Virus record (IMG/VR): IMGVR_UViG_3300021255_002251
Source: a virus
Lineage: Duplodnaviria; Heunggongvirae; Uroviricota; Caudoviricetes
Strand: one strand, 5' to 3'
Length of the DNA: 56,313 nt
Shown here: one piece after another, positions 1 to 56,313 of the stretch
Position numbering within the stretch: the first letter of the stretch is position 1
Layout of the letters: each line of letters starts with the position of its first letter
Notes under the pieces: generated by a model
What the model was told of the DNA's origin: nothing
The model's database searches: none
Seen by the model: the letters and a program-made list of their open reading frames with translations, nothing else
Translations under genes and position numbers: made by a program

Positions 1-21
1 CGGTCAGAACGATAGACGATA

Positions 22-52
22 CCCCTCACACCCTCGGAAGGGTATGAAGGGG
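22..52 (-). other. GC-rich stem-loop downstream of the terminal early operon
   Basis: The minus strand reads CCCTTCATACCCT-TCCG-AGGGTGTGAGGG, a stem of about 13 bp with G-U pairs and no clear U-tract. Confidence 0.45.
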
Positions 53-83
53 CGAATTTTGAAGGATTTGTAAATCAATATTG

Positions 84-122
84 AAAAACCGCCGAAAGGT
101 ACAAACCAAAACCCTTCGACGG
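84..122 (-). terminator. Rho-independent terminator
   Basis: The minus strand reads CCGTCGAAGGGT-(10 nt)-ACCTTTCGGCGG followed by TTTTT, about 30 nt after the stop at 154. Confidence 0.75.
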
Positions 123-153
123 CTCATAGCGGCAGACAATCCACCATGAAATA

Positions 154-669
154 TCAGAACTCTTCCCAGCTCTTGTACGGTCCTCCTACCTTGTACGGAC
201 GAACCTCATTCACTACATACTCGGCCAGTTTCGCCGCCATCTGCCCAATCCACTCCAAGAACATCCAGAAGAAATCGTCGTCCTTATAGTTCCCCTCCTC
301 AATCTGGTAGAGGTAGCAGCGGCACACCGTGTACAGATTCGAAAGCCACTCCTTGCGGGTTTCCTTGGCTATGTCGATAGCCGTCCCTCCGTCCTCCATC
401 GGAAGGAACGTCCCCATCATTCGCTCGTCCTCCCCATACCTCGCCACAATCGCCTTGCGGTTCTTGTCGAAGAGATACCGATGGATTAGCGAAGCGGAGA
501 ACATCCCCGTCTTGTCCACAAGCCCCTGTTCCTGCAGGTATTGCTTGAAATTCCCCTTAAGTTCAAGTTCGGACAGCCCAGGATACATACCAATCCTATA
601 GTTGGCACAGGCCGCCATGTACTTGGCGATTTTCGTAAGGGTGCGGTTGTTTACCATGAATGCGCTCAT
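154..669 (-). CDS. Conserved phage/plasmid hypothetical protein (MSAF...CYLYQ type), 171 aa
   Basis: Start moved to MSAFMVNN, which follows AAGGAC repeats and lies downstream of promoter P1. The ORF-track start overlaps the promoter. Confidence 0.8.
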   Translation of the reverse strand: MSAFMVNNRTLTKIAKYMAACANYRIGMYPGLSELELKGNFKQYLQEQGLVDKTGMFSASLIHRYLFDKNRKAIVARYGEDERMMGTFLPMEDGGTAIDIAKETRKEWLSNLYTVCRCYLYQIEEGNYKDDDFFWMFLEWIGQMAAKLAEYVVNEVRPYKVGGPYKSWEEF

Positions 670-734
670 TGTCCTTCGTCCTTCTCTTTGTCGTTGTCCT
701 TGTATGTCCGCCCACCATGGGCTTGACGGCTCAC

Positions 735-763
735 AGTATACCAAACCTGCGGACGGCTTGCAA
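735..763 (-). promoter_or_regulatory. Sigma70-type early promoter P1
   Basis: TTGCAA-17 nt-TATACT with TG extension, then GCCGTCAAG and an AAGGAC-rich leader. Confidence 0.85.
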
Positions 764-782
764 TAGGGTAATCAAAACTTTT

Positions 783-1040
783 TCACTTTTTCGGAAGCCA
801 GTCCACGGAGCGGACGTATTCCTTTATGCCCTCGTCGTTTCCGTACTCTTCCGCCACGTATCGGACGAGAGCCGTCTTCATCTTCTTCTCATCGCCGCTT
901 TCAACCGCTTCCTTGACGTAGCCGAATCCGAAGATGTCCGCATAGTCGAGGAAGTCAGATTTCGCCTCTTCGGGGTCGTAGGATGAGAGGTCTCCTTCCT
1001 CCTCCGCATCCTTCCTGTCGAGAATCACGTCGATGATCAT
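783..1040 (-). CDS. Hypothetical protein (MIIDVILDRKD...VDWL), 85 aa
   Basis: ATGA overlap with the upstream stop at 1037-1039. Confidence 0.75.
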   Translation of the reverse strand: MIIDVILDRKDAEEEGDLSSYDPEEAKSDFLDYADIFGFGYVKEAVESGDEKKMKTALVRYVAEEYGNDEGIKEYVRSVDWLPKK

Positions 1041-1738
1041 GCCGCGGCCCCCTTCCACTCTGCGGGGCAAGCCCGTCCGCTAGCGGCGAACTCGGCCCTC
1101 TGCTCCTTCGTCCCGTACTCTTCGAGGAAACGGAGCATCGCATTGTCGATGTCGCGCCACCTCGCCTTCGAGAACTTCACCCCGCAATAGCGGTAGTTCA
1201 CCTTCTGGCGGTAGGCATCGCTCGTGATAATCCACGAAAGCCCCTTCTGCGTAACCGTCACTCCGAGCGGAACGAACGGCTGCTTCGGACCGTTCTTGCG
1301 CTCCTCCGCCTTTCGGGCAATCTTCTTGCGGCACTCCTCCCGCCACTTGTTAGCATCCTCGTTGTCCGTAGGCGTGAGCATGGCGAGAATCCCAGCAGGG
1401 CAGTCGTAATAGTACGGCATCATGGTCTCGTCCATGTCCTTGTAGCCCCACACGGAACCGTCGCGTCCCCGTCCGTGGGTAAGGCATACCATCGCAAAAA
1501 CCCTTGGCTCCTTGCCGGGCTGCTCCCTCTTCACCGCCGCATAGTACACGCTCCCCACCATCGAGGACTTGAGTACCGTGTCCTTCATCGGCGGATAGAC
1601 ATGCCCGTAGGATTCAACCGGCTTCTTCCGCTCCCATGTGAAGAGCGCATCGAGCTCGGCCTTGCGGTCTACCGTGCGGTTGCCCTTCTTGTCGTACTTC
1701 CAGTAGCAGGAGTGCATGCAAGTCGTCCAGCCCATCAT
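1037..1738 (-). CDS. DUF6927-like protein
   Basis: Motifs MGWT, YYAA...VFAMVCLT and GYKDMDETMMPYYYDCPAGILAMLTPTDNEDANKWREEC match the DUF6927 pattern as recalled. Confidence 0.75.
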   Translation of the reverse strand: MMGWTTCMHSCYWKYDKKGNRTVDRKAELDALFTWERKKPVESYGHVYPPMKDTVLKSSMVGSVYYAAVKREQPGKEPRVFAMVCLTHGRGRDGSVWGYKDMDETMMPYYYDCPAGILAMLTPTDNEDANKWREECRKKIARKAEERKNGPKQPFVPLGVTVTQKGLSWIITSDAYRQKVNYRYCGVKFSKARWRDIDNAMLRFLEEYGTKEQRAEFAASGRACPAEWKGAAA

Positions 1739-1956
1739 GCCACCTCCGCATCAGTATAAACTCCATCAACAATGGCCGTAGCCCAATGTCTCCCTCTAGT
1801 GTCTGCATCTACAAGCTTCACCCTCACGTCAAACCACCAAGTGTTTCCATTCGGTAGCTTTCTATTTGCAAGGTTTCGTATCGCTTCCACAGCATCCTCA
1901 CCCTTGCTCCTATAAATCTTGTTATTGCGGATAATCTTGTAAGTGTTCTTCATCAC
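1735..1956 (-). CDS. Hypothetical protein, about 73 aa
   Basis: Overlaps both neighbours by stop-start coupling. It is more AT-rich than its flanks. Confidence 0.7.
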   Translation of the reverse strand: MMKNTYKIIRNNKIYRSKGEDAVEAIRNLANRKLPNGNTWWFDVRVKLVDADTRGRHWATAIVDGVYTDAEVA

Positions 1957-2207
1957 GCCACCGCCTTTCGCACGACATATCCCATCGCCCTTGCGGCAGA
2001 CACGAGATTCTGCAGCATGATGTCGAAAGCCATTCCCGCCTCAATACGGTTGCTTAGCGCCTTGTACACCCTAGCGGCGGGCGCGAAATCGTTGAACTCG
2101 AAGGTGCATCCCGCGCAGTACACCGTGTAGAACACCTGCTCGGTGTCCAGATGGTAGTCCGCGCTAATCCGCACGGACTTTCCGTTTTTTGTGGTCGTTG
2201 CTATCAT
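1953..2207 (-). CDS. Hypothetical protein, 84 aa
   Basis: Start moved to MIATTTKNG, after CAAGGAC and downstream of P2. Confidence 0.7.
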   Translation of the reverse strand: MIATTTKNGKSVRISADYHLDTEQVFYTVYCAGCTFEFNDFAPAARVYKALSNRIEAGMAFDIMLQNLVSAARAMGYVVRKAVA

Positions 2208-2266
2208 TGCCAGTCCTTGCTTTGTCGTTGTCCTTGTGAACTCCCCCACGCGGGGGAACGGCGCAT

Positions 2267-2295
2267 ATTGTAGCATAACCCCGTATGGCTTGCAA
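2267..2295 (-). promoter_or_regulatory. Sigma70-type early promoter P2
   Basis: TTGCAA-17 nt-TACAAT with TG extension, followed by a GC hairpin and the same 18-mer as the P1 leader. Confidence 0.85.
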
Positions 2296-2324
2296 GGGGG
2301 TAATTGAAGAATTTTTTATTTTCT

Positions 2325-2855
2325 TCAAGCGCCGAAGCAGAGCCGTCCCATCGAAGCGGACAACGCGCACTCCAAAGCCGTGGCCTCCGCGCTATAGATA
2401 TAGATGGCCACTTCCCTGTCCACTCCCGCAATCGTCTCGCTGATTACCTTCAACTGGTAGCACGGCTTTGGCTCCACGACGTGCACCATCGTGATCTTCG
2501 AAGCCCTTCCGTCCGTCTTGTGGGCGAATCCCGCCCCGTCGCGGATGCTCTCCGTCATCCCTCGCAGGCATCGCACGATTTCCGCCGCCTCGATCGGATT
2601 GATGCGCACGATGATCCTGTCCTTCCAGTTGAACGTGGGGAACACCTTGCGGTCTACGTCCCCGACCGTCATCTGCTTGGCCAGTTCTATCTGCACGTAC
2701 CCAGACTGGGTGAGCTTGGCGGGCATCAGCCGCACGGACATCGCACTGCCGTTGCCTTTGGCGTTGGGGTGGTATATCCCGAATGCGGGAATCATGTTCT
2801 GGTTCGGGATCCTTCTCGGCTTCTTGGTTTCGCTGTTCTCGTTTTCTTCTTTCAT
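2325..2855 (-). CDS. Putative Whirly-like ssDNA-binding protein
   Basis: The pattern IYH..KG.GSAM.V...P...GYV.IELA...FNW...I..I.P.E...FAH...Y.LKV...V.I.I..AE..AL parallels the plant Whirly domain. It has its own promoter, P3. Confidence 0.5.
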   Translation of the reverse strand: MKEENENSETKKPRRIPNQNMIPAFGIYHPNAKGNGSAMSVRLMPAKLTQSGYVQIELAKQMTVGDVDRKVFPTFNWKDRIIVRINPIEAAEIVRCLRGMTESIRDGAGFAHKTDGRASKITMVHVVEPKPCYQLKVISETIAGVDREVAIYIYSAEATALECALSASMGRLCFGA

Positions 2856-2887
2856 CGTGTTGTCCTTTCTTGTCCTTGACGCCGCAC

Positions 2888-2916
2888 ATTATACCACAAG
2901 TATGTTCGGCTTGCAA
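2888..2916 (-). promoter_or_regulatory. Sigma70-type early promoter P3
   Basis: TTGCAA-17 nt-TATAAT with TG extension, then GTCAAGGACAAGAAAGGAC. Confidence 0.9.
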
Positions 2917-2991
2917 TGGGACAATCCAACTTTAATGAAATAAAATATAATGGAGAGGCGGCTGCACACTGCCGCCCCTCCGAAATCGTCA

Positions 2992-4263
2992 TTATTCCGC
3001 TTCCACCTTGCACACGACCGCCACCCCCTCGGGCTCCTGATCGTCCTCTTCCAGAAACACCATGTTGCCGCCAAGTTCTATCTTCGATTCGCTTCCCGAG
3101 ACGAGGACGGAATTGTCTCTCATCGAGGTTTTGATTGTGCCGCACACGTTGGCGCTTCCGCCATATTCTCCGCTACCCACATTTCCGCTCTCGCCAACCC
3201 TGCATCCGTCGGCAACCGTGCATCCGTCGGCAACCGTGGCCCCAGCATTCCCTAGTATGACCGTAGCCCCGCCAACAAAGCACAGCCCAGACTTGCCCTT
3301 CACGGAGCCGTTGGCCTTTATCACGCTGTCAGTCACCGATCCGCCCTCCATAGCGGAAGCATTCGCGCTCATCACCGATTCTTCCTTCACTTCGCACTTG
3401 ACGAACACGTTGCCGGACAGTTTCGTCTTGCCCTCCACGCTTCCGCCCTCGCCTATGAAAGGCTGACCGTATTTTATCTGGGCTTCCCCCTTCACCGTTC
3501 CCTCGATGATCCCAGACTCGACGACCGCCTCCCCATCTACCTTCCCCGTCTTCAGGATGATAGCCTCGTGGGAAACCGTCGCATCTCCCTTCACCGTCCC
3601 GTACACGGTGGCATAGTCCTTCACGACCGCATTTCCCTCAACCGTCCCCGATATGACCTTGGAGTTCCCCGTCACGTAGGCTTGCTCCTTGATTGTGGCT
3701 TCCTCTCCAACGTATGCGCTGCCGTCCACCACTGCGTCCCCCCCGACGTTTCCCTCCACCCTAGCCGTACCGCTGACGGCTATCCGTTCGCTCCCGACTA
3801 TCCGCGCCTTGCCGTACACATAGGCATTCCCTCCGATGCCAACCGCCCCTTCTATGTAGGCTTCGCCCCCAACCTTCGCATTCTCCCCGACCTCGCCGGA
3901 CGAAAGAACCACGTCGTCGCACACGAATCCGTTGCCGCACACGATGCCGCCGCTCCTCACCCAGCACTTCCCATCCTGAGAAAGGTTGAATGTCTGCTCT
4001 ATCCATCCGCCCTTCTCTCCCATCTTCTCGACGAGTATCTTCCGCTTCTTCTCCTCGCCCTTCGTGACTTTCCCGTCCTTGCCAACGGTATACTGGACGT
4101 CGGTTATCTCTTTCTCCTCGTAGGTGATCCTCGCTATCTGGTGTCCAACGAAGGGGGGGAAGTTTTTTGGAATGACAATCTTCGGGGAACCCGTGTTCTC
4201 ATACGGCGCTCCCGTTGCGGGATCGATGAACATCTCCACGAACTTGAACTTCTTCCTCGCCAT
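2992..4263 (-). CDS. Left-handed beta-helix (hexapeptide repeat) phage protein, 423 aa
   Basis: The GGWIEQTFNLSQDGKCWV signature of the common phage LbH family is followed by about 300 aa of V/I-x-G-x-A-x repeats. Confidence 0.8.
   Translation of the reverse strand: MARKKFKFVEMFIDPATGAPYENTGSPKIVIPKNFPPFVGHQIARITYEEKEITDVQYTVGKDGKVTKGEEKKRKILVEKMGEKGGWIEQTFNLSQDGKCWVRSGGIVCGNGFVCDDVVLSSGEVGENAKVGGEAYIEGAVGIGGNAYVYGKARIVGSERIAVSGTARVEGNVGGDAVVDGSAYVGEEATIKEQAYVTGNSKVISGTVEGNAVVKDYATVYGTVKGDATVSHEAIILKTGKVDGEAVVESGIIEGTVKGEAQIKYGQPFIGEGGSVEGKTKLSGNVFVKCEVKEESVMSANASAMEGGSVTDSVIKANGSVKGKSGLCFVGGATVILGNAGATVADGCTVADGCRVGESGNVGSGEYGGSANVCGTIKTSMRDNSVLVSGSESKIELGGNMVFLEEDDQEPEGVAVVCKVEAE
3201..3236. 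repeat. 18-bp tandem duplication encoding TVADGC twice
   Basis: TGCATCCGTCGGCAACCG occurs twice in tandem, an exact hexapeptide expansion. Confidence 0.9.
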
Positions 4264-4272
4264 CTCTCACCT

Positions 4273-4707
4273 CTAAATGCTGCCGTCGTCCGATTCACCA
4301 AGCATCCCTTCTCCGCCCAATCCGCTGTCCGCATCGTCCGCATCGTCGGCGAATCCGTCCCATGTCCATTCCCGCATGAACCGCACTTCTTCCATCATCT
4401 GCCGCTTCGCCAGCCGCTTCGCATAGGTACGTTCCTCCTCGGTGAAGTCCTTGGCTATCGCCCATCTCTCCGCTACTGGCTTCTCGAACATCCGGCGAAC
4501 TCTCGCAAACCTCTCGTCGTCCTTCTTTACCCGTAGCATCCTTGGCGGCGGGATGACCGCCGCAGGCTGCGGGACTCCGGGCTTCGTGGTGTCTCCGCCC
4601 CCGCCCATGAAGAATCCCGTCATCCGGCACAAATCCGAACAGAAGCTGTCGCCCGGTCCCTTGGACTCGAACCGCCTCCCGCACTTCTTGCATTTCCTAT
4701 ACGCCAT
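4273..4707 (-). CDS. Zn-ribbon hypothetical protein
   Basis: N-terminal CKKC...FCSDLC and an acidic C-terminus. The same type of motif occurs in the 55-aa gene at 19031-19198. Confidence 0.7.
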   Translation of the reverse strand: MAYRKCKKCGRRFESKGPGDSFCSDLCRMTGFFMGGGGDTTKPGVPQPAAVIPPPRMLRVKKDDERFARVRRMFEKPVAERWAIAKDFTEEERTYAKRLAKRQMMEEVRFMREWTWDGFADDADDADSGLGGEGMLGESDDGSI

Positions 4708-4734
4708 TTGAAACAAGCCCAGCCGACAAACACA

Positions 4735-5547
4735 TTACTGGAAGAACGGCGAATCTCCGCCCTCCGCCCACGGGTCGGCTTCCGCTCCCATGTCGGGATT
4801 CGCCGCCCCGAATCCGTTAGCCCCATACTCCATCCCAGCCTCCACCGTGCTGTCTCCAGCATACGGGGCTTCCCCGACCTCCACCGCATCCGCATCTAAC
4901 GCCTTTGGCTTCGCGGTCTCAACCGCATCGTCAACATACTGCTTGACTTCCTTGCCCATCTGCTCCATCGCCGCCAGCGCCATCGGATCGGTCATCACCC
5001 CGCCTGGATTCGGCTTCGCCCCCGTCACCTTCTCGATTTCCTCCTCCGCTTCCTTCACCGCTTCGTCGGGGATGACTCCCATCACTATCCGCTCCGTCTC
5101 CTGTCCGCCTCCATCTCCCGTTATGTCCTCGGTTGTCCACCCTCTCTTCCGCCCCTTCGTCTGCAGGGTGAATATGATCGTGCTCGCATTCCCCGCCCTG
5201 TTCAGCCGATCCAACTGGTACTCCGCCTCGTCAACGATGTTCTCTCCCTGCTCTTCCTTGAGTTCCAGAAGTTCGGGGTGCTTCTTGATATACCTCGAAA
5301 GGAAACTCCTCTCGCAGTGTATCATCCCCGCTATCGTATATAGCGGAATGTTTCTCTTCAGGCAGTCCGCTATGAAATTGTACTCCTCTTCCGTGCATTC
5401 GGACGGGTGCTTGAAGATTCCGTTCGCCGCTCTCATCGGCGCCTGGCTTCTCATCTCCCTCACCGCCCTCGCAACGGACGGGCGCATCATCGGGTTAGCC
5501 GCATCTCCCAGAGGATTCCTCTCCGTTCTCTCTTCCATCTGCGTCAC
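4735..5547 (-). CDS. Putative terminase small subunit (HTH)
   Basis: An HTH-like segment is followed by DEAEYQL...GNASTIIFTLQTKGRKRGW, matching the TerS-type GN.TAIIF.LKT.GK.RGY motif. It lies downstream of ParB-like and PAPS-reductase-like genes. Confidence 0.65.
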   Translation of the reverse strand: MTQMEERTERNPLGDAANPMMRPSVARAVREMRSQAPMRAANGIFKHPSECTEEEYNFIADCLKRNIPLYTIAGMIHCERSFLSRYIKKHPELLELKEEQGENIVDEAEYQLDRLNRAGNASTIIFTLQTKGRKRGWTTEDITGDGGGQETERIVMGVIPDEAVKEAEEEIEKVTGAKPNPGGVMTDPMALAAMEQMGKEVKQYVDDAVETAKPKALDADAVEVGEAPYAGDSTVEAGMEYGANGFGAANPDMGAEADPWAEGGDSPFFQ

Positions 5548-6425
5548 TCCTCTTCGGGTCCCACTGCCTCGTTAGTCGGGATGACCATGCCAGAACCCTC
5601 GCCATCGCCTCCCTCGGGCTCTCCTCCTCCCGCTTCCCCCACCTTCGTATCGCCATCCATGCGACCTCCGCGCTTGGCTGCCTCCTGCTCCATCCACAGC
5701 GGATAGTTTGCATCTATCATCTCCTCTCGGACGTTCTTGACCTCCGCGAGCGGATACCACGTCTTCGTGAGTTCCCAGTCCCGCGGAAAATGCTCCATCA
5801 TCACCTTGTTGTACGTGGCGGACGGCACTCCGCCCATCGACCTGTTCACGTACTTGTATTCGGGCGCGAGCACGAGTCCCGCATCCGTAATCGCATTAAG
5901 CATCTCCTCCCTCGGCCAGTCCCAGCAAGGGTAGAACGTCTTGTTCCCGATGTTCTTCCCGCCCGTCTTGCGGCAGTAGATCAGCCTGTCTATGGAATCG
6001 TTCTTGCTTATTCCCACCGCGCACCATGCCCTCGGCAGGTTGAACTTCATCCGCAGATACTCGAGAACGTCCAGTTTCGTGAAGTCAACGTCGGGGATGA
6101 CCTGGTCTATCACGTCGCACTCCCAAGGGGTTTCCTGATAGATGTACCGCACGAGCGCCATCTTCAAGTCCTCTCCCATCATCCGCAGGATTCGGGTGTT
6201 CAGCATCGCTTCGAGATAGTCAAGATACTCGTCCGCAAACCTATACCCAGGGACCGTGGCGCAGTGAAAAGGAATTACGCGATTGAAGTATTTCAGGCAC
6301 TGCAGATAGGCACAAAGAGAGTCCTTTCCACGACTCATCATTATAAAAATCGTGCCGTGGCTCTTCTTCGCTATCTCCCGACAAAGCGAATCCGTGGCTT
6401 CCGTGCTGTATATCGGTAACGTCAT
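5544..6425 (-). CDS. PAPS-reductase-like PP-loop protein
   Basis: SRGKDS PP-loop variant, plus G....DS..R, FYP.WDW and L.PEY....RS..G motifs typical of phage PAPS reductase-like proteins. Confidence 0.8.
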   Translation of the reverse strand: MTLPIYSTEATDSLCREIAKKSHGTIFIMMSRGKDSLCAYLQCLKYFNRVIPFHCATVPGYRFADEYLDYLEAMLNTRILRMMGEDLKMALVRYIYQETPWECDVIDQVIPDVDFTKLDVLEYLRMKFNLPRAWCAVGISKNDSIDRLIYCRKTGGKNIGNKTFYPCWDWPREEMLNAITDAGLVLAPEYKYVNRSMGGVPSATYNKVMMEHFPRDWELTKTWYPLAEVKNVREEMIDANYPLWMEQEAAKRGGRMDGDTKVGEAGGGEPEGGDGEGSGMVIPTNEAVGPEEE

Positions 6426-6455
6426 ACTCTATGCCGCTCTCCTCTCGCCCAACAT

Positions 6456-6497
6456 AAAAAGGACGGACGCCCACCGCACCCGCGCATGGACGCCGCC
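6456..6497 (-). terminator. Probable Rho-independent terminator after the basic protein gene
   Basis: GGCGGCGTCCAT...GTGGGCGTCCGTCC imperfect hairpin followed by TTTTT. Confidence 0.6.
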
Positions 6498-6523
6498 AAT
6501 TCCCGCCCCGGATCTTGTGGATG

Positions 6524-7078
6524 CTATCTCTTGTGGCCGTCCTGCCCGATAGCCATGATGTAGCGAGACTTCGCCTTCTTCACGCCCGCATGTATCTTGC
6601 TCCCGTCGGGCTTCTTGTACCCAGGAGCATACGTGCCGCCGTCCGCATCTATCAGTTTCCGAGCTCCTCCCGTCTTGCGGAAGTTCGCCTCGCTCGACTC
6701 TCCGTTGTACATCCCCTGGTTTGCTGCGCTTCCGAGATATCCGCCCGTCCCGTCCGTGCCGAGGAACTTCTCCTTGTTCGAGTAGAACAACCCTCTCTGC
6801 TGCATGGACGTCATGGACTTGATCGGTCTCATGTTCGCTATCTTCGCAAAATACCTGCCGCCGGTTCTCATGTACCCCTTGGGCGGCTTCTGACCCATGT
6901 CCCGAATCCTCTTCGACGGAGACCCTTTCGTCCCAACCGCCTTGTCTTCCTGATTCCCGAGGAACTTCTTGGACTTCGCCTTCGCAGCCTGCTTCTTCGC
7001 ATAGTCGGAGGCGTTCTTCGCCCACTTCGCGGACTTCTTCGGCTTCTTTGCCGTCGATGCTTTCTTCTTTGTCGCCAT
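6524..7078 (-). CDS. Highly basic Lys/Gly/Ala-rich protein, 184 aa, possibly DNA-condensing
   Basis: AAGGAG RBS. The N-terminus MATKKKASTAKKPKKSAK has a histone H1-like composition. Confidence 0.8.
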   Translation of the reverse strand: MATKKKASTAKKPKKSAKWAKNASDYAKKQAAKAKSKKFLGNQEDKAVGTKGSPSKRIRDMGQKPPKGYMRTGGRYFAKIANMRPIKSMTSMQQRGLFYSNKEKFLGTDGTGGYLGSAANQGMYNGESSEANFRKTGGARKLIDADGGTYAPGYKKPDGSKIHAGVKKAKSRYIMAIGQDGHKR

Positions 7079-7188
7079 AGCTTTTTTCTCCTTGCATGAA
7101 ACGTGTCGCGCCCCGTCGCACCAGCTCCAGACCGCTTACACCATGCCAATTCTTACTTTCGGGGATGTGTGCCGATCCCTTGACCATC

Positions 7189-8139
7189 CTATATCACTCC
7201 GTCTATCCCGCTGCCGTCCTCGACCTTCCCCTCTTCCTCCTCGTTGGGCTCCGTCCCTTCGGGAATCTCTCCGCCGTTCGTCTCCCAGCCGAACTCCGTC
7301 CCGTCCATCGCCATCTCCTGCAGAGCCTTGCTCGGTTTCCCGTCTGGAAACTTCAACCCGCTGTACTCTATCTTCTTCCCAAGCGCTCCAGAAAGACTAA
7401 ATCCATTGATAAATATGTCCCTGTTAGCCTCAACTCCATACTTCTCCTTTAGGAAATCCAAGAACTCCATCTTCTGGTCGTGCGTCTCAAACACAACAAC
7501 TGAATAGAACCCCATGTCGAGTATCTCTTCGAGATTTCCTCGGCTATCCTCCCGCCGCTTCTTGAAGTCCTTGAGTTCCTGATCTTCCTCCCCATGCTCC
7601 CCCTGCTCGACTTCATCCTCCACGGGCTCCGCCATCTTCTCTTGGAAGTCCAGCGGAGTCTGCGCGAAATCCATCCCGACCGCCTTGAGGCATTCCGCAT
7701 TGAACTTCGCGACCAGCTTGTCGTAGTCCGTCTCGCCGCTCACTCCCTCCGGGCTGTTTGCCAGCAGGATGAACCGTTCTGCATGCTCGGGACTCCACCA
7801 GTTCCCGTCTGAATACTTCCCTACCGCCAGCCATTCGTCGGGTATCTTCTCGTACCCCATCTCCACCAAGGCATCGTACCGCTGGTTCCCGGAAAGGACA
7901 ACCAGTTTTCCCTCCTGCCCCTCCCACGGCCAATCCTCCCTTTCCTTCGGCAGTTCGCTCGGAACCATCCACACGACAATCGGATTCGCGCGAAGCATCT
8001 CGATGTCGCCCTTGCCGTCCCCGTCCTTCCGCAGCAGGCTTTCCATGAGCATCGTAAAGCTCCCGTCGCTTATCGTCCGGGGATTGTTGCTCAGCTTGTG
8101 CAGCTTTCCTAGATATGTGGAGAGTATTCGCCTAGCCAT
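7189..8139 (-). CDS. ParB/Srx-like N-terminal domain protein with acidic C-terminal domain
   Basis: NNPRTIS...MLRANPIVVW...VVLSGNQRYDAL.EMG is the phage ParB-N signature. Start moved to MARRILST. Confidence 0.8.
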   Translation of the reverse strand: MARRILSTYLGKLHKLSNNPRTISDGSFTMLMESLLRKDGDGKGDIEMLRANPIVVWMVPSELPKEREDWPWEGQEGKLVVLSGNQRYDALVEMGYEKIPDEWLAVGKYSDGNWWSPEHAERFILLANSPEGVSGETDYDKLVAKFNAECLKAVGMDFAQTPLDFQEKMAEPVEDEVEQGEHGEEDQELKDFKKRREDSRGNLEEILDMGFYSVVVFETHDQKMEFLDFLKEKYGVEANRDIFINGFSLSGALGKKIEYSGLKFPDGKPSKALQEMAMDGTEFGWETNGGEIPEGTEPNEEEEGKVEDGSGIDGVI

Positions 8140-8197
8140 CTGTCGCCTTCCCTGTCCCGACGGGGATGATAGCCCCTCATCCTCCGACCGAAAAATC

Positions 8198-8353
8198 CTA
8201 CTTTGCCGTTTTCGCCGCCGCACTTCTCGAGCAGCAGTCTCCGCATCCGTTGCTCACGCACCCTCCGAACATCAAAATCGCGATCGCTATAGCAATCACC
8301 GCCAGCGCCATCGGGTTCGCACCCTCCCCATCTCCGAATATCGCATCAAGCAT
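8198..8353 (-). CDS. Small Cys-rich putative lipoprotein, 51 aa (not in ORF track)
   Basis: Hand translation gives MLDAIFGDGEGANPMALAVIAIAIAILMFGG-CVSNGCGDCCSRSAAAKTAK, a hydrophobic stretch ending in a lipobox-like FGG-C. Confidence 0.55.
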   Translation of the reverse strand: MLDAIFGDGEGANPMALAVIAIAIAILMFGGCVSNGCGDCCSRSAAAKTAK

Positions 8354-8371
8354 CTTCTCATCTCTTCTTTC

Positions 8372-8749
8372 TTACTCGCCATTGCAACAGTAATACGTCG
8401 CATCCAATGGGAGAAATATCGTATCCAGCACGACTTCGCATGCCTCGTCAACAACCCATAGCGGCCACGTCACAGTAGCCACCGCCGACCATATCGCATC
8501 GGGACCGTCATTGAGATGCGCAGGCGCGCATATGCAATCGTCCCACACCTGTTCCGTCGAATAGTAGGGATGAGGCTGCAGGAAATACGGACTCCTCTTT
8601 CCGCTCTCTGACCTCACCGCTATGTTGCAGCACCCTCCACCGAACAAGAGGGCTATCGTCCAGAACACGGAGAAGAACATTCCCCATGCCACAACGAACG
8701 CCGCCCGTCGGCTCATCGGCTTCTCCGAACCTGTCTCCGTCCCGTCCAT
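8372..8749 (-). CDS. YceK/YidQ-like lipoprotein
   Basis: Signal stretch plus GGG-C, then PY..T and VD...VV.DT.FLP.D motifs characteristic of YceK/YidQ (DUF1375). Confidence 0.6.
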   Translation of the reverse strand: MDGTETGSEKPMSRRAAFVVAWGMFFSVFWTIALLFGGGCCNIAVRSESGKRSPYFLQPHPYYSTEQVWDDCICAPAHLNDGPDAIWSAVATVTWPLWVVDEACEVVLDTIFLPLDATYYCCNGE

Positions 8750-8750
8750 C

Positions 8751-9437
8751 TTACAGCAATTCCTGTTCCGCCGCCATCATATCCGCTCTAGCCCTCTTCC
8801 CTTTCCGCCCCCGCCTCTTCTTCCTCGGCCGCTCTACAGCAACAGCCGTTTCCTCATGGTTCTCTTCGGGGATGGCTGCCTCTTCTATCGGCTTAGACAG
8901 TTTCCCCTCACATACCTCATTGGATTCAGGAGTCAGTTCCTTGCCGTACTCTGGATCGTCGTATGGCTCCGTGGCATTCGCCTGCTCTTCAGCCACATCT
9001 TCTGTCACCCCGTCCGCCAGCGGCTTCATTTCCTGTGCCGCTTCCAGCAAATCCGTCAGCCGCTCTTCCTTGGCGGTCATCCCCTTCGCCACCCACTCTG
9101 TCTTCTCCTTTGGTTTCTCTACCAACTTCACTCCGGGAACCTTTGCCCTCACTTCCGCCCGTCTCTTCTCTTCCGCCTCTTTAGCCGCTTTCCGCTTGAC
9201 CGCTTCCTCGATTCCCTTCTTCTCCGCTGCCGCATCCCAAGCCTTTACCCGCACAAGCGTCCCGCTCTTTATCCCCGCATTCGCCAGAACAACCTTTGCC
9301 GGCACTCCTCCGACCATTCTCGGAAGCACCGAATGAACTCCTCTCGCCATTCCCGTAGGATGATTGCCCCCATTCGGAAGCACAATCCGTCTCTCTCCTC
9401 CCACATGCGGATTTATCCTAGGCAATATCTCGTTCAT
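8751..9437 (-). CDS. Hypothetical charged protein, 228 aa
   Basis: AAGGAG RBS, abuts the downstream gene, E/K/R-rich. Confidence 0.7.
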   Translation of the reverse strand: MNEILPRINPHVGGERRIVLPNGGNHPTGMARGVHSVLPRMVGGVPAKVVLANAGIKSGTLVRVKAWDAAAEKKGIEEAVKRKAAKEAEEKRRAEVRAKVPGVKLVEKPKEKTEWVAKGMTAKEERLTDLLEAAQEMKPLADGVTEDVAEEQANATEPYDDPEYGKELTPESNEVCEGKLSKPIEEAAIPEENHEETAVAVERPRKKRRGRKGKRARADMMAAEQELL

Positions 9438-9490
9438 TTTGGGTCTCCTTCAATCTCGAACTCATCGTTCCAGCACAAATATTGCCCACT

Positions 9491-9967
9491 TTACCAGAAC
9501 TTCCACCAATTTTTAGCCTTTTTAGGCGGTAAAATACCAAATCTAGCCCTTCTTTTCGCCAATTCTTCCTCTTTTTTGGCTTTTAATTCCTTCAAAACTC
9601 TCTTTTTAGCCCTCTCTTCCGCCCCAAACCTCACCCGGTACCATCTTTTCACCCATCTTGCACATTTCCGCCAGCCTTTATTCCGCCGATTCCAGTCCGC
9701 TACCGTGTCCTCTATGCTCCATCCCTCCAAATGTCGCTCGATATACCTGCTGCACTCTTCCGTCTTGTCGCATCCGACCCAGACTCCGTTCCCTCTTAAC
9801 CCAAAAAGAACTATCTTCGCAGCCCCCTTGCACACGGGACACTTCGCCAGCCCTTCCGTCAGCCTCCGTACAAGCGACTCCTTCGCCGCCCTCGCCTTGA
9901 GGACTCGCTTCTCACCTCCCGTCTCCCTCCACAACGGCTTCTTGGATGGTGCCGCCTCTTCCGTCAT
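9491..9967 (-). CDS. Lar-like (restriction alleviation) Zn-finger protein
   Basis: CPVCKG.A...V.C....C...WNRR pattern of the Lar family. Confidence 0.55.
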   Translation of the reverse strand: MTEEAAPSKKPLWRETGGEKRVLKARAAKESLVRRLTEGLAKCPVCKGAAKIVLFGLRGNGVWVGCDKTEECSRYIERHLEGWSIEDTVADWNRRNKGWRKCARWVKRWYRVRFGAEERAKKRVLKELKAKKEEELAKRRARFGILPPKKAKNWWKFW

Positions 9968-10137
9968 GCCGTCCTTCCATCATCGATATCGATCGTCTCG
10001 TCCTTCTCATCTTCCATGTCGATGAAATCTTCGAGACCGCATATCCCGTCCCACACATCCCGATTAAGCCAGTACACGACCAGCCACACGAATGCTATCA
10101 CTCCCAAGATGCACCCTATCCCGATTATCCAGCCCAT
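9964..10137 (-). CDS. Small membrane protein, 57 aa (not in ORF track)
   Basis: Hand translation gives MGWIIGIGCILGVIAFVWLVVYWLNR plus an acidic tail. It is coupled to both neighbours. Confidence 0.7.
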   Translation of the reverse strand: MGWIIGIGCILGVIAFVWLVVYWLNRDVWDGICGLEDFIDMEDEKDETIDIDDGRTA

Positions 10138-10671
10138 CTAACTCACCAGCACTTTCGGTATCTGTCCGCTTCCGACCGCTTCCTTGTTTCCGTCAGCCCT
10201 TTGGTAGGATGAAGAGCCGCCTCGATAGCCCCTAGACTCTTCCCTCGCAGCCTTGAACTGTTCCCGCTTGTTATAGAATCGCCTCATCGTGACAGGAGCC
10301 ATGCCTTGCTCAAATCCAGCGGGTGCATTCGTGGTATCGTAGACAATCCTCTTTCGCCCATGTCTCCGAGGATATGCGCTCTTGCAAGTCCCATGCTCAG
10401 AAATCGGCAACTCTCCAACAAAGCAGAATCGCCCGACCGTGATGGCTTCACCGCTTGGAGAGAACTTCCGAAACTCTAAGCAATGGCAGCAATGAGGACA
10501 AGTCGTAATCTCCCGATAGTCGTACTTCTCCCGAAATGTAATTGCCCGTCTCTCTCTATCGGCAATCGCCCTAGCATCCGTATCGCCAAATATGCCAGCG
10601 ACAAACAAGCCGTTCTCATTTGGAAGGCTACTATCCTCTTCGGTTTCTATGAAGCGTTCTTTGTTGTTCAT
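10138..10671 (-). CDS. Cys-cluster hypothetical protein, 177 aa
   Basis: CPHCCHC...C...C motif. Start moved to MNNKERF. Confidence 0.65.
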   Translation of the reverse strand: MNNKERFIETEEDSSLPNENGLFVAGIFGDTDARAIADRERRAITFREKYDYREITTCPHCCHCLEFRKFSPSGEAITVGRFCFVGELPISEHGTCKSAYPRRHGRKRIVYDTTNAPAGFEQGMAPVTMRRFYNKREQFKAAREESRGYRGGSSSYQRADGNKEAVGSGQIPKVLVS

Positions 10672-10757
10672 TTTGGGACTTCGTGTGCACATACGCGAGG
10701 CGATGACACAGAGCCGCCGCCCTATCGCAAGCCATGCCGCCCTCTTTCCTCTTTCCC

Positions 10758-11454
10758 TATAAGATATCATTTATTAGAACTATAATAAAGAGTAAGAATA
10801 TATTGTAGATGGGGAAGTGGAGGGAACGGAATGGAGATGGAGGGAGAGCGGCTATGAGGGTATGTTGCTTTGTTGTGCTACGATGATGATGATTCGGGGG
10901 TGGATTGCAGAGGTGCATGAGCAAGCGAGCCGAAAGGAGGGGAGGAAACGGAGAGCGGGGGAATCATTCGGGAGGGTGTGGGGAGGTATGGAGCGGAGAG
11001 CTAGGAGAGCAATCATTAGATTGTGGAGCATCTATCATTGAGAGAGAGGGAGAGAGCCTTAAAGATAGCGATTCGGAGTGGGGGATATAATAGGGGGTCT
11101 AATAATAATAATAATAATATTACTATGTAGAGATATGTAGGAATATAGGGATAGTAATAGTAATAGTAATAGTAATATGAGTATAAGTATGAGTATGAGT
11201 AATAATAATACTACTATGTATGTAGATATGTAGTATGATAGTATAGTATGAGTATAGTGAGTAAGATAATAATAATAATAATAAGTAGTATGTATAGTAT
11301 GTATAGGAGAGTAGTATAGTAATAAGGGTATAAGAGATAATTTAATATACACGTGTGCGGGCGCGCGTGAGAGGTGAGAATAAGAAAATCCCCCCTTCAC
11401 CATGAGGTGTGGGGGGAAGGTGGAAAGTTGGGTTAGAATGGGGAGAGGAGGGGA
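10758..11454. other. Putative replication origin region
   Basis: Longest noncoding stretch in the window. The + strand flips abruptly from C/T-rich to G/A-rich although flanking genes share orientation. It contains an AT-rich repeat tract. Confidence 0.55.
11100..11340. repeat. Low-complexity (AAT)n / (TAGTAA)n / AGTATR tract
   Basis: Two (AAT)n runs, (TAGTAA)x4 and AGTATG/AGTATA repeats. Only 3 C in 11101-11340 by hand count. Confidence 0.9.
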
Positions 11455-12822
11455 TTATGCGGATTGCTTCTCTTGGGAGTCCTTGAAAGCTTCGATGAGA
11501 GCGGCAATGGGACGGGAAAGGTGGGTGTAGGGAATAGACTTGAAGGGCTTGGTTTCCCCGATGGTGGCACGGAGGGAGATACGGTCGTTGTTGTGGAGGC
11601 AACGGAAGGATTCGGAGGAAGTCGTGAAGTGATAGAAGGTGCCGTTGGAGTCGGTGAAGTCCACGATGTACTTGGTAACGGAGACACAGTGGTAGCCGTC
11701 ATAGCAGGCTTCGTCCTGAATGGTGCGAATGTTGGTGATGATGCCCGTGAGGGTCTGGCGGGAGTTGACGGGGTAAGCGCAAGGGACGATGGTGAGGGAC
11801 TTGGCGGTCTCGGCGTCGCGGAGGGATTTCACCTTTGCATTGTAGGCGGCGAAAATCGCATAGGAGAAGGAGCCGAGGGAGCGGCGGGTGGTGTAGCCCG
11901 CCTGGACGGCTTGGAGGCAATTGTAGGCGAAGGAAGAGCGCTCCTTGTCGTATTTGGCTTGCCAGAAGGAGACGATTTCGGCGGGGGAGAGGAGAGAGGC
12001 ATTGTTGCGGTCTCCGTCGGAGGTGGAGATTGGGTGCATGGTGTCCCAAGAGGTGAGGACGGATTCGACGGCGGAGGCGGTAGGCTGCTCGTAGATGGGG
12101 CGTGAGGCGTCGAAGAACGAGCCATAGCCGTCCTTCTTGTTCCACTTGATGAAGCCTTTGGTGCAGAGGGAGACGACTGGAATGAGGGTGGAAATTCCGT
12201 AGCAGAGGGAGTTGTCCTTGAAGCCGCCAAGTTCCTCTTCGGTGCCGTCGCGGAGGGTGATGAAGGTGTTGCCGTATGTCTGCAGGAAGGCGGCAGAATC
12301 TATGCCGAAGTATTCCTTGGCGCATGTGGAGCCGATTTGGAGGATTTCGTTTGTACGGGTGTTGCGGAAGAGGTAGTAGGCCTTGCGGTTTGTGCGGGTA
12401 ACGTGGCAGTGGTCGCAGAAGTTGGGGCGGAAATCGTCCATGAAGAAGTTGGCATAGGCTTCGTTGTTGCAGAAAATCTGCTTTACGCCGTCCTCGAAGG
12501 AGACGGTGCCGAGATAGGTGTATTCAACATCGTCCTTCTTGATGGTGGTAAGCCCCTTGCAGTGGACATCGCAGACTTCAACGAGACGTTCCTCGATTTT
12601 GTCGTTGCGGAAAGCATCGCCCTTCATGTGGTACTCAAAGGTTACGGGGACGGCTCGGGGTTCGGAGAAGGTGTAGGTAATCGGGGGCTTGCCGTGCTTG
12701 GCGAGAATGCGGTTGAGGTGCTTCATCTTCTTGATGAAGGTGTCCTTCTTGGAGAGCCAGAGGGTCTGGGTGAAGTCCGCGAGGTAGAGGGAGTGGGAGA
12801 GGGGGGCGGTTTCGGGAGTCAT
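11455..12822 (-). CDS. Conserved large-phage protein with CDHC...GSTC Zn site and C-terminal OB-fold-like domain, 455 aa
   Basis: CDHCHVTRTNRKAYYLFRN...QIGSTCAKEYFG motif and a C-terminal D.NG..Y.F.TS...L.ATI...T.LSR pattern. It has its own promoter, P4. Confidence 0.75.
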   Translation of the reverse strand: MTPETAPLSHSLYLADFTQTLWLSKKDTFIKKMKHLNRILAKHGKPPITYTFSEPRAVPVTFEYHMKGDAFRNDKIEERLVEVCDVHCKGLTTIKKDDVEYTYLGTVSFEDGVKQIFCNNEAYANFFMDDFRPNFCDHCHVTRTNRKAYYLFRNTRTNEILQIGSTCAKEYFGIDSAAFLQTYGNTFITLRDGTEEELGGFKDNSLCYGISTLIPVVSLCTKGFIKWNKKDGYGSFFDASRPIYEQPTASAVESVLTSWDTMHPISTSDGDRNNASLLSPAEIVSFWQAKYDKERSSFAYNCLQAVQAGYTTRRSLGSFSYAIFAAYNAKVKSLRDAETAKSLTIVPCAYPVNSRQTLTGIITNIRTIQDEACYDGYHCVSVTKYIVDFTDSNGTFYHFTTSSESFRCLHNNDRISLRATIGETKPFKSIPYTHLSRPIAALIEAFKDSQEKQSA

Positions 12823-12892
12823 GGTTTAGGTTTCCTTTCGGGTATTGTCTTTGTTTGTCTTGTCTTGTCCTTGTTTGTCGTTGACGGCGGGT

Positions 12893-12921
12893 ATTATATC
12901 AAAGGTTCGGTTAGGTTGCAA
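12893..12921 (-). promoter_or_regulatory. Sigma70-type early promoter P4
   Basis: TTGCAA-17 nt-TATAAT with TG extension. The leader reads GTCAACGACAAACAAGGACAAGACAAGACAAAC. Confidence 0.9.
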
Positions 12922-12942
12922 TGGGGTAATGGAGAAAAATAT

Positions 12943-12978
12943 AAAAAAGTTTTAGGGGGGATTTTTAGTCCCCCCTTA
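12943..12978 (-). terminator. Probable terminator
   Basis: GGGGGGA-CTAAAAA-TCCCCCC hairpin followed by TAAAACTTTTTT on the minus strand. Confidence 0.5.
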
Positions 12979-13040
12979 ACAATCCCCTCTATAATATTAT
13001 AATGAGTATGAATATATAATATATATGGGGAATGAGAGGC

Positions 13041-13319
13041 TTATCCGAAGAGGCACTTGCGGGCGTCGCGGAAAGAGAGGTTCAGGTGATAGTAAACCCC
13101 GTCGATGTAAGCGGCGCAAGTTGCGGAGAGACCGCTTTCGGAAGTCTCGAACTTTACGAGGTGGATTGTTGATTTCCTCTTGTCTATGACGATGGAATCC
13201 ACCTTGAAGTTGTAGAGTTCATCATCGTCGATTTTGTGTTGGAGAACTGGGATTTCCACGATGTTCGTGTTCTTCTTGGGGGCCTTTGCGGCGGAATCCT
13301 TCTTTGCTGGCATTGCCAT
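13041..13319 (-). CDS. Hypothetical protein, paralog of 13360-13644
   Basis: Shared N.N.VE..V...DD......I..DK.K and a C-terminal ..LFG. Confidence 0.75.
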   Translation of the reverse strand: MAMPAKKDSAAKAPKKNTNIVEIPVLQHKIDDDELYNFKVDSIVIDKRKSTIHLVKFETSESGLSATCAAYIDGVYYHLNLSFRDARKCLFG

Positions 13320-13359
13320 ATTGTGTTTTCCTTTCTTGTTTTTTGGGGGGTGAAATTGG

Positions 13360-13644
13360 TTATCCGAAAAGGATTTTCCTTACTTCGGCATAGGTGTTGT
13401 TGACGTAGAAAGTCTGTCCCATTACGTTGATGAGGCACGGACCGAGGCATCCTGCGTCTGGGCGGTCCTTTGACATGAGTACGAATGGAGTTTTCGACTT
13501 GTCAAAGCAGATTTTCTGAATTGCAACGTCTGCTTCGTCGTCTGGGAATGTCATGACGTAGAGTTCAACCATGTTTGAATTGTCTATGGCAGAGGTCTCC
13601 TTCATGGGCGGAGGAGGGGTAGGGTCGCTTGCGCTTGTTACCAT
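13360..13644 (-). CDS. Hypothetical protein, paralog of 13041-13319
   Basis: AAGGA RBS and the shared motifs given for 13041-13319. Confidence 0.75.
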   Translation of the reverse strand: MVTSASDPTPPPPMKETSAIDNSNMVELYVMTFPDDEADVAIQKICFDKSKTPFVLMSKDRPDAGCLGPCLINVMGQTFYVNNTYAEVRKILFG

Positions 13645-13702
13645 TTGGCGTTCCTTTTCTTGGTTTGTGAGTTTTCAAAACGGCTTGAGTTCGGCGGGAA
13701 CA

Positions 13703-14134
13703 TTAGGGTTTCCTGACTATGGGCAGGTAGTTAGTAGAGACTTGCAGAACGGTGTCGAAACCGAGGGCATTGACGTGTTCCGGGACGGCTATGCCTTCGG
13801 AGGGGCGGCAGAAGCCGCATGCGCATGGAATTCGGACTAGATTGGTGGAGACAAGCTGGGCATAGAGGCTGATGTTGCTGGTGCCGTTGGTGATGGCGGA
13901 TTCTATCTCGGACAAGCGGCCTTTTAGTTCCGCTATGTCGTTCACCATGATTTCATAGGAGGGAGGTGGGCAGTAGTCCTTCTTCGTCATCTGCTCTTTT
14001 GATTGGCGAATGAGCGATCGGGACGCTCCGCATAGGCTTAGGAAAGCTCCGCAGAGGCAAATAAAGACGAGAACGATGCAAAGGTGTTCTGTCAGAAGAG
14101 TATGATTGCTCGATAAGAAGTCTTTTAGTTTCAT
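13703..14134 (-). CDS. Membrane-anchored coiled-coil protein
   Basis: N-terminal hydrophobic helix and the heptad segment DIAELKGRLSEIESAI. Confidence 0.7.
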   Translation of the reverse strand: MKLKDFLSSNHTLLTEHLCIVLVFICLCGAFLSLCGASRSLIRQSKEQMTKKDYCPPPSYEIMVNDIAELKGRLSEIESAITNGTSNISLYAQLVSTNLVRIPCACGFCRPSEGIAVPEHVNALGFDTVLQVSTNYLPIVRKP

Positions 14135-14136
14135 TT

Positions 14137-14298
14137 TTAAGTTTTCTCGGTAGGTATGGGGCTATTGTGGGTAGGGTAGGCTTTCTGGAAGTAGAGATGA
14201 GCCGTGCAGCCTGCAATGTGGTAAGAGACAACCGCCAGAATGGTAATGAGAAAGGCTTTTACGATTCTTTCGGAGAGGGTGGATTTGCGCTTTCTCAT
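14137..14298 (-). CDS. Small putative lipoprotein, 53 aa (not in ORF track)
   Basis: Hand translation gives MRKRKSTLSERIVKAFLITILAVVSYHIAG-CTAHLYFQKAYPTHNSPIPTEKT. It has a GAGGAG upstream and an IAG-C lipobox. Confidence 0.6.
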   Translation of the reverse strand: MRKRKSTLSERIVKAFLITILAVVSYHIAGCTAHLYFQKAYPTHNSPIPTEKT

Positions 14299-14341
14299 TT
14301 TAGGGGTGCTCCTCTTTCTGTGACAGGCTTCTAAACAATGC

Positions 14342-14758
14342 TTAGTGGCTAGGAGGGGTACGGCTCTCGAAGCGTTCTAGGCGGTTTAAGACGGCTTCTA
14401 TGAGGTGTCCGTTGCGGTCTATGGACCTAGTTTGCTCATGATAGAGTTCCAAGAGGCGTCCGTAATCGGTGGACTTGATTTCGTTCATGTCGGAATCTAG
14501 TGCATCTAGGCTTTTCTCTATCCTATCCAGACGGGAGGATATGCCTAGGTTTGTGGTGCATAGGGTGCCGCCACCGTCGTTTTCCGCAATCCAGTCGTTG
14601 GGGGCAACTTTGGAGGGGTTGTTGCCTATGGTGTTTTTGCAGACTTCGCAAGTGTCGAAATGTCTTACATATCCCCTTATGGCGAACAAAAACAATACCG
14701 TAGTAATAGCAAATACGACCAAAGCAAGTATGGGGAAAGTTAATTCTTTAAGTATCAT
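14342..14758 (-). CDS. Membrane-anchored coiled-coil protein
   Basis: N-terminal TM helix and RLDRIEKSLDAL heptads. Confidence 0.75.
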   Translation of the reverse strand: MILKELTFPILALVVFAITTVLFLFAIRGYVRHFDTCEVCKNTIGNNPSKVAPNDWIAENDGGGTLCTTNLGISSRLDRIEKSLDALDSDMNEIKSTDYGRLLELYHEQTRSIDRNGHLIEAVLNRLERFESRTPPSH

Positions 14759-15003
14759 TTGGAAGTCTCCTTGTTGTTCTTGATTGTGAGGACGGGCAGG
14801 AAGTCCCTGGCGGCGGCGAGGGCGGTTAGTCCAGCGATAGCCGACATATTGATAGAAGCGGGGGACAATACCGTATTGCCTAGTTCCTTGATGATTTGGT
14901 TTAGGGCTGCTTCTATGTCATTTAGGCGGTTGCCTAGCATCTGGACGAATGGGTATCCCTCATCCTTTGGAAGGGGACTTGACGTTATCATTCTTCGCAT
15001 CAT
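14755..15003 (-). CDS. Hypothetical coiled-coil protein (start uncertain)
   Basis: RLNDIEAALNQI resembles the neighbouring coiled coils. ATGA overlap with the next gene. Confidence 0.55.
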   Translation of the reverse strand: MMRRMITSSPLPKDEGYPFVQMLGNRLNDIEAALNQIIKELGNTVLSPASINMSAIAGLTALAAARDFLPVLTIKNNKETSK

Positions 15004-15034
15004 AGGTGGGAGTTCATTTCTGGTAGTCTTTTTG

Positions 15035-15727
15035 TCAGCGTGAAGCCTTAAGGATATCCGCAAACTTCTGTGCCTCTCTACGGACGTTGCAGAGAGACTT
15101 TAATTCCTCCGCATCTATCTTGGAGGGGATTAGCGGATTCTCGATGTTCGGGTCTAGTGCAAAAAACAGGTGATTGTCGGCTACCGCCTTGAAGAGCCTA
15201 TAGAGTTCCCTTACAATGGGCTTGCGGCGGTCTTCCGGAGTTTTGAGGAAGTCCATGCGAATGACAGCGGCAATGGCGGCGATGTCCCGATAGAGGTCTC
15301 GGAGACTGGTGAGATAGGCTATGGTTGATTCTACGTCCTTGAGGTTCTTGAAGTATCGTTCCGACACCTGACTGGAGTAGTCGGCTAGGACATCCGTGTA
15401 GGAGCGTAGAGTGGCATCCATCGTCTCATATGGGATTAGGGGGGTAGCCCCTAGGTCCCCATAGGTGGCTAGGAAGTCTTGCCGCTTCTTCAATGCTTCG
15501 TCGAGAGAGGTGATGATAGGGGGCAGCAAGGAGGTTAGGTCGCCTAATCTACTCTTTGCTAGTGAGAGTTTCGTGAATTCCTCTTGTGTGCTGGTGATGG
15601 TGTAGGTGAGGGCTTGCGCTTTCGCATTGAGGGCGCCGATGGTTTCAGGGGGGTAGTGGTCTGCCCACTCCTTGACCAGTAGTTCTGAAATGGTAGAAGT
15701 GTCCAGTTTTTGCGGTTTTTTAGCCAT
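15035..15727 (-). CDS. Hypothetical alpha-helical protein, 230 aa
   Basis: Long ORF with an AAGGA RBS. Confidence 0.75.
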   Translation of the reverse strand: MAKKPQKLDTSTISELLVKEWADHYPPETIGALNAKAQALTYTITSTQEEFTKLSLAKSRLGDLTSLLPPIITSLDEALKKRQDFLATYGDLGATPLIPYETMDATLRSYTDVLADYSSQVSERYFKNLKDVESTIAYLTSLRDLYRDIAAIAAVIRMDFLKTPEDRRKPIVRELYRLFKAVADNHLFFALDPNIENPLIPSKIDAEELKSLCNVRREAQKFADILKASR

Positions 15728-15768
15728 CGTGTAGTTTCCTTTTTAGACTGGTAGGGAGTGGTAAATTT

Positions 15769-16638
15769 TTAGTTATCACCAGTCTCCGTACTAGTTGGTT
15801 GGGGTGGTGAGGCACTAGGGTAAAATTCCTTCTTTGAAACGGAGAAAGTCAGTTCTTCCGTGCCGTCCTTTGCGGTTTCTCTCTTGATTATCACATCTTT
15901 CTGCCACCTCTTGTAAGCCTCTAGGAAGAGGGGGAAAGAGGGATACTGTGTCTCTGCCATGATGAGTGGAAAATCCTTGTAGAACTTCTCATGGTACTCT
16001 GGTTCGCCTTGGTAGAGGTAGAAAGCCGTAGAGGGAGAGTCTTTGATGTATTCGGCAAATCTCTTTGCGGATTCTTCCCTCTGGCGCTTCCTCACGAAAT
16101 CGGCAAGGCCTGGGTTCTTCCTACAGACTTCCGCATACTCTCTCTCCGCTTGAAGGACATAAGGTGTTACCCCAGTCGTGAAGTGTCCGCAGGCGAGGGT
16201 ATAGGGGCGGACTCCTTGTCCAGCGCTTCTTCTTGTGCATTTTGCCGCAAGCCGTCCTTTGTCCATCTCCTTTGTCTCATAGTAGGAGCAACGAAAGCAT
16301 AGGTGCTTTCCAGTAGATTCTATGAACCTCTCTAGTTCATCGTCCGCCTTGAAGAATGCTTGTGCTTCTGGAGTATCGTCCTTGTGCTTCTTCGGGTCGT
16401 AGGCTCTCTCTGCGGCATTCTTCTTGTCGGATAGTTCATCGAATTTCTTGCGCTGTTCTGGTGTTATGGAAGATTCCCAGAACAGTGATTCCACCATGTA
16501 GGCATCGTATGGGTTGTCCTCCACCTCTGTCACTTCATCCATCGTGCGCAGGAGGAATTCTTCTGCTCTAGGGCAGGTTAGGCGAATCGGTTCGCCAAAG
16601 TTAGCCTTGATAGTCCGTATGGGCGTTAGTTCTTCCAT
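15769..16638 (-). CDS. Hypothetical protein with CxxC...C...C cluster, 289 aa
   Basis: Start moved to MEELTP, 6 nt after the P5 -10 box. Confidence 0.75.
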   Translation of the reverse strand: MEELTPIRTIKANFGEPIRLTCPRAEEFLLRTMDEVTEVEDNPYDAYMVESLFWESSITPEQRKKFDELSDKKNAAERAYDPKKHKDDTPEAQAFFKADDELERFIESTGKHLCFRCSYYETKEMDKGRLAAKCTRRSAGQGVRPYTLACGHFTTGVTPYVLQAEREYAEVCRKNPGLADFVRKRQREESAKRFAEYIKDSPSTAFYLYQGEPEYHEKFYKDFPLIMAETQYPSFPLFLEAYKRWQKDVIIKRETAKDGTEELTFSVSKKEFYPSASPPQPTSTETGDN

Positions 16639-16644
16639 GGAGAT

Positions 16645-16674
16645 AGTATAGCATAGGGTGCTTGTGGCTTTCAA
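16645..16674 (-). promoter_or_regulatory. Sigma70-type promoter P5, probably leaderless
   Basis: TTGAAA-18 nt-TATACT with TG extension and the same ACCCC..TTG.AAGCC context as the other promoters. Confidence 0.7.
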
Positions 16675-16723
16675 GAGGGGGTAGGATTAAAACGGCAAAT
16701 CGTCATCATCGTTACTGTGACGC

Positions 16724-18634
16724 TCAAATCCTGCCTTGCCCATGATCCACTTTCTCTTTCAGAAGCCTTTTCAGCCCCCTCTTGCTTAAATCCACTGCGA
16801 AGTTGAAAGGTGCTCGCATTTCTGACATTGGGTGTACTAGGTCTCCAACCGGGTCTGTCACGTCCAATATTGGATTCCCGTTGTACAGGTTGTTTGTACG
16901 CCATCCAATGCAGAACTTCGGGAGTTCGCATTTCAGGAACTTCTGTACCTGCTTGTAGGTTTCAAAGCAGAAGGTAAAACTCCAAGATGCCTTTTCGCCA
17001 GTAATGGGGCAGATTGCCTTGCCTTCTTTGAATTCGGACAAAGACATTCTGTGAAGATATTTCGCTTTCCCAACCAGAATGCTCATCGAGGGCGTCTCAT
17101 GTGCAAAAATTTCGCAGCAGCAGTTATCCTGCTTCTCGGGCGAGCCAAAATTCACACACCCCTCTTTCCCGTCTGTCTGATTGTAAGCGGCGGCGCATAG
17201 GGCGTAAATCTCCTTCCTTCGTTCTTCAAGGCGTTCTCGATACCACTTCAGAAGACCTTCCTTGCCGCCAAAATCGGAATACTCTTTTGTTATCTTACGG
17301 GAGACGAATCGTGCCAATTGCTTTCGGACCTCATAATAGGCCTGAAGCCTCATTCTTTTGGGCGAGCCGATGAACTCCTGCTCGCAATGCCCGTTCCCTA
17401 TGAGCCTTTGAGAACTTCTGCTTGCAAGAACCTTTGAATAGTTAATGCTAAAGCCGTCTCCGTAAGCATCGAGAATGTCCTGGTTGATTCCGCTGAACAC
17501 CCCGTACTCACCAGTATCCGTGCCGTCGAATTCCTTGTCGTACCCTCCGCTGACAACCTTGTTGGTCTCAAATCGAGGGAGAGGAAAGTTGGCCGTGGCA
17601 GAAACGATTGGAGACTTCTGCCATGACACTATCGCTGTTGACTTCGCTTCTTTGTTCTCGAGTTGAGCAAGGTTCATCGGTAAAAGGGAGTTCACGACTA
17701 CGGTCTCTCCGCTTACCTTGTGCCCCATGTGTTTCTGTGCGATGAGGGCAATTGATAGGAACATCCTTATAGCCAGTTCCATGTTCTTGTCGTCGAACAG
17801 GTCTCTGTTTTCCCCCATTCTGAATTCGGTTGAATACCCCTTGTAGTCAGTCTCCTTGCTAAACTCGCACAAGGCGTAAGGGAACAGGTCGTATGCCTTA
17901 CGGTCTTCTACATAGCGGCCGCTCCTCATATGGCTATGCTGCCCGGCATAAACCTCGTCGATTCGCTCATTGTAGGAGAAGAGGTTTCCGTTCGACTTGA
18001 CGAAGAACCCGAACCATCCGTCAAGCGTGCCGGGGTTTGTAATGAAGCAGATATAGATTCCGTCTTTTGACTGCTCAAGACGTATGAGGCATTCGGCAAG
18101 CGAGCCACAAACCTGCACGGATCCTACCGTAGAATCCAACTTCCCCACAGGAAGACATGAGTTTGCATACACTTCGAATTTGAGCTTCGGGAATTCATTG
18201 AAGACGGCTTCAAGCGCTTTGTCGAGGGCCGCATCAATGTCAGTGGCCTCGCCAATTGCCTTTTGCTTTGAAAGAACGCTTATCGCACCTGCAAGCAGTC
18301 CAACCAGTTCCGCCCGATAACCCTTTACCTGCTCTGAGTTGACGATTCCAAGACATTCTCTATATCTGTCAAGTGCCATAGAATCTGAAATGACGGCAGA
18401 GACTGGGACAACCGTTTCTTTAATCTGTTCTCGGCACAGATGGGACAGGTAGATGATGGACAACTTGCCAGTCTCATCGAAACTGTTAGCAATGTCTGCT
18501 ATTTTTGTGATGTCGTGTTCGCTTAGTCCATTGTCACTTGCGAGCCGATAGAAGTCTTCTGCAAGGTGAAAGTCACCTGACGGTTCATTTAGGAGAAAAT
18601 CAGTGAGCCTGCTCAGAATAGATTCATTATCCAT
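16724..18634 (-). CDS. Large hypothetical protein, 636 aa
   Basis: Long ORF. Start placed at MDNESIL after GGAGG. No family recognised. Confidence 0.8.
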   Translation of the reverse strand: MDNESILSRLTDFLLNEPSGDFHLAEDFYRLASDNGLSEHDITKIADIANSFDETGKLSIIYLSHLCREQIKETVVPVSAVISDSMALDRYRECLGIVNSEQVKGYRAELVGLLAGAISVLSKQKAIGEATDIDAALDKALEAVFNEFPKLKFEVYANSCLPVGKLDSTVGSVQVCGSLAECLIRLEQSKDGIYICFITNPGTLDGWFGFFVKSNGNLFSYNERIDEVYAGQHSHMRSGRYVEDRKAYDLFPYALCEFSKETDYKGYSTEFRMGENRDLFDDKNMELAIRMFLSIALIAQKHMGHKVSGETVVVNSLLPMNLAQLENKEAKSTAIVSWQKSPIVSATANFPLPRFETNKVVSGGYDKEFDGTDTGEYGVFSGINQDILDAYGDGFSINYSKVLASRSSQRLIGNGHCEQEFIGSPKRMRLQAYYEVRKQLARFVSRKITKEYSDFGGKEGLLKWYRERLEERRKEIYALCAAAYNQTDGKEGCVNFGSPEKQDNCCCEIFAHETPSMSILVGKAKYLHRMSLSEFKEGKAICPITGEKASWSFTFCFETYKQVQKFLKCELPKFCIGWRTNNLYNGNPILDVTDPVGDLVHPMSEMRAPFNFAVDLSKRGLKRLLKEKVDHGQGRI

Positions 18635-18659
18635 TGTTCTTGTGCCTCCGTATAGAGGG

Positions 18660-19016
18660 TCAAACATCGTTCTCTTTGAATCCAAGTTTTTCAAACCCTT
18701 TCTTGCCAATGTTTCCCTTGCCGAACTTGAGCCGCCGCCAAGTCCCCTTGCGAGTCGTGCATCCGCCGTTGTTGCCAGCCATGGCTTCTATGCTTATGTA
18801 TCTATTTCTAGTTGCATCGTCTCTTGCCTCTATCATCCTATCGGCATACGTCAACTGCTCTCCGTACTTCCGTTCGTTCTCATCCGCCTGCCGTTCCTTT
18901 CTCTGCTTCTCCTCTGTCATCCGTCTGGCAACGGCTATTCCCTTTTCCGCTTCCTTGCGGTCTTGGAGTTTTTTGAGAAGGGCTAGTGCTGCAGGAGTTG
19001 GCGTCCATTGTTCCAT
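18660..19016 (-). CDS. Hypothetical protein, 118 aa
   Basis: AGGAG RBS before MEQWTP. Confidence 0.65.
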   Translation of the reverse strand: MEQWTPTPAALALLKKLQDRKEAEKGIAVARRMTEEKQRKERQADENERKYGEQLTYADRMIEARDDATRNRYISIEAMAGNNGGCTTRKGTWRRLKFGKGNIGKKGFEKLGFKENDV

Positions 19017-19030
19017 TTCGGAATCTCCTT

Positions 19031-19198
19031 CTAGGCTACCTTCTTGTCCCATCCGTTTGTTCTTCCCGTGACTTCATAGACCCAGTGGAATCCGTTCTTA
19101 ATGCACTTGTCGCAGAACTTCTTGCCAGGGGCTTTGGTCTTGAACTGCTTTCCGCAGAATGGACACTGCTTGTATTGTATGGGTTGTGTCTTTGTCAT
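19031..19198 (-). CDS. Small Zn-ribbon protein, 55 aa (not in ORF track)
   Basis: Hand translation begins MTKTQPIQYKQCPFCGKQFKTKAPGKKFCDKC. ATGA overlap with the upstream gene. Confidence 0.7.
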   Translation of the reverse strand: MTKTQPIQYKQCPFCGKQFKTKAPGKKFCDKCIKNGFHWVYEVTGRTNGWDKKVA

Positions 19199-20172
19199 TT
19201 CTTGATTTCCTTCTTTTCTTCTTCTATGAACTTCTTCAAACTTTCTATTTCTCTGTCAATGGTTTTCCGTTGATATTCAAGGTCTTGTATCTTGATTCTT
19301 GCCTCTGACACTTTCTCATCTCTTCCAAGGAAGGCCCTTCTCAAGTAGTTGTTTTCATCTGGAACAAAGACAATGTTGCCGAACTCCTTGTAGAACTTTC
19401 CCTGCATCAAGTCCTTGTGCAGGAAATAGTCTTCGTCACGTAGCTGGTATTCCTGATAGTCAAGCGCTTGAAGTCTTTTGAGCCTTCTTATTAGTTCCTG
19501 TTCGTCATTGTCAAGGTCTGTGTATTCGGTTACGGCAAATTTCTTCGCTTCAGTGGTTTCTCTCTTGTTGAACTCTCGCTCCAGCATTGAATAGTTGCCG
19601 GTGCCTTTGTCGCAGCGATGCCACTCCGTGTAGCTATCGCCAGCACCATGCCAAGGGTGATAGAGGTATGCTGTTGCATGTACAGACCATATATGGCGTT
19701 GGATTCTCCTTATTAGACAATGCTCGAACCCAAGAAAAGATTCTGGCAATGGCTCTCCCCTATTATAAGACATCCTAACCCTATCCATCATGAATTGACG
19801 ATGGTTTGAATACTGCTGCCTATTGAATACCCGGAATGTCTCTTTGCTAAACGTTGGCGGAACAAACTCCTTGACTTCAACAAGAGTATGCTTAACTTCT
19901 TCTATCTTGGTACGGTCAAGGCGACTGAACGTGGGATTGCTCACATCAAAATACAGAGGTGCTTTCGATACGGCAAATTCTTCATCTCGTGCAGGGTAGA
20001 GTCTCGTGAAAGAAACTATGTTTCCTTGTCCACGCTCTCCAACTTCTCTACCGTCATATTTAAGAAGTCTAGTTTTGTAGGCTGCATAGAAATGACGGTT
20101 CTCAAGACGGAAACCGTTCTCGCTTACAGAGAACAGCTTTTCGAGAGAATGGTCTAACTTAATTCTGCTCAT
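19195..20172 (-). CDS. Hypothetical protein with C-terminal coiled coil
   Basis: Long ORF. Start placed just after the upstream stop. Confidence 0.75.
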   Translation of the reverse strand: MSRIKLDHSLEKLFSVSENGFRLENRHFYAAYKTRLLKYDGREVGERGQGNIVSFTRLYPARDEEFAVSKAPLYFDVSNPTFSRLDRTKIEEVKHTLVEVKEFVPPTFSKETFRVFNRQQYSNHRQFMMDRVRMSYNRGEPLPESFLGFEHCLIRRIQRHIWSVHATAYLYHPWHGAGDSYTEWHRCDKGTGNYSMLEREFNKRETTEAKKFAVTEYTDLDNDEQELIRRLKRLQALDYQEYQLRDEDYFLHKDLMQGKFYKEFGNIVFVPDENNYLRRAFLGRDEKVSEARIKIQDLEYQRKTIDREIESLKKFIEEEKKEIKK

Positions 20173-20174
20173 TT

Positions 20175-20414
20175 TTAGTTCCACCATGATGCCTTGGTAG
20201 TAGATTTCGCATCGCCCTCACACAGCGAAAGCCAATCTGGAAGAACGGCCGCATCATACTTTTGACGCAAAACGCCATAAGACATGTATTTATCCAAGTC
20301 TGATTTTGTTACTGTCTTACCAAACTTTTCAGACAGATACTTAAGCATCTCTGACATATCACACATCAGACATCCAGAGAATGCAGACACAATAGCTTTT
20401 TCACGTGTTGTCAT
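20175..20414 (-). CDS. Small phage protein (MT.REKAIVSA..G..M type)
   Basis: Coupled to the upstream gene, with a common phage N-terminal motif. Confidence 0.7.
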   Translation of the reverse strand: MTTREKAIVSAFSGCLMCDMSEMLKYLSEKFGKTVTKSDLDKYMSYGVLRQKYDAAVLPDWLSLCEGDAKSTTKASWWN

Positions 20415-20821
20415 ATTCCCTTCTTCTCTCTCAATGATACATCCTTAGTTGGTTCTATTGCCTCCGAAAGGACTTTCCTTATCTTCTCGATCGTAAGGAC
20501 AGCACTCCCACCAAAGAATCCATCTGACTTTGCCTCATCACAATATCTAATTGCTTTTTCTATTGCAGAGCGCATCTTGTCCTCTTCTGACTTGTGGTCG
20601 AAAAAGGAATTGGCTATCTCCTTGATGAAAGTTTGCTGGCAGTTGAAAATGCCATAAATCCTTACGGCTTCCGTTAGAGGCTTTCCGAGAAGTATTCCTA
20701 CCGCAATGCTCTCTACTTCTATGTATGGCTTCCCAATCACAGGTTCGTTGTGCAATTTCCAACTTCCTCCTTGTCTAAAGAAGATGTTGTATGCGGGAAA
20801 CTCAATCTGTACTTCTTTCAT
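20411..20821 (-). CDS. Hypothetical protein, 136 aa
   Basis: ATGA overlaps on both sides. Confidence 0.7.
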   Translation of the reverse strand: MKEVQIEFPAYNIFFRQGGSWKLHNEPVIGKPYIEVESIAVGILLGKPLTEAVRIYGIFNCQQTFIKEIANSFFDHKSEEDKMRSAIEKAIRYCDEAKSDGFFGGSAVLTIEKIRKVLSEAIEPTKDVSLREKKGI

Positions 20822-21072
20822 TTCTTTTCAACCTCCTCATTCTTCAATCGGACAATCTCGTTGATTTCAACCTTGCATATCATGAAACTTGCGATGCGGT
20901 CTCTACGGTATTCGCAAGACCTTCGCCCTTTTGCAAATTCCTCCGCATCTCGTTCCGCATCAATAGCTCTCTTGTAAGCTCTCGCAACCGGTGCTGCAGT
21001 ATGGTCTTTGAACATTGCCCATATTTGGTATGAGCCACAGGTAAACTTGTAGTTTGTCGGTTCGAAATTCAT
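20818..21072 (-). CDS. Hypothetical protein, 84 aa
   Basis: Coupled to the downstream gene. Confidence 0.65.
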   Translation of the reverse strand: MNFEPTNYKFTCGSYQIWAMFKDHTAAPVARAYKRAIDAERDAEEFAKGRRSCEYRRDRIASFMICKVEINEIVRLKNEEVEKK

Positions 21073-21095
21073 TTTGAGTTTTTCTCTTACCCATA

Positions 21096-21209
21096 TTATC
21101 CAACATTATAGTAGTCGAGCCTCAAGACAAAATAGTTCTTGCCTTTAAGGGGTGTCCCGTCCGTATGCTCTATTCTGTACTTCTTGTACACCCTACCGTC
21201 CAAGCTCAC
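21096..21209 (-). pseudogene. Probable truncated member of the Y.KY.I...DG.P...YFVLRLD phage family, 37 aa
   Basis: Hand translation gives MSLDGRVYKKYRIEHTDGTPLKGKNYFVLRLDYYNVG*. It has a GGAGG RBS and stops shortly after YFVLRLD. Confidence 0.45.
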
Positions 21210-21409
21210 TTCGCACCTCCTTCCTTGCACTTGTCCTTCGCGTTGTCCACGAGCCGCATGAGTTCGGCAAGCGACTTCTCTGTCCGCGCATACTCGCTCT
21301 TAGCCTGATTACCAAGCGCGCCCCACGCCGTGCTGGCGATTTGCGACAGGCACGTTTTTGCAACCCACAGCAGTTCCGCGACCGCCGTCAGCTGTTCCCG
21401 CTTGCTCAC
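21206..21409 (-). CDS. Hypothetical protein, 67 aa
   Basis: GTGA overlaps and a GGAG RBS. Confidence 0.7.
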   Translation of the reverse strand: MSKREQLTAVAELLWVAKTCLSQIASTAWGALGNQAKSEYARTEKSLAELMRLVDNAKDKCKEGGAK

Positions 21410-21609
21410 TTCGCTTCTCCTTCCCCGCCGTCTGGAAGCACTTCAAACTCCATGACTGATAATGCTTCACATAGGCAATCCTTTGAACAGAACACGTTGT
21501 CACTCTCGTCCTCTTCGTCGAAGTATCTCATCTGCAAGAAGTTGTCGCAGACCTTAAAATATCTCTCTCCAACTGGAATCTCATTCCCGCATTGTGCGCA
21601 AATCTTCAC
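21406..21609 (-). CDS. Small Zn-finger protein (CAQC...FCSKDC)
   Basis: GTG start overlapping the upstream stop. Confidence 0.7.
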   Translation of the reverse strand: MKICAQCGNEIPVGERYFKVCDNFLQMRYFDEEDESDNVFCSKDCLCEALSVMEFEVLPDGGEGEAK

Positions 21610-21806
21610 TTCGCGACTCCTTCCCCGTTCCACAACTTGTATGCCTTGTCGAGGGAGTCAGCCCACGGTGATGTCTTCCCACAGCAATGGCAGACTATGC
21701 GGAAAATCCACATCGGGGCAATGATCAGAGGGTTGATTGCCACCCATGTCTTCTGCTCTTCCAGAACATGAACACTGCAACATGGCTTTAGTTCGGATAG
21801 TTTCAA
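21606..21806 (-). CDS. Lar-like small Zn protein
   Basis: LKPCC...I.CHCCG...A..LWN motif, TTG start in a TTGA overlap, AGGAG RBS. Confidence 0.55.
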   Translation of the reverse strand: MKLSELKPCCSVHVLEEQKTWVAINPLIIAPMWIFRIVCHCCGKTSPWADSLDKAYKLWNGEGVAK

Positions 21807-22132
21807 TTCTCGTCTCCTTCCTCCGCCTCGTAGGGCATCTGAGCCCATGCGAACTCACACTCTGTCCCCACCGTATCATTGAGGGGACATCTTGCACACT
21901 CCGAATCAGGGTTGTTTAAGTCCCAATGCGATTCACAGAATCTCATGAATCGCTTCTCCTGCTCCTCCGCCGTGCCGACGTCGCAGTTGCGGTTAGGGAC
22001 GGAAAGGGCATTTTTAGCTTTAGCCTTGATGAGACCACACGCAACATCATAACCATATCTTGCGCCAGCCTTGTAGCAGATAAGTAGAATCTCCTCTAGA
22101 GCCTCGCGTATCTTCATCTGATTACCGTCCAT
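21803..22132 (-). CDS. RNCD-family paralog 1
   Basis: MDGNQMKIREAL...ALSVPNRNCDV...W. Confidence 0.75.
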   Translation of the reverse strand: MDGNQMKIREALEEILLICYKAGARYGYDVACGLIKAKAKNALSVPNRNCDVGTAEEQEKRFMRFCESHWDLNNPDSECARCPLNDTVGTECEFAWAQMPYEAEEGDEN

Positions 22133-22136
22133 CGCA

Positions 22137-22517
22137 TCATCCCTTATTAGTTTTGACATATACACCACCCTCCATTTCCGTTCCACAACCGGGGCAGAAC
22201 CTATAATTATCCGCAAACGACTCTATCTCCTCCTCTGCTTGCTTATGCGTGTCCCAACCAGCCCACTGCGCGCGTCCACACTCTGAGCAGTATGCATATT
22301 CATATTCATACAGCGTGCCATTCTTCCACTTCCCCTTGTGCGGCAACGCTGAGAGAGCGCACCTTGCTTTCTCAACAGCGGATATGGTTTTGTTGATTAG
22401 TCCGCCGTCAAAGATATCGGCCTCTACCAATTCACACAAAAGGCGTTTAAGTCCTTCTGTATTGATGCACTTTATCGCCTCCAGTGCATTGCGCATCTTC
22501 TGCTGATAACATTCCAT
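22137..22517 (-). CDS. Mosaic protein: MR.AL helical module plus G.W...CSECG...FCPGCG Zn-ribbon
   Basis: The N-terminus resembles the RNCD family. The C-terminus is a common phage Zn-ribbon module. Confidence 0.75.
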   Translation of the reverse strand: MECYQQKMRNALEAIKCINTEGLKRLLCELVEADIFDGGLINKTISAVEKARCALSALPHKGKWKNGTLYEYEYAYCSECGRAQWAGWDTHKQAEEEIESFADNYRFCPGCGTEMEGGVYVKTNKG

Positions 22518-22527
22518 CTCCTTCTCC

Positions 22528-22902
22528 TTACATAAAGACCACTAGCGTTACAAGAATCTGTACTAGGTGCAGACATTGATCCACGATTAGGTTTATCTTC
22601 TGTCTGTTAGCTTTCAGGTCGTCAATTACTGCATGTACTACTGCATTGACCAATATTGCCACGATGAAGAACTTCGACGCATAGAATGGGGCACAGATGA
22701 ATATGCTCCAGTATAGAGCATGGCATAAAAGTGCGGCAACGAAGTCGAATCTGTATTTCGCAGGCGTCTGTCCGCCAAATGCTTTATCCCACCATGACTT
22801 CTGCTTTCCGTCCGCAAGCCAGCCTTGGAGCGTGTAGTCTGACACAAGATGTCCTAGAATCATCACGACCAATACGATTTGCCAATTCATTAGTCTTCTC
22901 AT
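22528..22902 (-). CDS. DUF3307 family membrane protein
   Basis: HLVSDYTLQ, H...YW, HAVIDDLK and DQCLH motifs. Confidence 0.8.
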   Translation of the reverse strand: MRRLMNWQIVLVVMILGHLVSDYTLQGWLADGKQKSWWDKAFGGQTPAKYRFDFVAALLCHALYWSIFICAPFYASKFFIVAILVNAVVHAVIDDLKANRQKINLIVDQCLHLVQILVTLVVFM

Positions 22903-23270
22903 TTCCGCTCCGCCGCCGGCGCGAGCATCCATTCGTCGTATGTCATTGGTTTCTGTTTGACAGTAGGGACTCTGCCAGTAAGACCATTCCCATACCGCTT
23001 CATGGAGGCTTTCCTGTATACCTCATAAGCCATACTCATTTCTAGTTGCGTGAGGTACACGTCGCAGTTCCTCGCTGGCTCGGAGAGGGCTTTTTGGATT
23101 GCCGTCTTTGCCTCGCACAAGTCGCGGTGAGCGCACAATATATCGGCGCAGTTAGATTGTATGTTGCTGTTCTCCCACGACAAGCTTTGGCATATATGCT
23201 CGGCATGGTGACATATTGCCTTCAGCGCTATTACTAGTGCCTCGCGCATCTTCATCTGATTACCGTCCAT
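22899..23270 (-). CDS. RNCD-family paralog 2
   Basis: MDGNQMKMREAL...ALSEPARNCDV...WMLAPA. Confidence 0.75.
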   Translation of the reverse strand: MDGNQMKMREALVIALKAICHHAEHICQSLSWENSNIQSNCADILCAHRDLCEAKTAIQKALSEPARNCDVYLTQLEMSMAYEVYRKASMKRYGNGLTGRVPTVKQKPMTYDEWMLAPAAERK

Positions 23271-23460
23271 CAGTCTCTCCTTTCTTCATGCAAATCTCCT
23301 TCATCTTCGCAAAGCAGTCATCGCATACGTCCATTTCGACAGGACGGGCAATAATTCCATCGCGTATTTTTACCGATTTCCCGCACATGGAATCAAACGG
23401 AGTCCTTTCAATTTCGCATCCGCACATATCGCAGAAGTATTTGTCATACACTTGTCTCAT
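23260..23460 (-). CDS. Small Zn-finger protein (CDMCG...CDDC)
   Basis: Start at MRQVYD, with an ATGA overlap and AGGAG RBS. Confidence 0.7.
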   Translation of the reverse strand: MRQVYDKYFCDMCGCEIERTPFDSMCGKSVKIRDGIIARPVEMDVCDDCFAKMKEICMKKGETDGR

Positions 23461-24251
23461 GCGTTTGCTCCTTTCTCCGTCGCGGGGGCGAGGATCCACG
23501 AAAATGCACAACCTCCTTCGGCATATCTGTGGGGACAAGAATATACACACGAGCCGTCCTCAGCTCTATTCTTGCAATGTTCATTTATCGCTTGCCCTGC
23601 TGATGCCGATGTTGTATAGATGTCGCAGTTCCTTGCGGGTTCTGATAGGGCGGATTTCGCCTTGTCAAGGGCATTTGACATTTCTTCGTATCCGCCGTTT
23701 TTCGACTTCAAGAAATTAAACATGGCATAGCAAGCATCGCTCAATGCCTCACGCATCGCCGCTGAATTGCCAATGCGCATATGCCTCAATCCACGCAGTT
23801 CCTTTAGCCAGTCTGCGAGTTGCTTGTGTTCACGACTACATTCCGTGTTGCATTGTACTGCTATTGTCTCCGCATGGTTGATGGCTTCGTCCAGTGTCAT
23901 TTTTGAATCAACAGAATTACTGGTTGAGTCAATTGGGCCTCTGGCTTTGTATGAATCTGACAAAGCATCTGTTGCATACCGTTCGATAAGGTCTATCGTA
24001 TCCTTAACACAATTTGTGACATTAGGATTCCGTTCTCTTAGTTCCATGACTAAATCAAGAATCCACTGGCAAGCGGTTCTAGGAGACAGTATCTCTGTCT
24101 GATGGCTAATGCTAGATTCAAGAAAGCGTGGTTCCAACTCTTTATTGATAATGTTCTTTATGCGCAGACAAAGTGACGTAGCCTCAATCTTGTGCGCTAC
24201 GAAATCCTCCAACTGCTCATGAATTTTTAGCAATGCTTCTCGCTTAGTCAT
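23457..24251 (-). CDS. RNCD-family paralog 3, multi-module fusion
   Basis: Contains the MTLDEAI.HA...C..EH.QLA.WL.EL module, then AMREAL...ALSEPARNCDI...WILAPA. Confidence 0.75.
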   Translation of the reverse strand: MTKREALLKIHEQLEDFVAHKIEATSLCLRIKNIINKELEPRFLESSISHQTEILSPRTACQWILDLVMELRERNPNVTNCVKDTIDLIERYATDALSDSYKARGPIDSTSNSVDSKMTLDEAINHAETIAVQCNTECSREHKQLADWLKELRGLRHMRIGNSAAMREALSDACYAMFNFLKSKNGGYEEMSNALDKAKSALSEPARNCDIYTTSASAGQAINEHCKNRAEDGSCVYSCPHRYAEGGCAFSWILAPATEKGANA

Positions 24252-24429
24252 TGTTTTTGCCCTTCTCGAGAATCCTAGTCATCGTTATGCAGATGCAAAA
24301 GATGCAAAGTAGAGAATACAATGCAACCGTCCATCCGTTTCCGTCCTTCGCATTAACCCCAATTCCTATCCCAGTTGCGGCGATTCCGTAAGGAGGCAAT
24401 GAGGCATCTATCATGTCAATGAGTTTCAT
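24244..24429 (-). CDS. Small membrane protein
   Basis: Two hydrophobic segments, coupled to neighbours. Confidence 0.6.
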   Translation of the reverse strand: MKLIDMIDASLPPYGIAATGIGIGVNAKDGNGWTVALYSLLCIFCICITMTRILEKGKNND

Positions 24430-24893
24430 TTCTCATCAGCCCTTTCCTTCTCCAACCGTGAAATTCTATCGAGGAGATTTTTGTTCTCATCTTTTAGATG
24501 CTCAATTTGACGATTGTTTCTATCATGCTCATCTTTTAGTTGTACAATGTATTTGTCGCGGAGACGATTCCTCTCCGAAATCCTGTTCGCAACATCTAGC
24601 ATCTTCATCGGAACTGTTATTCCGAAACAGCACTCCCCGCCATACTGCCAGTGGTCGGAATACGTAAGATGTACATTTCCCTCACTAAATTCTTCAAGGC
24701 AAAAACCCCCACGATCGGAGCGGTACTCATCGTCGTCGATGAATGTTGCACCGAACCTATTATACATTCCCTCTAGGTGCTTTGCCAATGCAACGCTAGT
24801 CTTGTACACTTCCTCCTTGATTTTCTCTCGCCTTGAGACGGAATCCGTTGAATCGTACTCCTTCACCAATTCCTTGTATTCAGTATATGTCAT
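24426..24893 (-). CDS. Hypothetical protein with C-terminal coiled coil
   Basis: ATGA overlaps. Confidence 0.75.
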   Translation of the reverse strand: MTYTEYKELVKEYDSTDSVSRREKIKEEVYKTSVALAKHLEGMYNRFGATFIDDDEYRSDRGGFCLEEFSEGNVHLTYSDHWQYGGECCFGITVPMKMLDVANRISERNRLRDKYIVQLKDEHDRNNRQIEHLKDENKNLLDRISRLEKERADEK

Positions 24894-25066
24894 CGCTTGT
24901 CCCTCTTACGATTGATTTTCCGCTGATTCCTCGCAACCTTGTTGGCTTCCCGCCTCTTGAAGATCTTCTTTGCTTCATCCTCAGTGTAAGTACAATATGG
25001 TAAGTTCTGGTCTACAACCTTCCCGTACCTGTCTCTACTAAAAGTAACTAGGCCAACCTTCTTCAC
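24890..25066 (-). CDS. Small basic protein, 58 aa (not in ORF track)
   Basis: Hand translation gives MKKVGLVTFSRD...RKINRKRDKR. Stop-start overlaps at both ends. Confidence 0.6.
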   Translation of the reverse strand: MKKVGLVTFSRDRYGKVVDQNLPYCTYTEDEAKKIFKRREANKVARNQRKINRKRDKR

Positions 25067-25218
25067 TTACTCCCTCTTCCTTTGTACTCTTCTGGTGGCC
25101 ACTTGCACAAGGCATTCATCCTTATCATCATGGCAGCACCCGTAGGTTTCTCTGACATCTCGCTCCCCGTATCTCTGGCAAATGCCATTGATTCTCTTAT
25201 GTCTTTAGGTTTTTCCAT
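25063..25218 (-). CDS. Small protein, 51 aa (not in ORF track)
   Basis: First gene after P6, with an AAGGAC leader. Confidence 0.6.
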   Translation of the reverse strand: MEKPKDIRESMAFARDTGSEMSEKPTGAAMMIRMNALCKWPPEEYKGRGSK

Positions 25219-25258
25219 CGTTTGTTTGTCCTTGTCCTTGTTGTCGTTGACGGAATAT

Positions 25259-25288
25259 ATTGTACCACACCCTATGGGCGGCTTTCAA
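25259..25288 (-). promoter_or_regulatory. Sigma70-type early promoter P6
   Basis: TTGAAA-18 nt-TACAAT with TG extension. The leader reads GTCAACGACAACAAGGACAAGGACAAAC. Confidence 0.85.
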
Positions 25289-25643
25289 GGGGGTGTTGAT
25301 TCTTTTGTTCTAAAAGTTGTTCGTTCAAGTCTTCGATGGTGTCGCACAGTAACTTCACGGTGTCGTAATGCGCCCCGTGCAGCCTATCAGTATTTTGGAA
25401 GTCTCTTCCAATCCGCAGCACATCCTCTACGGTGTGTCCGAAGTCAAAGCGGCGAAGTTTTGCGCCCCGCTTCTCCCTTGCGATAGCCGCCTCTAGCCTG
25501 TCGCAGTATTTGAGCAGGCGGACAGCCCATATGCACTCCCATCCTCTTTCGGAATTGCACCTAGGTGCTTCTACGGTCCTAATCTCCGTAATGATGTCTA
25601 GTGGAGTTTCAGAGGGATTTGGCGGTAGTCTGGGATTGGTCAT
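25272..25643 (-). CDS. Hypothetical protein (DII.EIR...DRLEAA..RE module)
   Basis: GAGG RBS and a common small phage module. Confidence 0.7.
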   Translation of the reverse strand: MTNPRLPPNPSETPLDIITEIRTVEAPRCNSERGWECIWAVRLLKYCDRLEAAIAREKRGAKLRRFDFGHTVEDVLRIGRDFQNTDRLHGAHYDTVKLLCDTIEDLNEQLLEQKNQHPLESRP

Positions 25644-25651
25644 CTCTCACC

Positions 25652-25882
25652 TCACGAAACAATATACCTGCCGAGACAAATGCCGTCTACAGTCTTGCTT
25701 CCACAAGTTATTGTTCTTTGCCCTGGCATCCGATAAACTCCGGGCTTTGGAGAATAGAGATTGTGTACCCATTCACCAGCCGTGTTCTGGCTCATGCAGT
25801 TAACGCATACCTCGTTCTGGTGCTCGCACGTGTTGCAGTCACCATACATGGGGTACTCTTCTTCTTGCTTCGCTTCGTCCAT
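25652..25882 (-). CDS. Small Cys-rich protein
   Basis: CxxC...CxxC, in operon order. Confidence 0.6.
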   Translation of the reverse strand: MDEAKQEEEYPMYGDCNTCEHQNEVCVNCMSQNTAGEWVHNLYSPKPGVYRMPGQRTITCGSKTVDGICLGRYIVS

Positions 25883-25902
25883 GACCCTAACTCTCTCTCT
25901 TT

Positions 25903-26082
25903 CTAGTCTTCGTGGCAGAGGTCTCCCCTAGCCTCCCTACGATATGCAGCAATCCGCTTCTCTGCCTGTTCGATCCTTTGAAGTTCTTTCTGATATTCTG
26001 GGTCTAACTCCAATTCCTCAAACATCTTTTGGAATGTTGTGTCATGTTCTATCGCAACCATGAATTCTTCTCCTTTCTTCAT
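25903..26082 (-). CDS. Small hypothetical protein
   Basis: TAATG overlap with the upstream stop. Confidence 0.55.
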   Translation of the reverse strand: MKKGEEFMVAIEHDTTFQKMFEELELDPEYQKELQRIEQAEKRIAAYRREARGDLCHED

Positions 26083-26618
26083 TAGTACCAAGCCCAATAG
26101 AAGACCTCATGCTCGTCGTCCCAATGCCTAAGAGCCTCTTGGAATCCCTCTATAAACCCTGCAGCAACAATCTTCTCACAATCCTCTTTTGAGAGATATA
26201 TCGGTATTAGATTGTCGTTCTCCTTGTCCTCCAGAAAGTTGTCGCGAATGAATGTGTGAAGAGACCAGTTCTTCCTCCATCCCGCAATCTCCTCATCAAA
26301 TTCTTCATCCTTTAGCCCATACGTCTCCTTGTCCAGATATGGCCGTCTGTCCTTGTCTAGCTTGATTCCTACCTCCTTCGCAATCCGATGAAGTCCTCTA
26401 CGCCAGACCCCAACTCTCTTCCTCTGCTCTGCGGAGAACTTGTCATTTGCAAAATGCCCAAACTCATCCCTTGGTAGACTCTCTATGAATGGCTTCCATG
26501 CTTCAGAGGTATACAACGCCTCTACCTTCTTTTCGTATTCCGTTCTAAGTTTGCTAAAGGCAATCTTTGCGGCATGACACTTCTTTGTAGTGCGAAAAAG
26601 AGACTGATCCATACCCAT
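26082..26618 (-). CDS. Conserved phage protein (MG.DQ...WRK...H...Y.AW type)
   Basis: MGMDQSLF and WRKNWSLH.FI...DN...LSKED...FYWAWY motifs, with a GGAGG RBS. Confidence 0.75.
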   Translation of the reverse strand: MGMDQSLFRTTKKCHAAKIAFSKLRTEYEKKVEALYTSEAWKPFIESLPRDEFGHFANDKFSAEQRKRVGVWRRGLHRIAKEVGIKLDKDRRPYLDKETYGLKDEEFDEEIAGWRKNWSLHTFIRDNFLEDKENDNLIPIYLSKEDCEKIVAAGFIEGFQEALRHWDDEHEVFYWAWY

Positions 26619-26630
26619 ATTAGAATCCTC

Positions 26631-26762
26631 CTACTTCTTTTCTTCTTTAACTTCCACCATGCACCCCTTGACATGAAACCATTTGAAAGCGGTTCTCTCC
26701 CGCTTGCACCTTCCATGCTTGCGGCAGTCCTCACACTTGAGATATGTCCAGTTGCGCTTCAC
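26631..26762 (-). CDS. Small Cys-rich protein, 43 aa (not in ORF track)
   Basis: Hand translation begins MKRNWTYLKCEDCRKHGRC. Confidence 0.45.
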   Translation of the reverse strand: MKRNWTYLKCEDCRKHGRCKRERTAFKWFHVKGCMVEVKEEKK

Positions 26763-26786
26763 TTTCTCACATTATAATTGGCAAGG

Positions 26787-26960
26787 TCATAGTGTGCTCT
26801 GAATAGGCTTGCGATACTGCTTTGCCCACTCTTGGAGGGAGTGTACAATGTACCTCATCGGGGTATCCCATCCTCCGCTAGGGACGCTCTCACCAATCTT
26901 GGCGAGTTCGTCGCACTTGTCCGCGAATTCCTTGCGCTTCTGCATCTGCTCTTCTGTCAT
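26787..26960 (-). CDS. Small protein, 57 aa (not in ORF track)
   Basis: AAGGA RBS. Hand translation begins MTEEQMQKRKEFADKCDEL. Confidence 0.6.
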   Translation of the reverse strand: MTEEQMQKRKEFADKCDELAKIGESVPSGGWDTPMRYIVHSLQEWAKQYRKPIQSTL

Positions 26961-26974
26961 GACAATCCTTTCTA

Positions 26975-27712
26975 TTATGCTACAAATCCAAGAGCACGAA
27001 GTTGCCGCTTATTGAAAGCCGCAGTCTTCTGCCCGCTCCTAATCAGATTCGAGTTCTGCCATCGTTTTATTGAGGCATGCATTTCTTCCTTTTCAATAAT
27101 TCTAGCTCCTTTTTCATATGCTATCCTAGCTCCGCCGATTTTACCGACATAGTTATGCCAGTCACATCTTGCATCATATAGCATCTTTTCAGCTACTTTC
27201 CCAGGGCAATTGGCAGAACGCCATAGGTCGAATTCATGAAGATCTTTAGTTGGTTCTTCATATGGGCGATAGAATTCCCAGCGTCCACAAAACGGGGTAC
27301 AGCCAGGAGAACACCATTCCACAAACACACAATGTCCAGATGGGAGAGTAAACCGCTCCCTTGTTCCATAAAAATTATTTCTTGTGAAACAAAGATACCA
27401 TCCCAGCAAATGTGTCCCCTCATGTACAAACAATGCGAAGAAGTCTGGCCAACATGTTAATGGAACGGGGCGAATCCACATAGGAGTAATAGTAAATCCT
27501 TCTGCCGTAATCCACGAATTACAAAGTCCATATGGAAGATATTCCCTAGGTTTATCTGTACATCCATACCCCCCAGTCATCTTAATAGAAGCACGCTTTC
27601 TAAGGAAGTTATAAATCTTCGTCCTAACTCTACGGGTGTCTCGGCGATTCACACCTTCATATCTTTCTATGCCTGCTCCTCTCCAATGAGGGTAGATGTT
27701 ATAATTCTTCAT
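26975..27712 (-). CDS. HExxH-motif protein, possibly a zincin
   Basis: LFVHEGTHLLG motif. The gene is AT-rich relative to its neighbours. Confidence 0.65.
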   Translation of the reverse strand: MKNYNIYPHWRGAGIERYEGVNRRDTRRVRTKIYNFLRKRASIKMTGGYGCTDKPREYLPYGLCNSWITAEGFTITPMWIRPVPLTCWPDFFALFVHEGTHLLGWYLCFTRNNFYGTRERFTLPSGHCVFVEWCSPGCTPFCGRWEFYRPYEEPTKDLHEFDLWRSANCPGKVAEKMLYDARCDWHNYVGKIGGARIAYEKGARIIEKEEMHASIKRWQNSNLIRSGQKTAAFNKRQLRALGFVA

Positions 27713-28296
27713 GCCATCGCCTCTAATGCATCTTCCAATTCAACCTTCCCTATACGGCAAGCCTTATGCACAACTAATGCATCTGTCTCTACAGTATATG
27801 GAAGTTCTTGAGCTTTCCTCCGGCGATTCTGCTCGTCGATGTATCTAACCTGCTCTTCAATGCCGCGAATCTTGCCCTTCTCGTCGTCAAATAGGATACG
27901 CTCATGGCGAGGCATTATCTCACCATAGTTGATGTTCTCCATCTTACGTGTTGTAGGATTGACAATGCAGAACGAATCGCCATTCAATGTCTCATGTTGC
28001 TTCTCAATAGGAAGGCGAACGATTCTGGCGGCGAACTTATCCGATAGAAGCATTATTTTCGCATCTGCTTCGCCATTACCGACAAGCCTCAACTTATCCC
28101 ATGTGTTCTGCGTTACATGTGGATATGCCGAGGCAAATGCTTCATGTGCATCATCACCATACTTCTGGAGTGCCTCCGCATAGAGGTTTGCCGCTAACTG
28201 GATATGCTCAATAGCAGCCCCCATGTGGTTCCCGAATCCTTTGACGTAAGCCTGAATAGGCCCTTTGCGCTCTGTGTCTTCCTTCGTGGCTTTCAT
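27709..28296 (-). CDS. Hypothetical protein, 195 aa
   Basis: Start moved to MKATKED, downstream of P7. Confidence 0.75.
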   Translation of the reverse strand: MKATKEDTERKGPIQAYVKGFGNHMGAAIEHIQLAANLYAEALQKYGDDAHEAFASAYPHVTQNTWDKLRLVGNGEADAKIMLLSDKFAARIVRLPIEKQHETLNGDSFCIVNPTTRKMENINYGEIMPRHERILFDDEKGKIRGIEEQVRYIDEQNRRRKAQELPYTVETDALVVHKACRIGKVELEDALEAMA

Positions 28297-28327
28297 GTTG
28301 TTTCCTTTGTTGTCCTTGACAGAGAAC

Positions 28328-28357
28328 ATTATACTACACCTAGCGGTCGGCTTGCAA
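28328..28357 (-). promoter_or_regulatory. Sigma70-type early promoter P7
   Basis: TTGCAA-18 nt-TATAAT. The leader reads GTCAAGGACAACAAAGGAAAC. Confidence 0.85.
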
Positions 28358-28467
28358 GAGGGGGTAGAAACTTTTTCAAGATTGCAGTGTAGGAATGAAC
28401 ACAAGCGCCGCAATGCCCAAGATAAACAAAGTGACGATTGCAAATGCAATGAACTTGATTAGTGCTT

Positions 28468-28671
28468 TCATGTTGAACCTTCTTTCTCTTCCTTGTCCTT
28501 CTCCACGGCAATGTACTCTTTGCCGTCAGAATGGAAACCATACTCCACGATTCTCATTCGGCACTCCCTGCAGGTCTTCTTCGTCTGGTAGCCGTCTGCC
28601 AGTCCTAGACCGATGAAAAAACCAAGGAATACACCGACCAATGCTGCAAACAGAAATATGATGAAAGACAT
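28468..28671 (-). CDS. Small membrane protein
   Basis: N-terminal TM helix and a GGAGG RBS. Confidence 0.7.
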   Translation of the reverse strand: MSFIIFLFAALVGVFLGFFIGLGLADGYQTKKTCRECRMRIVEYGFHSDGKEYIAVEKDKEEKEGST

Positions 28672-28673
28672 TT

Positions 28674-29015
28674 CTATGCCTCCTTCTTCTGGTTCCTATA
28701 AGGATTGATGTACTTCTCAGGAAAGATCTCGTGCCTACGGAAAGCGAGAACCTTTGCTCCATCGCGAACCGCAAAGTCCCTAATGCCTATTGCCCTTTCC
28801 TTCGATGCGAGGTCCCAGAAGGTATCAAATTTAGTTGCTTCCTTCAATGTAGAGCAGAACAAAGGAGTTCCATAGTAATGCGGCTTGTATCCAGCGAAGT
28901 AACCGAGCACTGGGTGTTTGATTACATACACCGCATAAAAGTCTGGACGATATGAAGCATCCACGTCGTCGCAAACTGGCTTTATTTCCGTTGTCTCTTC
29001 CATTGTCTTACTCAA
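28674..29015 (-). CDS. Hypothetical protein
   Basis: In operon order, overlaps the upstream gene. Confidence 0.7.
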   Translation of the reverse strand: MSKTMEETTEIKPVCDDVDASYRPDFYAVYVIKHPVLGYFAGYKPHYYGTPLFCSTLKEATKFDTFWDLASKERAIGIRDFAVRDGAKVLAFRRHEIFPEKYINPYRNQKKEA

Positions 29016-29373
29016 AGATTTTCACATCGAACTTTCCACTCGGCGGCTTCAGTTCTTCTGGGATTTCCTTACCTCTAAACTTGAACACGAATTTAGTTCC
29101 AACAAGGTCTTTGTAATCGTTCATCACACGATATGTTGTAAATGGTATGCCTTTGTTTCCTAGGAACACAAGGCGGACATAGGTCTCATGAGTCAATAGC
29201 ATTCTATCATCATGCTGCACGGTAGCAAAAGTAGCCCTATACTCTGTGTCGTACTCCCACCATTCTGAACCTTCATCTTCTTCCTTTATTTGCACAGTAT
29301 CTACATAGATGAGCTTGCCATGTGTCTGCTCATGCATCTTCGTGTAGTGGTGCGAGAAGCCAATTAGGTTCAT
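29008..29373 (-). CDS. Hypothetical protein
   Basis: Start at MNLIGFSH, directly after the upstream stop. Confidence 0.7.
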   Translation of the reverse strand: MNLIGFSHHYTKMHEQTHGKLIYVDTVQIKEEDEGSEWWEYDTEYRATFATVQHDDRMLLTHETYVRLVFLGNKGIPFTTYRVMNDYKDLVGTKFVFKFRGKEIPEELKPPSGKFDVKIFE

Positions 29374-29374
29374 A

Positions 29375-29863
29375 TTACCAATCCCCACCGTCGTTGTCAA
29401 TGTCTATTGTACACACATGGTTTTGTTGGTTCACGCGCCCTCCGCCGACACCTCCACCTGGAGTGTAGTCTGCCTCTCGATTCCCATTGCCCTCATGTAG
29501 CATGACGTGCAGATGCCCATTAGCGGAGAACAGCCATAGACGATTGGTGTGCTGGTTCCATTTCCTTGCAAGCCTTTTCAAGGAACGAACACACGATTCC
29601 TCATGCGGTGTCAGCGGATAGCCCGCCATTGTCTTCATCGGCTCTTTGAGCTTCTTGTTCTTAGGTGCTTTTCCCCCTCGCCTTTCAAGAGCCTCTTCCT
29701 CTTCGTTATTCCAATGTTCAGAATGGAAGCATATATTGTCTTTGGTATGCGCCCCGTCGCAATAGCTGCAACTAGCATGGCCGTTGTCTTTGTGCGGGAT
29801 TAACTTAGCCAAGCATATTGCATCTGATTTGACATCGCATTTCATCTGTTGCTCCTCACTCAT
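29375..29863 (-). CDS. Conserved phage protein with LWLFSA.G.L.VM...NDGGDW domain
   Basis: Recognisable C-terminal phage module. Start at MSEEQQM after GAGG. Confidence 0.7.
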   Translation of the reverse strand: MSEEQQMKCDVKSDAICLAKLIPHKDNGHASCSYCDGAHTKDNICFHSEHWNNEEEEALERRGGKAPKNKKLKEPMKTMAGYPLTPHEESCVRSLKRLARKWNQHTNRLWLFSANGHLHVMLHEGNGNREADYTPGGGVGGGRVNQQNHVCTIDIDNDGGDW

Positions 29864-29877
29864 AGCGAAGCCCTCTC

Positions 29878-30366
29878 TTATGACATTGGAATGACAATGT
29901 TCTCCTTTGGTATTCTCCAATTCTCCCCATGTTTGATGTAGAAGTCCTTCGTATACCACTGGTCTTCAAAGTCCGTATGAAATGCTTCGAGCTGCTCGAT
30001 TTCTCCATCTATACGTTTCACGCCGATTTTAGTAAAACCATTAAGCCATGCCTCACAGAACCTATAGAAAGCCGTCCATGCCCTCTTGTCGCAATCCATC
30101 AAGTGATTGATGTCTGTCCAGTCCTTTTCTCCATTACGCCAATGGTCTGTCATGGCAAACTGATTGGCGATTGTATCTCTAACTTCATCAGAATAACGGT
30201 TTCCTTCTCCCCAGAACCTATTCGCAATTTCTCTTGGGAAAGATGCAGAAGATATCGTCATTCCATATTGGAAATAGCGCCAAGAGGCTACGAGAGTTTC
30301 CCAATCCCACACGGGGAGACGGTCTATTGATTTCTTTTTAGGATTTTTCTTTCTATTTGTTTGCAT
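29878..30366 (-). CDS. Hypothetical protein, 162 aa
   Basis: Long ORF in operon order. Confidence 0.75.
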   Translation of the reverse strand: MQTNRKKNPKKKSIDRLPVWDWETLVASWRYFQYGMTISSASFPREIANRFWGEGNRYSDEVRDTIANQFAMTDHWRNGEKDWTDINHLMDCDKRAWTAFYRFCEAWLNGFTKIGVKRIDGEIEQLEAFHTDFEDQWYTKDFYIKHGENWRIPKENIVIPMS

Positions 30367-30387
30367 TGGTTTTCTTGCCTTTTCCCC

Positions 30388-30696
30388 TCACATCTTATGA
30401 ACCTTTCGCCACTCCGTATCACCCTTGTGGATTGCATCCCACACATCGTCTGCAAGGTCGCTTGCCTTGGGAGTGTCTTCTACAAGGCTGTCCTTGATGA
30501 GTTCTCCCAAGTAGTCATGTACTCGTTTTAGCAGTTCTTCCTGCTTATTAAGGCGGTCAAGAGACTCATCCACCATGTCGTATACACGACAAGGTCGAAT
30601 GCAACCCTCACCCATCGCCAGCCGAATCTGCTTCGTAAGCGATTCTGTTGTAGTGCTATTCTCCAACACTCCTCTATTGTTACTCTCAAAAGTCAT
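30388..30696 (-). CDS. Hypothetical protein, 102 aa
   Basis: First gene after P8. Confidence 0.75.
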   Translation of the reverse strand: MTFESNNRGVLENSTTTESLTKQIRLAMGEGCIRPCRVYDMVDESLDRLNKQEELLKRVHDYLGELIKDSLVEDTPKASDLADDVWDAIHKGDTEWRKVHKM

Positions 30697-30731
30697 TGTC
30701 TTTGTCCTTTTCTTTTTCCTTGACGGCGGAC

Positions 30732-30761
30732 ATTATACCACACCTAGCAGGTGGGTTTCAA
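30732..30761 (-). promoter_or_regulatory. Sigma70-type early promoter P8
   Basis: TTGAAA-18 nt-TATAAT with TG extension. The leader reads GTCAAGGAAAAAGAAAAGGACAAAGAC. Confidence 0.85.
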
Positions 30762-30789
30762 GAGGTGGTAGATCTTTAGAACAGATTTT

Positions 30790-31320
30790 CTACGTCGCCC
30801 CAAGCATCTGTGCGAACTTCTTGGAGTTCTCCCTATCATTCTTCGCCTGCGGAGTAAGAATAGGCTGCTCTATGGGCTTTCCATCTTCTACCTCTTCAGG
30901 CTTGGCTATGAACGACGGAGGGGGAGGTGGAGCATTCTTCCGCTCCTCCTCCGCCTTCTTCATCTGCTCCGTCCTAGCCCTGTCTAGCACTTCCCTTATC
31001 TCTTCTTCCGTCAAGGTCGGGAACTGCCTCTTCAAATCCGCCATAGAAGGGCCTTCTAGCCGCTTCTCTACTTTATGGGTATCTTCTGCCTGCTTCTCTC
31101 CCGAAAGCGTTGTACCCCGTCTTATCGTGCCGTCCGCAAGCGCTAGCAGCACTCTATCCTTTATGAGATTGAGATAGTGCCTTAGTTCCACCATCTCTAT
31201 CCTCGTGGAATTGTCCGTGTTCGGAATGTTGTCGAGCAGTTGGGTTATGGCATATACCAGTTCCGCCTTTGTGAACACAAGGGACGGGATAACGGTTTCG
31301 CTAGAAGAGTAAGCGAACAT
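30790..31320 (-). CDS. Hypothetical protein with Pro-rich tail, last gene of the tail block
   Basis: ORF directly after the fibre gene. Confidence 0.75.
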   Translation of the reverse strand: MFAYSSSETVIPSLVFTKAELVYAITQLLDNIPNTDNSTRIEMVELRHYLNLIKDRVLLALADGTIRRGTTLSGEKQAEDTHKVEKRLEGPSMADLKRQFPTLTEEEIREVLDRARTEQMKKAEEERKNAPPPPPSFIAKPEEVEDGKPIEQPILTPQAKNDRENSKKFAQMLGAT

Positions 31321-31335
31321 AGCATTTAACCGATA

Positions 31336-33408
31336 TTAAGGTGCTGGAGTTGGGATAGCTATTTTGTTAGAGATATAGAAGAGACTTGGAGCAGTCTCCG
31401 TAAAGTGCAAGATGTTCGTGCTTATCGTATTCAGAGAGGGGAAATTACCGTTTTCAGATTCAAACGATATTGACTCTTGCACTCCATTTGTCGTTGCTCC
31501 TACAAATGTTATCTTGTCTGGAGAAGTGATTGGCTCAGTTATGACAAGCCTAACCCTAAAGTCACGGGACTTGTTAGGGATAGGCGGAGGGAGTGTCACC
31601 TGCAAGGTATCCGATGATTTGACAAGGTTGTTCGCTCGATTGAAGAGGTGGCCGGGGAGTGACGCGCGGGTCGCGGTGTATGTAATATCCAAGACGAAAG
31701 ACAATTCCAGCGCATCCTCGTCTCCATCCGGGAAGACACCAAACTCATCCCCGTCGATGAGCGCCACCCATGTACCGTTTCTCCAGTCAAGCCCAAGAGT
31801 AAAACCTTGATATGTAGGCGGGTTGATCTCCCACTCACCCGGCGTCACAAGCGAATACGACAAATCAGAGGCGTCCGCCTTGCTGGACACTTCCGCATTT
31901 ATATGGTTCTGCAAGTTTGTCTCCCCAATCCAAACTCCAGCAAGACCGTTTCGAGGGTTTATGTTAAAAGAACCAATTCCATGAGACCCATAATAATGCC
32001 CTGCTGGCCCTTTATCATAAGTATTCCAAACGAATGAGAAATCGTTTGATGCATGAGAATCTGCACCTAGCGCAATCGTAGCCCTCCCAGAAGAAATGGA
32101 ATAAAGGCCGCTAGCTTTAGCAGCCACACCAGATGCTACCGTTTCATATCCCTCAGAATGAGCAAAGCGTTCTGATGCAACAGTATTAGTGCCTTCGGCA
32201 TGAGCACATAATCCATCTGCTCTGTTGTCTGCCCCTTGACTTAACGAACCAATAATATTCGCTTTTGTTGCAATAACGAACCCACGCGAATTTACGAAAT
32301 CCTCAGTGGCGATCTGTGTAGGAATTGACTCAATCTCTAACCGATTAAAGCCCGGCACGTTGGAAATCGTCGTTGACCATTTTGGGGCGGATAGTGTGAT
32401 TATTCTTGATATGGTATGCACCTCGCCGCCATAATCCTCTAAGCCAGCATTGATTGCATAGCTCCCATCTCCATTGAGAGAAACTACAAACGATGTTTTG
32501 CCGCTAACGTATCGCCATGATTGATATGTCTCGTCCCACTGCAAGGTATACACATCGTGAATTTCTTCGGAGTGCCAGACGGTGACGGTCAGCGGTGTGT
32601 GGTTCGCGGACGGGTCGGCATAGATGTTAAGGTCGGACAGGTCGCGCTTTGATGACAAAGCCGCCTCGGCCGCGTTGGTTGCTCCGAGTAAGAGGTCGGT
32701 CGCACTGTAACTTACTAAACCTTGGCTGTCATACAACAGGAATGCATCGTCCGCAACATTCGCTGTACTCGCTGTACTCACCGTTCGTGTTCCGTCCTCG
32801 AACTCGGCGGCCACGCTATCGGTATAGTTCGTTGCATCTGTCAGGTCTGCCGATCGAGGTATGTCGTTCGTCAGCGCGACACGGCCGACAATGTTCGGCA
32901 CGAATCTTCTGGCCGTAACTTCGCCTTCTGTGAAGTAATATTGGGCGAATGACAGATTCTTGTTGGTTGCCGCGTTCTGCCAGTCCTGTACGGTGTAAAT
33001 TCCCAGAGGACTCGAGCCAGAGCCGTCAGAGACGAACCATCCTGTGAACGTGCGATTAACGTCCTCAGGGGCGTAATAGTACGGGTAGTCTACTCCCCAG
33101 AACAGATAGCCTCCACCGAAATTAACGTCCATCTCCGAATCGGTGTAGTCCTTCCCATTTAGGGTATAAAACCAGTCCGCCTGCACCCTCCAGACAACTC
33201 CTGTCTCGTCCTGCCAGTATCCCGCGTTCCCTATGGACGTTGCCTTGAGAACCGTCCCAGTATTGGAGAAGTCCGATATCGCGGCATCAGTCTGCGATGC
33301 CGTATACATCGGAGTGGACACGCGAATGCTACCTAGATTCTGCGGAACCGCCTCGCCGCACACCGCGAGACACAATGCCACCATAGCCCAAAATCCGATA
33401 TTCTTCAT
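31336..33408 (-). CDS. Tail-fibre/adhesin-like protein with YadA-head-like (Hep/Hag) repeats and signal peptide, 690 aa
   Basis: AGGAG/GAGG RBS, an MKNIGFWAMVALCLAVCGEA signal-like N-terminus, AHAEG.NTVAS / AHSEG.ETVAS repeats, and VA..DIP and KAD fibre motifs. Confidence 0.7.
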   Translation of the reverse strand: MKNIGFWAMVALCLAVCGEAVPQNLGSIRVSTPMYTASQTDAAISDFSNTGTVLKATSIGNAGYWQDETGVVWRVQADWFYTLNGKDYTDSEMDVNFGGGYLFWGVDYPYYYAPEDVNRTFTGWFVSDGSGSSPLGIYTVQDWQNAATNKNLSFAQYYFTEGEVTARRFVPNIVGRVALTNDIPRSADLTDATNYTDSVAAEFEDGTRTVSTASTANVADDAFLLYDSQGLVSYSATDLLLGATNAAEAALSSKRDLSDLNIYADPSANHTPLTVTVWHSEEIHDVYTLQWDETYQSWRYVSGKTSFVVSLNGDGSYAINAGLEDYGGEVHTISRIITLSAPKWSTTISNVPGFNRLEIESIPTQIATEDFVNSRGFVIATKANIIGSLSQGADNRADGLCAHAEGTNTVASERFAHSEGYETVASGVAAKASGLYSISSGRATIALGADSHASNDFSFVWNTYDKGPAGHYYGSHGIGSFNINPRNGLAGVWIGETNLQNHINAEVSSKADASDLSYSLVTPGEWEINPPTYQGFTLGLDWRNGTWVALIDGDEFGVFPDGDEDALELSFVLDITYTATRASLPGHLFNRANNLVKSSDTLQVTLPPPIPNKSRDFRVRLVITEPITSPDKITFVGATTNGVQESISFESENGNFPSLNTISTNILHFTETAPSLFYISNKIAIPTPAP

Positions 33409-33456
33409 ACCTCTACTCCTTCTTGAAAATGCCATTAGGTTATTTCCAGCTTCATT

Positions 33457-36400
33457 CTAGAAATCAGGAAACCAATTCGTTGCCTCTCCTACCCAAGTGT
33501 ACGTAGCACTAGCGCCAGACCCTCCTGTCTTTCTAGGCGTTATGTAATATCCTTTCGGTTGAGTTCCCCAGTCAGCCAAGCACCATATTCGCAAATGAAA
33601 CGCATGCGCCTCTGTCCATGTCTTGCCCTCGGTCTGCCCAAACCCCTCATCTGAAAGAGAACAGAATGGGAATCCGCTCCTGCTCCTTATTGTTCCTTCC
33701 TTGCCATTTAAGTAAATGTCGAGATTAGAAGCTCCATACGGCCGTTGAACGTTAAACACGTCGTCACCAAGATTAATCTGGGAGAATTGATTGCCTAGGT
33801 ATATCCAAAAATGGTTTGACGCCACCTTGAATGCCCTGTTACCTATTTCGAGCCTTCCGGCATTGGTGTTAATCATCGGAACCCTCGATAATCCAGCACC
33901 CTCGAATGCGGACGTTCCAATTCTTCCAATTGATGAATTGAAAGCAGAAATTGACCGCATGTTGCTGCATCCGTAGAAAGCATAGTCGCCAATGTTTAAA
34001 ATTCCATTTGCTTCTACACGATACAGATACGGATTGTTCCTGGAAAACTCTCCTCCTACCACCCTTAATGATGGACATGGGCTCCTTCCGCCTCCTTCGT
34101 CAATTGAAGGCAAGCCGCATACAAACTTATACAGGGATTCTTGGTTGTGAATCTTTACTGCCACAATGTAGTCACCTTTCTTGGAAAACGTATGGTACGT
34201 ATTCCCATCATTTCCGCCGATGCTGGAATATGCCCCATCTCCCCAAACGACAGAGATTGACTGTTTTTTACTTCCATCCCTTCCGAAGTACCCTAGCTTT
34301 GTGCCGGCTGGAACATTTGAAAGGTAATAAGCTATATCGTATCTGGTATAGTCTATGCCGTGAATCTTGTCTAGGTTTTGGACTCCAAAAGGATATCCAG
34401 GAACATCTTTCATTCTCTGTGTGTCAAAATAGGAAGCTTCGCCCGGTAGCGGGACTCTCCTGTGATCGTCCATTGGAGATGCTTCACAGGTAACTTCTAC
34501 ATCTTGTGATGCTCCATTTTCCAAACTAAAAGCATTTCTTCCGATTGACGAGATGCACGTGTCGGAATTGAAAGCAAACGACCTTATGCTTGAAGAAGGA
34601 TAGAATAAGTTAGCTATCGTCTTCCCTGCTATTGGTCGGTATGCGACGTTCATTATGTACCCATACGTCTTGATGTAGTAACTGCCAGGTTGTGAATACT
34701 TATGAGACTTCAATGCCTTTGTTCCCTTTTCGACGGCAATCATATCTTCAGTGTCGTAGAAGTCTCTATTCCCATCGCCCCAGTCTATCAAAAGCTGCCG
34801 ACTGGAATCGTATGTCTTGAAATATCCAGGAGCAACCGTTGTGCCAGAGTTGACTGAAATCTGTGTTGTCGATACAGGAGAAGATATGGAAAGACCGGCT
34901 TTCTCCCCATATGTTACTATACCATTCTCACAAAAACATCCAATAACATAATCGTATCGTCCAACTGGGCCTACAACAGTTGAATAACTGTCTCGTTCGT
35001 AGCGGCTGCCATCTAGCATATATGTGGCCGTAAACACATTCGGCCTAAAACCGAATATGTCAGATTGAGGAAAATGGAAAAACTGATGCGTCGTTGATTG
35101 ATTAAAAGGAAAGTCATGAGGAGGTCCATAAGGATATTTGTCGTCTTCCCTATTCGCAAGAAAACTTTCGTAATAGAACTTAACCGACCTGTTAGGCATT
35201 TCTATCAGCTTTAGATTGTCCGTTCCGTAGAAAGCATATCCTTCTATCATTTCTAGTGACTTCGGAAGTCCTCTTGTGTCAACAAGGTTCTTTGTGTCTC
35301 TAAATGCCTGTCTCCTGATAGTAACAACATTTGTTGACATTCCGTAAAGGTTTGTAATATTGGTATTTCTGAATGCAAACAGACCAATCTCCGTTATAGA
35401 GTTAGGCATCCCTTCTAGTGATTTTAACCGCGTGTTATCGAAAGCTCCGTCTTGAACCTTCGAATCACCTTCCTGCCACCCAACCAATGAAGTCAATCCA
35501 GTATCCTTGAAAGAATACTTGCCGACATGGTTCAGAGTCCCAAACTGCTTCGATATGTTTGTTATGTTTGCACACTCGTAAAACTCATAGTCTTTGGCTA
35601 TCGACGTGTCAATTCGCTTTCTGTCGAGATTGGCGACGTCGCTACGAGCGAAACAACCGATTCCCACTGACAAGGTCTTCCCATGGCTCTCAACATCTAT
35701 GTGGTCAACCTTTGAGTTGGAAAAGAACCAATCACCAAATCCTGTCTGCTGACAATCCTTATTGAACATGATAGACTTTACGTGAGGCATCAAGGAATTA
35801 TAGTTTTCGTCCGTTATGAAAGGAACATAGTTTGTAGGATTGTTTTGGTCTAATCCTTGTGCTTTCAGCCATCCAGAAAGAATCGCATCCCCGACAATAC
35901 GAATCTTAATGTCACCTTGTAACCCAGTTCTTTTAAATCCAGGTATATAGTCGTATGTGTCTAATGACGGAAGACAACTCTCTGTTTTTGGAAGAGTAGG
36001 GTGAACATTTAAGCCCAACATTCCAACCATACTTCCAGCTCGAGAAGTCGAACTCATTGATGCAGGTTTATATCCAAATACTTTAGTCCCTATTATATCC
36101 ATTATTTGTTTATGTGTTATTGTTCCATCTGTAAGTTCAACAGGAATTGTAACTAGTCCCCATATGTCGCGTGCCAAAACACGGGCAGGTGTAACTATTG
36201 TAAGAGGCATGCTCATAGACGCGGCTAATGCTTTCCTATGTTCCGATGTGTCTATGTCCCAAATAAAAGATTCTACCTTGTCTCCAGGGACAGTAGGAGG
36301 AAGAGGCTCTGGCACAAAACTAGGGACAGATGAATATAGGTAATTGCAAAGTTTAATCGCCGTTCTTTCTAATGTATCACCAGAAGGCGCTAAGATGTGT

Positions 36401-39400
36401 GCAAGAGACATCGGAATGGAAGACACCTGCTGAAGAAGAGACCCTTCTGTGATTTCCATCCTAGGAGCAACGATTGCTCTTCCATACTCATCCTCGAGAT
36501 AACCAGTAGACTTATAGCCATCTCCCCAATCTACCTCTGTCAATTGACTGGAAGGCGGAATGCCTAAAATAACAGAAGTGTACTTTGGTAGATTTGTAAT
36601 GACAATTTCTACTGTAGGCTGAAAAGTGTGTCTAATCCCATTTTCAAACCACAAATCTCCGTCCTTCACGTGGAAGTAGGCATTGCTGAATACTCCAGAA
36701 ACAGGAATAGCGCTGATAACGTCTTCCATGTAGTAATCTCTATAATAGATGTGACATGGAGAAATCCCATCGAAAGAAGCAGGTGAAAATGTCGGGACAT
36801 TCATCATTTCAATATGTGTAATGTTACTACATCCCGCTATAAATGAACTTCCGAGATACAACATCTTTTCTCTTGGTGGATTGAACTCTTGAAGAGCAGA
36901 GCATCCAGCAAAAGCATAGTTTCCTATGTTTGTAACATGCGAAGGCATGGAGAATTCTGCGAGAGCAGAATAGCCCTTGAAAGCATTGTCGCCAATATGT
37001 TTCAACCCTTCATTTAAAACAACTCCGACAACGTTTGTTGTCTTATTTGACATCGAAGAATCCGCATAGACAAAAGGCTTTCCATCTTGAGTCCCTTCGA
37101 TTCTTAAGATGCTTCCTCCTGCCGCCGGCAACAGTCTTATGTTGACGTAATTAGCATCAGAAGTGTATTTATGAGAAACCCCAGAAGCAACTTTACTTGC
37201 GCTGTATGTAGAAGTTCCATCTCCCCAGTCTATGGTGAAACTACCGCTGGCTTCAATCTCTCCGATATGGAAGATGTCGTTTGCGCTAATGTCATTTATG
37301 CCTATCCGATTGCTTCCGAAATCGATTCGGTATCTCCTGTGGTCTCCAGCGCCCCAATTATAGTATCTTATCTCTCCATCTTTGCAGACGAATATTGTTT
37401 TTGTGTTCGCGCTCCACATCCCTCCTTCGCCGTCTCCTAGCTTGTTTGTCACAGATGCGGCCTGCCATGAAGGAAGATATACATATAAAGTCTGATGCAA
37501 TCCAGCAAGAGAGCATTCGCCCTTGCCTGGGATATTGTCCCCAAATGTTATCTGCCTTAGACCTTGTGATGGATTCGCTCCAAACAAGGAATGGCTTTTA
37601 ATCGAATGTATGTTTGTACATGACGTGAAATCAATGCTCCTTTTGGTAAACATAGTGTTTGTAACACAGTAATTCCCAATGGACATGAGATTGTTGTTAG
37701 TCGAAAAGGTTATGGAGTCCAAAGCAGTGCAATCAGCAAAAGCATAGTCGGAAATGTTTGTTATGACCGGTGATGTTATCTGAACATCAGTAATTCTTCT
37801 GCATCCCTTGAAAGAACCTATGCCCAAGTTCATTGTTGATTTCGGTATTACTGCTGTGCCATAGATATTTGTGCAGTTAAGATAAGCAAAATCTCCTATG
37901 CTTTCTATAGAATCTGGCAATGAAAAGAACATATAAATGTCTCCCAATCCTTCGAAAGCCCTGTTACCTATATGTTTCAGACCGCTCGATTCTGAAATCG
38001 AGATATTTGAAATATAGTTTGACATCACCGAAGGAAGGCTGTTCGTTGTTATAACATGATGTTGTAACGGATAGTTCCTTGGATATTCCCAAGTGTCTGT
38101 ATAGTGAGCAAGTCCAACAAATCTGTTTTTCGTAGCTAAGGTTTCGATGTCACCCATAATCACGATTTCGTATGTTCCAGTTGATGCATAAGAATGTTCC
38201 ACTCTTGCATCATCCGTAATGTTGGTAGAAAAAGAGTCCCCGAAGTCAATGATTATTCCACCAGAGTTTTTAGGTGCTATACCTTGGACATAGACAGTAT
38301 TGTACCAGTTCGTTTCCCATCTGTCTCCTATGTAAGTATTGTTCACAACCCAAACGTTGTGCTCATAGTTCGTTGATGTTATAGAATTTATTGTAACCGT
38401 GATGCCTATGGATTTTTTTATGGAGGTCCATATTCCGTTTATCTTAACAACGAATCCGTCTGAACAAATAAACCTTGTTGTAGGAGATGCGCCGAACGGG
38501 AATTCATCTGCAGCAATCAAGTCGTCGCACAGTACATTCGGAAGTCTTATCTTCCTTGTTGTTCGAAGTGAATCTTCAATTGTTAGAGGAACGTCCCTCT
38601 CGTTGATGAAAGCATCCGAATGTATAAGGTTAGGGTAGAATGTCGTTATCTGAATGTCTGACAATGATGTGTCAGCGAAAAGGTTGGAAGCCACTTCGTC
38701 GCAGTTTGTCGGAAATAAATGAAGGCTTCTCATGTCGCATCCTCGAAATGCCGCGTAACCAATCTCTAACACATTGGAAGGAAGATTCATAACGTCGAAT
38801 TTCGAGCAACCATCGAATGCGAAATTTCCTATCGAGATAGTGTTCGGTGGGAGACTTTCTATAATCCCTGATTTGCCAAGTGAAGAGCATTTGGAGAAAG
38901 CGCCTTCTCCTATTACGAGTTGATTTGTAATGGAATTCAAGGCGGAAATGTCGGAAAGATTCTCATTGTTCGCAAACGAAAAATCTCCAATGCCTGTCAA
39001 TGAGGAAGAAGGGATTCCAGAAAGGTTCTGAATAGAACACCCAAAGAATGCATATGACCCAATGGAGGAAACCTCTGGAGAACATCCATTCAACGAAACT
39101 AAAGACGTGCAGTTGCTAAATGTGGAGCTCCCTATCCTCGTGCAGTTCATTGACATGCCTTCAAGCGATGTCAATCCAGTACAGCCAGCAAAGCAGCCGT
39201 CAGACAATTCAACCAAGTTTGTTGGCATTCCTTCCATGCTAATCAATCCGGAACACCCCATGAAGCAATATTCAGGTATCGCAACATTGTTTGTATTAAA
39301 CCCGAGCAGGTTGCGTAACCCTATGCATCTTTGAAAAGCACCAACTCCCAAAGTCATTCCGCCTGAAACGCCCATTCCTTCCAAAGTTGACATTCCTGTG

Positions 39401-42400
39401 CAATCAGAAAAGCAGTAGTCTCCTATAGAAGTTACCGATGAGCTTAGGTTGGTTAAAGACACTATTCCAGAACAACCTTCAAAACAATATGCAGGAAGCT
39501 TAGTAATGTTGTTTGGTATAAAAGAGATTGAGGTTAAACCTTTGCAGTCCTTGAAACATCCAGTCCCGATTTCCAACAAACTATTAGGCAAACCTTCTAG
39601 CGTTTTTAGCCCAATGCATCCGGCGAAACAATTCGTTCCTACCGACAAGACCAATCCTGCCTCCATCCCCTTTAGGGTTCTCAGATTCTTGCAGCCATAG
39701 AAGCAATTGTCTCCTAGTTTTTCAAGTCCTGAAGCCCCACCAATGAAAAATGACACCAGGTTAGTGTTTATGTCGTTCCTTTTATATAATACGGGCATCC
39801 TGTTTTCGGCACCTTGAATTGAATCAACGAACCCCAAGAGAGAAACAGTAAAATCTCCTTTTTTAGTATAGACATGGCTCATGCCTTCATAGTAAGGCTC
39901 TGCCATTCCGTCTCCCCAATCCACTTCTACCTCTTGTCCTTCGCGTGGAACTATCTTACCAAGATAGAACCGTGTGTTCTGAAAGACATTCTCCAGGTAA
40001 AATGAGATTACCTTATAAAATGGCTTCCATTCACCATTTATATACATGACTGTCCCATCTCTACAAGTGAACTTGATGAACGGATTCGTATTTGTATGTA
40101 CGATAAGTTTCTCTATCAGGTCGTCACACCACATCTTTCTTGCGTCTATGTGAGTTCTGGCGACAAACCCAGAATCGTCAGCCGTAGGCTCTGCATTCTC
40201 GCCTACATAGATAAATGCCTCCGTCCCGATTTCTGATAGCACATCCTCGATTGTTCCATTCGTCATGCTGGAGCATTGAGCAAAACTATAGGCATCAATC
40301 TTCGTGGAGCTTGCGGGAATCGTTCCCATCGTGGTTATGTTGGTGCAGGACAGGAAAGCCCTCTTGGGAATAGAAACGAGGTTCGTGCTAAGTCCTTCCG
40401 TGCTCTGTAGGTTCATACACCCTGCAAATGCGGAGTCGCCTATAGAAGTAACGGAATCAGGCATGTCCCCAATGTTCTCTATCCCCGTCCCCTGAAAGGC
40501 ATTTTCCCCAATCGTCTCCACGGTCTGCGGTAGCCCTTGTAGGCTCACAAGATTGGTGCAGCCCGCAAAAGCGCCCTCGCCAATGCTCGTCACATTGGAA
40601 GAATCTAGTCCGTCTAACGATTCCAGACCGTAGCAGTTAGCAAAGCAGTAAGGGCTGACATACCCGACAAGGCTTGGCCATCCAACAAGAGACCGAATGG
40701 AATAACACTCCCTAAACGCCTCATCCCCGACATCCAATATGCTGGAAGGCAAGCCGCCTATGGAAAGAAGATTCTTGTCGTATGCGAATATCGATGCAGG
40801 CAGAAGCGACAAGTTGGAGGGAAGCCCAGACAAGTCCTCGATGCCAGACCTCGCAAAGCATCCCTCTCCGTAAGTGACGAGACCTCTCGTCATTGAAGCC
40901 GAGAGGTTTTCGAGCCTTGTCTTGCTCACGTCTCTTTTTACTGGGACGGGTGGCGCGCCTCTCGACCTCGGAAGATTCAACGTGTTTATGTTTCGAAGGT
41001 TCGGGCATCTCGAAAAAGTATGGCTGCCTATGGCCTGCAACGGAGTGTTCTCGTCTATCTTGAATCCAACTAGATACGGATTCTCCACACCGACAACCGG
41101 TCGAATGTAAGCTCCAGATTCGGCGCTAGGGGAACTTATGCTTTGCAGAAGCCCTTTCACCTTTACCACATAGTTGCGAGGGACGGCATTCGTGTATGTG
41201 TGGGAAGGGGGAGCCTTGGTAATCCATCTTTCCACGTGTCCGTCTCCCCAGTTCCAGACGATGCTCGCATTGTCATAGGTTCTGGTGTTGGCAACGGAGA
41301 ACGTCACTCCGTTGGAAACGGAAGAGAGCTCAAACTCTATTGCGGGAACCAGGACTTCCCATCTCCGTATCTGCTCTCCGTTATTGTATAGGAGTTCTCC
41401 GTTGTCGCACACGAACTTTGTGATTGTCGGGTCTATTCCCGACCTTTGGTCGCCCCCTCCGTCCACGAGTCCGAACTGGTTTGCCACTTCCACGTAGGAC
41501 ATTCCAGAGCAGTCCATAAGAAGTTTGAAGTTGAAGCCGTCCTCATCCGTCTTGGTCGACACCGAAGGGTCTGTGCCGCATCCTAGAAAGGCATTGTTGC
41601 CTATCGTCACCTGCCGAGGTATGTTGAAGTCTGCCAGTTTGGAACATCTTGCAAAGGCATCTCTTCCGATGCTCGTCACTCCGTCAAGAGTGGGCAGTTC
41701 CGTGAGGGAAGAACAGTCTTGGAAGCAGCCGTTCGGAATGGAGGTGATGTTAAGGTTAGTCACGAACGATACGGACTGCAGGTTTGCGCATCCATTAAAG
41801 GTGTTCTCTCCCAAAGAACTGATGTTGCGAAGATACCCTTCACCAGTGGTGATCCCGGAATTGCGGAAACATCCGTTTGGCAATGCACTTACGGAAGTGG
41901 AAACGAGCCAAGGCAGATTGGTAATGTTAGAGCATCCAGCAAAGCACTCTATTCCTAGGGCATCGAGCGAAGTCCCAACTCCAGTTATGCTATCCGCTGT
42001 GAGTTCAATGCAGTTTCGGAAAGTACCCTCTCCGAAGTTCCGTATGCCAACGGCATTTCCGAAGTCTACGGCAACTAGGCTGCTATTGGTTGCATTTCCG
42101 TCTATAGAGACAAACGGCCTTGTCGCATCTCCGCTGATGGAATCCAGCGCTCCTAGAACCTTTATCGTTATGTTCGTCTGGCTTGTGAAAGCATATGTGT
42201 GAGCCGTCTCCTTGTTTATAGTTCCATCGCCCCAGTCTATGGAATAGGTGCTATCCGCAGGAACGTCCCTTACCGCCCTCTTGCTAAGACTTCTCGTGGC
42301 TACCCTTGGAGAAGAAGAAGGAACGATGTCTCCAAGCGCAACAGTGTTTGTGCTTATCCCCATTAAGGAAAAAGCGGTGCTGGTAAGATTCACCGTCCAG

Positions 42401-44466
42401 CCACCGCTTCCATCGGACACGAGCTGTCCGTCCGTGGCGATGAACACGGACGCTCCGGGAGGTTCGCCGCTATTTCGGATTCCGAAAGGAAATGAAGTCA
42501 TGTTAGTGATAGCATCTATGTCTTTTCCAATGCACCTGACATTCAGAGGCATTTCGCCACCGCACGAAGCAAGAAAATCAGATGATATGGAATCAGATGT
42601 CAAGCTCCCCGAAATCGTTACTAAAGTTAGGCTCTCATCCCCAGAGAAAAGACCTCTTTCCAAAAGACGAAGTTCTTCTATGTTCAAGTCGGCTTCTTTC
42701 AAGCCTCTACATTCAGCAAAAGCATAATCCATTATTTCAGCCATATGCTGTGGGATTCCTTCAAGAGTCGAAAGACTCGAACATCCGTAAAAAGCATTTA
42801 TCGGAATGTTTGTCACGCTATCCGGCAATCCATCAATTGACAAAAGATTAGAACAGCTCCTAAAACACGAGCTCCCTAGCGATGACAACCGTGTAGATGA
42901 TAGGTTCTGTATGGAAGTGAGTGATTCGCAGCCTTCAAAACACCTAATTCCAATAGACTCAACACCAGACGGTATACCATTAAGAGTTGTCAATCCAGAA
43001 AAAGCAAAACACCTTGTACTGATACTTTTGATGGCGAGAGAGATCCCTTCAAGAGAAGTTAGGCGAGTGCTTTGAAAGCACAAAGTAGGGAGTTGCCAGA
43101 TAGATGACGGCATACCAGCTAGACTCGTTATTCCGCATCCCCAAAAGCATCCTTGTCCTAGGTTTGTCACAGAGTTCGGGAGAAAGGACAGGTCACCTGA
43201 CATTCCGCCGCATCCGCAAAAAGAATAATCGCCAACAACCTCCAAAGGCATCAAAGCATCCATCCTCACAGATGCAAGGCTATTTGTAGATATTGCTCCA
43301 TCCACGTCAAGATATGCGAAAGGCAGATGGCTATGTCCGCTAATCTTCTTGACAAAACCCTTTACCTTAACTGTGACGGTATCGCTAGAATATGCGGTGT
43401 ACGTGTGGTTGGTTGGAATTGTCGCAAGTTCCACTTCGCTCCCGTCCCCCCAGTCAATCTCCACCATGTCCCCCGGTATGCTCATGTCGGCTGAAGTCAA
43501 GAAGCACTTGAAGTTCTGCGCGGGAGCATTGAATGTGAATGACATGGAAGGAATTCCGGCGATGCTGTTCACGACCTGCTTGATTCCCCTCAAAGTGTCG
43601 GCAATTCCGTTTATCGTCTGCAGGCGCTCCTCCGTAATCTGCTCCGCAATCGGAACTAGATTTGTCTTTGCAACAAACTGGTCGAACTTCCCCTCGAAAG
43701 CCTTTTCTAGCATGTCGGTGTAGACTACCATCGCGGAAGTCTTGTTTGTCGCGACGAAAGATAGGCTTCCTATCTGCACAACTGGCTCGTTGAACGGGAG
43801 CTCTACCGTATAAGTGGAAGTCGCTCCGTTCTCCAACGTCCAAATCCCATTGGTGAAGTATAGGTTGACGTATACGGTTGGGTCTTCCTTGTCCTCCCAC
43901 CTCCAGTAAGCATAAGGTATATCTGGATTGTCTACCATGGAGAGGGTCACCCCTCTCGAAGGTTCTACGAACTCCCAGACGGATATGACCTTGTCCGCCT
44001 TCTTCTCGTCTGGCGGAATGTCGGAAAGATATGCCACCTTCGTCCAGTTGGTTGTAACCTCACCCAACTCGTTTGTCGCTATGGAGACTATCTTCTCATT
44101 TGTAGCATACTCCTTCAGCGTCTTTTCCAGCCCATCCTCATACACGGTATAGTAGGTGTTCGTGGTTATGACGATGGCACCTTCAACAACGTTAGTCTCC
44201 ACTACCTTGTGGCTAGGCTCCGCAATGTTGATGGATTCCGACCCGACAGAGAGGACGCCGTTCGTGAGCTTCACGACGGAGACAATCTGGTTGCTCGCTA
44301 TCTCCTGAATGTAGATGCCTACCGGATACTCTGGGTTGAAGTCGTTAAGAGTGTCGGTTATCTTCGGCTTGTCGCTAGGCGCTCCGAACATGGTAGCGGC
44401 GGCGGTGAGCGCCGTCGCGATTGTGATAGCAGTCTTCTTCATCATTCCTGCGATGTTCATTATCAT
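33457..44466 (-). CDS. Giant BspA-type LRR / PKD-like repeat protein with signal peptide, 3669 aa
   Basis: MMKKTAITIATALTAAATMFGA signal-like start, nine (W/F)GD(G/S) PKD-like modules, and many IG..(A/C)F..C..L LRR units. Confidence 0.9.
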   Translation of the reverse strand: MIMNIAGMMKKTAITIATALTAAATMFGAPSDKPKITDTLNDFNPEYPVGIYIQEIASNQIVSVVKLTNGVLSVGSESINIAEPSHKVVETNVVEGAIVITTNTYYTVYEDGLEKTLKEYATNEKIVSIATNELGEVTTNWTKVAYLSDIPPDEKKADKVISVWEFVEPSRGVTLSMVDNPDIPYAYWRWEDKEDPTVYVNLYFTNGIWTLENGATSTYTVELPFNEPVVQIGSLSFVATNKTSAMVVYTDMLEKAFEGKFDQFVAKTNLVPIAEQITEERLQTINGIADTLRGIKQVVNSIAGIPSMSFTFNAPAQNFKCFLTSADMSIPGDMVEIDWGDGSEVELATIPTNHTYTAYSSDTVTVKVKGFVKKISGHSHLPFAYLDVDGAISTNSLASVRMDALMPLEVVGDYSFCGCGGMSGDLSFLPNSVTNLGQGCFWGCGITSLAGMPSSIWQLPTLCFQSTRLTSLEGISLAIKSISTRCFAFSGLTTLNGIPSGVESIGIRCFEGCESLTSIQNLSSTRLSSLGSSCFRSCSNLLSIDGLPDSVTNIPINAFYGCSSLSTLEGIPQHMAEIMDYAFAECRGLKEADLNIEELRLLERGLFSGDESLTLVTISGSLTSDSISSDFLASCGGEMPLNVRCIGKDIDAITNMTSFPFGIRNSGEPPGASVFIATDGQLVSDGSGGWTVNLTSTAFSLMGISTNTVALGDIVPSSSPRVATRSLSKRAVRDVPADSTYSIDWGDGTINKETAHTYAFTSQTNITIKVLGALDSISGDATRPFVSIDGNATNSSLVAVDFGNAVGIRNFGEGTFRNCIELTADSITGVGTSLDALGIECFAGCSNITNLPWLVSTSVSALPNGCFRNSGITTGEGYLRNISSLGENTFNGCANLQSVSFVTNLNITSIPNGCFQDCSSLTELPTLDGVTSIGRDAFARCSKLADFNIPRQVTIGNNAFLGCGTDPSVSTKTDEDGFNFKLLMDCSGMSYVEVANQFGLVDGGGDQRSGIDPTITKFVCDNGELLYNNGEQIRRWEVLVPAIEFELSSVSNGVTFSVANTRTYDNASIVWNWGDGHVERWITKAPPSHTYTNAVPRNYVVKVKGLLQSISSPSAESGAYIRPVVGVENPYLVGFKIDENTPLQAIGSHTFSRCPNLRNINTLNLPRSRGAPPVPVKRDVSKTRLENLSASMTRGLVTYGEGCFARSGIEDLSGLPSNLSLLPASIFAYDKNLLSIGGLPSSILDVGDEAFRECYSIRSLVGWPSLVGYVSPYCFANCYGLESLDGLDSSNVTSIGEGAFAGCTNLVSLQGLPQTVETIGENAFQGTGIENIGDMPDSVTSIGDSAFAGCMNLQSTEGLSTNLVSIPKRAFLSCTNITTMGTIPASSTKIDAYSFAQCSSMTNGTIEDVLSEIGTEAFIYVGENAEPTADDSGFVARTHIDARKMWCDDLIEKLIVHTNTNPFIKFTCRDGTVMYINGEWKPFYKVISFYLENVFQNTRFYLGKIVPREGQEVEVDWGDGMAEPYYEGMSHVYTKKGDFTVSLLGFVDSIQGAENRMPVLYKRNDINTNLVSFFIGGASGLEKLGDNCFYGCKNLRTLKGMEAGLVLSVGTNCFAGCIGLKTLEGLPNSLLEIGTGCFKDCKGLTSISFIPNNITKLPAYCFEGCSGIVSLTNLSSSVTSIGDYCFSDCTGMSTLEGMGVSGGMTLGVGAFQRCIGLRNLLGFNTNNVAIPEYCFMGCSGLISMEGMPTNLVELSDGCFAGCTGLTSLEGMSMNCTRIGSSTFSNCTSLVSLNGCSPEVSSIGSYAFFGCSIQNLSGIPSSSLTGIGDFSFANNENLSDISALNSITNQLVIGEGAFSKCSSLGKSGIIESLPPNTISIGNFAFDGCSKFDVMNLPSNVLEIGYAAFRGCDMRSLHLFPTNCDEVASNLFADTSLSDIQITTFYPNLIHSDAFINERDVPLTIEDSLRTTRKIRLPNVLCDDLIAADEFPFGASPTTRFICSDGFVVKINGIWTSIKKSIGITVTINSITSTNYEHNVWVVNNTYIGDRWETNWYNTVYVQGIAPKNSGGIIIDFGDSFSTNITDDARVEHSYASTGTYEIVIMGDIETLATKNRFVGLAHYTDTWEYPRNYPLQHHVITTNSLPSVMSNYISNISISESSGLKHIGNRAFEGLGDIYMFFSLPDSIESIGDFAYLNCTNIYGTAVIPKSTMNLGIGSFKGCRRITDVQITSPVITNISDYAFADCTALDSITFSTNNNLMSIGNYCVTNTMFTKRSIDFTSCTNIHSIKSHSLFGANPSQGLRQITFGDNIPGKGECSLAGLHQTLYVYLPSWQAASVTNKLGDGEGGMWSANTKTIFVCKDGEIRYYNWGAGDHRRYRIDFGSNRIGINDISANDIFHIGEIEASGSFTIDWGDGTSTYSASKVASGVSHKYTSDANYVNIRLLPAAGGSILRIEGTQDGKPFVYADSSMSNKTTNVVGVVLNEGLKHIGDNAFKGYSALAEFSMPSHVTNIGNYAFAGCSALQEFNPPREKMLYLGSSFIAGCSNITHIEMMNVPTFSPASFDGISPCHIYYRDYYMEDVISAIPVSGVFSNAYFHVKDGDLWFENGIRHTFQPTVEIVITNLPKYTSVILGIPPSSQLTEVDWGDGYKSTGYLEDEYGRAIVAPRMEITEGSLLQQVSSIPMSLAHILAPSGDTLERTAIKLCNYLYSSVPSFVPEPLPPTVPGDKVESFIWDIDTSEHRKALAASMSMPLTIVTPARVLARDIWGLVTIPVELTDGTITHKQIMDIIGTKVFGYKPASMSSTSRAGSMVGMLGLNVHPTLPKTESCLPSLDTYDYIPGFKRTGLQGDIKIRIVGDAILSGWLKAQGLDQNNPTNYVPFITDENYNSLMPHVKSIMFNKDCQQTGFGDWFFSNSKVDHIDVESHGKTLSVGIGCFARSDVANLDRKRIDTSIAKDYEFYECANITNISKQFGTLNHVGKYSFKDTGLTSLVGWQEGDSKVQDGAFDNTRLKSLEGMPNSITEIGLFAFRNTNITNLYGMSTNVVTIRRQAFRDTKNLVDTRGLPKSLEMIEGYAFYGTDNLKLIEMPNRSVKFYYESFLANREDDKYPYGPPHDFPFNQSTTHQFFHFPQSDIFGFRPNVFTATYMLDGSRYERDSYSTVVGPVGRYDYVIGCFCENGIVTYGEKAGLSISSPVSTTQISVNSGTTVAPGYFKTYDSSRQLLIDWGDGNRDFYDTEDMIAVEKGTKALKSHKYSQPGSYYIKTYGYIMNVAYRPIAGKTIANLFYPSSSIRSFAFNSDTCISSIGRNAFSLENGASQDVEVTCEASPMDDHRRVPLPGEASYFDTQRMKDVPGYPFGVQNLDKIHGIDYTRYDIAYYLSNVPAGTKLGYFGRDGSKKQSISVVWGDGAYSSIGGNDGNTYHTFSKKGDYIVAVKIHNQESLYKFVCGLPSIDEGGGRSPCPSLRVVGGEFSRNNPYLYRVEANGILNIGDYAFYGCSNMRSISAFNSSIGRIGTSAFEGAGLSRVPMINTNAGRLEIGNRAFKVASNHFWIYLGNQFSQINLGDDVFNVQRPYGASNLDIYLNGKEGTIRSRSGFPFCSLSDEGFGQTEGKTWTEAHAFHLRIWCLADWGTQPKGYYITPRKTGGSGASATYTWVGEATNWFPDF

Positions 44467-44486
44467 CCTCCGAAAAAATGTATCAC

Positions 44487-44960
44487 CTACTCGTCATCGT
44501 TGATGCCGAGAAGGGGCTTCATTACGGCGTCGTTGAACGTCTCCTTGGACCTCATCAGCGTGTCCGAATCCTTCAGCGGCTTGCACTCCCCAATTCGCAC
44601 CTTCATGTCGTAAGCCTTCTCTATCGCCGCCTTTAGCTTCTCCCAAACGTCGTCAGGCTTTATGATTTCGTCCCAGAATGCATCCACCAGAACCGAACCC
44701 TGCTTTCGGACAACATTGTGTCCGTCGTGTTCCACGGTAGCGAGAAGCGGCTCCATCAGGACGGCATTTATGGCATCCTTGAACTGGCGGAGAGTGGTGG
44801 CCTTTGTCATTACGCCAATGGAATCGGCAGCATCGGACATCTTCACAATGCGCTCTGCGAGTTCATCGAAGAAGTCCGGCTTGTCTATGATGTCGTTCCA
44901 CGACTTGTCCACAACAAGAACGCTGGAAGCATCGCCTTTTCTGAATATTGCCGGATCCAT
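44487..44960 (-). CDS. Two-repeat small protein, putative adaptor or chaperone
   Basis: Two copies of W..I..KP...TL...K...N....PLL. Confidence 0.8.
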   Translation of the reverse strand: MDPAIFRKGDASSVLVVDKSWNDIIDKPDFFDELAERIVKMSDAADSIGVMTKATTLRQFKDAINAVLMEPLLATVEHDGHNVVRKQGSVLVDAFWDEIIKPDDVWEKLKAAIEKAYDMKVRIGECKPLKDSDTLMRSKETFNDAVMKPLLGINDDE

Positions 44961-45000
44961 TTCACGAAATGCCCAGATGACAAATCTTTCGCAATGGAAC

Positions 45001-48000
45001 CTAATATGTGTGTATGTCCGTTACCGAGAACTTGCCGGTAGCCGCCCAATCGCTAGAGTAATCTCCTTGGGCAGCGGCTGGAACATATATCTCAACGTTG
45101 TCCCTAAGTGCATCGTAATCGAATACGCCAGAAGCTCCTAGTTTGGTGACCTTATCTTCTACGTCGGTGGAATTCCATCTGCTCAGCTTTATGTAGGTTA
45201 TGTTCTTGCATCCGCTAAAGCAATACGAACCTATCAGCCTAAGAGTAGAGGGAAGAGCCTTGCCAGTCAACGATTCTACAATCTGCGTAAGGCTCGTGCA
45301 GTTTGCAAAGCAATATTGCGGAAGTTCCGTAGCATGCGTTGCATCCATCCCAGACAAGTCCACAAGACCGGCACATCCGAAGAAGCAATACTCTCCTAAT
45401 GTCGTGACATTTGTTGAAACGTAATCCAAATCGGTCAGTTCCGTACATCCTCGGAATGCGGCAGCCCCCAGATACACTACATTTGGAGACATGCCATTTA
45501 GCGTAGCCAACCTAGTGCAGTTCTCGAATACACCTCCATAGGTAGAGAAGTTGCTGTCAGTTGTCTTGGTTCCTTCCGTTCCAAGTTTCGTGACGGCATT
45601 ATCCATCCCGGCTAGGCTTGCAATGCCGCACCCATAGAAAGCTCCATCCCCATACTCCGTGATTTGGGACGGGATTCCAGCCAAGCTCGTCAGAGCGGTG
45701 CAGCCACGGAACATCGCCTTGGGCAATGCCTTTATGCCAGAAGCAAACTCGATACCCGTAAGATTGGCAAGAGAAGTGCATTCCCTAAAGCAGTTCGTTC
45801 CGCGCCCAGCATTGAACTTTAGCACTATGTTGGAGAGGCTTTCAAGAGAATAGTTGTAACGGAAAGCATAGTTGTCAACCGTTATCTCTCTCTTGATAGG
45901 CGTGCCCGAAGACGTTCCGAAATCGAATCCCGTGAAGCAGAACCTCTGGAATGCCGAAAACCCTATCTTGTTGACCGTTGGAGGAAGCCAATCTAGCTTG
46001 GCGTCGCTGTCGGCCGGACGGACATTGAGGAAGCATCCGTCTGGAATCTCCGTAATGCCAGTGCAAAGTTTGAGGTTGCTAAAGTCGGTCAATCCCTTGC
46101 AATATGCGAAGCAGAATTTCCCTAGTTCCGATATGGTCAAAGGAACGAAATCAAGGTTAGTGATTTTCTCGCAGCCAAAGAAGAGGTTGTCTCCGAACTT
46201 TGTGACTGTATCGGGAAGTGTCTGTATCGTGGTAAGGTTGGTGCAGTATCCCAAGCATCCATCGGTAAGCTCTTCCAGAAATGCTCCGTCGAAAGAGACG
46301 CTTATAGCCCAATCGTTCCCTTCCTTGTCTTCATCAGACGATGCCTCTTTTGGAAGCACGTAAGTTGCCAGCAGGGGCTTTACCCGCTTCCTTCCTAGAG
46401 AAGCCGTCTGAGCATGGTCGGCTTCTCCTGCGAACGAAATCACATCGCCAAAGATGGAGACAGGGACAACCTGCGAAGTGACGAACTGTTCCGAACTATA
46501 CTCGTGACGGAGGTTGGATACAAGGGCTTTCGTAGGGTCGGTAGGGTCGTTGGCGATAGCCTCTAGCCCACTGCCGTCGCCCCAGTCGATATAGATGTTC
46601 TTTCCCGCATCCTTCTTGATAACGCCATTTCCCCATATCAGGCCGCCGCCAGCGGGGACCTGCAACGTCATGGACATTGCGAGATTCGATGAACTGGTGT
46701 CCGTCACAAGCGCATACTGAGCCCAATAGTAGATACCGAGCGGCCCATAAGGCTGGTATGTCTGGTAGTACGGAATCATGTCTGTAGGTATCGCAACCTG
46801 GACGGTTCTCTTCTTTTCTGCAGTGTCTATCGCGCTAAACGGATCGTGGCAGAGAACGTCTTCCCCATTCTCCCCGTTTTTGTCTTCCACGTATCCGGTT
46901 TCCTCTTCCACCTGCACAACCTTGGGATTCTCATCTGTCCCATAGGGGAAGTACATGATTCTTACATTTGGGTTCCCGCCAAAGGAATCGCCAACTAGTG
47001 TCACGGTATTTGTAGCGCCCACTTCAGCAGAGCATAGCCTGTTGATTCTGGTGATTCCGCAGCCATAGAATGCTCTGTAAGGATAGTAGGTGACATTTGC
47101 AAGCCCGTCGAATTTGGTTATCCCAGTACATCCCTCAAAGCACCCCTCTCCAATCTCTATTATGTTCTGGAGCGCATAAGAGATGTTGTTTCGGGTGCTT
47201 CCAGAGCCTTTCAGTTTGGTGCAGTATGCAAAGCAGTAGGCGCCCAACTGGACTACCGGGGTCGTCGCACTCAAGGCATTTACGTCTTGCAGGTTTGTGC
47301 ATCCGTGGAAGCATCCCTCATTCAAGGCCGAAGGTGTTGAAGAGAAGAGAGTCTGAATGCCATCGAGAGAAGTGAGGTTTTCGCATCCCAGGAACAGTGC
47401 CGGGGCGAAGGTTGCCGAAAGAGAATTCCCCGTTCTCCCGATACTGCTTATCCCCGTCCTAGCGAGCGCGAATCTCTCGAACACCTCAATTGCATCAGGC
47501 AGTTCCGAGAGGTCTCTTCCGCTGAATAGACTGTTGCAATTGTAGAAGCAGTATGCCGGGACCAGCTTCAGCGAAGGGAACTTGTCCCATTCTATGCTAA
47601 GACCTCGGCAGTTCATGAAGCAGGCTGCACCTATCGAAGCATTGTCGGGAGCCGTCCATGTGTCCCCAGAACCTTCCTCTCCCCATCTGATTCTTAAGGT
47701 GCTATAGTTAGGGTCGGAAATTCGAAGCATCTTGTCGTACTTCGCCCACACGTCGAAGTGCTTCTCTCCATACTTCGCTGACATCCAGTTCTCGAAGTCG
47801 GTGATTCCGGTATACCGCTCTCCAAGTGTCTGGCTGTCTCCATCGGGAGAAGTATAGAAATGTCCATATAGCAAGTTTCTGTTGGACCTAGAGAAGCATC
47901 CCTCTCCAAGAGAAGTGACAGCCAGCGGGATTGTTATGTCACCGAGCTTTGGACAGAGCGCAAATGCATAGTTTCCGAGAGAGCCCTCTACATAAGCAAT

Positions 48001-51000
48001 GATACTCGCAAAAGAAGAATCGGGCAGACTGGTACACCCGAAGAAAGCATAGGCTCCGATAGATGTTATGCCGTAGGCATTGAAACTCACCAGATTTGCG
48101 CAGTTCCTAAATGCTCCTGCTGGAAGGACATATGAATGAGGGTCGGTTGCATTCCCCCACGTGAACGACTTCATCCCGCAATTCTCGAATGCGGATTCTC
48201 CTATGCTCTTGACTTGGCTTGGAATAGAAACTGCCCATTCTTCGTTGTTCGCGCCCGTGCATCCGTAGAAAGCCCTATTGCCTATCGTAATGTTTCCGTT
48301 GGATAGCGTGGCGGCATCCGTAGCCTGCTCCCATGAAATGCCAGCCGTAATTCCATAGCAGCCTTCGAAAGCCGACTCGCACACGGACAACATGGAACTA
48401 GGCAAAACAATTTCTATCAGACCGTAGCACCCATAGAAAGCACGAACTCCGATAGAGGTAGCTCCATCCATGAAGGCTATCGTCCCCAACTGCGTACATT
48501 CAGCGAAAGCATATGCGCCAGCCAGTTTGATGGCGCCAGCGGAAGCAGTAGGATTTAGAGACGAAGAGTTGCATCTCCAGAAAGCACAGTCGCCAATCTC
48601 TATCCCATAGTCCGAGGAGGGCTTGCCAAACATGAGAGAGGAGATGTTGCATCCGCTGAAACAGTAGGTTCCAATGCGAGACAACTTGGAGTTTGCGCCA
48701 ACCTCTATCTCCAGTTTGAAGTCGTAAACGAGGTTTTCAGGAGTGTCGTCTATCGTGATTTCTGGCTGCTGCGATTCCGATGACGTGTCAGAAACCATGG
48801 TGAAGGAAGTAAGAGCCATAAACGGCCGCTTGTCGCTCGAAGGAGCTTCATTCTCTTCAAGAGGTATGTCGGAGCCGTCCGCCGTATAGATCTTCGAGAT
48901 GTCGCCACGTATGCTAATCGTGACAGCACCGCCGGTGACTCCTGACGAATATACATGGTTGGGGAACGTCCATCCCTTCACATCCTCACCGCTGTCGTTT
49001 AGCCTCGTTGTCGTGGTTCCATCACCCCAATCAATGAGGACATACTGCCCAGAGAAGTCTAGCCGCCCATTAGCTCCATAGAGCGCCGTCCCTCTTGTCG
49101 TAGTTCTTGTTCCTACAACGACCTCCTCCGAGTCGGGAGTCTCTTGGCGGGTAATGTCCTCTGTCTCTATAGTTGGGACGGGAATGTTGCCTTCTCCTAT
49201 CGTAAAGGTTAAATTAGACGTGGCAATAATGTTCTGGAAATATCTCGACCATCCAGGAGCGCTCTTGTAAGCAGGCAGAACACCTTCTGCTGGAGAAACG
49301 AACACGAGAACGTCTGCAGGATCGCCTGGGAATGTGGAGTTCTGGATTGCTGGCGGTTTCTGATAGTTGAACATGTCTATCGCACCGAAACCGCATCCAT
49401 CAAATGCATATGCTCCGAAACTAGCCGATAGCCCTTCATCGTCCCATTCGGTTATGGTCTTTTCTTGATATTCCTTTCCAAGACCTGTCGTGCCGTTAAG
49501 CGAAATGCAGTTCTCGAAAGCCCTAATCCCTATGGACAGAACGCTAGGGAAGGAAGAAATGGTTTGAAGGTTCTGGCAGTTGGAGAAAGCCTTGTTGCCA
49601 ATGGACAAGCATGACTTGAACCCGGAATCGGAATCGCCTATGTTCGACAGGGCCGTGCATCCGTTGAAGGCATACTGCCCTATCGAAGTCACGTGGCTAA
49701 AGCCCGTCACCGATTCAAGAGCGGGGCATCCTTGGAAAACGAAGTCTCCGAGAGTTGTTAGGCTGGCCATCGTCTCGGGAGCGGATATGCTTACTAGATA
49801 CGGATTGCCGCTTCCTATCTCCGTGGCGAGGAATGGATAGTTTGAGCTAGACTGGCAGGATAGGCTCTTGATGCTGCCGGTTATTGATATGTCAATCCTC
49901 TTGCGGCATCTTACTCCGTTGATGGTTTCCCATCTCGCCTTTTCTATGGAGTCGGCATTGTCGTAGTAGAGATAGGTGTGCGAAGGGAACGACGTCTGTA
50001 CGCTTTCCATCGTGTTTTGAGTTCCGTCGTCCCAGTCAACCGTCCATCTCGAATCCGATTCGATGCGGGCAACGCCAGAAGAGTTCGTCTCTGAGATTCC
50101 TTGTATCGTTGTGCCCGTTGGGACGTGCAGCATCGTGAACGTAAGCACCTGTGAGGCTATCGTGAACTTGTTCCAGAAGTCGTTCATCGTGTATGACGAT
50201 ACAGACTCGAGAGGAACATACACGTATACCGCCTTCTGGTCGAGAGCGGTTTCAAACTTTCCGAAAGACAAGTCGGTTATCGCCGCATTGTCGGCGACAG
50301 GAACTCCTACCTGGATATATGTAAGTCCGGGTATACCCCCGAAAGCATAGTCCGCGATGGTGAATCTCACTATGCCGCTTGAATCGGCAGCGCCGTTCAG
50401 GCCAACTATGCTCGTGAGACCAGAGCATCCGTAGAAAGCATACTTCCCAATGCTCCCTACCGTATCGAGAAGCGCAAGATTGTCTAGTGCCGTGTTGTAT
50501 GCAAATGCCGCAATGCCTACGGAAGAGATTCCAGACAGGTAGGCGGCCGATAGGTTCTTGTTCCGAAGGAAAGAGGAATGGCCAACTTCGGAAAGAACGG
50601 AATAAGACGACCTAGAAACTCTCGTCAGCATGTGAGCATCGCCGTCAAGAATGCTACCGTCATGTTCCAAGGTGAGGAACGACGTGCCAGAGATAGCATC
50701 CTCTCCCAATGGCACAATCGTTTCCCCTGCATCTTCATAGGGATAGGCGATGTCGTTTACGGTTGGCTTGGCGCAACCGATGGACGTCACCGCACCCTCT
50801 ATCCTCATCGTGTGGTTGCCGGACAGGGAGTATGTGTGCTGCGGAAGGTATTGCTCCTCCGCTCCGTCTTCGCTAGGCACTCCGTCCGAATCATAGGCAT
50901 CCCAGTCCACGACCCAGAACGTGTCGGACTTCACCTTGCCGATGTTCCCCTTCACGGTGAGATTGGAAGGACATGCTGTTAAGGTGAACTCCACGAATCG

Positions 51001-54000
51001 GCTTCTTATGTCTCCGAACACGGAACCCCATGATGAGGATTCCTTGTAGGCCGTCAGGCACTTTGTGCGGACATAGAGGGGTACTTCCGAAGACAGGCCG
51101 CTGAAAGCCGTTGTCGGCATCGTAGGCGGCTCTTCCGCGAACATCTGCACCTCTTGCAGAGGACAACTCGCAAATGCATAGTCTCCTATGCTCGTCACCC
51201 CAGTGCCAAGCCCGTCAATCTTCTTCAATGAAGAGCATCCGTTGAAAGCTCGCTCCCCTATTGTAGTGACGCGATTAAGCCCATATAGATTGGTTAGGGA
51301 AGCACACCCAGAGAATGCATATCGTTCTATTGAAGAGACGTTCGAGAGACCGGTGATGTCCGTGAGTTTCGTGGCATCCGCAAACGAATACTCACCTACG
51401 GAAACTATCGTGCTCGCATCCGTAATCGACTGGAGCACAGAGCATCCTCGGAAAAGGTAATCGCCTATCTCCGTTATGTCCATCGCATCGGAAGAGACAA
51501 CGCTCGTGAGCCAAGGGTTAGAGCCAACGGACTGCCCGAATATCGGGTATGCGGAGGAAGTGCACCTAATGGCTGTCACGGGACCGCTGATCTTTACAAC
51601 CTTTGTCGTCTCACTGCTCTTAAAAGTGTATGCTGGGATTGCCGTATCGCCCTCATGGAACTGGAAGGACTGCTCACCGTTTCCGTATGAGAGAACCCAG
51701 TTGCCTGTTGCCGTGACGATTCCCATGCCGTCTCTCGTCCTGCTTCCGGCCGATACATTCTTTAGAGTGAACTCTATGGAACGTGAGAGAATCCTTCCCG
51801 CGAACTTCGTCCAGAATTCCGTTTCCGCATAAGTCGTTTCATATCCTGCGGGAACATAGACAAGCGCAGTCTCGAAAACCGCATCGTCAAAGCCGTGTTC
51901 ATCCAATGTCGGAGGGGTGATGCTCGCCATGAAGATTCTGGTTATGTTCGGGCATCCCTCGAAAGCGCCATCCTCAATCAGCGCGAACGAATCGTTGAAG
52001 TCCTTGACGGTGACAAGCCCAGTGCAGTTCTTGAATCCATAAGCCCTTATCTCTGTAGCGGAGGAAAGCCCGGACGTGGTGATTATCCCGGTGCAGTCTG
52101 AGAACAGGCTTTCAGAAACTTTGGAAAGCGTGGAGAATCCAGAGAGTTCTGTGATAAGGGGGTTCTTTGCGAATGCTGCCTTGCCAGCCGTCACGACAGT
52201 GCTAAAAGGTGTAGAGGAATCCAAGCCGCACTGATAGAAAGCATAGTCTCCAACCGCAACCGCATTGAAAGCGCCTAGGGTTCCTATCGGACCATGAGCA
52301 TCGTCTTTCTTCGCAAAGGCATATGCGCCAACCGTTCCCGAACCATTCATATCCACGGAAACGGAAAGGGCGTTGCCGTTGCCGTCTCCGAGCGGCTGCC
52401 CATAGTTGAAGAAGCAGAAGTTGCCTATCTTCTTCAGATACTCCGAACTGATAGCTATCGAAGAGGCTTTCTGCGAAAGGTCTTTAAGGAAAGGAGACAC
52501 CCCCATCTCTTCTGGTGGATTGGCAACATAGTCTCCATTCACTATGTCGTCAGTATGGTCTCCCCATACTTCGATGATGTCGCCGAAGAGGGTTATCGTA
52601 TAGTTCCCTCTCTCGTCATAGGTGTGTTCGGCCAGAGCATCATGGACAGAGGAATCGCTAGAATAGAAATGCTCAAATTCCGTGCCGTCACCATAGTCGG
52701 CATACCACACTCCAAGATAGTGCTCGGAAGAAGGGTCTATGGAAACCTTGACGCCAGTATTGACAACCGCTTCGGTATCTATATTGACGTCGCCCTGTTC
52801 GGTTCCTCCTATGTTCTGCAGGTGGACTTTTATGGTTCTCGAAGCAATCTTTCCGAAGTTCTTCCACGTAGAGGCGGAAGAAAAAGATCCTACCATGTCC
52901 TCTTTCACATAGAGAGGTATGCCAGATGCTGGCGCACCGCTAAATGCGGAAGATGAAATCGTCGGGACGTTCGAGGCAACGCACGAAACCTGCTTTAGCC
53001 CAGTGCAGTTCTGGAAAGCATAGTCTCCGATGTTTGCTATGTCTGGCCCCAGCCCGGAAGTGGCTATGAGGCTTGTGCAGTCGGCAAAGGCATAAGCACC
53101 GATAGAGGTTATGTTCCAGCATCCGATGAGCGCCAGAAGTCCGCTTGCCTGGAAGCACTTGGCAGGAATCTCCGTGACGGAAGGAGCTTCAAGAATCGCA
53201 GAGATGTCTTTTAGCAGAGAGTTGCGGCTGAAGCACCCTTCTCCGAGTTCCGTTACCTTGTCCGTCAACCCTTCAAGGCTTGACAACAAGCAGCCCGCGA
53301 ACATATAATGTGAGATAGCGGTAATCTCTGATGCATTCGCTATCGGGAGAATGTTCTCTATAGCGCAGTTCTCAAAGACATGACTCCCCATCCCTTCCGA
53401 TACAAGGCTCTCAATGCCCTCTATGGAAGTAAGACTATTGCACTCCGCAAAGCAGTAGTCTGGCAGCGTGGTGATTCCAGTGTACGGCAATGCCGTAATG
53501 TCGGCCAGATATGAGCATTTGTAGAAGCAGTGGTCTCCGATAGTTCCAAGTGCCGCCGTCCCGAGACCGCTTATGGAGGAAATTTTAGTTTCCGCAAAGC
53601 AGTATGACGGTAGTTCCTTCACGTCCGTCGCATCGTACTCCAGCGCCGTGATTCCAGACTGCCAGAAGCACCTTTCACCGAAAGCGGGGAAGAGAACAAT
53701 AGTCTCTATCGGGACAATAGTTCCGTCGTCCAACTGCTCATAGGTTGTCGTATGCTCTTTTACGAGCCTACCGAGACCAGCCTTTAGCCAAGCCGTGCTT
53801 GTCAGAGCGGAGCATCCCCAGAAAGCCCTTTCGCCTAGGCAATAGTCGCGCTCCTCTTCCAAGCCGCATTCAATGCTGGCAAGATTTATGCACCGAGCAA
53901 AAGCATAGTCGCCAATCATCTCCAAAGGAGAATCGGTCACAGTCACGGACTTCAAGTTTGCGAACGGAGAAGCAGCCGTTGTAGCTAAGAACGGATAGGA

Positions 54001-55908
54001 TTCGGAAGAGGCTGCGGCTATCCTTCGGACATAGCCCTTTATCGTTATCGTCGCATTGGCTACGGCATCCTTGTAGGTGAATGACGGAAGCGCATCTACC
54101 GAAGGTATGAACCGCTGCTGCTTGTCTCCGATACCAAACGAGATTGTCCAGACGGAATCCGAGATGAGGTTGCTCGTAGTGTCAAGAAGGGTCGTCCCCG
54201 CCTGCACATCTTCCAAAGCGAATTCATAGACGCCATACTTCTTCACCGTCATTGCGCCCCAGACGGAATCGTTCTGGTAGGCGGAGAGAAGCGAAGCAGG
54301 GACATAGACGATTGGAGTCTCCCCGTCGAAGGCCGTAACATCGAGTGTTGGAACGGCATCCGCATCGCTCATGATGTTCGTGAGCATCGCGCATCCCGCA
54401 TAAGCCCCTTCGCCTATCTCGGTAGTGCTTGAGGAGAGGTAGAGAGATTCGAGAGAGGAGCAGTCGGCAAAGCACCGCTTCCCGATTGTCTTCAAAGATT
54501 CAGGCGGATATAGTATGGCCGTGATTCCGGTGCATCCGCAGAAACACTCCTCACCAAGTGATTCAATCGTTTGCGGAAGTTCGTCTATGTTCTTGAAGGA
54601 GGTGCATCCCTTGAACACATGGGAACCGATGCTGGTTATTCTTTCTGGAAGGTTGCCGCAGTTCTTCAACTGAGTGCATCCATAGAAGCAGTCGTCTGGA
54701 ATCTGTTCTATCTGGGTGCTTTCGAGACCTTTGAGGCTCAATAGGCTCTTACAGTTCTGGAAGCATCCGATTCCGAGAGAAGTGGTCTTCTTCGGAAGCC
54801 ATGCGATTTCCATCAGCGAAGAGCATCCCGCAAAGGCATAGTCTCCAAACGTGATGGAACTCTCGTTGCCCTCGTTCCACATGACCTTCTGCAGGTTCCC
54901 GAAGTACCCGAACGTGCCGTTTCCTATCGCGGATAGCGGAACTCTCTCGCCAACCGAGAAACCTGAAAGGTATGCGAACGGCTCACCCTTGGAATTGAGG
55001 AAGATAGGCTTGGATTCGTCGGCGCTCCAGATTCTGGTGATGTTCCCCTTGATAGTGAGGGTGACGGTGCCGCCTTTTAGCAAAGTGTGCTTCTGGGTCG
55101 TGTAGTCATGCCCCTCTTCGTCTTGCCCCCTGTCCGTGTCGAGAAATACAACCTCATTCCCCGTTGCGGCCATCGTGATAGTCTGGTCGGAGCGAAGTTT
55201 CAGACCATCGTCTATTTCCACGATGAACGGAGCATAGTAAGCCTCTCCAGAACCAGTGTTTAGAATGTCCAGCCTGATGTTGCTCACGTCTATCACGGTG
55301 CCGAGAGGAACGCCGGAGAACGTGAACGTAAGCTGCCTCGTCTTGGAATACTCTTCGTTGTTCGGGTCGAAGATAATCCGATTCAGCAGCCCTTTCGTGT
55401 CCCTGAGAGTAGAGGAGGGGGTAAGCATCTCCCTCGTGTCGACCGCTTCCTCGTGCATGGCTTCTACCATGTCTAGCGCCTGCTGCACGCCTGTCGGCTT
55501 GTCGTAAATGTCGTTCCACGAAATATCCGTTCCGGGAGATCCGTCTATGACTGTCTTCTTGTTTTTAAGGTCTAGCCTGTCCTCATCCGTGTTCGTCACG
55601 GTCATGGACCAGTAGAGGGTACTCGTCTGGTTGTCGAAACGATATGTGAAATCGTCAACCGAGGCTACGAAATCCAAGCCCTCGATACGTGACTGAACCT
55701 GTGCAGCCCAGAAGTCTATGTACGTTGGGTTTTGAAGGACTGTGCCGAAGTAGTCTATTCCCCTGTCTGGATCGAACTGGAGTTCGCCCTGCTGCGTCTG
55801 CAGAATCGCCTCGATAACCGCACACTGGGCATCGGCATCGTGCAGGATTGCAAGACCTCCGGCTTCGAGATAGAGGTCGTTATCGGCATTTCTTCCTAGG
55901 GTTTTCAT
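45001..55908 (-). CDS. gp25-like baseplate/sheath-initiator domain fused to a giant BspA-type LRR / PKD-like array, 3635 aa
   Basis: Residues 1-114 (NDLYL..G.LA...A......L.T..GE..FD...GIDYF...I.....V..V) fit the gp25/XkdS/Mu gp46-like pattern. About 8 PKD-like modules follow, with LRR blocks and P....F...YVP...Y....W caps. Confidence 0.85.
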   Translation of the reverse strand: MKTLGRNADNDLYLEAGGLAILHDADAQCAVIEAILQTQQGELQFDPDRGIDYFGTVLQNPTYIDFWAAQVQSRIEGLDFVASVDDFTYRFDNQTSTLYWSMTVTNTDEDRLDLKNKKTVIDGSPGTDISWNDIYDKPTGVQQALDMVEAMHEEAVDTREMLTPSSTLRDTKGLLNRIIFDPNNEEYSKTRQLTFTFSGVPLGTVIDVSNIRLDILNTGSGEAYYAPFIVEIDDGLKLRSDQTITMAATGNEVVFLDTDRGQDEEGHDYTTQKHTLLKGGTVTLTIKGNITRIWSADESKPIFLNSKGEPFAYLSGFSVGERVPLSAIGNGTFGYFGNLQKVMWNEGNESSITFGDYAFAGCSSLMEIAWLPKKTTSLGIGCFQNCKSLLSLKGLESTQIEQIPDDCFYGCTQLKNCGNLPERITSIGSHVFKGCTSFKNIDELPQTIESLGEECFCGCTGITAILYPPESLKTIGKRCFADCSSLESLYLSSSTTEIGEGAYAGCAMLTNIMSDADAVPTLDVTAFDGETPIVYVPASLLSAYQNDSVWGAMTVKKYGVYEFALEDVQAGTTLLDTTSNLISDSVWTISFGIGDKQQRFIPSVDALPSFTYKDAVANATITIKGYVRRIAAASSESYPFLATTAASPFANLKSVTVTDSPLEMIGDYAFARCINLASIECGLEEERDYCLGERAFWGCSALTSTAWLKAGLGRLVKEHTTTYEQLDDGTIVPIETIVLFPAFGERCFWQSGITALEYDATDVKELPSYCFAETKISSISGLGTAALGTIGDHCFYKCSYLADITALPYTGITTLPDYCFAECNSLTSIEGIESLVSEGMGSHVFENCAIENILPIANASEITAISHYMFAGCLLSSLEGLTDKVTELGEGCFSRNSLLKDISAILEAPSVTEIPAKCFQASGLLALIGCWNITSIGAYAFADCTSLIATSGLGPDIANIGDYAFQNCTGLKQVSCVASNVPTISSSAFSGAPASGIPLYVKEDMVGSFSSASTWKNFGKIASRTIKVHLQNIGGTEQGDVNIDTEAVVNTGVKVSIDPSSEHYLGVWYADYGDGTEFEHFYSSDSSVHDALAEHTYDERGNYTITLFGDIIEVWGDHTDDIVNGDYVANPPEEMGVSPFLKDLSQKASSIAISSEYLKKIGNFCFFNYGQPLGDGNGNALSVSVDMNGSGTVGAYAFAKKDDAHGPIGTLGAFNAVAVGDYAFYQCGLDSSTPFSTVVTAGKAAFAKNPLITELSGFSTLSKVSESLFSDCTGIITTSGLSSATEIRAYGFKNCTGLVTVKDFNDSFALIEDGAFEGCPNITRIFMASITPPTLDEHGFDDAVFETALVYVPAGYETTYAETEFWTKFAGRILSRSIEFTLKNVSAGSRTRDGMGIVTATGNWVLSYGNGEQSFQFHEGDTAIPAYTFKSSETTKVVKISGPVTAIRCTSSAYPIFGQSVGSNPWLTSVVSSDAMDITEIGDYLFRGCSVLQSITDASTIVSVGEYSFADATKLTDITGLSNVSSIERYAFSGCASLTNLYGLNRVTTIGERAFNGCSSLKKIDGLGTGVTSIGDYAFASCPLQEVQMFAEEPPTMPTTAFSGLSSEVPLYVRTKCLTAYKESSSWGSVFGDIRSRFVEFTLTACPSNLTVKGNIGKVKSDTFWVVDWDAYDSDGVPSEDGAEEQYLPQHTYSLSGNHTMRIEGAVTSIGCAKPTVNDIAYPYEDAGETIVPLGEDAISGTSFLTLEHDGSILDGDAHMLTRVSRSSYSVLSEVGHSSFLRNKNLSAAYLSGISSVGIAAFAYNTALDNLALLDTVGSIGKYAFYGCSGLTSIVGLNGAADSSGIVRFTIADYAFGGIPGLTYIQVGVPVADNAAITDLSFGKFETALDQKAVYVYVPLESVSSYTMNDFWNKFTIASQVLTFTMLHVPTGTTIQGISETNSSGVARIESDSRWTVDWDDGTQNTMESVQTSFPSHTYLYYDNADSIEKARWETINGVRCRKRIDISITGSIKSLSCQSSSNYPFLATEIGSGNPYLVSISAPETMASLTTLGDFVFQGCPALESVTGFSHVTSIGQYAFNGCTALSNIGDSDSGFKSCLSIGNKAFSNCQNLQTISSFPSVLSIGIRAFENCISLNGTTGLGKEYQEKTITEWDDEGLSASFGAYAFDGCGFGAIDMFNYQKPPAIQNSTFPGDPADVLVFVSPAEGVLPAYKSAPGWSRYFQNIIATSNLTFTIGEGNIPVPTIETEDITRQETPDSEEVVVGTRTTTRGTALYGANGRLDFSGQYVLIDWGDGTTTTRLNDSGEDVKGWTFPNHVYSSGVTGGAVTISIRGDISKIYTADGSDIPLEENEAPSSDKRPFMALTSFTMVSDTSSESQQPEITIDDTPENLVYDFKLEIEVGANSKLSRIGTYCFSGCNISSLMFGKPSSDYGIEIGDCAFWRCNSSSLNPTASAGAIKLAGAYAFAECTQLGTIAFMDGATSIGVRAFYGCYGLIEIVLPSSMLSVCESAFEGCYGITAGISWEQATDAATLSNGNITIGNRAFYGCTGANNEEWAVSIPSQVKSIGESAFENCGMKSFTWGNATDPHSYVLPAGAFRNCANLVSFNAYGITSIGAYAFFGCTSLPDSSFASIIAYVEGSLGNYAFALCPKLGDITIPLAVTSLGEGCFSRSNRNLLYGHFYTSPDGDSQTLGERYTGITDFENWMSAKYGEKHFDVWAKYDKMLRISDPNYSTLRIRWGEEGSGDTWTAPDNASIGAACFMNCRGLSIEWDKFPSLKLVPAYCFYNCNSLFSGRDLSELPDAIEVFERFALARTGISSIGRTGNSLSATFAPALFLGCENLTSLDGIQTLFSSTPSALNEGCFHGCTNLQDVNALSATTPVVQLGAYCFAYCTKLKGSGSTRNNISYALQNIIEIGEGCFEGCTGITKFDGLANVTYYPYRAFYGCGITRINRLCSAEVGATNTVTLVGDSFGGNPNVRIMYFPYGTDENPKVVQVEEETGYVEDKNGENGEDVLCHDPFSAIDTAEKKRTVQVAIPTDMIPYYQTYQPYGPLGIYYWAQYALVTDTSSSNLAMSMTLQVPAGGGLIWGNGVIKKDAGKNIYIDWGDGSGLEAIANDPTDPTKALVSNLRHEYSSEQFVTSQVVPVSIFGDVISFAGEADHAQTASLGRKRVKPLLATYVLPKEASSDEDKEGNDWAISVSFDGAFLEELTDGCLGYCTNLTTIQTLPDTVTKFGDNLFFGCEKITNLDFVPLTISELGKFCFAYCKGLTDFSNLKLCTGITEIPDGCFLNVRPADSDAKLDWLPPTVNKIGFSAFQRFCFTGFDFGTSSGTPIKREITVDNYAFRYNYSLESLSNIVLKFNAGRGTNCFRECTSLANLTGIEFASGIKALPKAMFRGCTALTSLAGIPSQITEYGDGAFYGCGIASLAGMDNAVTKLGTEGTKTTDSNFSTYGGVFENCTRLATLNGMSPNVVYLGAAAFRGCTELTDLDYVSTNVTTLGEYCFFGCAGLVDLSGMDATHATELPQYCFANCTSLTQIVESLTGKALPSTLRLIGSYCFSGCKNITYIKLSRWNSTDVEDKVTKLGASGVFDYDALRDNVEIYVPAAAQGDYSSDWAATGKFSVTDIHTY

Positions 55909-55935
55909 GTCATTAAATGCCGAAATATAAAAACC

Positions 55936-56313
55936 CTAGAAATTTGGGGCTATCGCATCGGTCGGTATCCTCAATGCAACCAGATTTCCGCCATCCGTCT
56001 GCCTCGCCTCATAATTATTTGTGGTTGTGTACGCACGGCTATCTTCCCGCTCAATGTAGATGTAGTATGTTCGTCCCTCTGCCAGAGGAATGAAGTTTGA
56101 GCGGAACACCCTTGCAATGTGCGTCCACTTCCCTTCATATACATAAGTTGGGGTGCTCATGTCGGCAAGCGGCGTAAAAGACTTATGTACGAACCTCTCA
56201 TTTGATGGCTTACGTATATATGAATAATTATAGATATTGATAGTTTTGCTTGTTACCCAGACAATGCTTCTATCTTCGATCTCTTCTTTTGTTTCGCTTT
56301 TCTCTAAACCATC
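55936..56313 (-). CDS. Partial CDS, C-terminal 125 aa, open to the window edge
   Basis: The reading frame stays open upstream of the ORF-track Met up to position 56313. Confidence 0.75.
   Translation of the reverse strand, partial: DGLEKSETKEEIEDRSIVWVTSKTINIYNYSYIRKPSNERFVHKSFTPLADMSTPTYVYEGKWTHIARVFRSNFIPLAEGRTYYIYIEREDSRAYTTTNNYEARQTDGGNLVALRIPTDAIAPNF

Follow-up and report, generated by a model that had tools for sequence, protein, structure and literature searches.

A GC-skew switch in an uncultured jumbo phage probably marks one end of a long terminal redundancy

The DNA analyzed here (the window, 56,313 nucleotides of IMG/VR record IMGVR_UViG_3300021255_002251) comes from an uncultured giant gut phage, a jumbo myophage. 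We found that strand composition flips at 10757/10758, that the skew then decays to the right, that assembly depth is raised on one side of the flip only, and that skew falls linearly across the high-depth block in the relative genome G001. On balance, we consider the flip likely to be the right end of a ~40-45 kb terminal redundancy, and the skew likely to be the footprint of strand displacement primed there. The genome-terminus reading is favored because an approximately two-fold depth step lies near the flip and a jump of the same kind is present at mapped ends of long terminal repeats. What this window adds is an N-shaped skew profile that matches sequencing depth.

The skew flip is real. 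Synonymous-site GC skew rises by 1.31-1.32 at 10757/10758 (sd of the genome null, 0.15); the genes flanking it are minus-strand on either side, and cumulative G-C reaches its minimum at 10757. In 250-nt bins, GC skew lies between -0.11 and -0.52 over 9.5-10.75 kb and is +0.66 directly to the right. The 1-kb skew jump of 0.85 is the largest in the window's genome and in G001 (sd 0.10), and none of 200 block shuffles of the window gave a value above 0.61. Four-fold sites, all from minus-strand genes and read on the + strand, numbered G63/C189 in the 3 kb to the left and G210/C22 in the 3 kb to the right (p = 4e-52); the non-coding stretch 10758-11454 (G230/C49) shares the skew of the neighboring genes. 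The preliminary description had proposed that the + strand turns from C-rich to G-rich at about 10758 with minus-strand genes throughout, which the four-fold-site counts and the cumulative minimum bear out, and the third-position switch whose absence it had named as refuting is present when computed. The features of the region are as follows.

1..10757, minus strand: left (inner) skew arm, G-rich on the minus strand; forms the right part of the double-depth block
4735..5547, minus strand: helix-turn-helix protein; atlas feature matches of 0.95 to helix-turn-helix and terminase-small-subunit clusters
5544..6425, minus strand: PAPS-reductase-like protein (phrog_424, E 2e-7)
7189..8160, minus strand: ParB-like protein (phrog_620, E 1e-6; 147 homologs)
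10757..10808, no strand: point of the skew switch with an AT-rich core; a candidate for the physical genome end; core nearly identical in G001
10758..16700, plus strand: right (outer) skew arm, + strand G-rich; decays over ~6 kb across at least seven minus-strand genes and their spacers
10809..11099, plus strand: purine-rich, C-poor non-coding spacer, skew +0.66; indels relative to G001, same composition
11100..11345, no strand: low-complexity tract of A, T and G only, with C-free runs of 135 and 87 nt; sequence kept in G001
11350..11369, no strand: short GC-rich motif closing the tract; identical in G001
11455..12822, minus strand: accessory gene for a 455-aa phrog_2319 protein (E 5e-21); strongest C pressure
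12921-12893, minus strand: predicted sigma70-like promoter for the 455-aa gene
12976-12954, minus strand: predicted terminator-like hairpin
12976-13003, plus strand: predicted promoter-like site; no retained match in G001

The physical end may lie anywhere between 10757 and the tract that begins at 11100; fitting depth against GC post hoc on four unitigs placed the depth edge at ~10.4 kb (bounds 9.2-12.05 kb). The tract is the lowest-complexity 200-nt window of both genomes (0.21-0.22; next 0.40-0.42) and a candidate terminase-loading or unwinding element, and 10758-10808 and 11100-11345 are both AT-rich, putative unwinding elements. An exact 25-nt match to the region of the GC-rich motif was found in one stretch of viral_contigs, that of G001. 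The helix-turn-helix gene, 5.2 kb from the flip and inside the block, might encode the terminase small subunit, which we regard as a lead only; its product matched no PHROG, Pfam or NCBIfam family and gave no tblastn match in named phages. Atlas feature matches of the 455-aa protein were to unnamed viral clusters only.

Coding-strand third-position skew, for which the genome baseline is +0.15, was +0.48 over 7.2-10.7 kb, -0.87 in 11455-12822, -0.65 over 13-15 kb, -0.34 over 15-16.6 kb and -0.06 over 16.7-20 kb. This decay over ~6 kb agrees with the proposed fading of the right side within about 5-6 kb. C exceeded G in 8/8 codon boxes in each of three right-arm gene sets, and G exceeded C in 7/8 boxes in the genes just left of the flip. 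Thus, the suggestion that codon use tracks the skew held for the G-rich left and the C-ending right, but part of the bias in 11455-12822 (174 C versus 12 G at four-fold sites) is a gene-specific codon preference: a 45%-identical homolog at another locus has a third-position skew of -0.52, yet its total skew is flat. The capsid, protease and sheath genes have a value of -0.20. A protein-specific effect was rejected as the whole cause; position still accounts for the neighboring genes and spacers. Simple C-to-T deamination would enrich T on the G-rich strand; no such enrichment was found, which counts against a displacement footprint. The mismatch spectrum between the window and G001, two genomes that give substitutions without polarity, mostly mirrors composition.

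Assembly depth was ~2-fold higher to the left of the flip than to the right in three runs from three studies; these are contig- or unitig-level values, and contig depth is not copy number. In run X1, whose unitigs are identical to the window and which is possibly its own source, depth was 176 (1-3028), 152 (3060-12023) and 105 (from 12055), and further left it was 181-188, 198 and 212 (212/105 = 2.0). In run X6, depth was 30-35 inside the block and 17.6 on a contig located largely right of the flip, and on the far side 23.9 and then 17. In run X2, whose contigs have the difference counts of G001, depth was 21-25 on the left and 8.2-8.7 on the right (~2.6-fold) and dropped gradually leftward (19, 14, 13, compared with 8.5); run X5 gave 5.4-7, without a clear far step. 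The high-depth block spans ~40-45 kb in G001 coordinates and runs ~30 kb past the start of the window. Its far edge differed between runs in these contig-level data: ~128 kb in X6, estimated from a straddling contig, and 127-130 kb and gradual in X2. In X1, far-side depth stayed above 105 as far as the last unitig (154.7), placing the edge beyond 124 kb rather than at 128-129 kb. The extra depth lies only on the side of the weaker skew arm. Doubled coverage is described as the expected sign of packaged terminal repeats in the available text of PMC7111523. An RNA run (X20) gave no cover at 10-15.7 kb, but it is unstranded and too shallow for this to count as evidence.

Between 129 and 167 kb of G001, across this block, four-fold skew declines in a straight line (r = -0.91, p = 3e-8) and crosses zero at 145 kb (midpoint, 148 kb). 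Intergenic skew follows the same gradient (+0.11, +0.01, -0.22, -0.37). Besides the main jump of +1.39 at 167.4 kb, G001 shows a second, smaller one, also upward, of +0.39 at 128.6-129.2 kb, where depth drops in X6 and X2; a linear fall between two upward jumps gives an N-shape, as in skew N-domains. Genes at 130.5-158 kb are small (median 118 aa versus 174-209 elsewhere). Human-genome N-domains share the upward border jumps, the linear fall and the sign change near the middle (PMC3320577, as far as its available text describes them), but the domain here is 38 kb rather than megabases long, lies in a phage and coincides with a double-depth block.

We compared the flip with mapped ends of cultured phages carrying long direct terminal repeats, which measure 65,875 bp in XacN1, 39,080 bp in PA5oct and 22,456 bp in CBB (PMC5852040 and PMC7318152, available portions, and GenBank records). 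A jump of the same sign was present at 4/5 testable edges, i.e., those with same-strand genes on both sides (5/10 repeat edges were unsuited), and three were significant: XacN1, +0.95 (p = 6e-7), decaying over ~7 kb; CBB, +0.72 (p = 7e-5); and PA5oct, +0.62 (p = 0.004), its other edge giving +0.37 (p = 0.058). The phiCbK repeat edge showed no jump (-0.06), and by total skew T5 and the right end of CBB did not give the largest jumps of their regions. XacN1, PA5oct and CBB resemble the present phage in block length, double depth, dense small genes and the sign of the jump at mapped edges, and in PA5oct a tract of low complexity (0.33), comparable to 11100..11345, lies immediately beyond the mapped left end. 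However, the jump is bigger here (1.31 versus 0.37-0.95), the ends here are putative, placed by composition and depth, whereas those were mapped, and the capsid here is of the phrog_264/DUF2184 type and the terminase PBSX-like.

An exact far end, i.e., a long direct repeat, appears marginally the better choice over a headful cut from a pac site. The large terminase matched TIGR01547 with 66.6 bits, below the cut-off of 105, and the best 30 of 715 terminase matches were to small siphoviruses and unclassified phages, not to long-repeat phages. This PBSX-like match, a possible small terminase near the site, a DnaB helicase, RecE/RecT-like genes and a probable reliance on host polymerase recall SPP1-type pac/headful phages (PMC6316719, available text); no DNA polymerase was found among the proteins of this phage that were scanned. 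In contrast, the SPP1 pac site shows no skew jump (-0.17, p = 0.19), and a full two-fold block would need approximately one headful per series, the redundancy here being ~15% of the genome.

If the flip is such an end, synthesis would run inward from both repeat edges, in the way that extension of staggered nicks would duplicate a repeat, and the N-shaped gradient would arise because the positions where the inward forks meet vary. Outward priming into unique DNA may also occur from the + strand's 3' end through a recombination D-loop; RecE/RecT-like proteins, RusA, SSB, DnaB and DnaG are all encoded by this phage. The displaced strand would then stay single-stranded over a few kb, up to the point where a full fork is established, producing the 6-kb right arm. 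Strands so displaced would be depleted of C and enriched in G. The strongest arm lies outside the block, so that the model needs a second inferred step, which counts against it. Of the earlier suggestions, a junction of termini and local single-strandedness fit best, given the depth step and the end jumps of cultured phages, although we infer the single-strand exposure itself. T7-type nicking and strand-displacement duplication shares the proposed nick-primed geometry, but T7-type repeats are <250 bp as against ~40-45 kb here (PMC4281155, available text), and the duplication mechanism of long repeats is stated as unknown in the available text of PMC8541194. More tentatively, we suggest that the long repeat might be duplicated by two opposed strand-displacement forks from edge nicks, with ends also priming outward, that the N-shaped skew is its fossil record, and that the same footprint at the ends of XacN1, CBB and PA5oct would make long-repeat ends and their duplication mechanism readable from sequence alone.

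An internal origin would be the principal, though rather improbable, alternative to a genome end. Forks would start at the AT-rich tract, the leftward one co-directional with transcription and the rightward one stalling head-on within a few kb; the extra depth on the left would be replicating DNA, and a second origin near 129 kb of G001 would close the N-shaped domain. The G-rich leading-strand polarity, the low-complexity AT-rich tract 350 nt away and the gradual leftward fall of depth in X2 fit this, and an N-shape between two jumps is known to mark two origins between which replication terminates at variable places (PMC3320577, available text). However, depth in X1 and X6 is flat or rising for >40 kb and close to two-fold, it is not raised on the side of the stronger arm, and no comparable jump is present in SPP1 gene 38, the location of oriL (+0.14, p = 0.36). 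Repeats in 9-14.5 kb were low-complexity families only, with no iterons; the genes next to the flip matched no initiator family, although unannotated proteins could still be initiators, and DnaB lies ~90 kb away. Nor is there a replichore-wide reversal, the right arm ending after ~6 kb and the + strand being C-rich almost genome-wide. Thus, the classical bidirectional origin suggested by the preliminary description was not supported.

Less probable still, antisense + strand RNA or an R-loop starting at the site might deplete the + strand of C, with C-ending codons favored in early genes of high expression. The C-ending preference of the homolog and the capsid genes, the position of the next-largest third-position jump (0.59) at the capsid genes, and the + strand promoter-like site at 12976 fit this explanation. 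Against it, ~25 strong consensus promoters elsewhere lack such a jump, the single truly divergent promoter pair, located at the tRNA cluster, reaches 0.41 versus 0.85, no + strand consensus promoter was found at the flip, and the depth step and 38-kb gradient are left unexplained. A chimeric assembly, or foreign DNA inserted recently, is in our view very improbable. The 455-aa gene is accessory, in that one relative's contig (run X6) skips 11375-12956, which would suit an insert; however, a single X1 unitig (3060-12023) crosses the flip with 0 differences, the flip is conserved in G001, which is collinear at 90.6% over the 11 kb spanning it, the decay proceeds smoothly through many genes, and the sequence is unbroken across the second jump and the gradient. 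The chimeric join that had been named as refuting is thus largely refuted by the spanning unitig and G001. Searches for more distant relatives carrying the site returned close strains only; distant homologs of the 455-aa gene (phiAS5, Stormageddon, 144E46.1, L005 and L010-L017) lack the flip, as do the four distant ParB-like loci profiled of 33. G001 carries the label 'inverted terminal repeat' for what is a 127-nt match within a repeated IS-like element; this label was not used. A GRINS reading was set aside, self-comparison of G001 giving no second copy of the region.

A literature search, covering sources in part, found no paper linking skew jumps to long-terminal-repeat ends, and older work on SPO1, T5 and T7 may treat this link. 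Our results caution against calling each local skew minimum an origin. A skew gradient matching a double-depth block yields a position-by-position prediction of the single-stranded strand, which could be tested in cultured XacN1, CBB or PA5oct, and, if true, it would allow genome ends to be placed without reads in uncultured jumbo phages.

The minimum of cumulative G-C lies at 10757, and the 1-kb skew jump at this flip, from a C-rich to a G-rich + strand, is 0.85, the top value both in the full virus record (G000) and in its relative G001; the second-largest jump, 0.41, occurs at a tRNA cluster, where transcription direction truly changes, and across 200 block shuffles the jump never passed 0.61. 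The four-fold-site jump is 1.32; the null, made up of 209 other gene junctions from the two rumen-type genomes, has sd 0.15 and maximum 0.59. Coding-strand third-position skew runs from left to right across the flip as +0.29, +0.48 (7.2-10.7 kb), -0.87 (11455-12822), -0.65 (13-15 kb), -0.34 (15-16.6 kb) and -0.06 (16.7-20 kb), with a baseline of +0.15, and spacer DNA takes the same course. The preliminary description, which had placed a local strand-skew inversion near 10758 despite minus-strand genes and proposed a third-position switch there, was thus borne out. It had also raised a chimeric join. However, a unitig of sequencing run X1 spans 3060-12023 and crosses the flip with 0 differences from the window in the compared parts, G001 is collinear over the flip, and two shorter contigs of the G001 strain group repeat the skew profile, which together rule out an assembly error. 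The flip is genuine, it is conserved, and it stands out for its strength.

The window forms the first part of G000, a 223,335-nt record of a jumbo myophage with nearly all genes on the minus strand and 38 tRNA genes, grouped into two clusters; the runs containing it are labelled mostly gut metagenomes. A PHROG scan of 47 window and 143 further proteins recovered capsid, sheath, baseplate, portal, terminase, DnaB, DnaG, SSB, clamp, RecE/RecT-like and RusA proteins; apart from an exonuclease subunit, it found no DNA polymerase. G001 (251,769 nt; coordinates on the reverse complement, flip at 167.43 kb) is ~90% identical; it contains 44 kb absent from G000 between the G000 end and the window start, and lacks G000 94-122 kb. 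Giant proteins of 3669 and 3635 aa with BspA-type leucine-rich repeats (33457-44466 and 45001-55908), the second with a baseplate-wedge N-terminus, are likely tail adhesins. A ParB-like gene near a PAPS-reductase-like gene (5544-8160), with several methyltransferases and glycosyltransferases elsewhere, may form a DNA modification system. The phage also encodes an FtsK-like protein of 1646 aa (L022:9646-14586) and a ClpX scoring above the NCBIfam cut-off (L029:4948-6258). The features at and around the flip are as follows.

From the flip, 50 nt: AT-rich core, conserved in G001
Next, in order: purine-rich spacer, 245-nt A/T/G tract (lowest-complexity window in both genomes), short GC-rich motif, end of the 455-aa gene
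11455-12822, minus strand: 455-aa gene (phrog_2319)
10790 (at the flip) and 13004 (upstream of the 455-aa gene), + strand: short AT-rich element; of the two, only the 10790 copy retains a match in G001
2916, 12921, 16674, 25288, 28357, 30761: examples of the extended sigma70 promoter
G000 170.9-172.9 kb and 210.4-213.4 kb (window numbering extended): tRNA clusters; a divergent promoter pair precedes the second, which is on the + strand

A pure replication origin at the flip is an unlikely explanation, as no iteron array was found at the site. Transcription combined with codon selection appears less likely still. It draws support from the 455-aa gene: a 45% homolog in a different setting prefers C-ending codons (-0.52), as do capsid genes (-0.20), and therefore part of the -0.87 is codon preference. 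The earlier proposal that C-ending codon use in 11455-12822 follows strand skew holds to the extent that neighbours and spacers shift alike, and not for that part. However, the single extended sigma70 promoter consensus has ~25 strong copies genome-wide, with a shared downstream leader and no comparable skew jump, and no + strand consensus promoter lies at the flip. These promoter/leader repeats also break assemblies.

Skew pressure extends to the amino-acid composition of the 455-aa protein. Among the 37 of 49 homolog matches that were aligned, the (P,T,S,H,L)/(G,E,D,V,R) ratio is 1.09-1.64 in the query and all 10 homologs at >=61% identity, and <=0.89 in 22 of 27 at 40-57% identity. With 3711 representatives at E 0.001, this is a very large family, and it has an invariant Cys/His cluster; the bimodal composition of its members perhaps reports gene position. 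In run X6 one contig lacks 11375-12956, and the gene is therefore accessory.

Contig depth changes near the flip, these depths being values of assembled contigs and not copy numbers. In X1, possibly the source of the window itself, depth was 176 and 152 on the left and 105 on the right; along G001 from 140 to 121 kb it was 181-188, 198, 212 and then 154.7, with no return to single depth up to that last value. X6 gave 30-33 on the left, 17.6 on a contig mostly right of the flip, and 34.8, 23.9 and 17 on the far side; X2, for contigs whose difference counts agree with G001, gave 21-25 on the left and 8.2-8.7 on the right, and X2 far-side values were 19, 14 and 13. X5 contigs, examined at the far side only, showed no clear step. 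Model-free bounds place the right depth edge between 9.2 kb and 12.05 kb, and a post hoc fit of X1 depth to GC content inside the double-depth block (r -0.997; four points, three with G001's GC) gives a 2.1-fold ratio and an edge at ~10.4 kb. The far edge differs by run, and the depth data fix no single position.

Four-fold + strand skew in G001 rises abruptly by 0.39 at 128.6-129.2 kb (p ~1e-6 uncorrected, the best of a scan). It then declines linearly (r -0.91), crossing zero near the block midpoint and reaching -0.58 at 164-166 kb, before a second jump to +0.86. Intergenic skew shows the same trend. In human DNA such an N-shape has been interpreted as the result of forks that come in from both borders (PMC3320577).

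The comparison took in ten long-terminal-repeat edges from seven cultured phages; for phage K the repeat is annotated as inferred. The null distribution was that of the two rumen-type genomes rather than of the cultured phages. The four-fold test covered the five edges with same-strand genes on both sides; XacN1 right, CBB left, T5, SPO1 and K coincide with a gene-strand change. Jumps were significant at XacN1 left (+0.95), CBB right (+0.72) and PA5oct left (+0.62), reached +0.37 at PA5oct right (p 0.058) and were absent at phiCbK right (-0.06). XacN1 left comes close to the window, passing from -0.47 (30 sites) to +0.57 and decaying over ~7 kb among minus-strand genes. Total skew showed no upward jump at the T5 edge, and no skew jump occurred at SPP1 pac or SPP1 gene 38. 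Codon use of repeat versus unique genes could contribute to the jumps at mapped edges. In the literature searched, no title or abstract start connected such jumps to terminal-repeat edges.

Two genes resemble terminase large subunits (L029:14749-16434 and L027:14080-14871); an N-terminal stretch of the former matches a helicase model that contains an intein, and in G001 the insertion at this place is longer. PBSX-type terminases presumably package by headful, as PMC6316719 supports for SPP1. The terminase, PBSX-like below the family cut-off, points to pac/headful packaging, and an exact repeat is therefore only slightly more likely than a fixed right end paired with an imprecise left one.

The flip, its decay, the gradient, the one-sided depth step and the like jumps at mapped ends are observed, and from them we infer a physical genome end, whose footprint is probably what the flip represents. 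Priming at each edge would let synthesis displace the strand running 5' to 3' away from that edge, and this displaced strand would lose C and gain G. T showed no enrichment on the G-rich strand, whereas simple C-to-T deamination would enrich it there. Staggered nicks could launch two inward forks, duplicating the repeat and leaving a linear skew gradient; nick/displacement duplication models exist for short repeats (PMC4281155). A 3' end priming outward in a D-loop might produce the short, strong right arm.

Follow-up and report, generated by a model that had tools for sequence, protein, structure and literature searches.

A predicted sheath initiator fused to a giant LRR chain, with a putative two-repeat partner, in an uncultured gut jumbo phage family

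The only sheath initiator that we detected in a phage from an uncultured gut family is fused in frame to a chain of about 3,500 residues built of Ig-like domains and BspA-type LRRs. We propose that six monomeric arms of this kind stand at the sheath-baseplate junction of each virion, and that a single copy of S, a small protein encoded beside it, braces each arm. The probability of this whole explanation is roughly 0.7 in our estimate. Its core, namely that six LRR arms are carried on the contraction-trigger subunit, is likely.

Results

Genome context and layout of the locus

The window (the whole stretch of DNA analysed, 56,313 nt) is the left end of a 223,335-bp IMG/VR virus record (G000; CheckV 89%). 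The record carries a 'provirus' flag. It encodes a terminase, a portal, a head protease, a major capsid protein (C1:77881-78972) and 38 tRNAs, and phage genes are spread over the whole 223 kb. A minus-strand tail module of the E217/PB1 myophage type lies directly upstream of the locus under study, in the order gateway, DUF3383 sheath, E217_Gp32 tube-type gene, 1661-aa ORF, Dit-like gene, Pam3_gp18 plug, E217_GP41 hub, spike, Baseplate_J, DUF2612, 269-aa ORF, 403-aa ORF and then G1. The tail operon, the capsid and terminase genes and the spread of phage genes place the contig in a phage rather than a cellular context, as had been assumed. The 1661-aa ORF at the tape-measure position gave no family match. 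The 269-aa ORF and the 403-aa ORF (3' end in the window at 55936..56313, minus strand) follow baseplate J and DUF2612 at the usual position of tail fibres. They gave no PDB or family match, and we infer that they are tail fibres only from this position and their likeness to an ORF of the relative L020.

A relative, G001, is complete (251,769 bp, with inverted terminal repeats). Searches of five records, G000 and G001 included, found neither a tyrosine integrase nor a large serine recombinase. Related sequence comes from bovine and sheep gut metagenomes. Two scans of GTDB genomes, one of them with the G1 alignment, gave no match, so the host could not be assigned in this way, and a scan of metagenomes for further loci returned only the contig of G001. 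Between 29,500 and 46,500, 19 promoters and 9 terminators were found versus 22.6 and 13.7 in shuffled sequence; counts below the shuffled background are uninformative.

The tail operon is closed by four adjacent co-oriented ORFs on the minus strand with intergenic gaps of 20-40 bp, which agrees with the original prediction: G1 (3635 aa), S (157 aa), G2 (3669 aa) and G4 (699 aa). The synteny expected for all four genes was only partly found. The order G1-S-G2 is kept in all three records long enough to show it, and a contig from an independent study (X2, record 15) shows part of the same order. The fourth position is a variable slot filled by different proteins of 699 aa (G000), 957 aa (G001) and 519 aa (G002). 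Of the presumed four-gene system, three genes are conserved and the fourth is a variable slot.

G1 begins with a sheath-initiator domain

Residues 1-115 of G1 (55564..55908, minus strand) form a sheath-initiator domain of gp25/TssE fold and PF10934/DUF2634 type. The gp25-like character read from the letters was borne out by profile, sequence and fold comparison. The domain matched phrog_120 (E 8e-13) and the sequence of the E217 sheath initiator gp34 (PDB 8env_H, E 0.003), and the Pa193 initiator was also matched. PF10934 was not listed for G1 itself by the Pfam search; it is present in the precomputed annotation of 28 of the 30 G1 homologues described below. An AlphaFold2 model of residues 1-569 had a mean pLDDT of 83, with values below 50 at residues 1-22, 40-47 and 123-136, so that its weak parts are the N-terminus of the initiator and the module behind it. 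The model resembled Pam3 gp21 (7yfz_X, probability 1.00, TMt 0.58), the gp25 protein 2ia7_A (Z 10.4, rmsd 3.0, 105 aligned) and TssE 6gj1_D (Z 9.6, rmsd 2.7, 99 aligned).

One phrog_120 match was found in G000 (89% complete) and one in the complete G001, both in the giant frame. G000 has no ORF between the spike and baseplate J, where L020 has a free 114-aa initiator. The dN/dS of the domain was 0.10 versus G001 and 0.04 versus G002, the latter near saturation, and the comparison with G003 was saturated. These substitution patterns indicate that the domain is under purifying selection. Among 50,697 GenBank phage records the initiator matched 36, with less than 60% identity over residues 3-117 among the matches listed; an LRR stretch matched 11 of the 50,697, none of them a close relative. 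Because of its long branches and unsettled bootstrap, the initiator tree cannot show a single origin of the fusion.

The fusion is conserved in homologues

A search with G1 residues 1-190, restricted to proteins of 1,999-6,362 aa and hence to long forms, gave 30 matches among 386 candidates (46-98% identity, 2,414-4,334 aa). LRR_5 is present in all 30, and many of them are on contigs of 100-255 kb. With the alignment, eight viral loci were found: the four close ones, all IMG/VR records, carry the fusion (two of them reach the contig end), and four distant ones (27-43%) are stand-alone. The X2 contig covers 43004-55931 and differs by 630 substitutions and by five single-base gaps, which cancel out in frame. 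The first 700 nt of the four G1 genes contain no common slippery heptamer, on which ground a programmed frameshift near the fusion was rejected. These sequence comparisons indicate that the fusion of initiator and LRR chain is real and old.

The remainder of G1 is a repeat arm with exchangeable distal modules

Behind residue ~190 and up to residue 3635 (45001..55341, minus strand), eight Ig-like domains alternate with BspA-type LRR blocks. That both giants belong to the BspA type was confirmed by LRR_5 matches in G1 (E 1e-233) and G2 (E 2e-206). At least 64 LRRs with 24-aa spacing were counted in G1 and at least 54 in G2, compared with 0-2 in five shuffles of each. PKD domains had also been ascribed to both proteins. 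Pfam calls PKD in G2 only, and a custom profile detects Ig-like domains in both, eight in G1 and nine in G2 (two of them weak). The first LRR module of G1 resembles the Bacteroides LRR protein 4fs7_A (Z 19.9, rmsd 4.2, 272 aligned). Of the features of BspA/TpLRR adhesins, the 23-24-aa TpLRR-type repeats are present in both giants. An export signal is absent in G1 (0 of 30 homologues), and G2 has a signal-like end, with no hydrophobic anchor or common C-terminal motif detected.

The G1 chain has a mass of 391 kDa, of which the initiator is the first 3%. In both giants, identity is highest near the N-terminus and declines along the chain towards the C-terminus. Between G1 and its counterpart in the near-identical G001, synonymous divergence ranged from 0.05 to 0.20 over the first 1,035 residues and from 0.40 to 0.83 beyond them, and dN/dS was below 0.3 wherever computable. 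Distal modules are swapped between close relatives, which gives a mosaic pattern of identity. The distal rise in synonymous divergence at low dN/dS fits module replacement by recombination, which would be in keeping with a binding protein that is anchored. The signal-less G1 has 102 cysteines and G2 has 86; cysteine content does not separate the two and gives no reason to assume maturation in the periplasm.

G1 and S share a helical module

S (44487..44960, minus strand; 157 aa) is the predicted clamp of the G1 stalk. It had been described as a two-repeat protein, and it indeed contains two copies (44742-44918 and 44505-44693) of a 55-residue module with the pattern W..I..KP-helix-loop-STL..vK..lN. 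The module is a helical hairpin, and the TL..K..N motif is its second half. A single copy occupies residues 126-181 of G1 (55366..55533, minus strand), the predicted S-binding site; hhalign matched it to S repeat 1 with a probability of 98.65 and to S repeat 2 with 87.2. A joint profile built from the 30 G1 and 28 S homologues detected one copy in every one of the former and two in every one of the latter. Full-length S relatives outside the profile also have two copies, split by insertions in two cases, and the short ones (at most 103 aa) have one. When the S profile was searched against 1.84 billion protein representatives, 37 matches were obtained, one of which was a 3,652-aa G1 homologue (E 1.8e-4). 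Within G000, G001 and G002 the module occurs in G1 and S only, and its dN/dS is 0-0.03.

The original prediction had three of the four proteins sharing TL..K..N. G1 and S share the whole 55-aa module, and the G2 match did not rise above background. It lies at residues 289-302 (43561..43602, minus strand), in an amphipathic stretch before the first Ig domain, and is not a significant module copy. The G2 segment TLRGIKQVVN scored -0.7 bits against the module profile, and the best unrelated ORF scored 4.8 bits. Homologues of G2 reached at most 0.7 bits or gave no match. A G1/S module in G2 was rejected because the score is below background, the hhalign probability is 14, and distant G2 homologues have not retained its K and N.

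One module in G1 and two in S suggested a pseudo-trimer, and the complex of G1 residues 112-190 with S was therefore modelled. The score was 0.71 (runs 0.82, 0.71 and 0.68), versus 0.00 for the best of three controls. Of solved complexes, 116 of 157 attain the score mark, as do 2 of 215 mismatched pairs; the mark is rough here, with alignments made in this analysis. Since G1 and S are homologous repeats, the score may also partly reflect their likeness. The runs had at least 77% of their contacts in common, and the partner pLDDT was at least 70. In the model, the interface covers G1 residues 125-183, and both S repeats contact G1. Equivalent positions touch each other (G1 L168/S L57/S L135 and G1 T171/S F60/S S138), a contact pattern that a three-fold bundle requires. 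The model speaks for a 1+2 pseudo-trimer of G1 and S. The docking of partner subunits that had been foreseen is thus supported, by module profile and complex model, for G1 with the signal-less S, and not for G2, which lacks the module. The S model had no specific fold match in the PDB (best Z 5.5), which is not evidence of a new fold. At its N-terminus S has a conserved FRKxDA hook, in which F6 and K8 are nearly invariant. The hook lies outside the modelled G1 interface, and in free form it could bind a third partner.

In six further cases the longest contigs of G1 and S homologues are equal in size, including the most distant pair (194,199 and 9,166 bp), which indirectly suggests that G1 and S co-occur there as well. 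A scan for distant S loci found nothing. The divergences of G1 and S were correlated over nine pairs (Spearman 0.94, 0 of 2000 permutations). The correlation was not counted as co-evolution, given kinship, the assignment of six of the nine pairings by equal contig size and the presence of two near-duplicate pairs.

G2 and the G4 slot carry signal-like N-termini

Signal peptides had been predicted for G2 and G4 and none for G1. The same distribution was obtained with a heuristic of this analysis, not SignalP, which looks for a positive n-region, a hydrophobic h-region and a small-residue cleavage site and has a genome-wide background of 14 flagged ORFs among 191 on the minus strand. G2, its homologues (9/9) and the G4-slot proteins (3/3) passed; the homologues of G1 (30/30) and S (28/28) all failed. 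As G1 and S are both signal-less, the pair would assemble in the cytoplasm. By their N-terminal sequences, G2 and G4 are likely exported by Sec.

G2 (33457..44466, minus strand) probably starts at M3 (44460), which is invariant in homologues. Residues ~3-28 are signal-peptide-like, residues 29-300 are conserved and fibre-like, and Ig domains and LRRs follow. The leader varies in sequence with its charge and hydrophobic pattern kept, and an invariant LNDF.P motif stands directly after it, a pattern expected of a cleaved signal. The mature N-terminus is the most conserved part of G2. An Atlas search with the G2 N-terminus gave no usable match, and the G2 locus scan returned G001 and G002 only. 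Short fibre-type motifs are common to the first 300 residues of G2, to G4 and to a signal-bearing 1365-aa ORF elsewhere in the genome. In G2 and G4 we found neither a lipobox nor a transmembrane anchor, and no common C-terminal sorting motif. In an unrelated complete 201-kb phage without a phrog_120 or S match, an LRR gene has a comparable signal-bearing, fibre-like gene as its neighbour; such signal-bearing proteins therefore do not need a G1-type baseplate.

G4 (31336..33435, minus strand) has its likely start at M10 (33408) and is a mosaic, fibre-like protein. The G4-slot proteins have the signal-like end and the motif VPxxLGxIRVxTPMYT in common, and about 40 residues are conserved between relatives. 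Its designation as an exported fibre protein stands in part: the signal-like end is present, and the fibre assignment draws on motifs common to other fibre-like ORFs, a YadA_head match below the cut-off (E 0.007) and Atlas feature matches of 0.78-0.82, under the 0.9 bar. The fibre-motif style of these proteins may resemble that of Kiritimatiellae prophage proteins.

Discussion

In solved myophages the fibres sit on the wedge, and the firing signal reaches the sheath through a small sheath initiator. With no initiator detected besides G1, six 391-kDa chains per virion would follow, unless they are cleaved. The number comes from related baseplates: in the available portions of the reports, the six initiator copies of E217 and of Pa193 make no contact with one another (PMC10329688, PMC11456595), and phi92 also has six (PMC13450770). 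The same portions describe that the initiator ring expands and triggers sheath contraction in phi92 and 812 (PMC13450770, PMC13433997), and that the C-terminal arm of the phi92 initiator rearranges during contraction and packs against the wedge (PMC13450770), so room for the G1 arm is an assumption. A baseplate-anchored LRR arm, as originally predicted, is well supported for G1; its extension to G2 through a common motif fails.

G1 contributes one module and S two, and these are predicted to close into a pseudo-three-fold helical bundle, the stalk that would link the initiator to the arm. For a chain that has to remain a monomer, S is likely the part that makes the trimer-like stalk complete. 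The arms may bind a host or substrate surface, and their distal modules may be exchanged by recombination to change specificity. With about 0.5 nm per LRR and 3.5-4 nm per Ig domain, an extended arm would measure ~60-80 nm. If the tape measure is the 1661-aa ORF, a tail of ~250 nm would follow by scaling from the values given for A-1(L) in the accessible part of that report (1045 Å, 689 residues; PMC10966104).

For G2 and G4, the reading that we favour, at somewhat less than even odds, is that they join or accompany virions at lysis via their conserved mature N-termini and not via the G1/S module. Their late-operon position, the lack of an integrase in the search and the conserved mature N-termini favour association with particles; docking on the G1 arm is made less likely by the missing module in G2 and by the occurrence of such proteins without this baseplate. 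A true composite appendage, in which G2 (and G4) would be exported, matured outside the cytoplasm and docked on the G1-S arm at lysis, is doubtful. It would fit the kept G1-S-G2 order (3/3 records, partly X2), the G1-like module type and conserved mature N-terminus of G2, the tail-operon location in a phage in which no integrase was found, the absence of a membrane anchor or conserved C-terminal sorting motif, and an S hook that could take a third partner outside the modelled interface. Yet G2 is without the G1/S module, G4 is replaced between relatives except for ~40 residues, the 201-kb phage has a similar signal-bearing gene without phrog_120 or S, and the cysteine content of G1 and G2 is alike. 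It is conceivable, though not what we expect, that G2 and G4 are exported non-virion proteins at the envelope of the infected cell, hiding the receptor from progeny or competing phages, for instance, or gluing the cell to a surface, and that only G1-S is structural. Exported phage proteins that mask receptors exist, such as T5 Llp, and this precedent, the signal-like ends of 9/9 G2 homologues (variable in sequence, constant in charge and hydrophobic pattern) and the cell-surface nature of the BspA/TpLRR PDB matches point in this direction. However, a lipobox, transmembrane anchor or common C-terminal motif for retention on the cell was not found, fibre-type motifs are common to G2, G4 and the 1365-aa ORF, and no integrase was found to support long lysogeny. 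A bolder picture, which we consider unlikely, is that host recognition has moved from wedge-bound fibres to the contraction trigger: the arms would pull the initiator ring via the S-braced stalk, Sec-exported G2 would be added outside the cytoplasm via the S hook, and the virion would be finished across the membrane at lysis.

G1 itself could be polyprotein-like, cleaved or shortened after the initiator or the module, so that the virion has a normal small initiator and the LRR chain is separate. Characterised initiators are indeed small (108-125 aa), the linker at ~123-136 was modelled at low confidence, and the genome (G000) encodes peptidases of C1 and C14 type. We nevertheless regard cleavage or shortening as improbable, since homologues with as little as 46% identity retain the fusion, 4/4 genes have no common slippery heptamer in their first 700 nt, and the linker region is the strongly conserved predicted S-binding module. 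The chance that the fusion is an artefact, be it through mis-assembly, loss of a stop codon or the joining of a cellular adhesin island to phage genes, is very slight. The 'provirus' flag and the fact that BspA LRRs are typical of bacterial genes would speak for it. It is refuted by the 30 independent fused homologues, many on 100-255-kb contigs, together with the independent contig spanning the locus; phage genes across 223 kb and the lack of a match to the G1 alignment in GTDB genomes also stand against it.

The six S-braced arms on the initiator combine parts that are known separately, and adhesin display on the initiator is an unusual placement. E217 gp34, Pa193 gp35 and Pam3 gp21 are like G1 in sequence, fold and type of tail module, but they are stand-alone proteins of 108-125 aa, whereas the G1 domain makes up the initial 3% of a chain of 391 kDa. 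The initiator gene of L020 is free between spike and baseplate J; that of G1 has moved behind the wedge and fibre-position genes. The giants have the same repeat and fold as BspA/TpLRR surface proteins (PF13306; 4fs7, 4fdw, 6mlx; HupY/LrrG), and unlike these they have no cell-wall or membrane anchor. In the portion of the report available, the initiator gp115 of phage 812 carries LysM and handshake domains and relays the contraction signal, which shows that an extra domain is possible (PMC13433997). There, the extra part described is one small structural LysM inside the baseplate core, whereas G1 has a variable array of 3,500 aa and a dedicated partner. Structural and tail proteins of gut phages carry tandem arrays of Ig-like and BACON domains, according to the available parts of two reports (PMC6949934, PMC9853417). 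G1 is like these arrays in having host-derived adhesion domains on or near virion proteins and in domain exchange. As far as those parts describe them, it differs in its BspA LRR and Ig repeat, its far greater length, its place on an essential contraction subunit and its two-repeat clamp.

In open-access papers and preprints we found no description of a giant LRR/Ig array on an initiator with a two-repeat clamp and no precedent of exported virion subunits in tailed phages. To our knowledge, no exported subunit takes part in tailed-phage assembly. Across an uncultured gut jumbo phage family, a variable adhesin-like chain of ~380 kDa starts at the initiator C-terminus, with a predicted 1+2 clamp. 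Should virions bear these arms, the initiator would be a site that can be used for display and might sense the firing stimulus directly; should particles also contain the signal-bearing giant, an exported subunit would be part of tailed-phage assembly. None of the 50 BFVD matches listed covers initiator plus LRR by name or size, and those with the initiator fold have 100-260 aa. In the accessible text of PMC7765460, the mention of BspA is a row in an annotation table, and LRR proteins are already common among the uncultured phage annotations of BFVD.

Additional LRR genes and a possible LRR fusion

Two additional BspA-LRR genes, encoding proteins of 310 and 929 aa, were found in the 223,335-bp virus record (G000), whose left end is the window. 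They locate at contig C1 positions 72734-76480 (L001:17034-17966 and L002:11-2800, each in its locus's own coordinates) and are flanked by genes for a DUF4054 adaptor and a gp29-like gateway protein. Corresponding LRR proteins were observed at this adaptor-gateway position in the complete relative G001 (310 and 982 aa) and in the further relative G002 (896 and 1027 aa). The signal heuristic flagged neither G000 protein. These proteins may be neck-associated LRR proteins. The structure model of the giant G1 also aligned over 269 columns with A0A8S5LI66, a 614-aa BFVD entry named 'Tail sheath protein', possibly a further case of a tail protein fused to LRRs.

A further LRR gene, with an MxIAxxIQ... 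start, belongs to a cassette (G000:C1:129358-137993; L025:5160-13354) together with a fibre-like gene that bears a signal and a gene of 133-138 aa. This cassette is common to G000 and the unrelated complete 201-kb phage G005. No LRR match comparable to that of the cassette was seen outside the tail region of the complete G001.

Variable genes and partner proteins

Two ORFs of 269 and 403 aa occupy the usual tail-fibre position (G000:C1:55783-57803; L001:83-2103), partly within the window (55936-56313), and neither had a family match. Compared with locus L013, they showed 38% and 31% identity, versus 75% for baseplate J, indicating that the short ORFs diverge faster. In two relatives of the partner protein S, P0088 (344 aa) and P0091 (241 aa), the two modules are separated or interrupted by long insertions, so S itself can take cargo. 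In G002, the G4 slot, the variable gene position after the second giant, is followed by a diversity-generating retroelement (L015:13243-17040). It comprises a reverse transcriptase, a 700-aa target and a template repeat in which 13 of the 14 mismatches fall at A.

Other features of the genome

G000 carries 38 tRNA genes in two clusters (L007:2927-4987 and L009:5556-8497), and also encodes tRNA-His guanylyltransferase, RtcB and RNA ligase. Its head protease gene lies downstream of genes for two proteins, one of 1646 aa with an FtsK domain and the other a polyvalent protein of 1469 aa with MuF_C and ART-PolyVal domains (G000:C1:82146-91532; L002:8466-17852).

At the left end, window bases 1-153 are absent from the G000 contig. 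A 423-aa Gly/Val/Ala-rich repeat protein, whose bactofilin match was weak, is adjoined by ParB-like and PAPS-reductase-like genes (window 2992-4263 and 4735-8223, minus strand).
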